IMG/VR virus record: IMGVR_UViG_3300037420_002072
Span: 1 to 43,408 of that record
DNA: 43,408 bases
Strand: one strand, 5' to 3'
DNA from: a virus
Taxonomy: Duplodnaviria > Caudoviricetes
Below the pieces are notes generated by a model. It had not been told where the DNA came from. It did no database searches and was given only the letters and a program-made list of their open reading frames with translations. The translations under genes were made by a program, and so were the position numbers. Positions 1 through 43,408 of the stretch are shown in pieces. Every line of letters begins with the position of its first letter. Within the stretch, counting starts at the first letter, position 1.

Positions 1-189
1 AAAATCGACGGACGCCTCCGAATCGGAAGCGCAATCTGAGCCTGAGCCGGAACCAGAATCGCGCGGTGATTCCAAAACGCGCGCGTACACGATTCTCGAA
101 ATCCTCTGCGTCTTCTTCTGGTTTCTGAGTCTAGGCGCGGGGTTTGAGGCTATCGCGGATAAGGGCGGAACAGCGCGAAAGAGCGCGTT

Positions 190-202
190 TTTCAACGACT
201 TA
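190..202 (+). promoter_or_regulatory. IHF-like binding site near the left end
   Basis: TTTCAACGACTTA matches WATCAANNNNTTR with one mismatch and adjoins the end repeats. Confidence 0.35.
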
Positions 203-204
203 CA

Positions 205-289
205 CGAGTCTTGCGGCCATTTGCGAGGTTTGACGCAATTGGATCGAGTCTGGCGGCTTAAAACGGAACTGCGCAGAGGTTTGACGCAA
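205..289 (+). repeat. Left-end repeats, putative transposase binding sites
   Basis: GAGGTTTGACGCAA at 225-238 and 276-289, each preceded by CGAGTCT(T/G)GCGGC (205-217, 245-257); 272-285 is the exact reverse complement of 43388-43401. Confidence 0.7.
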
Positions 290-818
290 AAAAAGCGGCG
301 ATTGAAGCCGTTGTGCAGAAGAGTTGAAAGAGGGGTATTTGGGTATCAACCGACCGCTTTGGACGCGTCCTGGACGATTTTAGGAGGTCGCGTCTCGCCT
401 CAGCCATGACGCGGATCGGATCGGCGGCCGGAATCGAGCCGGCTTTCTTGACGATCTTGTCCAGGCTAACGCGGAGCGACTTGCCTTCCTCGTAATATTC
501 CTCGCCGTGAATGCGGAAATGAGTCTGGACGCAATGCATTAGGTAACCGGGCCAATATTGAACGGCGCCGGTTTGGCCGTGCTGTTTGATGCCGTTGAAA
601 ACGTCCAGGAGAATGGCTTTGTAGCGTTCAGGCGGCAACGTGACGCCGCGCCGGTCCAAATAACCAGCCGGCCAAAGAATTACGTTATTGAGAAGAAACC
701 GCTTGTCCTGGTGAAATTGTTTGGCCGGCGCGTCACCATAGAATTGGTTGCGAATGACGTTGAGGAGATCGTTGCGAATCTCGACGGCGACGGTTTGGCG
801 TGGGCGCGGCTCAGCCAT
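258..818 (-). CDS. Hypothetical phage protein, last gene of the early arm
   Basis: Likely start MAEPRPRQ at 818 overlapping the stop of the upstream gene; globular-looking sequence. Confidence 0.7.
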   Translation of the reverse strand: MAEPRPRQTVAVEIRNDLLNVIRNQFYGDAPAKQFHQDKRFLLNNVILWPAGYLDRRGVTLPPERYKAILLDVFNGIKQHGQTGAVQYWPGYLMHCVQTHFRIHGEEYYEEGKSLRVSLDKIVKKAGSIPAADPIRVMAEARRDLLKSSRTRPKRSVDTQIPLFQLFCTTASIAAFFASNLCAVPF

Positions 819-1062
819 TTGAGTAGCTATGTTCGTAAGGAAGGCGTGAAGCGATAAAAGGGGCAGGCTTATCGAACCGAGTTCGCAAACCGCAAAAAGG
901 ACATTTCGCTTCAAAATGATCGCGGTAATCACGAATCAAATCCGAGTCTCTAACACCAAAAGAATCGGAAGCCTCCAGTTCGAAAACGGCCGGACAAAAA
1001 TCGCACCAAATTTGGAGGCCCGCCCAAACAGGAAACGGTCGGTTTGTGTGTATGACTTTCAT
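811..1062 (-). CDS. Small Zn-ribbon-like protein
   Basis: CDFC ... CPFC pairs; overlaps both neighbours. Confidence 0.65.
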   Translation of the reverse strand: MKVIHTNRPFPVWAGLQIWCDFCPAVFELEASDSFGVRDSDLIRDYRDHFEAKCPFCGLRTRFDKPAPFIASRLPYEHSYSNG

Positions 1063-1616
1063 AAATCGGCAGAGAACGGAGAGGTTGGAACAGGATGGTA
1101 GGAGGACTGAATCTCACGCTTTTGGGGCGGGACAAATTTGAGGTGGAGCGCGTCGAAGATTTCCTGCTCGGTGGCGCTGGCGATGACTTTACCGTCGCGA
1201 ATGATGCCGTTGTAAACTTCCCACTTCGCGCAGTTGGCGCGAGCGGTTTTGGTAAGAAAAATGTTGTGCTCTTTGGAGCCAGTGCGGAGCAGGAGCAAGG
1301 AACCCCAATTCGACGGTTTGGTGTCGAACATGTCCTTGCTTTCCGGGTGAGCGAGGAAGACCTGGACTTCGAGGCCGTTTGTTAACCGAACATGGATGTT
1401 TTGCGGGCCATTCTGGATGACTTCCTTGCCGTCAACGATGCGCGCGCGAAGAGCAGCTTCGTCGCGAGGTTCGGCGACGATATCAACGTCACCGCAATAA
1501 GGCCGTTCGCGGCGGATGGAACCGGCGATTTCCAGGCGCGTGCAGAAGGGTTGCAAAGCCGTGGCAATTTGCTCGGCGTAGCGGCGGGCCTTGGCGAGTG
1601 GGATCGGATTTTTCAC
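1059..1616 (-). CDS. Minimal family X DNA polymerase / pol beta-like nucleotidyltransferase
   Basis: IAGSIRR..CGDVDIV (GS..DxD motif), RTGSKEHN, and C-terminal TEQEIFDALHLKFVPPQKRE typical of the PolX palm and thumb. Confidence 0.85.
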   Translation of the reverse strand: MKNPIPLAKARRYAEQIATALQPFCTRLEIAGSIRRERPYCGDVDIVAEPRDEAALRARIVDGKEVIQNGPQNIHVRLTNGLEVQVFLAHPESKDMFDTKPSNWGSLLLLRTGSKEHNIFLTKTARANCAKWEVYNGIIRDGKVIASATEQEIFDALHLKFVPPQKREIQSSYHPVPTSPFSADL

Positions 1617-1798
1617 GAGCGCGCGGTCGTTAAAATGCCGTCCATTTTGGCGAGGACTGAATTTGAAACAGCGATCGCTTTGGCGGCAACGTCGGCGGCG
1701 TCGTGGCCTTTGGCCTTCATTTTGTGGGAAATTTCGACAGCGAGTTGGACGGCCTGCTTAATGAAACGAGCTTCTTCTGTGGAGAGTTCAATAGTCAT
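1613..1798 (-). CDS. Hypothetical protein
   Basis: 4-bp ATGA overlaps on both sides; helical sequence. Confidence 0.65.
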   Translation of the reverse strand: MTIELSTEEARFIKQAVQLAVEISHKMKAKGHDAADVAAKAIAVSNSVLAKMDGILTTARS

Positions 1799-2682
1799 AA
1801 TTGTCGGAGGATGCCTTCAATCACCGGCGGGCAAACAGAATTGCCCAAAAGATGCGTGGCGAGGCGAGTGTTTGAAGGCAATTTATAATCGTCAGGAAAA
1901 CCCATGGCGCGGCGACTTTCGTCAACGACCAACATCCGAAATTTATCACCACGAACCAAGCCGAAACGATCGCGCGTCGTGACTGTGCCGAGCGGGCGAT
2001 CGAGACTGCGGCCGCCCGTTTCATTGCCGTAATAAGCGACGAGAAAAGTGTCTCCAAACTGACGACGGCCGGCGCGAATGCGCGCGCGCGTGTTGGCGCA
2101 TAAAGAACGGACCGGACGCTGACATTCAATCCGGCTCAAAATTCGGCGCGCGGGAACATGATCGAGCTTTGGCGACTGTAGAATCAACGGCGAGCGCGAG
2201 CGGGTGGCGACAATAAAAGCGCGTTCACGATGTTGAGGAACGCCAAAATCGGCGGCGTCGAGAACCTGCTTTGAAATCGCGTAGCCAAGGCGGCGCAGAC
2301 AATCGGCCCATGGCTCAAAGAAAATCCACGTCAGGAATTCGGGAACATTTTCAACAACGATGGATTTAGGCCGATGAAATTCAGCGCAGGAAATGACTGC
2401 CCAGGCGGTGGCGCGCGATTTGTCATGATGCGGCCGATTTCGTCCGCGCGATTTGGAAAAGCCCTGGCAACACGGCGAGGCAAGCAACAGATCGTGCTTT
2501 GGAACTTCTGACCAATCTGCCTGATGCAGGTCCTGGCAGGCGTGGATCGTTTGCGGGTGATTGGCGCGATGCCATTCGACCGCGCGCGGCCAATGATTGG
2601 CGGCCCACACGACATTGATTCCGACACGGCGCGCGCCTTCCGTGAAACCGCCGAGGCCGGCGAAAAGATCGATGGCTTTCAA
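1795..2682 (-). CDS. DNA (cytosine-5) methyltransferase, orphan
   Basis: DLFAGLGG (motif I), SPCCQGFS (IV), ENVPEF (VI), PQHRER (VIII), LGNSV (X); TTG start overlaps the upstream stop. Confidence 0.93.
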   Translation of the reverse strand: MKAIDLFAGLGGFTEGARRVGINVVWAANHWPRAVEWHRANHPQTIHACQDLHQADWSEVPKHDLLLASPCCQGFSKSRGRNRPHHDKSRATAWAVISCAEFHRPKSIVVENVPEFLTWIFFEPWADCLRRLGYAISKQVLDAADFGVPQHRERAFIVATRSRSPLILQSPKLDHVPARRILSRIECQRPVRSLCANTRARIRAGRRQFGDTFLVAYYGNETGGRSLDRPLGTVTTRDRFGLVRGDKFRMLVVDESRRAMGFPDDYKLPSNTRLATHLLGNSVCPPVIEGILRQL

Positions 2683-2960
2683 AGCACCGTGATGGCCATG
2701 CAGACGAAGCCTTTGGTAAGGCCCTCGTGAGCGGTTAAGATGTGGGTGATTTGAGCGACGAGAGAATCGCCGGTGTATTCTTTTTCGTCCGGGTCCCACT
2801 CGCGCAGCCAAAGGCGGTCGCCGACTTTAAAGCCGCGATCGTCGCGGCGAACCTCGTAAGTTTTAAGGCGGGCGTCGACGGGGCGATAAAAGCGCGGCCA
2901 CGATTTGAGTTCGTGAACTTGAAAGGTTTTGCCTTCGACAGTGACGGTGCGCGTTTTCAC
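2679..2960 (-). CDS. ASCH/PUA-like protein (DUF3850 type)
   Basis: HELKSWP..Y...LKTYEVRRDDRGFKVGDRLWLREW signature. Confidence 0.85.
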   Translation of the reverse strand: MKTRTVTVEGKTFQVHELKSWPRFYRPVDARLKTYEVRRDDRGFKVGDRLWLREWDPDEKEYTGDSLVAQITHILTAHEGLTKGFVCMAITVL

Positions 2961-3154
2961 TGGGAGTCCGTCTGATGAGTGTTGCGTAACAAAATCAGCA
3001 CGCGAGCTTGATTGTCGCAGGTGTCACAAACTCCGCCGCCGAATCCAAGCGGTGAACGGATGATGCATGAGCCGATGAGATTGAATGGAAGGTTCATCCA
3101 GGTGGCGGCCCAATCCTCGGCGCAGCATTCGCATTGAAAATGTGTTTCGGTCAT
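2957..3154 (-). CDS. Small Cys-rich hypothetical protein
   Basis: CECC and CDTC; overlaps both neighbours. Confidence 0.55.
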   Translation of the reverse strand: MTETHFQCECCAEDWAATWMNLPFNLIGSCIIRSPLGFGGGVCDTCDNQARVLILLRNTHQTDSQ

Positions 3155-3510
3155 TTCGGCGTGTGAGGGAGTTGGTGGTATTGCTTCAAAATCTCGGTGG
3201 CGCGCTGATCCATTTCCTTCGCCTGGTGACGGAGCCAGTTGGCGGCGTGGGTGATTTCCTCAGGCGTGGCGTGGCGTATGTGTTTGTAGCCTTTCTGGCC
3301 GCTGATGATTTTGCCCTGGGAATGTTCGGAGATGCGGCGCAGTTTGCGCTTGTTGGTTTCGGAGGGAGCCTCGTTGAGTTTTCGGAGCAGGTCAGCGGCT
3401 TTGAGCCAGGTCTTTTGCTGTTCGAGCACGGCGATCGCGACGTCAACGGACGCATCGGGCGGCGGCGTGTCGAAATCGATTTCGAATTGGAGGGCGGCGG
3501 TCATATCCAT
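3151..3510 (-). CDS. Winged-HTH-like phage protein
   Basis: KRKLRRISE..IISGQKGY pattern followed by a helix. Confidence 0.6.
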   Translation of the reverse strand: MDMTAALQFEIDFDTPPPDASVDVAIAVLEQQKTWLKAADLLRKLNEAPSETNKRKLRRISEHSQGKIISGQKGYKHIRHATPEEITHAANWLRHQAKEMDQRATEILKQYHQLPHTPK

Positions 3511-4121
3511 CAGAACGGAACGTTGTCGGCGAGTTCAGGTTCTCGGAGCGGACCGCGCGGAGCGACGGTCCCTACCTTTTTGCATTGGGCGCATTGGCAG
3601 GTTTTGCCGAGGCCGGAATTCCAAAGGAGTTCGTGAACGGTCCAGCCGCGTTGCTGGCGGAGAGTCTTGACGCGGTTGGTGACGGTGAATTGGAGGTTGT
3701 CGAGCTGGCTGTAACGGCTGCCGTGGGCCGACCTGGGAGAATCGGAGAGATCGGCGGGAAGCATGCCGAATTTGTCACTGGCGATCTCGGCGATGTAACC
3801 GAGAGGATCAGCCACGCCGAGGGCTTTGAGTTGCGGAGCGAGCCAGTTGTTGATTTTCCAAAGCTGGCGGGCTTTTGGCTGGTTAAGAGCGCGCAGTTGC
3901 GGGGCGAGATCAGCCGGTTTGAGGATGGCCGCGCAGGCGGCCAGGAAGGCGTCCATATGGGCCTTGGTGAAATCTTTGGTGGAGGCCGGCAGGTTGTGTT
4001 GCTGGTGGAAGGCGGCGCGGAACTCGCCAAGCGGAAGCTTGGCGGTCCCGGTCCCGGAGGCGGCGGCGTAGACCTGGTTGAGGTTGGCCCAATAGAGTTT
4101 GCGTTGGTCGGGGGAGAGCAT
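3510..4121 (-). CDS. Hypothetical regulatory protein, possibly GemA/gp16-like; contains two palindromic repeats
   Basis: MLSPDQRKLYW...STKDFT pattern and position in a Mu early operon; CQCAQC near the C-terminus. Confidence 0.55.
   Translation of the reverse strand: MLSPDQRKLYWANLNQVYAAASGTGTAKLPLGEFRAAFHQQHNLPASTKDFTKAHMDAFLAACAAILKPADLAPQLRALNQPKARQLWKINNWLAPQLKALGVADPLGYIAEIASDKFGMLPADLSDSPRSAHGSRYSQLDNLQFTVTNRVKTLRQQRGWTVHELLWNSGLGKTCQCAQCKKVGTVAPRGPLREPELADNVPF
3547..3584 (-). repeat. GTAG-type REP-like palindrome, family 1
   Basis: AGCGGACCGCGCGGAGCGACGGTCCCTACCTTTTTGCA, identical over 38 bp to 10211-10248. Confidence 0.85.
4025..4048. repeat. Palindrome family 2 (also 10877-10900 and 20677-20700)
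   Basis: CGCCAAGC-(G/A)GAA-GCTTGGCG-(G/A)TCC, three copies. Confidence 0.8.
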
Positions 4122-4122
4122 C

Positions 4123-4665
4123 TTATGATTGTGGATTGGCTGTCAGAGCCTCGTGGAGTTCGGCTTCCATAAACGCGATCTTTTTTTTGAAGGCGGGATC
4201 GACCGAGCATTGGTCAGCGACATTGCGGCAGGCGAAGATGACGGAGCCGTGATCGCGCGCGAAGTAATCGCCGATGCGATTAAAGGTGGCGCCGGTGATC
4301 TGCCGGCAGAAATACATGGCGACGTGACGCGGGATGGTGAAGCAAACCTGGCGGCGCTGGCTGTCGCGAACGGATTTAATCGGCTGACCGAATTGTTCGC
4401 AGACGAATGCGACGATGGCGTCAAAGGCGTCCAGATCGGAGCCGGTTTTATGGGTGGCGAATTTCAAATCGAGATCGAGACGAAGATTGCGCGCGTAAGC
4501 GCGGAGACGCTGATCGACGGTCTCCATGATGGCGTCCTCGAACGCGGCGAGGCGGGCCTGGATGCGGGCGCGAATACGATCGTGCACGGTTTGGGCGCGC
4601 CATTTTTCGATTGGCTGGACTTTAGGCGAAGCCGCAGCGGCGAGAGAGTCGCAGGGAGATTTCAT
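4123..4665 (-). CDS. Protein with a DnaA C-terminal HTH (domain IV-like)
   Basis: PRHVAMYFCRQITGATFNRIGDYFARDHGSVIFACRNV matches the DnaA domain IV RQxAMYL...IG..F.RDHxTV motif. Confidence 0.85.
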   Translation of the reverse strand: MKSPCDSLAAAASPKVQPIEKWRAQTVHDRIRARIQARLAAFEDAIMETVDQRLRAYARNLRLDLDLKFATHKTGSDLDAFDAIVAFVCEQFGQPIKSVRDSQRRQVCFTIPRHVAMYFCRQITGATFNRIGDYFARDHGSVIFACRNVADQCSVDPAFKKKIAFMEAELHEALTANPQS

Positions 4666-4952
4666 ATTCCGGTTTGGGTTTGGATGAAGCCTGATGTGGC
4701 GGGCGGGTCGAGTGAGACGAATGGGAGCGATGGGACGGATGGGACTTGTGGGACGGATGGGGAGGCCGGCGCAGAGGCCGGCGATCCCATGGAGGGCCAG
4801 GCGTAGGCTTCCAACTCGTCGAGAGATTCGAAACGGATCGTGCCGTGCTGGCGGACAGCCATAGTCACGCCGTTGGATGAGATGACGAGGTTTTGGAAAT
4901 CCGGGTGTTCGGATTTTAACTTTTGCAGGAGATGGCGGAGTTCGGATTTCAT
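4662..4952 (-). CDS. Hypothetical protein with a 9-bp-repeat-encoded Pro/Ser tail
   Basis: Start MKSELRHLL at 4952; stop overlaps the next gene. Confidence 0.6.
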   Translation of the reverse strand: MKSELRHLLQKLKSEHPDFQNLVISSNGVTMAVRQHGTIRFESLDELEAYAWPSMGSPASAPASPSVPQVPSVPSLPFVSLDPPATSGFIQTQTGI

Positions 4953-4967
4953 GGAGAGTTGAAAGGA

Positions 4968-4994
4968 GCGGCCGGCCGGAGCGCGGCCGGCCGC
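4968..4994. repeat. Intergenic GC hairpin
   Basis: GCGGCCGGCCG-GAGCG-CGGCCGGCCGC, perfect 11-bp stem. Confidence 0.6.
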
Positions 4995-5007
4995 AGTCTG
5001 GGTGTCT

Positions 5008-5331
5008 TTATGTTGTGGGCGCGGTTGGCGTGGTGAAGGTCGGCAGGTTGTCGATGTGTTTGGCGAGAATCGCGTGAGCGCGACCAAGGCGTTCATACAG
5101 GCGGGCGAGCTGCTCGCGCAGGATGGCCGGATTCTCGTTGATCGAATAATGCGCGACCTGGTCGATCGAGTTGCGCACGTCCGTGCCGAGAATCTTTGCC
5201 GCTTCGTCGAGCTCGTCGCGTTTTTGGCGACGGGCGGCAGCGCTACGCGCCGCGACGACTTCTGGCGATTCGGGAACGGGCGGCGTGCCCGCATCGGTCG
5301 ATTCCACATTTTCTGTCTTCGGTTCTTTCAT
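5008..5331 (-). CDS. Hypothetical protein
   Basis: Start MKEPKTEN overlaps the upstream stop (ATGA). Confidence 0.6.
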   Translation of the reverse strand: MKEPKTENVESTDAGTPPVPESPEVVAARSAAARRQKRDELDEAAKILGTDVRNSIDQVAHYSINENPAILREQLARLYERLGRAHAILAKHIDNLPTFTTPTAPTT

Positions 5332-5540
5332 GTTTTGCTTTCGTTGAGTGTTGATGGTTCGGAAATCTCGATATGTTGATGGAGGAGAACGGAAAGTTTT
5401 TGGGTGAGGCTGGATTTGAGCCACGTCCCGGTGTGCTTATTCTTTTTCGTGATGATGTAGAGGTATTCGCCGTCTGCGAGCAGCTCGGCCGCCATGACGG
5501 CGGCGAGCTTTTCTAATTCAGGATGGGATTTTTCCGGCAT
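5328..5540 (-). CDS. Hypothetical protein
   Basis: Fits between Gam and the next gene with tight spacing. Confidence 0.5.
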   Translation of the reverse strand: MPEKSHPELEKLAAVMAAELLADGEYLYIITKKNKHTGTWLKSSLTQKLSVLLHQHIEISEPSTLNESKT

Positions 5541-5542
5541 CG

Positions 5543-6124
5543 TTAGGCGGCTTGTTTCAGGATTGCGGTGTCGGCTTCTTGAATGAGGGAGGCGACGGCT
5601 TTCTCGATGTCGCTGTCTTGCGCCTGGACGATGACCGTTTCTTGATCAGCCGTTACCTGGACGCTGATCTTCTTAAGGAGATCGGCCGGCAATTTTTCGA
5701 GAGCTTCCTTGCTGAGAGCGCGCGTGACGGGCGCGAGGGTGTCGAGCTGATCCGGGCAATGCTTTTTGATCAGGTTGATGGTGGCGTCCGGATCGGCGAT
5801 GACGATGCGGCCGGGCTGTTTGCGCAGGCCGACTTTGATGTCGCTGAATGTGCGGGTCTTCGGCGATTTGAACAGGGCGCGATTTGTATCGATCAGCGTC
5901 ACCAGATCGATGCGAGCATGCGCGGCGGCGTTGGCTCGGAGCTGGATGTTGGGCAACCAGGTGGCGCGGATGGCCGCGATCTCATTGTTGTATTTGGTGA
6001 GGACGCCAGCCAGCAGGCGGCGTTCGCCAGCGAATGCTTCGCAGGAGTCCTGGATGGGCTGGAAGCCCAGAGGCAGGACGCCCACGGTTTTGGTTTGGTT
6101 GGGTTGTGATGTTTTGTTTTTCAT
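5543..6124 (-). CDS. gam: Mu Gam-like host-nuclease inhibitor
   Basis: Helical N-terminus then LFKSPKTRTFSDIKVGLRKQPGRI...LSKEAL, downstream of MuB. Confidence 0.8.
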   Translation of the reverse strand: MKNKTSQPNQTKTVGVLPLGFQPIQDSCEAFAGERRLLAGVLTKYNNEIAAIRATWLPNIQLRANAAAHARIDLVTLIDTNRALFKSPKTRTFSDIKVGLRKQPGRIVIADPDATINLIKKHCPDQLDTLAPVTRALSKEALEKLPADLLKKISVQVTADQETVIVQAQDSDIEKAVASLIQEADTAILKQAA

Positions 6125-6128
6125 AAAA

Positions 6129-6326
6129 TCAATAAGTGGGCGGGCGGCGCATATAGAGGGTGGAGAGAGAGCCAACGGGCATAAGTGAACTGACCGTGCT
6201 GATTTCGGGAATCGAACGCGGCGCGATTTCCGGCAGCGGTTTGTCTGTGTCGAAAATCTCGCCGTTGACGAGATCGGCGTCGTAGTCGTAGCTGGCGTCG
6301 TGTGGAAATGGGGAGGTGGTTTTCAT
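6129..6326 (-). CDS. Hypothetical protein
   Basis: Start MKTTSPFP at 6326; fills the gap upstream of gam. Confidence 0.45.
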   Translation of the reverse strand: MKTTSPFPHDASYDYDADLVNGEIFDTDKPLPEIAPRSIPEISTVSSLMPVGSLSTLYMRRPPTY

Positions 6327-6440
6327 GGTTTGGATTTGGAGTGGCGTTCGAGGAGGGCTGACAAAGCGAGAGCGCCGATGATGGTCGCGGCGGCCTGCAG
6401 CGGGCCAAAAATTACGGCGACGATGGCGATGGTGATTAAA

Positions 6441-6456
6441 TGTTCCACGTGGAAAA
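6441..6456. promoter_or_regulatory. parS-like palindrome
   Basis: TGTTCCACGTGGAAAA, 15/16 to the canonical parS TGTTCCACGTGGAACA; intergenic. Confidence 0.55.
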
Positions 6457-6457
6457 A

Positions 6458-6751
6458 TCAGTTTGTATCGGAGAGTTTTTTGTCGAGGGCCTTCGCAAGC
6501 TCTTTGAGGTTGAGTTCCTGGACAGCGTCGAGCAGTTCGAGGGCGCGGCCGAGGCAGGCGATTTCGTAGCGCACGCGTTGATCTTTCACTTGCTTCAGAG
6601 CGGGCTTCCAATTTTGGCCGCGACGGATCGCGTCCATTTGCTTGGCGGTTGGGATAGCGTGACCGTCGATCAATGACTGGATTTGGTCGCGAAGAACGGT
6701 GCGAACCTCGTCGATAGAGGGCGGCAGATCGAGATGGATGGCGCGCGGCAT
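6458..6751 (-). CDS. Hypothetical protein
   Basis: Starts 4 bp after the MuB stop; helical. Confidence 0.65.
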   Translation of the reverse strand: MPRAIHLDLPPSIDEVRTVLRDQIQSLIDGHAIPTAKQMDAIRRGQNWKPALKQVKDQRVRYEIACLGRALELLDAVQELNLKELAKALDKKLSDTN

Positions 6752-6755
6752 AAAA

Positions 6756-7994
6756 TCAGTCGAGGTCGGTCATTTGTTCGAGGGTCTTCAGGCCTTTGTA
6801 AGCGTCCTGGACGTGCTGCCAGGTCATCTTCTGTTTCTTTTTGCCGGCGACGTGGCAACCGGCTTGCAAATAGGTGCACCAGACGCCGAGGCCGCCGTGA
6901 TCCTGATCGTTGATCACGGTGGTTTGCAGCTTGAGCGCATCACCAGTAGCGGGCGGCAGACCGTAATCAGCCGCGAAGGCGTCGAGTTCCGCGCGCGCGG
7001 GAATGGCCGGCAGGCAAATCTTGGCAATGGCGCGGCGGCTGATCTGCTTGAGAAGCGTCTTGTGTTTGCCGCGTTGAAGCTGGTCTTCGATGATCTTTGT
7101 GCCGATGAAAACCATGCCGCAACCGCAGCGATCGAAAATTTCGCGGATGATTTCGAGCGTCTCGACCTGAAAGCGGCCGGTGAATACCTGGTGAAATTCG
7201 TCGAAGATCAAGGTCATCGTTTTTGAGAAACAACGAGTGATCCGCTCCTGCATGACGATGTTGGAGGTGTCGTCGGGCAGGTTAAGCTGCTGACACATCA
7301 ATCGAAGAACCGCGCGCTTGTTCGCGCCGGCCGGCAGCCGAAAGAGAATCGTCTGGCCTGCATTCAGGCGATGGAACTCGGCCGCGCCCGTTGATTTGCC
7401 GACCTGCCCGTCCGAATAAACAAAGATGATTTTGCGGTAAAGGCGGGCGGCTTCAAAAATCTTGAACAGGCGGCGGGTCAATCGCGTCGGCACGAATGAG
7501 CCGCGATGAAGAGCTTCAGTCTCTTCCAAGCGCGCGCGAAAGTCAGCGATGGCGCGGACGAATTGATCAACGCCGGCGTTGTCGCGCTTGCCTCTGAGGA
7601 TGCGATAGATGGTATGGCCGTCGTAGGGCGCGCCATTTTTGCGCCGGAGGAAATTGGCTAATTCCGCGAACGAATAGTCATTCTGGCAGGCGTAGGTGTG
7701 CAGCCAGCGAACAGCGGTGCGCTGATCTTCCGGCAGGCTTTCGGTCCAGCCAACAACAACGTCGGTCCCGATGTTGTATTTCTTGGCGTCACGATGCCTC
7801 TGCTGAAGCTCGGTTGGACCGTTGGAATTGGATTCGTTGAATTCGCCCGGCAATGGAAGATCGCCATCATCGTCAGCGGGCTTGATGCCGAGTTTTTCGC
7901 GAATGGCGAGTTGTGTGTCTGACTGCGAGGCGCGTTCGCGATCCGCGTTGCGCAGCGTTTCCGAGTTGATTTCAAGAGTTGAGTTTTGGGCCAT
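6756..7994 (-). CDS. MuB-like AAA+ transposition ATPase with an N-terminal HTH
   Basis: Walker A-like SDGQVGKS, Walker B LIFDE, LEIIREIFD, QISRR arginine finger; directly after the transposase. Confidence 0.88.
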   Translation of the reverse strand: MAQNSTLEINSETLRNADRERASQSDTQLAIREKLGIKPADDDGDLPLPGEFNESNSNGPTELQQRHRDAKKYNIGTDVVVGWTESLPEDQRTAVRWLHTYACQNDYSFAELANFLRRKNGAPYDGHTIYRILRGKRDNAGVDQFVRAIADFRARLEETEALHRGSFVPTRLTRRLFKIFEAARLYRKIIFVYSDGQVGKSTGAAEFHRLNAGQTILFRLPAGANKRAVLRLMCQQLNLPDDTSNIVMQERITRCFSKTMTLIFDEFHQVFTGRFQVETLEIIREIFDRCGCGMVFIGTKIIEDQLQRGKHKTLLKQISRRAIAKICLPAIPARAELDAFAADYGLPPATGDALKLQTTVINDQDHGGLGVWCTYLQAGCHVAGKKKQKMTWQHVQDAYKGLKTLEQMTDLD

Positions 7995-8009
7995 AGCGAT
8001 TTTTTAGGG

Positions 8010-10193
8010 TTAAAGAACGTCGTCGATTAAAGAGTTGGCTTCGGAGTCGGATTGCTCTGCAGGCTTCTGCGCGGAGGGCGCCAGCGTGACGCTGGACTCA
8101 ATATTTCCGGACGGACCGCGCGGAGCGGCGGTCCCTACCGCTTCCGCTGCGCCGTCGAGCAGATCATTGAGAGCCTGCTTGCCGCCTTTTCTGATGGACG
8201 CGCGGAGTTCTCTGGCCGATTCGATTTCTTCGGATGTGACGGGCTGGCCGTTTACGACCGCGAGATTGTTCCGATGCATGTCGCGATTGGCTTGGGCAAC
8301 GGGCAACGCGCGCGCGACCACGGGAGCCAGGCGGGCGGCTTCTTCTTTGCGGGCTTCGCCGAGCTGGCGATGGACATTGGCAACGTCGGCGCGGCAGGGA
8401 ACGATCTGCCGTTGGAGAGCCCCGACGTAGGCGCCTTTGCCATCGGCGAGAATCAATCGGTCGGGGTTGTGCGGTGAGAGATAAACGAGAAATTTGTCGC
8501 CATTGTTGCAATGCGGTCCGACCGGAAAACGGAGCGGTTCGGAATCGAGTTCCCGGTCTTCGATGGTGATATAGCCTCCGCGCACGTTGCGTTCTTCACC
8601 GAAATCCGGTCCGAGCAACGTGGGCAGCATGCATTCGCCGAGCTTTTGCAATTGGTTTGCATCGCGGTTCCAAACCTCCTGTGGAGAAAGATTGCGTGAA
8701 GCAGAATCAACGAACGGTTTCAACGCCTGGCGCTTGGCCGGCTCCATGGCGAGCCATTGTTCGTTTGAAAGCCAGACCGGTTCGGAGTTTGGCAGGGCGA
8801 GCATGAATTCCTGAACGAAGTGGCGGCATTTCTGCCAGCCTTCCAACTCGTGCTCGGTGCGGTTGTTGATGCGCGCAAAAATGTCGAGGGTGAGGCCGAC
8901 AAAATCGTAATAGTTGAGGACCGGATACTGGAGGAGATCGCGGCGATGCTCGGGCAACAGGCGCGCGAGCTTAAGGAGATTGTTGTTGTAACGTTCGATG
9001 CCGGCGAGCTGTGTGGGGCAATGATCGCGGTCCTTGCCAGTTGGCGCAGGGAGCGCGGCGCCTTCGTTGTGAACCAAATTGAAAAGCGATTCGAGAGCGG
9101 CCTTGAAACGCGGGTTGCCTTTGCTGGCGCCTTCAAACAGGCCGGGCATGTGGATGCTGGAAAGGCCAGCGCGATCCACGGTGACCTTGCCGCCCGTGGC
9201 TTTAAAAATGCGCTCGGCAAAGTCAGGGCGGATGGCGGCGGTTCCATTCTCAACGACCAGCGAGGTGCCGCGATCGTCGCCGCGAAAACCTTTGTTGCAG
9301 AGGATATCGACGACGAGCCAAAGCATGTCGCGCTCCTTCAGCTTTTTCTTGGCGCCTTCCTCGTCGATCAATGTCGGCTTAAAACCGATGCCGACCGCGC
9401 ACGCGCTGTAGAGATCAAGCGCCACGAGACCAAGCGGACGCGTGGCGCGGGTGTTGCCAGGGAAGTTGACCAGGTGATCGTAAACCAAGTCATCGAACAA
9501 ATAGAACTGACCGACGCTTAAGCCGGCGCGCGTGGTAAAGACTTTGCGCCTATGTTCGGACGCGCGCTCGCGGCCGAGGCGAGCGACGGCCAGCTCAAAT
9601 TTCTTCGGCGCGCAGCGATTGAGATTGGCCACGCTCCAACCTTTGGGGTAACCGTTCAGGCCATCGGCCTCCGGCCACGTGTCGTAACCGGGAAGTCTTT
9701 TGTAATGAATTTTTTTGCCGGTAACCGGGCAGAGACCGTAATGAGTGCGCCAGATTTCAAGCAGGGCGCGGCGGGCTGGCGCTGTTGCGCGCTGGTTGCG
9801 TTCACAGAGCGCTTTCCAGAATTCCAAGAACTCCTTAGGCAAGCCGGATTGTTCATCGCTATTCCAGAAAGCGGGGCCAGCCTGGGCTTTATCCAAAACG
9901 TCGCGCCAATCGCGGGTGTCGACATAGCGATAATATTTGCGGAGCAACGACTCGGCGCTCATGCCGCGCTCGTTCGGGCGTTCGAAAGCGATGGCGCGGG
10001 CTTCGGCGCGTTTACTGCGCGCCTCATGGATGCGCTGCAGAAGGGTCAGAACCGTCAAGGCGTTGTCGCGGACTTTGTCAGGAAGGCGCGCGAACAGTTC
10101 TTCGTCGGCTTTGGGAACCGCGAAAAAAATCAATGAGTCAGTGGGTGAATGAGTCAGTGAGTTTTCTTCGGTGGTCGTGAGATCGCTGATCAT
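8010..10193 (-). CDS. Mu-type DDE transposase (MuA-like)
   Basis: YLFDDLVYD, VVENGTAA, GNPRFKAALESLFN, INNRTEH and SPQEVW motifs; 727 aa next to the MuB-like gene. Confidence 0.88.
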   Translation of the reverse strand: MISDLTTTEENSLTHSPTDSLIFFAVPKADEELFARLPDKVRDNALTVLTLLQRIHEARSKRAEARAIAFERPNERGMSAESLLRKYYRYVDTRDWRDVLDKAQAGPAFWNSDEQSGLPKEFLEFWKALCERNQRATAPARRALLEIWRTHYGLCPVTGKKIHYKRLPGYDTWPEADGLNGYPKGWSVANLNRCAPKKFELAVARLGRERASEHRRKVFTTRAGLSVGQFYLFDDLVYDHLVNFPGNTRATRPLGLVALDLYSACAVGIGFKPTLIDEEGAKKKLKERDMLWLVVDILCNKGFRGDDRGTSLVVENGTAAIRPDFAERIFKATGGKVTVDRAGLSSIHMPGLFEGASKGNPRFKAALESLFNLVHNEGAALPAPTGKDRDHCPTQLAGIERYNNNLLKLARLLPEHRRDLLQYPVLNYYDFVGLTLDIFARINNRTEHELEGWQKCRHFVQEFMLALPNSEPVWLSNEQWLAMEPAKRQALKPFVDSASRNLSPQEVWNRDANQLQKLGECMLPTLLGPDFGEERNVRGGYITIEDRELDSEPLRFPVGPHCNNGDKFLVYLSPHNPDRLILADGKGAYVGALQRQIVPCRADVANVHRQLGEARKEEAARLAPVVARALPVAQANRDMHRNNLAVVNGQPVTSEEIESARELRASIRKGGKQALNDLLDGAAEAVGTAAPRGPSGNIESSVTLAPSAQKPAEQSDSEANSLIDDVL
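8112..8139 (-). repeat. REP-like family 1 copy in the transposase C-terminus
   Basis: CGGACCGCGCGGAGCGGCGGTCCCTACC. Confidence 0.85.
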
Positions 10194-10510
10194 AACTTTC
10201 CTTTCTTGAAAGCGGACCGCGCGGAGCGACGGTCCCTACCTTTTTGCACACGCGAGTTGGGAATGGTGAGATCGACGGCGGCGCGTTCACAGAGCGCGGC
10301 GATGTGGATAAGCGCGTCGAGATTTGTTGAGGGGTTGTCGTAGCAAGCGGCGATCGTCTTCGCGTTTTGGATGTAAACGATCGCGTGACGCATGCTTGGA
10401 AGCGGTGCCATTGAGTCAGCGCGTTCGGCGACGAGGCGGCGGAAAAAGTCGGCGTCGGTGAAATGGGAGTTATGGGAGCAATGGGACTGATGGGACTGAT
10501 GGGCTTTCAT
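10190..10510 (-). CDS. Hypothetical protein, paralog A of a tandem duplication
   Basis: N- and C-termini nearly identical to 10507-10854. Confidence 0.65.
   Translation of the reverse strand: MKAHQSHQSHCSHNSHFTDADFFRRLVAERADSMAPLPSMRHAIVYIQNAKTIAACYDNPSTNLDALIHIAALCERAAVDLTIPNSRVQKGRDRRSARSAFKKGKL
10211..10248 (-). repeat. REP-like family 1 copy
   Basis: Identical to 3547-3584. Confidence 0.85.
10462..10506. repeat. 9-bp tandem repeat array NATGGGACN (also 4711-4764, 10807-10851, 18353-18392)
   Basis: AATGGGAGT TATGGGAGC AATGGGACT GATGGGACT GATGGGCTT. Confidence 0.8.
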
Positions 10511-10854
10511 TTCTTCGAGCCTTTCGTCGAAGCGGACCGCGCGGAGCGACGGTCCCTACCAGCACGTGAATTTGGAATTGTTAAATCGACGGCGGCGCGT
10601 TCGCAGAGGGCGGCGATTTCGATTAGGATTTCGGTTTGGTCGGCCCAAAAGGAATGGACTTCGGCCGGGTTGATGGAAACGAAGCCCAAAGAGATTTCAG
10701 CAACCATTGAGGAAAGCGCTGATTTAATTTGAAAGGGTGAACGGTCGCGTAATTTGCTGTTGGCGCGGTCGGCGACGAGGCGGCGGAAGAAATCGGCGCC
10801 GGTGAAATGGGAGTTATGGGAGCAACGGGACTGATGGGACTGATGGGCTTTCAT
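10507..10854 (-). CDS. Hypothetical protein, paralog B of a tandem duplication
   Basis: MKAHQSHQS..SHNSHFT.ADFFRRLVA and IAALCERAAVDLTIPNSR shared with paralog A. Confidence 0.65.
   Translation of the reverse strand: MKAHQSHQSRCSHNSHFTGADFFRRLVADRANSKLRDRSPFQIKSALSSMVAEISLGFVSINPAEVHSFWADQTEILIEIAALCERAAVDLTIPNSRAGRDRRSARSASTKGSKK
10531..10560 (-). repeat. REP-like family 1 copy
   Basis: AGCGGACCGCGCGGAGCGACGGTCCCTACC. Confidence 0.85.
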
Positions 10855-11597
10855 TTCTTCGAGCCTTTCTTGTTCGCGCCAAGCGGAAGCTTGGCGGTCC
10901 TTGTTTTTTGGCGGCGGGACTTCATGAGCTGTCGGATGTGGGAACTGGTGGCGACCAGTTCATCGAGCAGCATGGAGAGGTCGGAGGCATCACAATCCTT
11001 TTGGATTTGCGCGGTGGTTCGCCAGGCGCGGGCGTCATTGGCGAGGCGGTGAGTGACGGCGACGTTCAGCTGCTTCTGCTCTTCTGCGGTGGGAGATGAT
11101 TTGCGGGAATTGTCGCGGTCCTTTTGATGGACTTTGTCGGCGATCAGGCCGTATTCGCGGAGCAGCTCCTTGTAAGCCTGGCCGTTGGTGACCTCGCGCA
11201 CCGCATCAGCGAAGGGTTTGATTTCCTTTTCGGAAAGTTCGCCGCTGGTGATTTGGAGTTGTTTGAAATTGAAGCTCGGCAGTTCCGATAGTTTGGGAAT
11301 GAGGGCTTCGGCCAGACCGATGAAATAATTGGCAGAGCGGTAGGACATCCCATCGGGCAAATGTTTATCGCACCATTTGAGCCATTCGCCGTGCGCGATT
11401 TGCTCGCGGATGCCGATGAGTTCGATGCCGGCCAGAACGTTGTAAACGACGAGCTGCGCGGCGGCGCGGCGTCCGCTGTGGTAATAAGCGCCGACGCGTT
11501 CGGCGCGTTCGTCGATCGAATTGGCGGGCGGGAGATACTCGGTCGGAATGACAGCCGGGACTTGCTGTTTTGGTTCAATTTTTGAGAGGGCGGCCAT
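10851..11597 (-). CDS. DUF3102-like phage protein
   Basis: AGIELIGIREQIAHGEWLKWCDKHL..MSYRSANYFI motif, common upstream of Mu-like transposases. Confidence 0.75.
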   Translation of the reverse strand: MAALSKIEPKQQVPAVIPTEYLPPANSIDERAERVGAYYHSGRRAAAQLVVYNVLAGIELIGIREQIAHGEWLKWCDKHLPDGMSYRSANYFIGLAEALIPKLSELPSFNFKQLQITSGELSEKEIKPFADAVREVTNGQAYKELLREYGLIADKVHQKDRDNSRKSSPTAEEQKQLNVAVTHRLANDARAWRTTAQIQKDCDASDLSMLLDELVATSSHIRQLMKSRRQKTRTAKLPLGANKKGSKK

Positions 11598-11599
11598 GG

Positions 11600-11932
11600 C
11601 TAGTTTTGTTCGGTTGCAGGTTGGGATTGAGTTTGATCCGCGCCGTCAGCGAGGGGGTGAGCCTCGTCGGTGTGACTTTGAGAAGCTTCGGGCGCGGAAA
11701 TATTTTCGGATGGCCCAGTGATGGCAGCCGGCCCTACCTGGGAGCGGGCGCCGTCGAGGATGTCGGCCGCAGTGCGCAAGTGATAGCCAGCCAGGAAAAG
11801 TTTGCTGCGGCCGTCCAGGGCGTGGATGGAGGCGAGATCGGTAAAGCGGTCCAGAGCGGCGCGCGCCTCAGTAACGAGGCTGAGCGTCGAAGCGAGTTCG
11901 AGCGACATCTGGATTCGATCGCGTGTGGTCAT
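11600..11932 (-). CDS. Hypothetical protein
   Basis: Start MTTRDRIQ overlaps the upstream stop. Confidence 0.6.
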   Translation of the reverse strand: MTTRDRIQMSLELASTLSLVTEARAALDRFTDLASIHALDGRSKLFLAGYHLRTAADILDGARSQVGPAAITGPSENISAPEASQSHTDEAHPLADGADQTQSQPATEQN

Positions 11933-12618
11933 AGTTCGATATTGTTTTGGCGGGCGAGACGACGAGTAACGAAAGCAGCCAGTGACGAGCGCGAGACGCG
12001 GAGGTGCAATAATTCCGAGCGGCCGACATCGGCGCCGGAAATCAAGCCGTGCTGGTAGAGGTTGCGGATGTGATCGCCGTCGCAACGCACAGCCTGGGCG
12101 GCTTCAATGACATTCAGAGCGGAGCGCGCGCCGATGCGAAGGCTCGGCAGCCAACCGCCGATGTCGGGATTGAACGGAGCAAAGAGCCAATCATTCACCG
12201 TGCGGATCGTTTCGTTGGCGAGTTGCGTCCGTTGCGCAGCGGTCAGGAAAGTGAAAGCCTGGGCGGCCGTTTTGCGGACGATGCGATAAATGGCGCGCTT
12301 TCGGACCTGGCCGGCCGGGCTTCCTTCGCCTTCAGCGAGATTGATTGGAAAGGCGAGCAACTTGCCGTCGTCGATGAAGTTGCGAATCTGCTGGTCGGAA
12401 CATTTCAGTTCGGTGGCAGCTTCCTTGACGGTGAGCAGAGGAAAGTTGTGGAGGACGCCGGCGAAGTCGATGTCGAGCGGAAGTTCCATGGCTTCAGCAA
12501 CGCCGATGCGCGGGGGCTGCAAGCGGGAGTCTTTGCCGGCTGGCGAATTGATGGCGCGCATCAGCGAAGCCGGAGGCAGCTTGTTGTGAAACGGCGCAGT
12601 TGTCGGTGCGGCGGTCAT
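11929..12618 (-). CDS. Protein with two excisionase/MerR-type HTH domains
   Basis: LLTVKEAATELKCSDQQIRNFIDDGKL and LNVIEAAQAVRCDGDHIRNLYQHGLI...RVSRSSLAAF. Confidence 0.8.
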   Translation of the reverse strand: MTAAPTTAPFHNKLPPASLMRAINSPAGKDSRLQPPRIGVAEAMELPLDIDFAGVLHNFPLLTVKEAATELKCSDQQIRNFIDDGKLLAFPINLAEGEGSPAGQVRKRAIYRIVRKTAAQAFTFLTAAQRTQLANETIRTVNDWLFAPFNPDIGGWLPSLRIGARSALNVIEAAQAVRCDGDHIRNLYQHGLISGADVGRSELLHLRVSRSSLAAFVTRRLARQNNIEL

Positions 12619-12878
12619 GAAAGCGGAGATTGAGCCGGGCCGTTGCCGTCCGGTTTAAAGATGGGGGTCGCGAGTTTCGGGAAATCCATCGCGAGTTGAA
12701 GCTGGTGCTCCTCGTGAGCGATGAGCCAATGGAGCATCTCGCCGACGCTGACGCGCAACGGATGATCGGCGGGCAACAATTCGAGCGCGGCAGTGAGCAG
12801 CTTTTTGCGCTCGGAAAGCGAATCGGGCAAAGAGCCAATCGCGTGGCCGAGAACAAGATTGAGGGCGGCGGAATTCAT
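12615..12878 (-). CDS. Hypothetical protein
   Basis: Start MNSAALNL overlaps the Ner-like stop. Confidence 0.6.
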   Translation of the reverse strand: MNSAALNLVLGHAIGSLPDSLSERKKLLTAALELLPADHPLRVSVGEMLHWLIAHEEHQLQLAMDFPKLATPIFKPDGNGPAQSPLS

Positions 12879-13075
12879 AGCAGGACGTTCTTGATCAGAT
12901 TGAAAGTGACTGGGAGGCGGCGCGGGTTCTCGACTGCGAAATAGACCGCCTGGCGCGAGCGATTGATCTTGCGGGCAAGGCCGGCAACCGAGAGGCCGCG
13001 AGAGCGACAAAGGAACAGGAGATTCCGGGCGTTAATCTCGGTTTGGCTTTTTTTCTTGTGCTTTTCAGCGGTCAT
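12875..13075 (-). CDS. Ner/Cro-like HTH regulator
   Basis: RGLSVAGLARKINRSRQAVYFA HTH; divergent from the CI-like gene. Confidence 0.75.
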   Translation of the reverse strand: MTAEKHKKKSQTEINARNLLFLCRSRGLSVAGLARKINRSRQAVYFAVENPRRLPVTFNLIKNVLL

Positions 13076-13169
13076 CGCTAGTTGTCACCTGTAAATTTAC
13101 AGTTTCAATTTTTAGGAAACTGAAAAATCGGGCGATCGTCAAGGGGATATTTTCAGAAATTTTAAATTT
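13076..13169. promoter_or_regulatory. Divergent immunity control region with operators
   Basis: AT-rich; perfect palindrome CTGTAAATTTACAG (13089-13102); CAGTTTC-N9-GAAACTG (13100-13122). Confidence 0.75.
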
Positions 13170-13859
13170 GTGCCGACCGTGAATTTAAACACGCGCTTCA
13201 AAGCGCTGCTGGCTCAGGCAGAGAAAAAATGGGGCTGGGGCGTGCAGACAAAAATCGCCAAGGCGATGGATACAACGTCGGCCAGCGTCAGCTCGTGGAA
13301 GAAGAGTGGCTATACTGGAACTGCGCCGCAATTGGACGCGCTTTCCCGTGAATTAGGCAATGACCAGTACTCCCAAACCCAGCCGCGCGAAGAGAGTGGC
13401 CGTTTAAAAGCAGCGTGGCGCGAGGCTCTCGATCATTTCACCGCGCCAATTATTGCCTATGCACAAGGGGGCGAGGGGGCATATCCGGAAGATCTCGGAC
13501 ATGCAGTGCCGAGGATCGCGGTGCCTTGCAAAGACCCGAATTGTTATGTCCTCGAACTGGAAGGGAACAGCATGGAGCCTGTTTACCTGGAAGGCGATCT
13601 GCTGGTCGTGGCGCCGAACATGGAACCGATGAATAACGACCTAGTGATCGTCAAAACCGTGGAGGAAGAGGTGTTTTTTAAAAAACTGAAAAAACCAGCT
13701 CGCGGGGAGATTTTCCAGTTCCATTCATTTAACCCGCACCATCCGCCGCTGCATCTCACGCCGGAACAGATTTATCGAGTGAGCGTAGTGCATAGTGTAA
13801 TCCGTCCGCTGAAGGAGCGGGTGCGGGCCATGGCGGTGAGCGAGAGCGCGCACTTGTGA
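13170..13859 (+). CDS. CI-like repressor (HTH plus S24 autopeptidase)
   Basis: QTKIAKAMDTTSASVSSW HTH; AQGG cleavage-site region; EGNSMEP (Ser) and FFKKL (Lys). Confidence 0.9.
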   Translation: MPTVNLNTRFKALLAQAEKKWGWGVQTKIAKAMDTTSASVSSWKKSGYTGTAPQLDALSRELGNDQYSQTQPREESGRLKAAWREALDHFTAPIIAYAQGGEGAYPEDLGHAVPRIAVPCKDPNCYVLELEGNSMEPVYLEGDLLVVAPNMEPMNNDLVIVKTVEEEVFFKKLKKPARGEIFQFHSFNPHHPPLHLTPEQIYRVSVVHSVIRPLKERVRAMAVSESAHL

Positions 13860-13862
13860 TTT

Positions 13863-14057
13863 ATGAAACTGAACGAACTGATCGCGGACCTGCAAAATAT
13901 TCAACTGACCCACGCGCGCGATATGGAAGTGACGATCGTCGGAAGAAATCCGCAACTGGAAGCACCAATTGTGAAAGCCAACACGCGTCGGGGGCCGTGC
14001 GCGTTGAGCGCGTCGTCCTGCAACTGGACCAACGATTTGATTTGGAGCCACCGGTGA
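13863..14057 (+). CDS. Hypothetical protein
   Basis: MKLNELIADLQ start, 3 bp after CI. Confidence 0.55.
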   Translation: MKLNELIADLQNIQLTHARDMEVTIVGRNPQLEAPIVKANTRRGPCALSASSCNWTNDLIWSHR

Positions 14058-14078
14058 AAAAGATGAACGAGGTGTAAA

Positions 14079-14780
14079 ATGATCCTCAAAAAAGAATGCG
14101 CGTGCGGGCAGAACCTGGAGTTTGAGCAGGAAGATGCGCCGTATATTAATTGTCCCTCCTGCGGCCGCCTGGTGAGCGATTTGTTTGATCCGGCGACGGC
14201 GGCGGCTCTGCCGAGGCCACTCACAGAAAACGCGCGATACGCAAATGTGGCCGGCAACGCCAAGGAGAAAGAAGCGAATGCCAAAGGACCGGCAAGTCCA
14301 CCGCCGATGCCACGAGCCAAGGGACTATTTGTCATCGTGGGCGATGAAACGAAAGGGCCATATTCGCTGAAGCAGGTCAAAGCCATGTATGAGAGCGGCC
14401 AGTTAACCATGGACACGCAATGCTGCCGCGAAGGGGACGAGAAGTGGCGGCCGTTGGTGGAATTGGAAAACGAAATTTTCCAAAGTGACCGCAGGCAGAC
14501 GCCGCCTCTTATCCCAACGACGAACGTGAACGTTACGATGCCGCCGCCCCAAATGGTTCGCGTCGCCAAGGCGCGATGGGTTTACATCGTGCTCGGATTA
14601 TTTCTGGGGCTATTGGGCGTCCACAATTTTTATGCGGGCTACAACAATCGCGGAGCGGGGCAACTCGTGCTGACGCTTTTGACGGGCTGGTTGATTCTGC
14701 CACTTTTTTTTATCGCCCTCTGGGTATTGCTGGAAATTGCGTCGGTGAATCAGGACGCGAACGGTGTGCCGTTCGTTTGA
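14079..14780 (+). CDS. Zn-ribbon + GYF_2 (DUF4339) + TM2 membrane protein
   Basis: CACG...CPSCG; KGPYSLKQVKAMYESGQL...W.PL; YIVLGLFLGLLGVHNFYAG. Confidence 0.85.
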   Translation: MILKKECACGQNLEFEQEDAPYINCPSCGRLVSDLFDPATAAALPRPLTENARYANVAGNAKEKEANAKGPASPPPMPRAKGLFVIVGDETKGPYSLKQVKAMYESGQLTMDTQCCREGDEKWRPLVELENEIFQSDRRQTPPLIPTTNVNVTMPPPQMVRVAKARWVYIVLGLFLGLLGVHNFYAGYNNRGAGQLVLTLLTGWLILPLFFIALWVLLEIASVNQDANGVPFV

Positions 14781-14787
14781 TCGTTAA

Positions 14788-15135
14788 ATGAAAGGCACGC
14801 GCTACATCGGATTGCTTCTGACGCTCACGATCGCCGGCTTCGGCGCGACGATGTTTTTGGCGATGCGTGGCAGCGATGCCAATGCCGGAAGCGAGCCGAG
14901 GATCACGGCCGGGCCGGATTGGCGAAAGATGAAACCGATCGCGCTGATTTACAATTCAGGGACGGGCGAGCTTTCGGCTGAAGTCTACGCTGTGGAGAAG
15001 GCGCATCATTTCCCGAACGGGAAAACTGAGGAAGGTTGGTTTGTGCGGCCGATTGATGTGCCAAATGCCACGCCAATTTGGACGGTGAAGCCCCACAAGG
15101 CGAAAGTGATGTTTCAACATGCCAATCAAAATTAA
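14788..15135 (+). CDS. Exported or membrane-anchored hypothetical protein
   Basis: N-terminal hydrophobic segment YIGLLLTLTIAGFGATMFLAM. Confidence 0.65.
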   Translation: MKGTRYIGLLLTLTIAGFGATMFLAMRGSDANAGSEPRITAGPDWRKMKPIALIYNSGTGELSAEVYAVEKAHHFPNGKTEEGWFVRPIDVPNATPIWTVKPHKAKVMFQHANQN

Positions 15136-15538
15136 ACGTGGACGCCGCTTCTTGGGAGAAGCCTATGTCGCGGTTAGTTTACGCATCGCGTCAGACAAGG
15201 CCCCGCCGGGGAACTTCATTGCGACTTCGATACTGGCAAGACTGTTCGAGGTTCGTTTGCGCGAAGCCAGTCTTTACGCATTGGTGCGGGGAATCGGTGA
15301 GTTTAATTGTTCATGCTATGATCTCGTGATGAATGACGATTTCGTCGTCAATGCTGTTGGCATGTTGGAAACAATTGTTCAGGAGGAAGTCGCGTTTGCG
15401 GCATTTCGCATTGAGGAAGTAGACGAGCAATGGAATTTGAAATCGGTTTTCGCAGAGAGTGGCGGACCGTGGGATGAACCGCATCAACGAATTCAAGCGG
15501 CGGTGATCACCACGGGAGCAGACGGCGACGTATTTTGA
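15119..15538 (+). CDS. Hypothetical protein
   Basis: 139-aa ORF continuing the cassette; lower GC. Confidence 0.55.
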   Translation: MPIKIKRGRRFLGEAYVAVSLRIASDKAPPGNFIATSILARLFEVRLREASLYALVRGIGEFNCSCYDLVMNDDFVVNAVGMLETIVQEEVAFAAFRIEEVDEQWNLKSVFAESGGPWDEPHQRIQAAVITTGADGDVF

Positions 15539-15637
15539 AAAGTGTGATGAAGATTTAACAAACAAACAAAGCACGAGGGCCGGAGCGTTGGAGCGCCCCG
15601 ACCCAAGTGGATCAACTCATAGGACGGTTAATCACGT

Positions 15638-15865
15638 ATGAGCGACCCGGCAAAAAGAATGCCGATGCCCGCGAGTTTCGGGCAATTCAAAACGCTGTTC
15701 GTCAGCGGCGGATTGAAAGCGGCGATATTGGTGACGAGCGTCAACGGCCGGCAACGGCAGCGATCGCGCGAGTTCAAAGACGCGCACGCGGCGCTGGATT
15801 GGTGTGTTGAGAACGGCGCGATGATGGTGTTCACGCCGCCCTCCACCCGGACGGGGCACAATTGA
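15638..15865 (+). CDS. Hypothetical protein
   Basis: Preceded by a hairpin (~15577-15604); tight spacing to the next gene. Confidence 0.55.
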   Translation: MSDPAKRMPMPASFGQFKTLFVSGGLKAAILVTSVNGRQRQRSREFKDAHAALDWCVENGAMMVFTPPSTRTGHN

Positions 15866-15866
15866 T

Positions 15867-16805
15867 ATGCATACAGTAAGTCTTGGGCGGCTGCACGACC
15901 ACATTGCATTGGCGCCAGGCTCGGTGCCAGCCACCCGTGTGGGACTACACATCACGTTAAGCAGCCTAAGGCATACGATCGCATCGATCATTTCCTACGA
16001 TGACAGTTACATTAGGGATGATGCGGTGGAACTACTGGACATCACGGCCCGTGACCTCGCAACGCTCCTGGATGTGTTGTTACAAACCGTAAACAACCCG
16101 CCAGACGAAAATAAAATGGTCCAGCTTGAACAAGCGATTCATCAACTAACGAACACGTTGGCACTGGATTTTCAAAACGCCGTTGCGGGTGCGAAAAACA
16201 CTGAGGCGCGCGAAAAGTTGCAAGCCGCTGAGCGTGAGAAAGCCGACCTTCAAAAGACTGTCCAGACCATCACTACCGAAGCCGCGCAGGATGCGGTGCG
16301 AATTCACGCGGAAAAATTCGAACAATTCCGAGTCGAAAATGCACTGCATGCGGAGTTTTGGGCGAACAGGCTTATAGCGATCGCCGGCCTCGCAGTGGTG
16401 CTTGTCATGGCGGAAACGCATTTTCTGTCCGACAAAGCAGACCCGACGACGACGACGATCATGCTCCTGCACGAAGTCACGCCGCGCGCGTTGATTGTAT
16501 CCATTTGCTTCTTCGCGTTGGTGTTTGCCGCGCGGAACTATTCCGCCGCGCGACATAATCAAATGGTGAATGGGCGAAGAGCGGCTGCGCTCGACAGCTT
16601 CGATTCGTTTTTCAAAGCGACCGCGAGCGAAAAGGAGTTGCAGATGGAAGTCCTGAAACAAGTGACAGCGGCGATCTTTTCGGATCAAACGACAGGCTAC
16701 CTGATCGAAAAACCGGTCGACAAACAAATCGATTCAACCGCTCTAAAGACAATTAAAGACGCTGCCGAACTCGCGATTAAGAACGCGAAGGGGACATCGC
16801 ATTGA
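15867..16805 (+). CDS. Coiled-coil, two-TM membrane protein
   Basis: Coiled coil, two hydrophobic helices, then RNYSAARHN..NGRRAAALDSF. Confidence 0.7.
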   Translation: MHTVSLGRLHDHIALAPGSVPATRVGLHITLSSLRHTIASIISYDDSYIRDDAVELLDITARDLATLLDVLLQTVNNPPDENKMVQLEQAIHQLTNTLALDFQNAVAGAKNTEAREKLQAAEREKADLQKTVQTITTEAAQDAVRIHAEKFEQFRVENALHAEFWANRLIAIAGLAVVLVMAETHFLSDKADPTTTTIMLLHEVTPRALIVSICFFALVFAARNYSAARHNQMVNGRRAAALDSFDSFFKATASEKELQMEVLKQVTAAIFSDQTTGYLIEKPVDKQIDSTALKTIKDAAELAIKNAKGTSH

Positions 16806-16815
16806 TGAGGAAACT

Positions 16816-17652
16816 ATGAGGAAACTATTGTGGACCGGTGTGGCTGCAATTGCAGTTGTAGCCACCATTTTCCTCTGGCGGCTGAGTCCGCAATGGTTTT
16901 GGGTTGGATGGGAGATCGTAGCTGGAGCGATGTTGTCGGTTGGATGCATAGGCGAGTGGATTCTCATTTCCAGGGAGAAGCCAAAAACGCCAGAGGAAGA
17001 ACTGAAGCACCGGCGAGAGAAGGTGTGCACGATCCTAGTAACGGCTGGCGTGGCTTTGGAATTCCTCGCGCTGTTCCATACAATCCCTGAAGGGATAAAG
17101 CTTGAACGTGACATCGTCGCCATCGAACAAAAAAACTTAATATTGCGCACAAACCTGGTCGCGCTTGAGGAGAAACTGCAACCAAGAACAATTTCAATTG
17201 AACAGCGAAAACGGTTTTTGCAAATAATGGCGGATCGGCCGAAAGGGCCGGCGAGAGTAATGTGCTTAAGCGCGACGGCTGAATCGCACGTGTTTGCTGA
17301 GCAACTTCGAGACCTGCTCGATGATGCGGGTTACAAAACGACAAATGGAGTTCAGATTGAATCTTTCGGGACGGGTTACTACAGAGTTCCAATCGGTGAC
17401 ACAGAGCCTATAGGCGATCTTGCAATCATTGTGTATGGAGAACCGAAAAACTTTGCATGGCCCGGCGCGACATTCGAATGGAAAGGCAGCCAAGTATATT
17501 CACACTTCTCGACAAACGACCTGCGCGAGGTGCCGTTCATAATCGACATGGGACTGAGTCAAATTGGTTTTAAAGTAAACCTTGAAGGGAATCGGGAAGT
17601 TTTGCATCCGAATGAATGGGCCATCCTTGTGCACGAACAGCAGCGGCGATAA
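16816..17652 (+). CDS. Multi-pass membrane protein with a C-terminal soluble domain
   Basis: Three N-terminal hydrophobic segments; LQPRTIS.EQRKRF. Confidence 0.7.
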   Translation: MRKLLWTGVAAIAVVATIFLWRLSPQWFWVGWEIVAGAMLSVGCIGEWILISREKPKTPEEELKHRREKVCTILVTAGVALEFLALFHTIPEGIKLERDIVAIEQKNLILRTNLVALEEKLQPRTISIEQRKRFLQIMADRPKGPARVMCLSATAESHVFAEQLRDLLDDAGYKTTNGVQIESFGTGYYRVPIGDTEPIGDLAIIVYGEPKNFAWPGATFEWKGSQVYSHFSTNDLREVPFIIDMGLSQIGFKVNLEGNREVLHPNEWAILVHEQQRR

Positions 17653-17736
17653 TCGCGCGCTTGAGAATGTGGTTTGATGCGACTCTGGTAACCAATGCTT
17701 GACCGAGTAACCAGTTTTCCTTAATGGTTTCGCGCT

Positions 17737-17767
17737 CGCCCCGCTCTCATGCGGGGCGTTTGTGTTT
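17737..17767 (+). terminator. Intrinsic terminator ending the CI/cargo operon
   Basis: CGCCCCGC-TCTCAT-GCGGGGCG followed by TTTGTGTTT. Confidence 0.7.
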
Positions 17768-17790
17768 AAATTTGCAACGGTTGCAAATTT
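17768..17790. promoter_or_regulatory. Palindromic operator upstream of the late operon
   Basis: AAATTTGCAAC-G-GTTGCAAATTT, perfect 11-1-11 dyad. Confidence 0.65.
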
Positions 17791-17811
17791 GAAAAAGGCA
17801 GTTCCCAAAAT

Positions 17812-18075
17812 TCAGCCGATGCAGGCAATGGCGTCGGGCAAATTCTGAACCGAAGGCGGCTTCATGTTTTCCTCTAGCCCGTGATAGGCGCTGAGCCTGT
17901 CGGGGTTGATGAGGGATGTTCTGTGAATGATCGCAACATGAGGCTGGCTGTTTGGATTTGGGTTACGGGTTTCTGAATGTCCCGCGCAAAGCGGGCTCCT
18001 CATAGCGGTCAACGGAACGGCGCGGCGCGCGCGGCTGCTTAGGAGAGTGGGCAGCAAAGCGGCGCCGCGTGAGTC
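17812..18075 (+). ncRNA. Candidate structured RNA / late-operon leader
   Basis: Nested stems with multiple G-U pairs on the + strand (17858-17945), plus hairpins at 17981-17995 and 18021-18069. Confidence 0.45.
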
Positions 18076-18130
18076 CTCCCTCTTTCCGCTCAATCCCCGA
18101 CGCGCTCAGCGCCAACCGAAAGATGACTCT

Positions 18131-19069
18131 ATGAATAATGCTGTTGAATTCCTGAAGGGCAAAAAGACGTATGGGGTTGCGCTGATCGGCGGATTGTATC
18201 TGCTCGGCTGTTTCGTTGGCTGGTTTCAGTTCGATGAGAAAGTTTGCGCCGCGTTGGGAATCGGATTTGTGGCGACGTTCCGCAGCGCGCTCAATGGAAT
18301 TTTTCCGAAGCCCGAAGCGGTCCAGGGAAATGTTTTAAGCACGCCCGGTTCGAATGGGACCAATGCGACCAATAAGACTGATGGGACGAATGTTATTCCG
18401 CTGCGAGTGATTATTGGGCTCGTTGGAACACTCGCACTCCCGATGATTTTCTCCGGCTGCGCGGCTCTCGATAAAGCGGCGGCGGCGGTGAGTTCACCGC
18501 GATCACACATGGTCACCAATGTCGTAACGCAAGTGGTGACGAATCTTGTTCCAGTGGCTGTGCCGGTGCCAGGCGCGACAGTGGTGCAAACGAATTTTGT
18601 CGATCGCGTCACGACGAACACGATCGAACGGGTGACGACGGTCACGAATTGGGTGGAGAAGGAGTCGATTGCAACAGGTCTGCAGACGGCGAAAACAGGC
18701 GCTGCAATCACCACAGCCGTCGCGCCGCAGTTCGGCGGGCCGGCCACGGCGGGTTTGGGATTGGCGAGCGCTGTCCTGGCCGGATTGGTGGCGTGGAAAA
18801 ATAAAAGGGAAAAGGAAGCGGCATTGTCGGTGGCGAACGCGTCGGCCCAGAACACGCAAATTGCGAATGACAACGCAATGGCATTGCAGGGCATCAACGA
18901 CGATTTAACGGCGCAGTTGCATGCGGTGGTGACCGGCGTCGAGCAAGTGACGACGGCGATCGACGCGAACACCGGGGAGAAAGTGAAGGCGATCATCGCG
19001 AGGGTTTCCAAAGACCAGGGCGTGAGCGATGCGCTGCATGCGACGGTGAAGGCGATCACGCAGTCGTGA
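18131..19069 (+). CDS. Holin-like N-terminus fused to a lipobox-containing membrane protein
   Basis: FLKGKKTY plus two TM helices; internal hydrophobic stretch ending IFSG-C; TN-rich segment; a further TM; first late gene. Confidence 0.6.
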   Translation: MNNAVEFLKGKKTYGVALIGGLYLLGCFVGWFQFDEKVCAALGIGFVATFRSALNGIFPKPEAVQGNVLSTPGSNGTNATNKTDGTNVIPLRVIIGLVGTLALPMIFSGCAALDKAAAAVSSPRSHMVTNVVTQVVTNLVPVAVPVPGATVVQTNFVDRVTTNTIERVTTVTNWVEKESIATGLQTAKTGAAITTAVAPQFGGPATAGLGLASAVLAGLVAWKNKREKEAALSVANASAQNTQIANDNAMALQGINDDLTAQLHAVVTGVEQVTTAIDANTGEKVKAIIARVSKDQGVSDALHATVKAITQS

Positions 19070-19105
19070 TTCCACCCAAGGATTAATTCAACACGTTTCT
19101 CTCTC

Positions 19106-19531
19106 ATGATGTTTGCGGATGCGATCGATGCGGTGAATCCAGCCTGGGGATGGCAGGCGATTTGTTTTCTGATCGCGGCGGTGAGTGTGGTCGCGTCGGT
19201 CGCGCAGATTGCCAACGGGCGGAAATCGCAGCGGCGGGAGGTGTCGCTGGTGGAAGGGATCGCCACGACGGCGGCCCTGGCGGCGGTGAAGCAGGATTTG
19301 GAAGCGAAAGTTTGCGCCGTGGCAAAGGACTTGGGCGCGCTGGAGACGAAGGTCGACGCCGGCCTTGAAAAGTTGGGCGATGAATTGCGCGACTGCGAAA
19401 CGCGAATCACCTCCAAAGGCGAAGAGCGCGTGGTGAAGGTTCATGACCGAATCAACGACGTTCTGCAAGCGGTGTCGCGTCTGGAAGGACGCGTCGAGTC
19501 CTCGCCGGACGGGCCACGGAGGGGAATCTGA
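19106..19531 (+). CDS. Membrane-anchored coiled-coil protein (Mu gp25-like position)
   Basis: One TM helix then a coiled coil ending VHDRINDVLQAVSRLEG. Confidence 0.7.
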   Translation: MMFADAIDAVNPAWGWQAICFLIAAVSVVASVAQIANGRKSQRREVSLVEGIATTAALAAVKQDLEAKVCAVAKDLGALETKVDAGLEKLGDELRDCETRITSKGEERVVKVHDRINDVLQAVSRLEGRVESSPDGPRRGI

Positions 19532-19674
19532 TGACCATCGGCGAACGCAAAGAATGTGATGAGCGGGAATGCGCGATGTGGAATCGCGGCTTCAAGATTG
19601 GCGCAATCCTCGGCGGTTTATTCGGACTGGCGCTCGGCGCGGCGTTCGTCGGCGCGAAGATTCTGTTTTTCTGA
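19531..19674 (+). CDS. 47-aa single-TM glycine-zipper peptide (not in the ORF track)
   Basis: MTIGERKECDERECAMWNRGFKIGAILGGLFGLALGAAFVGAKILFF; TGATG coupling upstream, 2 bp to the next ATG. Confidence 0.6.
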   Translation: MTIGERKECDERECAMWNRGFKIGAILGGLFGLALGAAFVGAKILFF

Positions 19675-19676
19675 TC

Positions 19677-19946
19677 ATGGACAATCTCTCTCTCAAACTC
19701 GATTTGCTGGAAGCGCTCGATGGAATCGGCGCGCACGGCATGCCGCGCAAAACCGCTCGGCAACAAGTGCAGCTCACGGCGCGGCCGACGCCGTCCGCGA
19801 CCGAAGTGGATCACGCGCTCGCGCAATTGGAGGCGGAAAAGTTTGTGGTGAGCGTGCGCGATGAGATGGCGCAGAACAACGCGGACCTGGTCATTTTCAC
19901 AATCACGAATTCTGGAAAGGCGCAACTGCGCGCACGAGGGCGCTGA
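19677..19946 (+). CDS. Winged-helix-like protein (Mu gp26-like position)
   Basis: EVDHALAQLEAEKFV...FTITNSGK; precedes the small terminase. Confidence 0.65.
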   Translation: MDNLSLKLDLLEALDGIGAHGMPRKTARQQVQLTARPTPSATEVDHALAQLEAEKFVVSVRDEMAQNNADLVIFTITNSGKAQLRARGR

Positions 19947-19949
19947 TGA

Positions 19950-20510
19950 ATGAGCAAGCGAAGATCAGACAGCATTCTGTTGCACCTGCCGGAGGAACAG
20001 CAGGCGCAGTTGTGCGAGTGGATGATGAGCGGTGTGCCGGCATGGAAATGCAAGGAGCTGCTCGAAAAGGAATTCGGTGTTTCGTTTCGCTCGCTCTCTG
20101 TCTTCAAGCCGTTCTGGGAGGAAGTAGTCGAGCCGGCGATCAAGGGGAAGTGGGCGCGCGCGGCCGGGACCGCGAATCGATTTGCGCAGGAGATTGCCGC
20201 GCATCCCACGAAGTTCGACGAAGCGACGATCGCGGCCTTGAAACAAAAAGCGTTCGAGCTGGCGATTTCGCCTGGGCAGGACCCGGAAGCGGTGAAGGCA
20301 GTTTTCTCACTCGTGTTGAAGGCAAGGGATCAGGATTTGGACGCGGAGAATTTGAAACTGCAGCGGGATCGATTCGAGTTCGATGCGGCCAGGCGCGCGA
20401 TGGAGGAAGCCGCCAAGATCAAAACGATCGCGGCGGATGGAGCGTTGAACAGCGATCAGAAGATCGCGGCCGTGCGCAAAGTTTTGTTTGGAATTTCACC
20501 ACAGCAGTGA
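19950..20510 (+). CDS. Terminase small subunit (Mu gp27/DUF3486-like)
   Basis: RSDSILLHLPEEQQAQLCEW N-terminus; position before terL. Confidence 0.8.
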   Translation: MSKRRSDSILLHLPEEQQAQLCEWMMSGVPAWKCKELLEKEFGVSFRSLSVFKPFWEEVVEPAIKGKWARAAGTANRFAQEIAAHPTKFDEATIAALKQKAFELAISPGQDPEAVKAVFSLVLKARDQDLDAENLKLQRDRFEFDAARRAMEEAAKIKTIAADGALNSDQKIAAVRKVLFGISPQQ

Positions 20511-22240
20511 AACGGAATAACCACAACGCGAAGGCCGGGGGGATTGAAAGCGCAAAGAGCGGCGCAGAAAACGCCGCATCCCCGGCCACAAATTTAAACG
20601 CAAAGACCGCCAAGACCGCGAAGGCGCAAGCAAGTGGAAGAGGTCCGCGCGGAGCGACGGACCCTACCGACGCACACGCCAAGCAGAAGCTTGGCGATCC
20701 CACCGCGAAGGCGGAGTTGCCGGCGCATCTCGACACGTCGAGCGAGCAAAAGCCGCTCATCAATTTTCGGCCGTATCAGTGGGAGCCGTTTGCGAATCGC
20801 ACCAACGGCATCGAGGTGTGGTGTTGGTCGCGGCAGATCGGCAAGAGCTACACGCTCGCAGCGTGGGCGGTGGATCGATTGCTGACGCGGCCGGGCCGGC
20901 TGGTGACGACCTTGAGCAACTCGAAAGCGAACGGGCAGGAGTTGAACATGAAGGTGGCCGAGGTTTGCGAGAAGCTCGGCCTGGCGCTGAAGGGGGAACG
21001 GCCCGCGCGGAGCGACGGGCCCTACCTTGGGGAATACGAGCAATACGATTTTTCGGAGGATGTGACTTACGAGAGCATGTCTCTGGAAACGCATATCACG
21101 GTGGGGGGGAGGAAGGGACGCATCAAAGTTTTGGCGGCGAGCCCGAGAACGGCGCGCGGATTCTCCGGTGATCTGATTCTCGATGAGTTTGCCTTCCATG
21201 AAAATTCCCAGGCGATCTGGGAAGCGGCTGAGCCGATCATTTCGAGCAACCCGGATTTTCTCTGTCGCATCGCGAGCACGCCCAATGGGAAGCACAACAT
21301 GTTTTATCGGTTGTGCAACGACCCGAGCGTTGTGCTTCGCAAAGTGCCGCGCAGCGAAGCCTTCAAACAAGGGCTGAAGATTTACCATCCGAAAACGCGC
21401 CAGCCGATCACGCCCGACGAGGCGCGCGCGCTGGCCCAGGATAAACGCGCCTACGATCAAAATTACGAATGCCAGTTCGCGGACGAGAACATGGCGCTGC
21501 TCACGTATGAGTTGATCGCGCGCGCGGAGACCGAAGGCGTCGGCGTGATTTGCCAGGGCGAATGGTCAGCGGCGGCAATTGCAAAACTGCGCGCCATCAT
21601 CGGACCGGTTTTTGTGGGCGTGGACGTCGGCCGCAATCGCGATCTCACGGTGATCACGGTTTTGGAGAAGGTCGAAAACGTTTTCAAGATGCGAGCGATG
21701 CTCGAACTGGAAAACATGCGGCTGCCGGATCAGAAGCGCCGTTTAAAAATCGTCGCGGAGCATCCGCATTTCCGCAAAGGCAAAGTCGACATGACCGGGC
21801 TCGGCGTCGGGCTTTTGGAATTTGCGCAGGATGATTTTGGACGCACGCGTTGGGAAGGCGTGAATTTTTCCACGACGGTGCCAGTGACCGCGCGCCTGGT
21901 CGCCGAAGGGCGCAAACAGGAAACGGCGAAGGTCACCGAAGTAATGGCGACCGAAATGCTCGGCGAGTTCGAGGACAACCGGGTGCGAATCATCGCCGAT
22001 GTGGATCTGCGCGAAGATTTGCGGAAGCCGGAACGGATCGTGACGGCAACAGGACGCGTGAGCATCGCGGCGACCCGCGATGAGGCGGGGCATGCCGATC
22101 GGTTTTGGAGCCTGGCGCTGGCGCTATATGCGGCGCGCGGCGGCAACACTGCGTTTGTTTACGGCGCCGTCAAAGGCCCGGAGCGAGGGTCGCCTGAAAT
22201 CAAAGGGCGCATGGTCGAGAGAGGGGGCGGTTGCGTATGA
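20507..22240 (+). CDS. Terminase large subunit (Mu gp28-like)
   Basis: FRPYQ, WSRQIGKS, TARGFSGDLILDEFAFH, STPNG, QNYECQF, GVDVGRNRDLT, DMTGLG, GHADRFWSLALA; GTG start overlaps the terS stop (start uncertain). Confidence 0.93.
   Translation: MKRNNHNAKAGGIESAKSGAENAASPATNLNAKTAKTAKAQASGRGPRGATDPTDAHAKQKLGDPTAKAELPAHLDTSSEQKPLINFRPYQWEPFANRTNGIEVWCWSRQIGKSYTLAAWAVDRLLTRPGRLVTTLSNSKANGQELNMKVAEVCEKLGLALKGERPARSDGPYLGEYEQYDFSEDVTYESMSLETHITVGGRKGRIKVLAASPRTARGFSGDLILDEFAFHENSQAIWEAAEPIISSNPDFLCRIASTPNGKHNMFYRLCNDPSVVLRKVPRSEAFKQGLKIYHPKTRQPITPDEARALAQDKRAYDQNYECQFADENMALLTYELIARAETEGVGVICQGEWSAAAIAKLRAIIGPVFVGVDVGRNRDLTVITVLEKVENVFKMRAMLELENMRLPDQKRRLKIVAEHPHFRKGKVDMTGLGVGLLEFAQDDFGRTRWEGVNFSTTVPVTARLVAEGRKQETAKVTEVMATEMLGEFEDNRVRIIADVDLREDLRKPERIVTATGRVSIAATRDEAGHADRFWSLALALYAARGGNTAFVYGAVKGPERGSPEIKGRMVERGGGCV
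20642..20668 (-). repeat. REP-like family 1 copy in the terL 5' region
   Basis: GGTCCGCGCGGAGCGACGGACCCTACC, with a compensatory stem change. Confidence 0.85.
21000..21026 (-). repeat. REP-like family 1 copy in the terL ATPase domain
   Basis: GGCCCGCGCGGAGCGACGGGCCCTACC, with a second compensatory change. Confidence 0.85.
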
Positions 22241-22259
22241 GGACTAGCCGTCCAGGCCA

Positions 22260-22375
22260 CAAATTAACGCCCCAACGAAGCCGCTTAATTTGCCCTACAA
22301 CGATTTACCCCCACCCGGAAGCGGGAAGTGGGACGGCAAAACGTTTTGCAGAGCCTTGCTGCGCGTTTGCAGAGC
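22260..22375. promoter_or_regulatory. Putative internal late promoter/regulatory region
   Basis: Palindrome GCAAAACGTTTTGC (22336-22349); TTTGCAGAGC direct repeat 21 bp apart (22345, 22366); CAAATTAA...TTAATTTG dyad. Confidence 0.45.
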
Positions 22376-22415
22376 GGTTTGTTAAGAGGGTTAGACCCGC
22401 ATTTGGGGGTGTCGC

Positions 22416-24104
22416 TTGAGTGTCATCACTCAAGAGCGGGCGAAGTGGGCAATCCAAACCCGGTTCAATCCGATTCGCGGGCTGAAGCCGGAACGGCTGG
22501 CGCGGCAGTTGGATCAATACGACCTCGGTTACCTGCGCGAGCCGGCCATTCTTTGGGAGGAGATGGAGGCGCGCGATCTCCTGATCAAAAACGTGGCGGC
22601 CAAGCGGCGCCAGGCAGTGAGCCGCGCGCAATGGGAAGTGCTGACGATCGGGAGTTCGCCGGAAGCATTGCAGCAAAAAGAAGCCCTCGAAGTTTTTTAC
22701 AACAACCTGGTCGCGACCTCGGCGCTCAAATCAAATCTGCGCGGCGGCATGGGCGTGCTGCAACGGCAGATGATGGATGCGACCGGCAAAGGCTTCAGCG
22801 TTCACGACATCGCGTGGAAACCGTTGAAGGGACTCGGCACGCAGCGATCGCTCAATCGCCGTCCGAAAAAAGAAAAGCCACGGCGCGGCACAGGCGGACC
22901 GGCCGGCACGATGGGCGAACCGATTTCAGGCGGACCTGGATTTACAGGCGGCGAATTCCTGACGGCGACGTTCACGCATGTGCCGCTGCAATTTTTCGAA
23001 AACACGACCGGGCGGCTGCGCTTCCTCGAATCAGACTTTGCGTTAACCGGCGCGGAGATGAAGGAAGCGGAATGGCTCGTGACGTGCGCCGATCCGCTGA
23101 TGAAGGCGACATCGATCGCCTACGTTTACAAACATCTGCCGCTGAAATTCTGGGTCGGTTACGCGGAGAAGTTTGGTTATCCGGGCGTGCTCGCGAAAAC
23201 GAACGCGGCGCGTGATTCCAAAGAATGGCAGGAAGCGGAAGCGGCCGTGGCGAGCTTCATGAACGATTGGGGCGCGGTCGTGAATCTGGAAACGATTCTC
23301 GAATTAGTGGAGACCAAAGGCGGCGGCGCAAGCGGTCTGCCATTCCCGGCGCTGGTTGAATATATCGATCGCCAAATCGCGGCGCTCTGGCGCGGCGCGG
23401 ACCTTTCCACGATCAGCCAGGGCAACCAAGGCGTGGGCGCATCGCTGCAGGGCGAAGAAACGAACCTGCTGCAGGAAGATGACGCGGGACTCATCACGGA
23501 AACTTTCTGGGATCAGATCGATCGGCTGGTTTTGCAATTCGTGTTGGGCGTCACCGAGCCGCTCGCTTACGTGAAGATTTTGCCGCCGAAAAAACAGGCG
23601 GTCGACCAGGACATCAAGATCGACGAGTTCCTTTTGAAATGGGGTGTGGAAATGTCGATCGACGACGCGCTGGAACGTTACGGCCGTGGATCGGCGGAGG
23701 CGGGCGATGCGATTCTGCAATTGGCTAATCCGATTGACCCGAACGCGCCTGACCAAACTGGACGGCCCGCAAGCGCGCGGCGCACAGAGGAACTCGACAA
23801 TTCATTGTGGGCGCGAGCGCGAAGGTTTTTCGGTCTGGCCAATCAAGTGAGCCCGGAAGAAAGGCTCAGGACAGCGAAGCGAGAGATTTTGCGGCCCGTG
23901 ATGGATCGCCTACAGGCGATCGGCGCCATGACCGATCGCGACGAACAGCGCGGCGCGTTGACCAGTTTGCTGGCGGAAATGCCGCGCATCAAAGCGCGCC
24001 TGGAAAACGAAGCCGGCGACAGCGAAGTGGCAGCGATTTTGGCGCAAGAGATGAAGGACGCGCTGGTGAAAGGATTTCAAATAAAACGGAAGGAAAAACC
24101 ATGA
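22416..24104 (+). CDS. Portal protein (Mu gp29/DUF935-like)
   Basis: LWEEMEARD, KRRQAV, MMDATGKGFSVHDIAW, W..YAEKFGYP, LVEYIDRQIA motifs. Confidence 0.9.
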   Translation: MSVITQERAKWAIQTRFNPIRGLKPERLARQLDQYDLGYLREPAILWEEMEARDLLIKNVAAKRRQAVSRAQWEVLTIGSSPEALQQKEALEVFYNNLVATSALKSNLRGGMGVLQRQMMDATGKGFSVHDIAWKPLKGLGTQRSLNRRPKKEKPRRGTGGPAGTMGEPISGGPGFTGGEFLTATFTHVPLQFFENTTGRLRFLESDFALTGAEMKEAEWLVTCADPLMKATSIAYVYKHLPLKFWVGYAEKFGYPGVLAKTNAARDSKEWQEAEAAVASFMNDWGAVVNLETILELVETKGGGASGLPFPALVEYIDRQIAALWRGADLSTISQGNQGVGASLQGEETNLLQEDDAGLITETFWDQIDRLVLQFVLGVTEPLAYVKILPPKKQAVDQDIKIDEFLLKWGVEMSIDDALERYGRGSAEAGDAILQLANPIDPNAPDQTGRPASARRTEELDNSLWARARRFFGLANQVSPEERLRTAKREILRPVMDRLQAIGAMTDRDEQRGALTSLLAEMPRIKARLENEAGDSEVAAILAQEMKDALVKGFQIKRKEKP

Positions 24105-25240
24105 AGTTGCTCAAATTTATATGGGTGTTGCTGACAACTCAGCCGGTGAAACTAGCCAATGAAGCCGTCGCGAATGTGCGCGAAACGATCATCGGTATTG
24201 CGAACGAAGCGGTGATCAAAGACGAATGGATTCATCTCTCGCCTAAAGGCCGGTATCCACACGTTAAGGGCACACAGGTCATTGACGACATCGCGCTGGA
24301 AAAAATCGCCAACGAATTCAACAGCGTTTCCGGCAGGTTGCAACGGATGTTCGCTGGCCGTCCGCTCTATGTTGGGCATCCAGATGTGCCCGAAGTCTCG
24401 CATCATTTCCCCGACAAAAAGGCCTACGCGTGGTTTGAAAAATTGGAAGTCCGTCCAGAGGGGTTGTTCGGCAAACCAAAAATGAGCGCGCCGGGCGCGG
24501 AGCTGATCGCGAACGGACATTACAAATACGTGTCGCCGTATTTCGACGCGGAGGAAATCGGGATGGAAAACGGGAAACGACTTTTGCGGCCGGTGCAGTT
24601 GATTTCGGTAGGGTTGACGAACAACCCGAATCTACCTGTCCAGCCGTTGGCAAATGAAAAGGAAACCAAAATGGAACGAGCATTACTCATTGCCGCGCTG
24701 GGATTGGCAGCCACAGCGACGGACGCGGAAATAACCGCAAGCATCACGAGTCTTCGCAGCGAAGCCGGAAAAGTCAGCGGCCTCGCCAACGAGAAGACCA
24801 CGTTGCAGAACGAAAAAACCACAGCGACGACCGCGCTCGAAAATGAAAAGACCGAGCACGGCAAAACCAAGACATCCCTGGCGAACGTGATCGTGCAGCG
24901 CAACAAATTCGCGCTCGATCTCGCGGTCAAGGAAGGACGTTTGGCCCCGGCTGAACGTGAAGAATGGGCGACGAAGCTTGCGAACGATTATGGGACCAGC
25001 ATCGCCGCGCTCGAAGCCAAGAAGCCGACGCTCAAGACCGCGCCTGTGGCCGGCCTTGGAGATCGGCGCACCACGCTGGCGAACGCAACCGAAGTGCATG
25101 ATCGCGCGCAGAAAGTGCAGACGCTCGTGCAAAAGGAAATGAAGGAGAGCGGCTGCGATTACGCGACGGCCTTCACGAAAGTCCAGATGGCGAACAGCGC
25201 GTTGTTCGAAGAGATGCACGATTCGCGCAAACAGGACTGA
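24101..25240 (+). CDS. Prohead protease/scaffold (Mu gpI-like)
   Basis: WIHLSPKG, YVGHPD, AYAWF, GHYKYVSPYF, SVGLTNNPNL; coiled-coil C-terminal half. Confidence 0.9.
   Translation: MKLLKFIWVLLTTQPVKLANEAVANVRETIIGIANEAVIKDEWIHLSPKGRYPHVKGTQVIDDIALEKIANEFNSVSGRLQRMFAGRPLYVGHPDVPEVSHHFPDKKAYAWFEKLEVRPEGLFGKPKMSAPGAELIANGHYKYVSPYFDAEEIGMENGKRLLRPVQLISVGLTNNPNLPVQPLANEKETKMERALLIAALGLAATATDAEITASITSLRSEAGKVSGLANEKTTLQNEKTTATTALENEKTEHGKTKTSLANVIVQRNKFALDLAVKEGRLAPAEREEWATKLANDYGTSIAALEAKKPTLKTAPVAGLGDRRTTLANATEVHDRAQKVQTLVQKEMKESGCDYATAFTKVQMANSALFEEMHDSRKQD
24671..25240 (+). CDS. Nested in-frame scaffolding protein (Mu gpZ-like)
   Basis: AAGGAAACCAAA-ATG immediately after the protease domain; MERALLIAALGL...ATDAEI. 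Confidence 0.6.
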   Translation: MERALLIAALGLAATATDAEITASITSLRSEAGKVSGLANEKTTLQNEKTTATTALENEKTEHGKTKTSLANVIVQRNKFALDLAVKEGRLAPAEREEWATKLANDYGTSIAALEAKKPTLKTAPVAGLGDRRTTLANATEVHDRAQKVQTLVQKEMKESGCDYATAFTKVQMANSALFEEMHDSRKQD

Positions 25241-25248
25241 AGCAATTA

Positions 25249-25274
25249 GGGCTCGTGCGGGCACTCGCCCTCCC
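25249..25274 (-). repeat. GGAG-type REP-like family 3 (second copy at 26171-26196)
   Basis: GGGCTCGTGCGGGCACTCGCCCTCCC and GGGCTCGTCGGGAGCCTCGCCCTCCC, both intergenic. Confidence 0.7.
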
Positions 25275-25314
25275 GAGCCGAAACCAAACCGCAATTTAAC
25301 CAAAGGAAAATCAC

Positions 25315-25569
25315 ATGGACGAAAAAACCAATGTCGCCGCCGCTGAAGATACGGCGGCGCTGAAGAACCGGATCGCCGAACTGGAAGCGGCGCTCAAAGA
25401 GAAGAACGCAATCCCCGGCGTGCCGGAGGCATTGACGGCGGACGTGAAACGGCGCGTGAGCGAAGGCTTGCCGCTTCATCACGCGATCGTGGCCGCGAAA
25501 AGCCAGGCCGAAAACGACGCGCGCCTCGCGGCCGAAGAAAAGGCGACGAAATCCAAAAAGAAGGACTGA
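25315..25569 (+). CDS. Small head-region protein
   Basis: Strong RBS (AAAGGA); helical. Confidence 0.75.
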   Translation: MDEKTNVAAAEDTAALKNRIAELEAALKEKNAIPGVPEALTADVKRRVSEGLPLHHAIVAAKSQAENDARLAAEEKATKSKKKD

Positions 25570-25638
25570 GCCCAAAGAACCAAGAGAACTGAGGACTGAG
25601 TCAAAACCAGAAACCGAAACTTTAACAAAGGAACGAAG

Positions 25639-26148
25639 ATGAACTTGATTGGATTATTGATCGTCATCGCAGTGATGGCGCTGCTGACGATTTGCTTAAT
25701 GAAGGGTGGATGCCTGCCGGGTCGTACTCGACGCGTGCGCCTGGCGAACACCGGTGAAGGCCGGCACACGATGGGCGTCATCAACGTCAAAGCGGACGCG
25801 CAAATCACGGAGCGTTATCGAATCGTGAAACGCGGGTCGGACGCGAACCACGTGGCGATCACCGCTGCGCTTGGCGACAAGCCACTCGGCGTTTGCCTGG
25901 ATGAACCGGAAGCGGCTGAAAAAAATTGCGCGGTGCAATTGCTCGGCTGCGGGCCGGGAACCGTGTTCATGAGGGCAGCCGCCGCGATCACGCAGGATGA
26001 CCTGTTGGAGCCGGTGGCCAACGGCCGCGTGCAAACGTTAACGACGAGCGTGGGCACGCATTACTGCGTTGGCCGCGCGCTTCAGGCCGCTGCGAATGCC
26101 GGCGACATCATCGAGGTCGATCCCTGTTTCTTCCGCTTCGACAAATAA
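25639..26148 (+). CDS. Capsid decoration/cement protein (DUF2190-like) with an N-terminal TM leader
   Basis: ADAQITERYRIVKRG, PLGV, AAAAITQDD, VGRALQAAANAGDIIEV; TM segment then RVRLAN. Confidence 0.75.
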   Translation: MNLIGLLIVIAVMALLTICLMKGGCLPGRTRRVRLANTGEGRHTMGVINVKADAQITERYRIVKRGSDANHVAITAALGDKPLGVCLDEPEAAEKNCAVQLLGCGPGTVFMRAAAAITQDDLLEPVANGRVQTLTTSVGTHYCVGRALQAAANAGDIIEVDPCFFRFDK

Positions 26149-26228
26149 ACGTGAACTAACGCGGAGGTTGGGGCTCGTCGGGAGCCTCGCCCTCCCAACC
26201 AACGAAAACTTTAACCAAAGGATTGAAA

Positions 26229-27242
26229 ATGAAATTGAGCAATGTAGCAGGCCTGGGCCTTGGAGCGGCGCTCGCGAGCATCGGGCTGCCGGTGTTGGCG
26301 GCGGACGCGCCGCGCGGTCCAGGACAGGTGGCTTTGGCGAACACGAGTTTGTTCGCCGAAGCGTATTTCAACGAACCGGCAACGAACTTCGCGCTGGGCT
26401 GGCGATCGCCAACCAACATCGAAGCCACGCTGGATTTCCTGGCGCCAGCGATCCAGGTGCCGAGGAACTTCACCTATTTCGAATGGGTGAACATCGAGCA
26501 GTTCCAAGTGGATGCCGATGTGCAACGCATCCGCTCGATCGGCGGCGACTTCAAGCGGGTGGAATACACCAGCGTGAAAACGGCCGGGTCGGTGGACAAC
26601 AAAGGTTTGGTGGTGCGCATCGATCTCGACCAGGTGGTGCAAATTCCCGGCTGGGAAAATCGCTACGTGGCGATGTTGCAGGATCGATTGCTGCGCGGTG
26701 AATTGAAGGACGCAATCGCGCTGGCCAGCGCGGGCGCGACCAACACCGCGAAAACGTGGGACACCACGGCCGGCAAAGACCCCGACAAGGACGTGCAAAC
26801 CGACTTGATCGCGGCGGCCGACGCGAGCGGCTTGCGACCGAACCGCGTGCTTTATGGCGCGACGGCGTGGGACAAGCGACTGATCTCGCATCGCGCGCAA
26901 AATTCGGCGGGCGGTTTCGCGAGCGCGGAACGCACGGAGGATGACGTGGCCGCGATGCTAGGCGTGGAGAAGGCGATGGTTTCGCGCGAGCGTTACCAAA
27001 GCACCAACACCGCGAAGGCGCAAATCGTGAACAACCTGGTGTTGGAATTCTACGCGACCCAGAACCCAACTGAGTTCGATCCGACGAACTTGGCGCGTTT
27101 CTGGACGCCGACACTGAGCGGCGGACAATGGCGCGTTTATATCCAGCAGGTGACCGCGAAGCTGGTGGACATTTCGGTGGAGTGGAACTCCACGCCGAAG
27201 GTTCTCACCACGCTCGGCCTGCGCCAGCTCACGATCTCGTAA
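26229..27242 (+). CDS. Major capsid protein with a signal-like leader
   Basis: Position after protease and decoration genes; LDFLAPAIQV, W....DP..D, GLRPNRVLYG..AW. Confidence 0.85.
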   Translation: MKLSNVAGLGLGAALASIGLPVLAADAPRGPGQVALANTSLFAEAYFNEPATNFALGWRSPTNIEATLDFLAPAIQVPRNFTYFEWVNIEQFQVDADVQRIRSIGGDFKRVEYTSVKTAGSVDNKGLVVRIDLDQVVQIPGWENRYVAMLQDRLLRGELKDAIALASAGATNTAKTWDTTAGKDPDKDVQTDLIAAADASGLRPNRVLYGATAWDKRLISHRAQNSAGGFASAERTEDDVAAMLGVEKAMVSRERYQSTNTAKAQIVNNLVLEFYATQNPTEFDPTNLARFWTPTLSGGQWRVYIQQVTAKLVDISVEWNSTPKVLTTLGLRQLTIS

Positions 27243-27259
27243 GCGAATTAGTCAAACGC

Positions 27260-27332
27260 GGAGATTTGCCTGGCGGAGTGGGCGGGTCTTCGAACGACAG
27301 CGGCCGGTAGCTCCGCAAAAAGTCCGGCCGCT
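27260..27332 (+). terminator. Double hairpin downstream of the capsid gene
   Basis: G-U-rich stem 27260-27271/27280-27291; AGCGGCCGG...CCGGCCGCT at 27299-27332. Confidence 0.4.
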
Positions 27333-27385
27333 CTATTCAAAAAGTTTTCATCCTAACCGGACAGGTCACGAGGAAGATTTTTTAA

Positions 27386-27856
27386 ATGGAGACGATTTGG
27401 AAAGCGGTGACGGAGGCGGACATGCAGCGACATGTCTTGAATCCGAAACTGGACGCGGCGCGCACGGCGGCGCTGGCGCCGGGGCAAGTCGATCCGATGC
27501 CCGACGCGATTGCGGACACGGTCGCCGAAATTCGCGCGGCGATTCAAACGTGCCAGCGCAATTCGGTGTCGAGCGACGTCACGACAGTTCCTCCTGAATG
27601 GGTGAAGTGGGCGTGCTACCTCACGGTAGCGGCTCTGCAAACGCGCCTGGCCGGCGCGCTGAAACTGGACGCGGATCAGCAAAAACAAATCGAACGCGCC
27701 GAAGCGCGCCTTGACGAAGTGCGCAATTGCAAGCTGGCGGTGACTGCGCCGAGCGAGGCAATCGCCAGCACGGTGCAACGCGGCGGCGGCGTCACGACGG
27801 TGGACCCGGACACAACGGTGCGAAGCACGGCGCCGTGCCAGATGGATGGACTTTGA
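27386..27856 (+). CDS. Head-tail adaptor (Mu gp36/DUF1320-like)
   Basis: AIADTVAEIRAAI...VPP...WACYL...RLDEV; follows the capsid gene. Confidence 0.75.
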   Translation: METIWKAVTEADMQRHVLNPKLDAARTAALAPGQVDPMPDAIADTVAEIRAAIQTCQRNSVSSDVTTVPPEWVKWACYLTVAALQTRLAGALKLDADQQKQIERAEARLDEVRNCKLAVTAPSEAIASTVQRGGGVTTVDPDTTVRSTAPCQMDGL

Positions 27857-27857
27857 A

Positions 27858-28652
27858 ATGCAGACAGAAAAACAACGAGTGCGACCGGTTGTGAAATGGC
27901 AGGGCGGAAAACGCCGGCTGTTAAAACGGATTCTGCCGTTGATCACGCCGCACACCTGTTACTGCGAAGCGTTCGCGGGCGGTCTCGCTGTGTTGCTCGC
28001 CAAACCGCGCAGCGCCGTCGAAGTGGTGAACGACATCAACGGCGACCTGGTCGCGCTCTATCGCAATCTCCAATACCACCTGCCGGAGTTGCTGCGCGAA
28101 GTGGATTTCATGTTCGCCTCGCGCGAGCAGCTCAAGGATTACATCGCGCAACCGGGCCTGACGGAAATTCAACGCGCGGCGCGTTTTCTTCTCAAAAACC
28201 GAACATCGTTCGGCGCAGGCATGACGTCGTTTGCAGTGGCTCGCCAACAAGGCGGCGGAGCCGGATTCAGCCGCGTGAAGTTGACAGACATTCTTGGCCA
28301 GGCGCACGAGCGCCTCGATGGCGTGACCGTGGAGCGGCTGTCCTATGGCCGATGCTTAGAGCTTTACGATTCACCCGAGAGTTTTTTCTTTCTCGATCCC
28401 CCTTACCTCAACGCGAAGAACGGCGCCTACGAAGGTTTCGATGAAAAGCAGATGCGCGAATTTCGTGATCGCGTTGACGCGTTGAAGGGCAACTGGCTGG
28501 TGACTCTCGATGACAGCGAATTTAACCGCGGACTTTTTAAAGGCCGAAAAATCGAGACGGCGGAGAGCGCAAGCGGCTGCGTGAATCGCGCCAGGAGCGG
28601 CAAGAAATTTCGGGAACTGATCATCACGCCCTACGCGGGCGGCGCACAATGA
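27858..28652 (+). CDS. Dam-like DNA adenine methyltransferase (D12 class)
   Basis: KWQGGKRRL, YCEAFAGG, EVVNDINGDL, FFFLDPPY. Confidence 0.92.
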   Translation: MQTEKQRVRPVVKWQGGKRRLLKRILPLITPHTCYCEAFAGGLAVLLAKPRSAVEVVNDINGDLVALYRNLQYHLPELLREVDFMFASREQLKDYIAQPGLTEIQRAARFLLKNRTSFGAGMTSFAVARQQGGGAGFSRVKLTDILGQAHERLDGVTVERLSYGRCLELYDSPESFFFLDPPYLNAKNGAYEGFDEKQMREFRDRVDALKGNWLVTLDDSEFNRGLFKGRKIETAESASGCVNRARSGKKFRELIITPYAGGAQ

Positions 28653-29278
28653 GCAAGGTCAACGTCAGTTTGCAGGAAGTGTTTTTGCCGCCCGGCAATG
28701 TGCTGGTGACGGTGAGGTCTGTCCTGGTGAATTCGCAGAACGTGGTGGTTGGCACCACGGGGGCGTTGCCTGGACAGATCAGCAAGCGGACCGGCAGCGA
28801 TGGGCGGGTCGTGGGCGGATTTGATTTGCTGACTGGCCGCTACCAGATCATCGCGCGATCGCCCACGGCGCCGGATTTGGTTTACCAGCCAATCATCGAG
28901 GTGCCCAACGACAATCTCGCTTACGAGCACACGCAATTGATCGTGAGCGGCGCGGCGCCGTTCTCGCAACCGATCTCAACCAACGCCAACGCCAGCGACG
29001 TGACGTATGGGCTGGTGCGGTTGATGCGCAATGGGGCAAACCCGCGCGCGACCGTGGGCGTCTGGCATGTGGACGACATCGCCGCGCTGAAGGCAATTCC
29101 CACCGACGCGAGCCATGCGTTCGCGACATTGATCAAACGCCAGGCCGGCGAGCCGCCCTACTTTTATTGGGATGGCGCGCGCAACGATGCCGACGACGCG
29201 ATCGGATTCACGGTGGTGCGCCCGAATGATTTTGTGGCCGCTGGATCAATGGGCGTTTGGGTGCAAGCCAATTTGTAA
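28649..29278 (+). CDS. Tail spike/fibre adaptor-like protein
   Basis: ANASDVTYGLVRL fibre repeat; IAALKAI...YFYWD...VVRPND...GVW domain. Confidence 0.6.
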   Translation: MSKVNVSLQEVFLPPGNVLVTVRSVLVNSQNVVVGTTGALPGQISKRTGSDGRVVGGFDLLTGRYQIIARSPTAPDLVYQPIIEVPNDNLAYEHTQLIVSGAAPFSQPISTNANASDVTYGLVRLMRNGANPRATVGVWHVDDIAALKAIPTDASHAFATLIKRQAGEPPYFYWDGARNDADDAIGFTVVRPNDFVAAGSMGVWVQANL

Positions 29279-29282
29279 ATCG

Positions 29283-31121
29283 ATGAAGACTGCGAAGACT
29301 GGAATGAGCGCGAAGTGGCAGGATCGAGTTGCGATCGCCGCGCTACTGATTTTCATCCTGAGCGCGATCGCGGCGATGCCGACGACGGTGCAGTATCCGT
29401 TCACTTACGATTCGGTGGCCGACATGGCGGCGTATCACAACCCGGCTGGCTTTTTCAAATCGGCTTATTGCAGAGGCTATGCAACGCCTGGGGACGGCGG
29501 CGGCGGATGGTTCTTCGCGACGAACTCAGTGACGAGCACGAACATCGGCACACGCATCGCATCGCGCATTTCCGGCTGGTCGATGGATCGGCCGAAGGGA
29601 CCGATCTACGCAAATTATTTCGGCGCCGTGCCCGATTACACCGGGACGCAAAACACAGCCGGAACTGGAACGGACAATCGGGCGGCGATCCAAGCGGCGC
29701 TGACCTATGCCTACACGCAGGGCGGCGGCGGCGTGAACGACACGGTCAACAACATCAGTTACCCGGTTGTGTTCATGCCGGGAAAATATTACGTCGGCGC
29801 GCGCTCGGATGGCATGCCTTCGCTGCAGGTGCCTTTGAAAGTGACGCTGGATTTTGGCCAGGCGGAATTGCACTTCGAAATTCCACCGACGAACAATTTC
29901 GGCCACAGCATTTTGGAACCGAACCCGGCCTGGTGCGCGATCCTGGTCGGCAATCAAGCGAACGTCACGATTGGCAAAATGCAGACGGTGGCCGGCCGCG
30001 ATCAAACCTACGGCGGCGCATGGTATGGCTTGACGCTGGACGGCATTCGCGTGGTGGAGTCCGATCAGAACTGGATTCGTGGCGCGGATCGCGAGCACGG
30101 CATTATGTGGTTCTCGCGCGGGGCGGGGATTCGCTACATCGCGTGCTACAACGCGTTCCTCAGCGACGTGACGATTCAATCGTGCGCGTTCGGGGTGATC
30201 CAAAGCTATTACGGCAATGGGTTCAGCGCCTACACGCGCTATCGAAGCGACACGCTGGCCAACGACATCTGCACAAGCCTGTGGATCGATCACCTTTCGT
30301 TGATCGGCATTTACAAGAAGGGAATTTTCTGCGGCGTCGATGGCGACTATCACACGCCGGCGACGACGTCGGTCGATCGCGGCGGACTGGAGTATCGCAC
30401 CGGAGCGAAAGTGGGCGGAGGACCGGTCAGCATTAGCCACAGCGCGTTCGAATCGATCTGGGAAGAATCGATCAATGTGGATTGCACGAGTTCGCTCTTC
30501 ATGGAGGACCTTCGCTTTGAGCGCGTCGGGTCATATTCGACGCTTGGGGTTATCACGACGACTGACACGCGCAACGTGAAGCTCAATGGAGCGGTCTGGT
30601 CGCAAACAGGCGGAACAAGCTTCGGGGCGAGTTATACGGCCGCCACGACGGTGGTCACGCCACAACCGACTTCGTTCGTGTATGTGAACGGAACGGACGT
30701 TTCGCCACTACTGCAAAACATTTCGATCAACAACACCCAGGACACAACCTGCCGGTTGGTCGATGGCAACAACGGGTTCACACGGCTGCCAACGGTGATC
30801 AATTACCGCACGGAGACTTCCACGCAGATGCAGGGGACGACCTCGGGCTACATGAAAAGCCAGATCATCGAAAACGACGGCGGAAGAACCTGGTCGACCG
30901 GAACAGTCGGGCTGGCGCCGAATGAGACGGTCAATGGAACGACGACGGTCTTCACCTTTTCGAACGGGTTCACGCGACAGAAGCCACGAGTCATTCGCGC
31001 GGACGGCTTAATCCTGCCAGACACGAACAGCGACGGGTCGACGAATTGGTCGTGGGACAGCGGAACGACGGCGGTGACGATGACGACCGCGCCGAGCAAA
31101 GACCTGAGGGCCTTCTTTTGA
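29283..31121 (+). CDS. Tail spike-like beta-helix protein with a signal peptide
   Basis: RGYATPGDGGGGWF; FGA...DNRAAIQAAL...VFMPGKYYV (pectate_lyase_3-like); hydrophobic N-terminus. Confidence 0.8.
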   Translation: MKTAKTGMSAKWQDRVAIAALLIFILSAIAAMPTTVQYPFTYDSVADMAAYHNPAGFFKSAYCRGYATPGDGGGGWFFATNSVTSTNIGTRIASRISGWSMDRPKGPIYANYFGAVPDYTGTQNTAGTGTDNRAAIQAALTYAYTQGGGGVNDTVNNISYPVVFMPGKYYVGARSDGMPSLQVPLKVTLDFGQAELHFEIPPTNNFGHSILEPNPAWCAILVGNQANVTIGKMQTVAGRDQTYGGAWYGLTLDGIRVVESDQNWIRGADREHGIMWFSRGAGIRYIACYNAFLSDVTIQSCAFGVIQSYYGNGFSAYTRYRSDTLANDICTSLWIDHLSLIGIYKKGIFCGVDGDYHTPATTSVDRGGLEYRTGAKVGGGPVSISHSAFESIWEESINVDCTSSLFMEDLRFERVGSYSTLGVITTTDTRNVKLNGAVWSQTGGTSFGASYTAATTVVTPQPTSFVYVNGTDVSPLLQNISINNTQDTTCRLVDGNNGFTRLPTVINYRTETSTQMQGTTSGYMKSQIIENDGGRTWSTGTVGLAPNETVNGTTTVFTFSNGFTRQKPRVIRADGLILPDTNSDGSTNWSWDSGTTAVTMTTAPSKDLRAFF

Positions 31122-31125
31122 TGTT

Positions 31126-32406
31126 ATGAAAAAAATCTTCCTCGCGATTCTGTTTTGCGTCACAGCGCTGACGGCAGATGTGCCTTCGACTTATGTGCGA
31201 TCGCCGGATGCGATGGTGACCATCAGCGGAACGTCGATCGATTGGACGCTCGGCAAACGTTTTTCCAAAAGCATCTCGGGCAATACGACTTTCACATTCG
31301 CGAATGCCGTCGCGCACAAAATCATCACGGTGCAAATCACGGCGGCCGGAGCGAACAGCGTGACGTGGCCAGCGATTACGTGGATGGGAGGCGTCTCGCC
31401 GGCGCAGACCTCGACAGCCACGGACGTTTACCAAATCTGGTATGACGGAACGACGTTCTATGGCTGCAAGCAGTTTGGAATCAGCGATGGGAGCAAAGGC
31501 GACATCAGCATCGCCGGCAACACGTGGACGATTGCGAACAGCGCGGTCACTTATGCGAAGATGCAAAACATATCCGGCGCATCGCTGTTGCTTGGACGCG
31601 GAGCGGGCGGCGGAGCCGGAGCGCCGCAAGAAATCACGCTTGGCGCGACGCTGGGAATGTCGTCGCAAACGCTCAACACGGTTGACGGCAGCGGAATCAA
31701 CGAATGGAACGGGTTGCCACTCTCTTATTATCCTGTCACCCAAGTTGACGAATGCTTCGCTCAATCAATCGGAAGCACGATCTTCACATCCAGTGTTTCA
31801 GGCACGGGCGCAGCCGTGACAATTACAGGGGGCCTTGCGCTCGCTAATCATCCGGGCGTTTACGCGATTGATTGCGGAACGACGACGACCGGCATGGCGA
31901 ATCTTCGCAACTCGGGAAATACAACTCTGCTCGGTTCAAAAACGCAGCGGTTCATTTTTTGCCTCCGCACCCCTACAGCGCTTTCGGACGGCACTGACAC
32001 ATACACGTTGTTTTTAGGGCTCGGAGATCAGACGACGGCCGGCGACACCGGCGCGGCGCCGGGAATTGTCGATGGCGCATGGTTTCAATACACGCACACG
32101 TTGAACTCCGGGAACTGGACCGGACGAACTGGGAGCGGCGGAACTTACACAACGGCGAGCGGAGGTTCGAATGTCGCCGTCACCGCCTCGGCGTTTTGGT
32201 GGTTTGGGATCGAAATGAACAGCACGAGCGTGAAGTTTTACGTCGCGTCGGATTCATCTGGCGTACCCGGTTCCTGGACATTGATCGGAACGAGTTCGAG
32301 CAACCTTCCCACCTCGGGTGCGACCGGTTTTGCGTTTCAAATCATCAAGTCCGCTGGCACAGCCGCGCGGCCAATGTATTTGGACAAATGGATTTGGATA
32401 CCATGA
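31126..32406 (+). CDS. Tail fibre-like protein with a signal peptide
   Basis: MKKIFLAILFCVTALTA; SIDW..G...VTWP; DGSKGDI...AVTYAKMQN fibre repeat; lectin-like C-terminus. Confidence 0.75.
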   Translation: MKKIFLAILFCVTALTADVPSTYVRSPDAMVTISGTSIDWTLGKRFSKSISGNTTFTFANAVAHKIITVQITAAGANSVTWPAITWMGGVSPAQTSTATDVYQIWYDGTTFYGCKQFGISDGSKGDISIAGNTWTIANSAVTYAKMQNISGASLLLGRGAGGGAGAPQEITLGATLGMSSQTLNTVDGSGINEWNGLPLSYYPVTQVDECFAQSIGSTIFTSSVSGTGAAVTITGGLALANHPGVYAIDCGTTTTGMANLRNSGNTTLLGSKTQRFIFCLRTPTALSDGTDTYTLFLGLGDQTTAGDTGAAPGIVDGAWFQYTHTLNSGNWTGRTGSGGTYTTASGGSNVAVTASAFWWFGIEMNSTSVKFYVASDSSGVPGSWTLIGTSSSNLPTSGATGFAFQIIKSAGTAARPMYLDKWIWIP

Positions 32407-32768
32407 AGAAACTCATAACGCTCGCCGGGTTCATCATCGCTGCAACTGCCCTTGCGCAAACGCTCGTGACCTTCGTCACGCTCGAAGAAAGCACGCCGTT
32501 CGTGCTGCAATTCGACAATCCCAATTCGACGCCATATCCGGCGCGGGTTTATACAAACGGGGTTTTTTGGCGGGAATATTCGCTGGCCGAATTAACCGTG
32601 ACGACGAACGTGGGCTTCTTCACCGAGGCTTTCACCGTTCCGGGCATGAACAAGAACTGCGCGTTTGCGGTGACGCTGACGAATGCAGCCAACGCGGCGG
32701 AGTCGGACTTTTCCAATCAGTTGCAGGCGCGGTTCAAGCCGAAAAAGCCGAGGTTCTACGCGCAATGA
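32403..32768 (+). CDS. Small exported Fn3-like protein
   Basis: MKKLITLAGFIIAATALA-Q; FAVTLTN...ESDFSN. Confidence 0.7.
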   Translation: MKKLITLAGFIIAATALAQTLVTFVTLEESTPFVLQFDNPNSTPYPARVYTNGVFWREYSLAELTVTTNVGFFTEAFTVPGMNKNCAFAVTLTNAANAAESDFSNQLQARFKPKKPRFYAQ

Positions 32769-33550
32769 AACCCGGCCTGCTCCAAAAATTCAGCGAAGCG
32801 TTCTTCTCGCGCGAAGTGCGAAAGGCGATGCCGACCGATTTGTCCTCGGCCGAGCTGGAGCAATTGCCGGCTGACGTGATGGAGCGCGCGGTAGTGAGCG
32901 CGAAAACGTTGAGCACCCAATACCTGGACGCCGCCGAAACGCAGATCCGCGACATTTTGAATCCGCGCAGCGAAACGCGCGTGAATCGGGAAGGCGTCAG
33001 TGAAGTTTTTACTCAAGGCACGAATAAGTCCTCGGCGCGGTTCGAACTCAAAAAAGTTTGGGAAGCATTGGGCTATGAAGCGCCGGAGGGAAAAGAGGGA
33101 ACGATCGAAGACCTTAGCTCGGATGCGCGCATTGACCTGGTGATTCAAACCAATGTGGACATGGCGCGCGGCTACGGGCAGTGGCGGCAGGGGCAGGATG
33201 AAGACGTTTTGGATTTGTGGCCGTGCCAGGAATTGTATCGCGCCGAGGAGCGCGAAAAGAAGCGGGACTGGATCACGCGCTGGAAAAACGCGGCTGCGGT
33301 GACGGGTGATTATAGCGCGCTGAAGGCGTTGCCGGACGGAAGGATGATCGCGCGCAAGGATTCGCCGATCTGGGTGGAGTTAAGCCGATTTCACACGCCT
33401 TATCCGCCGTTTGATTTTAATTCGGGCATGTGGGTGCGCGACGTCGATCGCGAAACGGCCGTCAAGTTTGGAATCGTCGGCGAGTGGGACCGTATCACGC
33501 CGCAACGGCGCGGCTTTGAACTCGGTGGAGACGAAAGGCAGGCGGCGTAA
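32765..33550 (+). CDS. Head morphogenesis protein (Mu gp30/F-like)
   Basis: RIDLVIQTNVDMARGYGQW, RKDSPIW, YPPFDFNSGM. Confidence 0.8.
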   Translation: MKPGLLQKFSEAFFSREVRKAMPTDLSSAELEQLPADVMERAVVSAKTLSTQYLDAAETQIRDILNPRSETRVNREGVSEVFTQGTNKSSARFELKKVWEALGYEAPEGKEGTIEDLSSDARIDLVIQTNVDMARGYGQWRQGQDEDVLDLWPCQELYRAEEREKKRDWITRWKNAAAVTGDYSALKALPDGRMIARKDSPIWVELSRFHTPYPPFDFNSGMWVRDVDRETAVKFGIVGEWDRITPQRRGFELGGDERQAA

Positions 33551-34206
33551 TGGCGCTCACGATCGACATCGAGTTTAACGGCCTGCAGGAAACTGCCGGC
33601 GATCTGCAGTCGCGCCTGGAAGCGATGAAGGGCAAGCGGCTGAACGTGCAGATTGGCAGAGGGGTTGCAAACCTGTTTCAGGAGCATTTATTTCGGTTGA
33701 ACAACGAGCGTCGAAACCAGTTCGACGCGCCGAAGACGAATTTTTATGCGGACGCCGCCAAGGCCACACATTCGGCAGGAACGGAAACCGAAGCGACGGT
33801 CACGATTTCGCAACAGGGGATTCGACAACGGTTGTTTGGCGGAACAATTCGACCAAACGCGGGCAAGAAATATTTGACCATCCCGGCGCGCGCCGAGGCA
33901 TACGCGCGTAGAGCTGGAGAATTTCACGATTTGCATTTCGTGAAACTGAAAAACGGCAACGCGATGCTTGTCGCCGGCGAGGTGACGGGCGTTAGCAAAA
34001 AGTTGAACAAAGATGGGTCGCTGCGCACACGCGCCGGCATGGAGGAAGGCGTTGTGATGTTCTGGCTGGTGCCGAGCGTGACGCAACAAAGCGACCGCAC
34101 CGTTTTGCCAACGGACAAACAGATCAACGACGCGATTCGCAAGGTCGTCGATGAGGCGTGGAAACGGAGTGCGAGCCGCACTGGCACGGAGGGCGCGCCG
34201 TTATGA
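33550..34206 (+). CDS. Virion morphogenesis protein (Mu gp31/G-like)
   Basis: FGGTIRP..KKYLTIP motif; follows the gp30-like gene. Confidence 0.7.
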   Translation: MALTIDIEFNGLQETAGDLQSRLEAMKGKRLNVQIGRGVANLFQEHLFRLNNERRNQFDAPKTNFYADAAKATHSAGTETEATVTISQQGIRQRLFGGTIRPNAGKKYLTIPARAEAYARRAGEFHDLHFVKLKNGNAMLVAGEVTGVSKKLNKDGSLRTRAGMEEGVVMFWLVPSVTQQSDRTVLPTDKQINDAIRKVVDEAWKRSASRTGTEGAPL

Positions 34207-34922
34207 ATGATTCATTTCTCGATGACATGCAGAATGAATTGGTCGCGCTGTGCCAGGCGGACGAAGTGCTTGGGCTGGTGCCGATCCTGCACGAGCGATT
34301 GGGCGACATCAACGCGGAGATTGAAAAGAGCCTTGGGCTCGTCAAACAAGTGTCCGGCAAACTTGGCGCGTGCGTCATCCTGCAACAACCGATGGCGGAC
34401 GATCGAGGCTCAGCCGCGCCGGGCGGATTGCTTCAAGTGGTCTGGACGTTTTTGGTTTTGGAAGACCCGCTTCTGAATGACAGCGCGAACGGGCATCAAA
34501 TTCGCGCGTTGAAACTTTGCCGGCGTTTGGTGCGGGTCGTGAAGCTTTATGCGGCCGGAGGGATGGCGACGACGATGCTGGCCGACCCGAAGACCATTGT
34601 GCCGATCGCGAACCCGATCGCGCCGATTGCCTACCAGGTGACGTTTCGCTGCACAGAAACAAGCGGCGGAACAATGCAGAAGGTGATTCAGCCGACGATT
34701 GCGCCGAACGGCGGCGTTACGCCTCAGCTCGTGACCTTGTCGAGCGGGACGGCCGGCGCGGCGATTTATTACACGCTCGATGGATCGCATCCCTGGAGCG
34801 GAAACCCGACCGCGTTTCTTTATGCGGCGCCATTCAATGTGAATGCGGCCGCGACTTTGCGCGCGCGCGCATTCAAGGCCGGCTACGTGGGCAGCGACAC
34901 AACGGCGGCGGATTTCACCTGA
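34203..34922 (+). CDS. Tail-completion-like protein fused to a C-terminal Ig-like (CHB_HEX_C/Fn3-associated) domain
   Basis: PTIAPNGG..VTLSS.T.GAAIYYTLDGS.P...Y.APF....TLRARAFK.G; precedes the tail tube. Confidence 0.7.
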   Translation: MNDSFLDDMQNELVALCQADEVLGLVPILHERLGDINAEIEKSLGLVKQVSGKLGACVILQQPMADDRGSAAPGGLLQVVWTFLVLEDPLLNDSANGHQIRALKLCRRLVRVVKLYAAGGMATTMLADPKTIVPIANPIAPIAYQVTFRCTETSGGTMQKVIQPTIAPNGGVTPQLVTLSSGTAGAAIYYTLDGSHPWSGNPTAFLYAAPFNVNAAATLRARAFKAGYVGSDTTAADFT

Positions 34923-34955
34923 TTTTTAATCGAACCAAACTGAGAAAGGAAATTT

Positions 34956-35879
34956 ATGGATAGAACACTGATTGATGCGGAGCCAGCGATCGTGACACAC
35001 GACGGCGGCGTGTATGTCTTCGATGAAGGCGGCGTGACTGTGACGGTGCAGGATAGTGTGAAGCCGACGCCGACTTCGCTCGTGCTGAACGCCGGCGACA
35101 CTCAAGACGACGCGATCGTGAAGATCACCGGGAAGCCGTGCGGTGAATGGGAGAATCTGGCGAAGCTTTGGCCTTACGCATCGTTCCGGCGCGGGCAGAA
35201 CATTTTTTCGACCGACAAACCGTTGACTGTTCACACCACGAGCGGCCGCAAATTGACAGTGGCTTCGGCGGCGCTTACGAAGTCGCCGGACATCGACGGT
35301 TCGCCGGATAAACCGTTGCTTGGGTCGGTGGAATGGACCGGCGTGCGGCTGAACAACACGCCCTGGTCAACAGCCGGCAGCCTTTACAGCGAAGCAGCCG
35401 TCGCGTTCGTAGATTGGTCGGCGTTCGATCAGACGCAGATTTTAAAGGTGGCTTTCGCTGCTGCCTGGGGCGCGCTGGCAGCGCCGTGGAACGGAATCGT
35501 GACGATGGATGGATGGGCTATCAGTTTTGGGCTGCAGCTCAAATATGTGATGGACGCCGCGATCGGAACGGTGCAGGCGTTTTACGTCGGAGAAACTGTC
35601 GTGGCAAAATGCCGATCGTTGAACGTGACGATGGCTGACATCATCGCAATTCACGAAATCCAGGGCGGCACCGCTCGTCGCGGCAAACGCATCGCGACCG
35701 GAAATAACCTCGTGCTGACAGGCGCGGGCGGCTCTCCGGTGATCACACTCACGAGCGCGGCGTTGCGCAGTCCAGGATTTCGCTTCGGCAATGAAGAAAT
35801 CCGCATCGGCGAGATTGGATTCGAAGCGCAGCGGACCTTTACGACGGGCCAACCGCAACCGCTCTACACGCTGGCATAA
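34956..35879 (+). CDS. Probable major tail tube protein
   Basis: Strong RBS (GAAAGGA), beta-rich 307 aa, position in the tail module. Confidence 0.55.
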   Translation: MDRTLIDAEPAIVTHDGGVYVFDEGGVTVTVQDSVKPTPTSLVLNAGDTQDDAIVKITGKPCGEWENLAKLWPYASFRRGQNIFSTDKPLTVHTTSGRKLTVASAALTKSPDIDGSPDKPLLGSVEWTGVRLNNTPWSTAGSLYSEAAVAFVDWSAFDQTQILKVAFAAAWGALAAPWNGIVTMDGWAISFGLQLKYVMDAAIGTVQAFYVGETVVAKCRSLNVTMADIIAIHEIQGGTARRGKRIATGNNLVLTGAGGSPVITLTSAALRSPGFRFGNEEIRIGEIGFEAQRTFTTGQPQPLYTLA

Positions 35880-35920
35880 CCAGAACGGCCGCCGCAGTCG
35901 CAACCTGAACTTGAACGCAC

Positions 35921-36316
35921 GTGGTCGTCAGATTTGGCAAAACTGTTTTAGCCGACCTGGAAGAGGGCATCTTCTGCGATCGAATCATTTTCGACGCGCA
36001 GAGCATCGTCGACGTCCAGGATTATCCCGACGCGCTAGACGTTGAAATCTTCGCGCGCGGGAACATCTCGAAGCGGATCGGCTTCACGGCTGAGCGCGAA
36101 CATGAAGACGAAAACGTGGCTGAATTATTTCAGGCCACGCATGACGAGGACATTCTCGGCAAGAACGACACGCTGTTTATCGGCGGTTCGTTCGGCGGCT
36201 GGGAGCGGTTCTACAAAATGGCGGCTTGCACGCGATGTTCAACGACGTCGGAAGGCTGCCGGACTTACACCACATATGAGTTCGTCGCCGGCGTGGCGGC
36301 CAAAAAACAAAACTAA
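35921..36316 (+). CDS. Tail-region hypothetical protein
   Basis: GTG start; tight coupling to the next gene. Confidence 0.6.
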   Translation: MVVRFGKTVLADLEEGIFCDRIIFDAQSIVDVQDYPDALDVEIFARGNISKRIGFTAEREHEDENVAELFQATHDEDILGKNDTLFIGGSFGGWERFYKMAACTRCSTTSEGCRTYTTYEFVAGVAAKKQN

Positions 36317-36318
36317 CC

Positions 36319-37209
36319 ATGCAACTTTCCAGAGAGCGGATACGGATCAAGTTCGACCAGCAGAGTGAACGCGGCGCAAAAGACACGATCACCGGAAACA
36401 ATCCAACGGCCTGGCGCGGAACCGACATGCAGTTCGAACTGCTTTTCTCCGTCACGATCGGAGATGGCGAAGACGCGGTGAACAATGTTTTGGACATCTC
36501 GAACTTTGCCACTGTTGAACTCACCGTGAAGGACGCGGCGGATCGCGGCGGGCCAACTTTAATGCAGCGAGCGATTGGCGCGGATCAGTTGCATTTCAAT
36601 GTTGCGGCCAAAGATTGGGACAGCGGCAGCGACCAGCATTGCATCATTACATTCTCGGCCGCAGAGACACGCCTTGAAATGGGCAATCTCACGACGAAGA
36701 CATTTTTCCTCGTGGTGCGGGTCACAACCAACGACGGCAACACATTCACGTTGGGCTTTGCCGATTTCAAACTTCTCAGCGACGGCATCAGCGGCGAAGC
36801 GACGACGCCGGCGATGGGCGGGACGATCATTCCGCTTGGCCAAACGTATTCCGGCGCCGGCGCATTCGTTCTGAACGTCGTTCAAAACAACGTTTACTAT
36901 TATTTCAAAGGCGCGAATGACACTGACCTGGTCAATGGCACTGAGACGCTGAACGCCACTGGATATTTCACCGCGCAGGGCGGGACGGTGACGCTGCATG
37001 GGACGAATAGCACATTGATCACTGCGCTTGTGCGCTGGCCGCTATTTCCCACTTGGGAGCAAGTTAACGCGCTCGTCGCGGGAATGTTGAAGGCAGTCAA
37101 TGCGCCCGGAATGTTGCTTGGGCTGGTCAGCCCAGACGGAACCAAAATGCGGTTGCTTGGCGTTGGCAACGATGGTTTGCCGGTCGATGAGCCGCGCGAT
37201 CTCTCTTAA
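36319..37209 (+). CDS. Baseplate upper/fibre-attachment-like protein
   Basis: RGTDMQFELL..., ITFSAAET BppU-like N-terminus; LVSPDGTK.RLLGV.NDG C-terminus. Confidence 0.55.
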   Translation: MQLSRERIRIKFDQQSERGAKDTITGNNPTAWRGTDMQFELLFSVTIGDGEDAVNNVLDISNFATVELTVKDAADRGGPTLMQRAIGADQLHFNVAAKDWDSGSDQHCIITFSAAETRLEMGNLTTKTFFLVVRVTTNDGNTFTLGFADFKLLSDGISGEATTPAMGGTIIPLGQTYSGAGAFVLNVVQNNVYYYFKGANDTDLVNGTETLNATGYFTAQGGTVTLHGTNSTLITALVRWPLFPTWEQVNALVAGMLKAVNAPGMLLGLVSPDGTKMRLLGVGNDGLPVDEPRDLS

Positions 37210-37222
37210 CGAAAGACACTTT

Positions 37223-39085
37223 ATGAAAAGACTTCGGAAAATCATCTGCAGTGCGGTTGCAATCGCGATGCTCAGCATCTGCCAGGCGGCCCAAACAGTG
37301 CGGATCGGCATCGTCAACTTCACGGGCGTGCCTGTGGATGGCGACAAAATCACGATCAACGGCGTTGATCGAACGTTTAAAACAAGCGTCACCGCGCCAT
37401 CGACGCAGGTGGCAATTGGAGTCAGCGCACTCGCGACGGCCGGGAATTATTGGAATCAACTTGGAAGCTATCCATACACCGACATTTCGGCGCACCAAAG
37501 CGGAGCGACTGTTTTCCTGATCGGAAAGCAGGACGCGGCTTTGACAACGTCGTTCGTGGGAAGTTGGGGCACGGTCACGGTGACAAACGTTACGCTGACC
37601 AATTACACCGCGCTGCTTCCATTTTCCGCCTATCCAACCGCGATGCGCGCAACGATGGGAAATTTACTCGTCGATGCGATTTCAACCTATCCTTCGCAGA
37701 AGATTCCATCGACCGCGACGGCACTGGGAAATTTCCTGTCGCTGGATCAACCGACGATCGTATTTGGCGCAAACACTTACTCGAACTTGAATCAGATTTT
37801 CTGGGGCGGCACGTTGACCAATCTCGCAGGAACGAACCTGACTGGGCTCGATGTGAACAAACTCTGGGTCAAACAATACGCTTATTTCACAGGAGGACTG
37901 GAGGTTACAAACTTTGCGCCATCGGTGCGATTTTATGACACCGCTGGCGCGGCTGATAAAAAGCGAACCTGGCTGTCTGTCGATTCGACCGGATGGAATG
38001 TGTGGTTTTACAACGACGCGCTTTCCGCGGCCTCCAATGTTTTTTCCATTGATCGCAATTCGACCTATGGCGCGCTGGACGCGAACTTTCGCACACGGCT
38101 GAAGGCGGACTATATCTACGACACGCCTTTGTCGAACACCTTCACTACGAACATCGCTTTGATGCATGCATTCGCAACGTTGGTGCAAAACCCAATGTTT
38201 TATGGGCAAGCGTTCATCTCCAATTCGGCGCCGAACCTAACATTTTTGGAGACCGATGCGGGAAGTAACCTGAAGCAATTCCAATATCGCAGCGAGGCCG
38301 GCGTGCTGACGCTTTACATGGCAAGCGATGCCGGTGCGGTCGCGAGCAACCAAAAGGTGTGGTCGATCGAACGGCCGGGCCTATCGCAGTTCACCGCGGA
38401 TTCGCGTTTCCACATTTTCAGCCCGGTGCAATTCGACGGGTCTGTTTTGTTCGCATCGAGCGACATTGATCTGAACGGGACGTTAAGCGTCAACCAAGGC
38501 TTGTTATCGGGACCGACTGCTACAAGTTCAACCATGCCGGGCGGGCAGGATAATGGCCTATACGCGTTGGACGGGAACGGACCGATCAGCGACCCGCTAA
38601 CCGGTTGGAGCATTTGGAGTGACAATGGCGAGTTCAAATATCAAACGTCGGGCGCGAATGAAGGCGCCGGACAAGAGAATCACGTTCACAATCGAACAGC
38701 ATCTGTCTTCGGGTCAGGAACCGACTATCCTTTGACAACTTCGACGGCCTTCATTGATTTTGGCACCACCGATCCAAAGATTACGCTGCCGACGACGGGG
38801 ACTTATTTGATTTTCGCTGACGTGGCGTTCACGACTGGAACAACCGCAAATGACGATTATCGATTCAAGCTTCGCAACGAGACGACTTCGACTGATCTGA
38901 GCGGTTCGGATTATTTGACCACACAGTTCGGGACAACGGCGGTCGCGACCATGGCGCATTTGCAAGCGACGGTTACGACAACGACGATCAATAACGTCAT
39001 TGCGATTTGGGGCTTTAACAATACAGCGGCGCGCGGGACAGTTAATTCGGCGCGCACACGCATCAGCTACGTTCGGCTTTACTGA
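37223..39085 (+). CDS. Tail fibre-like protein with a signal peptide
   Basis: MKRLRKIICSAVAIAMLSICQA-A; repeated APSVRFYDT/APNLTFLETD modules; C-terminal ITLPTTGTYLI...ISYVRL beta-sandwich. Confidence 0.75.
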   Translation: MKRLRKIICSAVAIAMLSICQAAQTVRIGIVNFTGVPVDGDKITINGVDRTFKTSVTAPSTQVAIGVSALATAGNYWNQLGSYPYTDISAHQSGATVFLIGKQDAALTTSFVGSWGTVTVTNVTLTNYTALLPFSAYPTAMRATMGNLLVDAISTYPSQKIPSTATALGNFLSLDQPTIVFGANTYSNLNQIFWGGTLTNLAGTNLTGLDVNKLWVKQYAYFTGGLEVTNFAPSVRFYDTAGAADKKRTWLSVDSTGWNVWFYNDALSAASNVFSIDRNSTYGALDANFRTRLKADYIYDTPLSNTFTTNIALMHAFATLVQNPMFYGQAFISNSAPNLTFLETDAGSNLKQFQYRSEAGVLTLYMASDAGAVASNQKVWSIERPGLSQFTADSRFHIFSPVQFDGSVLFASSDIDLNGTLSVNQGLLSGPTATSSTMPGGQDNGLYALDGNGPISDPLTGWSIWSDNGEFKYQTSGANEGAGQENHVHNRTASVFGSGTDYPLTTSTAFIDFGTTDPKITLPTTGTYLIFADVAFTTGTTANDDYRFKLRNETTSTDLSGSDYLTTQFGTTAVATMAHLQATVTTTTINNVIAIWGFNNTAARGTVNSARTRISYVRLY

Positions 39086-39087
39086 GT

Positions 39088-41064
39088 ATGGGCGCCGGAG
39101 ATCAGGACCTGGTTTATAGAATTCGCACCGAGAGCGATTTAAAAGCGTTCGAGGCTGCGAAGAACGCGCTCAAGGAACAGAAAAAAGCATACGAAGAACT
39201 AGGCAAATCAACGGCCGAAGTGGATCGGCAATTGAAGCGCGTCGAAGCGACCTTGGAAAGCCAGGCGGGAAAAAGCCTGAAGGTTGCGGAGGGATGGAAT
39301 AAGGCGATCGAGAAAATCCGCGCGGCCGGAGGCAACGTCGACGCAATGGTCGCCGAGAGAAATGCGGTCCTGCAGCAAGGCGGTTTAAAAACGCCTGGCC
39401 GATTCGCCGAGGCGTTCAGCGCATATCGCGGAGCTGGCGGTGGGCTCGAAGGCATTAAAGAGGCTGCCGGCGTTTTTGGAAAAGGGCCTCTCGCGATCGC
39501 CGCCGCTGGTGTCGCCGGTGTTGAAGCTGGTAAGAAGGCCCTGGAGGAATACGCCATCGCCGAGGAACGCGTGGCCAAGCTCGATGCCGCGATGGAGCAG
39601 CATGGCCTTTTGAGCGATGAAAACCGCGCCAAGTTTCAAGAGTTGGCAGCGAGCATGGAAAGGCTCACGACTATTGGGAAGGGTGATTGGGTAAGCGTCA
39701 TCCAGCGGCTCATTCAATTCGGAGCAAACAGCGCCAACATGGATAAAGCCGTTGACGGCGTAAAGAATCTCGCTGGCATCATGGACGGCGACCTGCAATC
39801 GGCTGCGCTCGCGGTCGGTAAAGCGCTCAGTGGGAATTTTGAAGCCTTCAGTCGGTTGGGAATCCAGATCGACGAGCACATGACGCAGGCTCAAAAACTC
39901 GACAGGTTATGGCAAGAGCTGGCATCGCGCGGAGGCGGTCAGTTGGAGGCGCAGACAGATACGCTTACGGGGTCCTTCCGGCGATTAAAGACTGGTGTTG
40001 GCGACCTTCTAGAAACGGTGGGCGGCCACTTGGCGAAATATCTTTATTTAAAGGATGCGCTATACGGCCTCGGCACAACGCTTTCTTACCTGGCCGAGAA
40101 ACTTTCGCTGCCAATCGCAAAATCAGATCAATTAAAGAAAACAGTTGGGGACCTGGCGGGTGGTCTTCATTCCGCTGAGGCGGCGAATCAAATGTTCGCC
40201 GAAAGTATGGACAAATCGAAAAAGTCCATCGATAGCGCTGCGAAGTCATTAGCGGACTATTTGGCAAAACTGACGGAGAAAGCGAACCTAGACAAGGCGG
40301 AGATCGATTCAAAATTCAACCGCGATACAGCGTTCATCGACAAGCAACTTAAGGAGGGAAAAATCACACCAGTGCAGGCCGCGCTCGCAAAATCACAACT
40401 CGAAGAGGATAAGGAAAAAACAAAATCAGTCATTGATAAAGATGTTCGCGAGCGCGCGATCAGCGGCCTCGACGCGCAGATCGCTCAGAGCCAATCCGAA
40501 TATCAGGCAAAGCAAAAAGAGGCCGAAAAGGCGGCCGCCAAGCTTAGAATTCTGAAGGTTGAGCAGAAGAACAGCCCGGATTTGGATTTGGCCGAGAGAA
40601 TTAGTGCGGCCGAGCGGGAAGCTGAAGAGAAGAAAAAAGAGGCTGCTGAAACAGGCAAAACGGTTGGTGAAGCGAACGAAGATCGCATTCGCCAAAAGCG
40701 AGCGCTCGAAGACGCGCAGAGGTCAGCGGATCGCATCTTTGAATATGACTCCGCAGCCAGGCGCGCAAAGTCTGGAATATCGGTCCAGGATGCGGGCGGC
40801 GGCTCTTTGCCGGGAGTTACAGGTATTTCCGATCAAGAATTCATCAAGCACATTCCAAGAACACAGGGCGATGCGGAACGGCTTGAATCGAACTTGAAAA
40901 GCGCGCTCGGCTTCTACGATGCCGTGGCTAAGACCGTTGGCAGGGCCGCGAACGCAACTGAGGCCCAAAGAAAAGCCATGGAGAACGCACTCGCGCGGAT
41001 GAAAGATTTGGATCACAAGCTGGAACTTCTGGAGTCTCAAATTGCCCGAATGCCATCACGATGA
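39088..41064 (+). CDS. Tape measure protein
   Basis: Ala-rich helical protein; DLQSAALAVGKALSG...RLGI, TLTGSFRRLK motifs. Confidence 0.85.
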   Translation: MGAGDQDLVYRIRTESDLKAFEAAKNALKEQKKAYEELGKSTAEVDRQLKRVEATLESQAGKSLKVAEGWNKAIEKIRAAGGNVDAMVAERNAVLQQGGLKTPGRFAEAFSAYRGAGGGLEGIKEAAGVFGKGPLAIAAAGVAGVEAGKKALEEYAIAEERVAKLDAAMEQHGLLSDENRAKFQELAASMERLTTIGKGDWVSVIQRLIQFGANSANMDKAVDGVKNLAGIMDGDLQSAALAVGKALSGNFEAFSRLGIQIDEHMTQAQKLDRLWQELASRGGGQLEAQTDTLTGSFRRLKTGVGDLLETVGGHLAKYLYLKDALYGLGTTLSYLAEKLSLPIAKSDQLKKTVGDLAGGLHSAEAANQMFAESMDKSKKSIDSAAKSLADYLAKLTEKANLDKAEIDSKFNRDTAFIDKQLKEGKITPVQAALAKSQLEEDKEKTKSVIDKDVRERAISGLDAQIAQSQSEYQAKQKEAEKAAAKLRILKVEQKNSPDLDLAERISAAEREAEEKKKEAAETGKTVGEANEDRIRQKRALEDAQRSADRIFEYDSAARRAKSGISVQDAGGGSLPGVTGISDQEFIKHIPRTQGDAERLESNLKSALGFYDAVAKTVGRAANATEAQRKAMENALARMKDLDHKLELLESQIARMPSR

Positions 41065-42854
41065 GTCTTTGGTCACTGCAATATAAAGGGGAGAAGAAAA
41101 CGCTTCGCGAATGGGGCGTCAACCGGGTGCGCCGGAATCGTGTGAGCCAGGGGATTGATACGGTTCAATTCAATCAACCAGTCCTGGACATGTTGGCTGA
41201 CCAGCAATTTGCAGAGGGCGAAATCATCGAAATCTTTCGCGAGGAAGAACGCTGGTTTTATGGCCGCGTCGAAGACGCCGCGCGTTCGAAAGCGGGACGC
41301 ACGGCTGTGATGAACTACACGGTGAGTGGCCCGTGGTGGTGGCTTGAGAATATGGGCTTCCGGCAGCACTGGAAAATAAAGCCGGATTTAACAAAGCCGG
41401 ATTTAATCGACCAATTCAACAGCTACGTGCTGCTTGGCACAAAGGTCGATGGCACGCTCCAGACGTTGGGAGACCAGATTGCAGAGGCTCTGCAATACGC
41501 AATCGATCAAGGCGCTCCTCTTTCTTTTGACCTAAATAAAAAGGACAGCGCCTCATCGCTGCCGGCGATCTTCCCACCTGTTCGTGATGTTTGGAATGCG
41601 CCGGTCGCCGACGTCGTGCGAAAAATGATCGAATGGTGCCCAGACATCGTTACTTGGTTCGATTATGCAGCAACTCCCTTTCCGAAACTTCATCTGCGCC
41701 GGCGCGCTGATCAGGACGCTGCCTTGGTAGACCTTTTTGACGAGAAACTTATTGCGGAGTGTAGCGTCAAAGCGCGCAACGATCGCAAGGTTCCAGGCGT
41801 GATTATTTATTACATCACGACCGACTCGGAAAATGGGCAGGTCTACAGCGTCATCAACGAGGACAAATATCCAGCAGAGACGACGGGTCGCGAACCGAAG
41901 GCTTTGCTGGCTGCTATCAATTTGGAAGGGTCGCAGACCACATACGCGCAGGCAGCTATTGAGTGCATTCCGATCGCTGCAGCGTCGGCCGACTGGTGGA
42001 AACTGCATCGTCCCGAACTGCAAAGTGAATCAATCCAGAACCTCACAATCGACCCTGCAATCTCTTTCGTGGATGAAAATGGAGATGCAGTTGTCCCTCT
42101 GCCAAATGAATTAATCGGTCAGTGGGCGCCTTGGATGGGCGGAAACGCGATACCGCTAACCGTCAAAGCGCTGGCCTCTTATGAAGAGCATCTCAACGGC
42201 GAGCCGATTCATACGGTCTCAAAGCGAGAAATTTTTGTATCAATCACGTCGACGAATCTTGTGACTGGAGTTTATCGATCGACGCCCGGTGGAACGCCGG
42301 CCGAAGCTCAGCCTGTTGGACTCGCGCAGGAATTATACAAGGCGGCCGGTGAGCTCCATTTTGACGGCCGGGTTGTTGTGAAGGAGGCCGCATGTTCGGA
42401 TAAAATCCCGCTTGGGTCTGTGCTGAATTTGAAGAGCGGCCGGCCAGAATGGGAGACGATGCGCGCGCAGGTTCAAACCGTCTCCGAGGACATCGACACT
42501 GGCGCCACGACGGTGACATTCGGTCCACCAAAGCAACTGGGCCCCGATGATTACATTGAGCTTCTGCGCGCGACGAGGAATCGCTTTCGATGGGCGGCGC
42601 CCAGTGCCCGCGCCACTGGCATCACGGGCGGCTCTTCTGCGATTCTCGGGCAGACGTTTCCAAAGCAGGTGCCGGCATCAAATCTTGGCGGGATTACCCA
42701 ACAAACGTGGATCGATCCCACGAAGACCCTTCCGGGTTCAGTCAGCATCAATCTTGCAGTGGTGAACGGCAAACATGTGATGCTCCGCGAGATCACCATT
42801 TGCGATAACGGCGTTGAAAAGAAAATGATCGTTCTGGCCTCAGAAATTTATTGA
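41061..42854 (+). CDS. Tail hub/tip protein
   Basis: WFYGRV, YTVSGPWWWLE, VQTVSEDIDTGATTVTFGPP; follows the tape measure. Confidence 0.7.
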   Translation: MSLWSLQYKGEKKTLREWGVNRVRRNRVSQGIDTVQFNQPVLDMLADQQFAEGEIIEIFREEERWFYGRVEDAARSKAGRTAVMNYTVSGPWWWLENMGFRQHWKIKPDLTKPDLIDQFNSYVLLGTKVDGTLQTLGDQIAEALQYAIDQGAPLSFDLNKKDSASSLPAIFPPVRDVWNAPVADVVRKMIEWCPDIVTWFDYAATPFPKLHLRRRADQDAALVDLFDEKLIAECSVKARNDRKVPGVIIYYITTDSENGQVYSVINEDKYPAETTGREPKALLAAINLEGSQTTYAQAAIECIPIAAASADWWKLHRPELQSESIQNLTIDPAISFVDENGDAVVPLPNELIGQWAPWMGGNAIPLTVKALASYEEHLNGEPIHTVSKREIFVSITSTNLVTGVYRSTPGGTPAEAQPVGLAQELYKAAGELHFDGRVVVKEAACSDKIPLGSVLNLKSGRPEWETMRAQVQTVSEDIDTGATTVTFGPPKQLGPDDYIELLRATRNRFRWAAPSARATGITGGSSAILGQTFPKQVPASNLGGITQQTWIDPTKTLPGSVSINLAVVNGKHVMLREITICDNGVEKKMIVLASEIY

Positions 42855-42856
42855 GC

Positions 42857-43372
42857 ATGGCCTGCAGCGGAATCACATTTGGGAATTGCGGTTGCGCAGG
42901 AACTCCGCCAGGAAATGTTCCGCCCCCTGAGTGGATTAATCCACCTCCAGGCGGCGGACCGCCTTGGGGACAAGGCGGCGGGTCGGAGGAAGGACTGGTT
43001 GATTCGATTGAAGTGATATTTCGCGTCACTGGGTTTTCGCTCGCGGGCCCAACCTACGAGGTCGTTTACGTTTGGCCTCCTGGATTTCAGCCAGGTAGTG
43101 CGGGCGCCTCCGGTGTGATAGGGCGTTGGAGCCGACCCAACACTCAGCTTCAATGGAAGGCGAAATCCACCGGGTATGCCAATATTGTGCTCGATGCTTT
43201 TGGTGAGCCAAACGGCCCCGACTTCAGAGAAATTGCCACGATCCTAAACAATGCCAAATCTGGGTTTTTTACCTTCCCGCCAATTGGCAGTGCATTAGTC
43301 GGGGGTGTGGTGACCTGGCTTTCAAACCCTCAAGTCGGCGATTTATGGGGCTTTGGGTTCAAATGGCTTTAA
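42857..43372 (+). CDS. Hypothetical protein, last late gene
   Basis: Pro/Gly-rich N-terminus; ends just before the right-end repeat. Confidence 0.55.
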   Translation: MACSGITFGNCGCAGTPPGNVPPPEWINPPPGGGPPWGQGGGSEEGLVDSIEVIFRVTGFSLAGPTYEVVYVWPPGFQPGSAGASGVIGRWSRPNTQLQWKAKSTGYANIVLDAFGEPNGPDFREIATILNNAKSGFFTFPPIGSALVGGVVTWLSNPQVGDLWGFGFKWL

Positions 43373-43387
43373 AATGAGCGCGTGCGT

Positions 43388-43401
43388 GTCAAACCTCTGC
43401 G
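43388..43401 (-). repeat. Right-end inverted repeat, putative transposase site
   Basis: GTCAAACCTCTGCG is the reverse complement of CGCAGAGGTTTGAC at 272-285. Confidence 0.7.
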
Positions 43402-43408
43402 GATATGC

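What the first reader, a model, noticed from the sequence alone, without database searches (positions are those of the whole stretch)
3547..21026. REP-like hairpins embedded in-frame in essential genes, with compensatory stem changes
Seen: six clear copies (3547, 8112, 10211, 10531, 20642, 21000) and one degenerate copy (11712-11738) of a 27-30-bp element reading GGTAGG plus hairpin on the minus strand, all inside ORFs. One stem pair covaries: GGACCG/CGGTCC, GGTCCG/CGGACC, GGCCCG/CGGGCC. The element is translated in four frames (VGTVAPRGP, GRDRRSARS, GPRGATDPT, RPARSDGPY), including in the transposase and within the terminase ATPase domain. Known: GTAG-REPs are normally extragenic and spread by RAYT/HUH enzymes; Rickettsia RPEs are a coding precedent. 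Inference: the hairpin, not the peptide, is conserved, so this is either a coding-tolerant mobile palindrome or a dispersed cis signal. No RAYT is encoded in the window.
Basis: partly seen in the sequence, partly recalled or inferred. Interest (0 to 1): 0.82.

Follow-up and report, generated by a model that had tools for sequence, protein, structure and literature searches.

The report
Host REP palindromes colonising Mu-like phage
A Mu-like soil phage carries six intact copies and one relic of a bacterial 27-base hairpin repeat (a GTAG-type REP common in Verrucomicrobiota genomes) inside its genes, likely pasted in by the host's REP transposase and tolerated because they fall in gene tails and predicted flexible loops; coding REPs are known from bacteria, and what this case adds is a phage lineage likely hit again and again at the same spots.

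Summary
In detail: six 27-bp GTAG+hairpin copies and one relic, all on the minus strand, all in ORFs, read in four frames. The element is a host REP, with 66, 62 and 35 copies in three Verrucomicrobiota genomes. In one of them sister copies flank a RAYT gene; the phage has no RAYT. The terminase copy is a 16-aa insertion in a variable loop. The others lie in a predicted disordered N-terminus or in C-terminal tails; three of six are in small genes of unknown function. Homologues show empty and filled alleles, with different subfamilies and frames at the same sites, which points to repeated colonisation. Covariation holds in a larger sample but mostly mirrors host subfamilies, and the relic has lost its hairpin, so a phage cis signal is not supported. 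In-frame GTAG REPs are published for Opitutus terrae, and this scan has noted REPs in another prophage and in coding DNA elsewhere. The unexplained extra: all four multi-copy repeat families keep one orientation in this genome and family A does so in close kin, but not in distant Mu-like phages or one host chromosome.

The parts
3550..3576 (-). REP family A copy (A-T stem) in the C-terminal tail of small ORF 3510-4121, residue 183 of 203, right after the conserved Cys cluster; reads VGTVAPRGP
8113..8139 (-). REP family A copy in the C-terminal tail of the Mu-like transposase, residues 686-694 of 727; reads VGTAAPRGP
   Evidence: bridged without differences by run X2
8073..8102 (-). Second, decayed hairpin element behind the MuA copy (reads IESSVTLAPS); related peptides recur at other sites of MuA and in the 3510-family N-terminal loop
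10214..10240 (-). REP family A copy 8 codons before the end of small ORF 10190-10510; reads GRDRRSARS
10534..10560 (-). REP family A copy at the same site of the tandem paralogue 10507-10854 (likely one insertion duplicated with the gene)
11712..11738 (-). Relic of family A, hairpin lost, in ORF 11600-12085; shares its 3' flank with the 8113 copy
20642..20668 (-). REP family A copy (T-A stem, not seen in 69 host copies) read antisense in the predicted disordered N-terminal extension of TerL, residues 46-54
   Evidence: bridged by runs X2 and X4
21000..21026 (-). REP family A copy (C-G stem) read antisense in a loop of the TerL ATPase domain, residues 165-173
   Evidence: bridged by run X2
20987..21034 (+). 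Approximate 48-bp (16-aa) insertion that holds the 21000 copy; borders from protein alignment only
8010..10193 (-). Mu-like transposase (PHROG 310), next to a MuB-like AAA ATPase at 6756-7994
20507..22240 (+). Terminase large subunit, 577 aa; start supported by overlap with the preceding stop codon and by homologue P0091 starting at the same place
3510..4121 (-). Small conserved phage gene of unknown function with two insertion hot spots (N-terminal loop, C-terminal tail)
10190..10854 (-). Two tandem paralogous small ORFs, each with a 9-mer array at the start and a REP at the end
4026..4049 (-). Palindrome family B (also 10878-10901 and 20678-20701); all three in ORFs, one orientation
26170..26196 (-). 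REP family C (GGAG/GTAG-tagged, RAYT-adjacent in host genomes), intergenic; decayed copies at 18415-18441 and 25248-25274; all on the minus strand
10463..10498 (+). Tandem 9-mer array family D (also 4721-4756, 10807-10842, about 18345-18394), one orientation
20597..20623 (+). Short tandem repeat (family E) in the TerL N-terminal extension; many other contigs of the soil runs match it

Best explanation
The element is a GTAG-type REP of Verrucomicrobiota genomes that sits in frame in a Mu-like phage, likely inserted in trans by the host's RAYT (HUH Y1 nuclease) and likely kept as a near-neutral passenger in gene tails and predicted flexible loops. Steps: (1) shown: the same sequence is a dispersed host repeat, and sister copies flank RAYT genes. 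(2) Inferred from E. coli and other TnpA-REP biochemistry: RAYT binds the single-stranded GTAG+hairpin, cuts and strand-transfers, and so can act on a resident or replicating prophage. (3) Shown: five of the element's six frames are stop-free and the phage is 93% coding, so most surviving insertions must be in frame. (4) Shown by alignment and a predicted model: survivors lie in variable loops, disordered extensions and C-terminal tails. (5) Inferred: copies then spread in the lineage by gene duplication and exchange of small modules between co-oriented genes, are gained or replaced repeatedly at the same permissive sites, and decay. The stem covariation mostly records RAYT-shaped host subfamilies, not selection in the phage.
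For: Host repeat: 47 exact-match stretches in the species-genome collection, 45 labelled Verrucomicrobiota; 66, 62, 35, 4 and 6 copies in G001-G005, 0 for the reversed control. RAYT link: L194 RAYT (NF047646, 86.8 bits, cut-off 80) has sister REPs on both sides; L198 RAYT (73.5 bits, 5' part apparently broken) ends in a REP whose GTAG supplies its stop and is followed by a copy one base from the 21000 variant. Insertion: the TerL loop segment is 58 aa here against 42 aa in 74 of 114 anchored proteins, including the closest, P0091 at 86%; 11 of 15 viral homologues lack it; in the model it lies between helix 140-164 and strand 174-181 at pLDDT about 60, and residues 1-78 are largely below 50. 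Repeated gain or loss: the intact MuA tail peptide occurs in three supported clades, each with a sister lacking it; a sister REP peptide sits inside the core of P0008; 13 of 21 members of the 3510 family carry family-A peptides at two sites in two frames; 6 of 13 members of the 10507 family carry it, as two host subfamilies at one site, the others do not. Covariation in hosts: three stem pairs change on both sides. Same behaviour elsewhere: in frame in a host epimerase and an MBOAT gene, and in a GpA terminase and a DnaB gene of other viral contigs.
Against: The true host is unknown and no RAYT flanked by the exact A-T variant was found. No DNA-level empty site was obtained, so insertion borders and target rule are unknown; the TerL insert is 48 bp, longer than the 27-bp REP. 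Host copies often come as inverted pairs, whereas all phage copies are singles. The T-A stem variant occurs in the phage only (0 of 69 host copies), so one compensatory change may have arisen in place. The exact peptide persists in MuA tails of proteins about 60% identical, which could also mean selection or recombination. The one-strand orientation is only partly explained by duplication. RAYT-mediated REP insertion has not been shown in vivo (PMC8266576 calls the dissemination mechanism unresolved).
Confidence: 0.75

Rival explanations
1. Replication-polarity filter: phage replicative transposition exposes one strand as single-stranded DNA, so host RAYT either inserts REPs on one strand or cuts and removes those on the exposed strand, leaving survivors on the other. 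This adds to the best explanation and does not replace it.
For: All 7 A, 3 B, 3 C and 4 D copies keep one orientation per family across oppositely transcribed early and late genes. Family-A peptides in early-gene homologues are all sense (15 hits in the 3510 family, 6 in the 10507 family, 3 in MuA) although sense offers only 2 of 5 open frames. C copies (5 of 5) and D arrays (5 of 5) in related Mu-like loci have the window's orientation. The plus strand is G-skewed in both regions (0.178, 0.087). IS200/IS605 Y1 enzymes work on the lagging-strand template (PMC6006769).
Against: Copies are not independent (about four founders for A, P about 0.13 alone) and the test is post hoc. Family-A sister copies in more distant Mu-like loci are mixed (L115, L117, L223, L226, L228, L229 partly or wholly opposite). 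A generic GTAG-hairpin scan shows no excess over control tags (25 sense vs 39 antisense in early regions). No replichore bias in host G003 (21 of 35, p 0.94). One-ended Mu replication is recalled; I did not find it in the passages of PMC10052514 read.
Confidence: 0.2
2. The REPs were captured with small pieces of host DNA by the phage's own transposition and recombination (insertion next to REP clusters or into itself, packaging of host ends), with no direct RAYT action on the phage.
For: A Pseudomonas transposable phage has integration hot spots next to BIMEs and inserts into its own genome in 0.4% of events (PMC5977238, abstract and passages). Inserts carry extra flanks. A composite module (family A + linker + second hairpin) recurs in different phage genes but is at background level in five host genomes.
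Against: Inserts are 30-50 bp and centred on the REP; no longer host sequence travels with them in the alignments. Several unrelated repeat families fill the same sites.
Confidence: 0.12
3. The phage has co-opted the hairpins as cis signals (mRNA stability or translation tuning near gene ends, or protein-binding sites), so the structure is under selection in the phage.
For: The four intact early-gene copies and the relic lie within 8-37 codons of the stop and in sense; five of six intact copies keep a host-like sequence; one phage-only compensatory pair.
Against: Close homologues lack the element; one copy has decayed; late-gene copies are antisense; unrelated repeats occupy the same sites; C-terminal tails are also where insertions are tolerated.
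Confidence: 0.08
4. Assembly chimera: abundant host REP k-mers were stitched into a phage contig.
For: The 21000 variant is matched by very many other contigs in the same soil runs (summed depth 368-3036 against about 6-12 for the phage).
Against: Contigs from other runs bridge three copies with 0 differences; frames stay open; homologous proteins from other data sets carry the same peptides.
Confidence: 0.01

Closest known systems
Intragenic GTAG REPs of Opitutus terrae (GTAG-17, -18, -19; Di Nocera et al. 2013, PMC3733652)
   Same: GTAG tag plus short GC-rich stem, same phylum, in-frame insertion into real proteins in several frames, suggested to sit in linkers or loops
   Different: Different sequence: none of the 70 O. 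terrae rows read gives this family's peptides (the consensus figure could not be seen). More than half of the published inserts are dimers or groups, whereas the phage copies are singles. That paper does not mention phages.
REP/REPIN-RAYT (TnpA-REP) systems, e.g. E. coli REPtron, group 2 REPs with a bulged stem (PMC8266576, PMC6006769)
   Same: 5' GTAG foot, irregular stem, compensatory subfamilies, RAYT gene flanked by inverted REPs in a host genome
   Different: Here on a mobile replicon without its own RAYT, coding, unpaired; REPINs are described as almost only extragenic and vertically inherited (bioRxiv 10.1101/2021.07.10.451892)
Rickettsia palindromic elements (RPE-1, RPE-4, RPE-6; as cited in PMC3733652)
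   Same: Palindromes inserted in frame in functional proteins
   Different: RPE-1 is longer and RPE-4/6 are CGTC-tagged; this element is a 27-bp GTAG type with a RAYT link
Mu-like transposable phages; BIME-adjacent hot spots of Pseudomonas phage Ab30 (PMC5977238)
   Same: MuA/MuB, Gam, Mu-type portal and protease; contact between a transposable phage and REP clusters
   Different: There the phage inserts next to host REPs; here REPs lie inside phage genes

Membership tests
GTAG-type REP | 20-40 bp imperfect palindrome with GTAG at the 5' foot | tested here: met
GTAG-type REP | Dispersed at many copies in a bacterial genome | tested here: met
   66, 62, 35 copies in G001-G003; control 0
GTAG-type REP | Mostly outside genes in the host | tested here: met
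   5 of 42 host copies lie deep in long ORFs against 198 of 279 random positions; the test ignores copies near gene ends. In the phage 6 of 6 are coding, an exception already published for O. terrae
GTAG-type REP | Stem maintained by compensatory changes | tested here: met
   23 distinct rows: 95.2% paired vs 85.9% shuffled, 19 two-sided cells, 0/500; the count of covarying pairs (3) is not above shuffles, 277/500
GTAG-type REP | Family members flank a RAYT gene (REPtron) | tested here: met
   L194 (sister variant, both sides), L198 (one base from the 21000 variant, downstream only); not found for the exact A-T variant
GTAG-type REP | Bound and cut as single-stranded DNA by the cognate RAYT | not testable with these tools
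   needs biochemistry
REPIN/BIME | Two REPs in inverted orientation within about 130 bp | tested here: not met
   All phage copies of family A are on one strand; inverted pairs occur in hosts
Autonomous IS200/IS605 element or REPtron in the phage | Y1 HUH transposase gene between the hairpins | tested here: not met
   no NF047646 or PF01797 match at E<=1; the record may be incomplete
MITE / DDE-mobilised miniature element | Constant target-site duplication around a terminal inverted repeat | tested here: inconclusive
   By eye a 6-bp direct repeat lies near both sides of the 21000 copy but none is common to the copies; no DNA-level empty site was obtained
Mu-like transposable phage (carrier) | MuA + MuB, Mu-type head genes | tested here: met
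Mu-like transposable phage (carrier) | Integrated prophage ends or variable host ends | not tested
   ends not defined; linear record

The most novel reading that the evidence does not exclude
This Mu-like lineage is a recording strip and a vehicle for host REP-RAYT activity: host RAYT repeatedly inserts or swaps REPs at the same permissive phage sites, a strand-specific filter set by phage replicative transposition leaves them all on one strand, and the phage carries REPs of one host into others. That would give the first in vivo read-out of RAYT polarity and a horizontal route for elements thought to be vertically inherited.
Probability: 0.2. Interest if true: 0.7.

Novelty: new variant of a known kind. 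Interest (0 to 1): 0.38.

Why it matters
How RAYT spreads REPs in vivo is an open question. Phage genes with matched empty and filled alleles, different subfamilies at one site and a possible strand rule give natural substrates and predictions for that test. The repeats also point to the host group of an uncultured phage, and they mark sites in a terminase and a transposase that tolerate insertions. The core phenomenon, in-frame GTAG REPs, is already published, which caps the interest.

Tried and rejected
Exact family-A pattern in viral contigs: 0 hits; a looser pattern gave 14 stretches. MuA single-protein scan of viral contigs: nothing. Alignment scans gave only relatives of 29-49% identity, so no DNA-level empty site. 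HUH motif or RAYT within 1.5 kb of the 47 exact host matches: none; RAYT loci found with PF01797 were flanked by other REPs or by none, apart from one sister copy near L067. Family B is not a repeat in G001-G005 and was not found in the 250 loci. The extended 3' flank module is at background level in the five hosts. No close MuA in those five genomes (one at 31%), so none is shown to be the host. A joint skipping 20610-20676 in one contig of run X2 (net 57 bp, 25-letter side) is more likely another organism's two adjacent repeats than an empty allele; not counted. No RNA holder listed. L194 RAYT has no match in the GenBank phage set. Replichore bias in G003: none. Generic GTAG-hairpin strand test in 107 Mu-like loci: no signal over control tags. 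The P0001 and P0241 peptide hits were dropped as native sequence. The careful MuA tree did not finish; the quick tree (SH-aLRT only, 23 rows, tails trimmed) was used. An inverted-repeat scan returned a parameter error and was not repeated.
Full report
Setting. The window is a whole viral record of 43,408 bp, linear, rated 50% complete. It is a Mu-like transposable phage: transposase 8010-10193 (PHROG 310), MuB-like AAA ATPase, Gam and a S24 repressor, then terminase 20507-22240, Mu-type portal and protease. Early genes run leftward and late genes rightward. Named homologues of MuA and TerL are mostly from Verrucomicrobia. Five runs hold the early region, four labelled soil and one rhizosphere; one may be the source and one holds only a small share.

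Observation. Six copies of a 27-bp GGTAGG-hairpin lie at 3550, 8113, 10214, 10534, 20642 and 21000, all on the minus strand, none in 100 shuffles. Each folds into a 6-bp stem, a one-base bulge and a 3-bp stem. The relic at 11712 matches the 8113 copy and its flank at 27 of 40 positions (0.004 expected) but has no hairpin (z +0.2). Four frames are used. Five of the element's six frames are stop-free and 93% of the window is coding, so six of six coding is expected at P about 0.65. Run X2 bridges 7585-8458 and 20594-21120, and X4 bridges 20315-21004, with no differences. The listed pieces do not show bridges for 3550, 10214, 10534 or the relic; the tables were cut.

It is a host REP. An exact scan of the species-genome collection gave 47 stretches from 7 genomes, 45 labelled Verrucomicrobiota and 41 from two genomes. 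With up to 3 mismatches G001-G005 hold 66, 62, 35, 4 and 6 copies, with 0 for the reversed control. Host copies mostly avoid gene interiors: 5 of 42 with enough flank lie deep in long ORFs against 198 of 279 random positions. Some are in frame, for example in an epimerase and an MBOAT gene (4 of 13 ORFs scanned had a Pfam family). In G003 a RAYT above the NF047646 cut-off has sister REPs on both sides (L194). A second, apparently 5'-broken RAYT takes its stop codon from a REP and is followed by a copy one base from the phage's 21000 variant (L198). No RAYT is in the window.

Insertions at tolerant sites. In TerL the segment holding the 21000 copy is 58 aa against 42 aa in 74 of 114 anchored proteins (120 examined, 6 without anchor, 4 mis-anchored), including the closest relative at 86%. 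Other lineages have unrelated inserts of 4-20 aa there (one much longer), so it is a variable loop. The AlphaFold model (mean pLDDT 83) puts it in a coil between helix 140-164 and strand 174-181 at pLDDT about 60, away from the Walker motifs (motif names recalled). The 20642 copy lies in residues 1-78, largely below pLDDT 50. In MuA the copy is 34 codons before the stop. The closest homologue (76%) lacks it, and the intact peptide appears in three supported clades, each with a sister lacking it (22 of the 89 homologues were used, quick tree). P0008 has a sister REP peptide inside the conserved core. In the 3510 family 13 of 21 proteins carry family-A peptides, at two sites and in two frames, and other repeat peptides or nothing fill those sites in the rest. 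In the 10507 family 6 of 13 carry it, as either of two host subfamilies at one site, and the rest do not (one 1432-aa hit left out). The 10214 and 10534 copies are likely one event duplicated with the gene.

Covariation. Among 69 host copies three stem pairs change on both sides (C-G/A-T, C-G/G-C, G-C/A-T); these loci were partly selected by patterns with fixed stems. On 23 distinct rows 95.2% of cells pair against 85.9% shuffled (0/500), though the number of covarying pairs is not above shuffles. So the hairpin is the conserved feature of the family, as expected for a RAYT substrate. Two of the three phage variants are simply the common host subfamilies. Only the T-A pair at 20642 is unique to the phage; template-switch repair of a palindrome could produce it without selection (inference).

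Mechanism. Shown: identity with a host REP family, its RAYT association, open frames, tolerant sites, patchy distribution, decay. Inferred: RAYT acts in trans on prophage DNA when it is single-stranded; selection keeps in-frame inserts in loops and tails; copies then move between phage genes. The last step rests on a composite module found in the MuA tail and in the 3510-family loop that is at background level in five host genomes. TnpA-REP cuts single-stranded REP but not its complement in vitro, and the spreading mechanism is stated as unresolved (PMC8266576, passages).

Strand pattern. The window also holds families B (3 copies), C (3; a second RAYT-adjacent host REP) and D (4 tandem arrays), plus a single array of family E. 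Each multi-copy family keeps one orientation across early and late genes. Family-A peptides in early-gene homologues are all sense, and C and D in related loci agree 5 of 5 each. Against a general rule: the copies are not independent, family-A sisters in distant Mu-like loci are mixed, a generic scan shows no excess, and G003 shows no replichore bias. One TerL homologue has an inverted pair (P0197). I rate a replication-polarity filter at 0.2.

Literature seen. PMC3733652: section 15 whole, passages, and part 1 of 3 of supplementary file 3 (70 O. terrae rows; none with this family's peptides); its consensus figure is not held, so the family could be listed there unseen. Passages only: PMC6006769, PMC8266576, PMC3390384 (REP-poor regions often match atypical DNA, some with mobile elements), PMC3116915, PMC5977238, PMC12306157, PMC10052514 and bioRxiv 10.1101/2021.07.10.451892 (its supplements are closed). 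Seven searches returned no paper on REPs inside phage genes; the library lacks most subscription journals. Earlier notes of this scan report a REP in another prophage and in-frame REPs in other bacteria; I did not re-test those.

Verdict. A real, new GTAG-REP family member in an unusual carrier. The repeated filling of the same phage sites and the possible strand rule make it a variant worth a modest follow-up: interest 0.38.

Noticed in passing
window 4026-4049, 10878-10901, 20678-20701: A second palindrome family (B) in frame in three genes; not a repeat in the five host genomes tested, though other contigs of the soil runs match the 20678 copy
   Followed up: partly
window 18415-18441, 25248-25274, 26170-26196: Third family (C), a GGAG/GTAG REP with up to 121 copies in G005 and next to RAYT genes in G002, G004 and G005; two of three phage copies are intergenic
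   Followed up: partly
window 4721-4756, 10463-10498, 10807-10842, 18345-18394: Tandem 9-mer arrays in coding DNA, same orientation here and in related Mu-like loci L004, L007, L099; origin unexplained
   Followed up: partly
proteins P0210-P0230: The 3510 family is a sink for many unrelated repeat peptides at two or three fixed sites, with empty alleles; a good set for dating insertions
   Followed up: partly
L220-L224 (one viral contig of 35.9 kb): Eleven family-A sister copies in both orientations, many in long ORFs, no Mu marker genes; nature of the contig not determined
   Followed up: no
L219:2856-2881 and L227:1277-1302: Sister REPs in frame just after the ATPase domain of a GpA-type terminase and in the linker of a DnaB helicase in other viral contigs
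   Followed up: partly
L063 and L064: Two further REPtrons with different GTAG REP families in G001 and G004
   Followed up: no
window 1059-2811 and 27846-28652: Phage carries a small PolX-like protein, a C5 cytosine methylase and a D12 adenine methylase
   Followed up: no
window 14079-17652: Lower-GC cargo between repressor and late genes, including a GYF/TM2 membrane protein and unannotated membrane proteins; no family A, B, C or D copy here
   Followed up: no
window 1-43408: Plus strand is G-rich throughout, most strongly in the leftward-transcribed early region
   Followed up: partly
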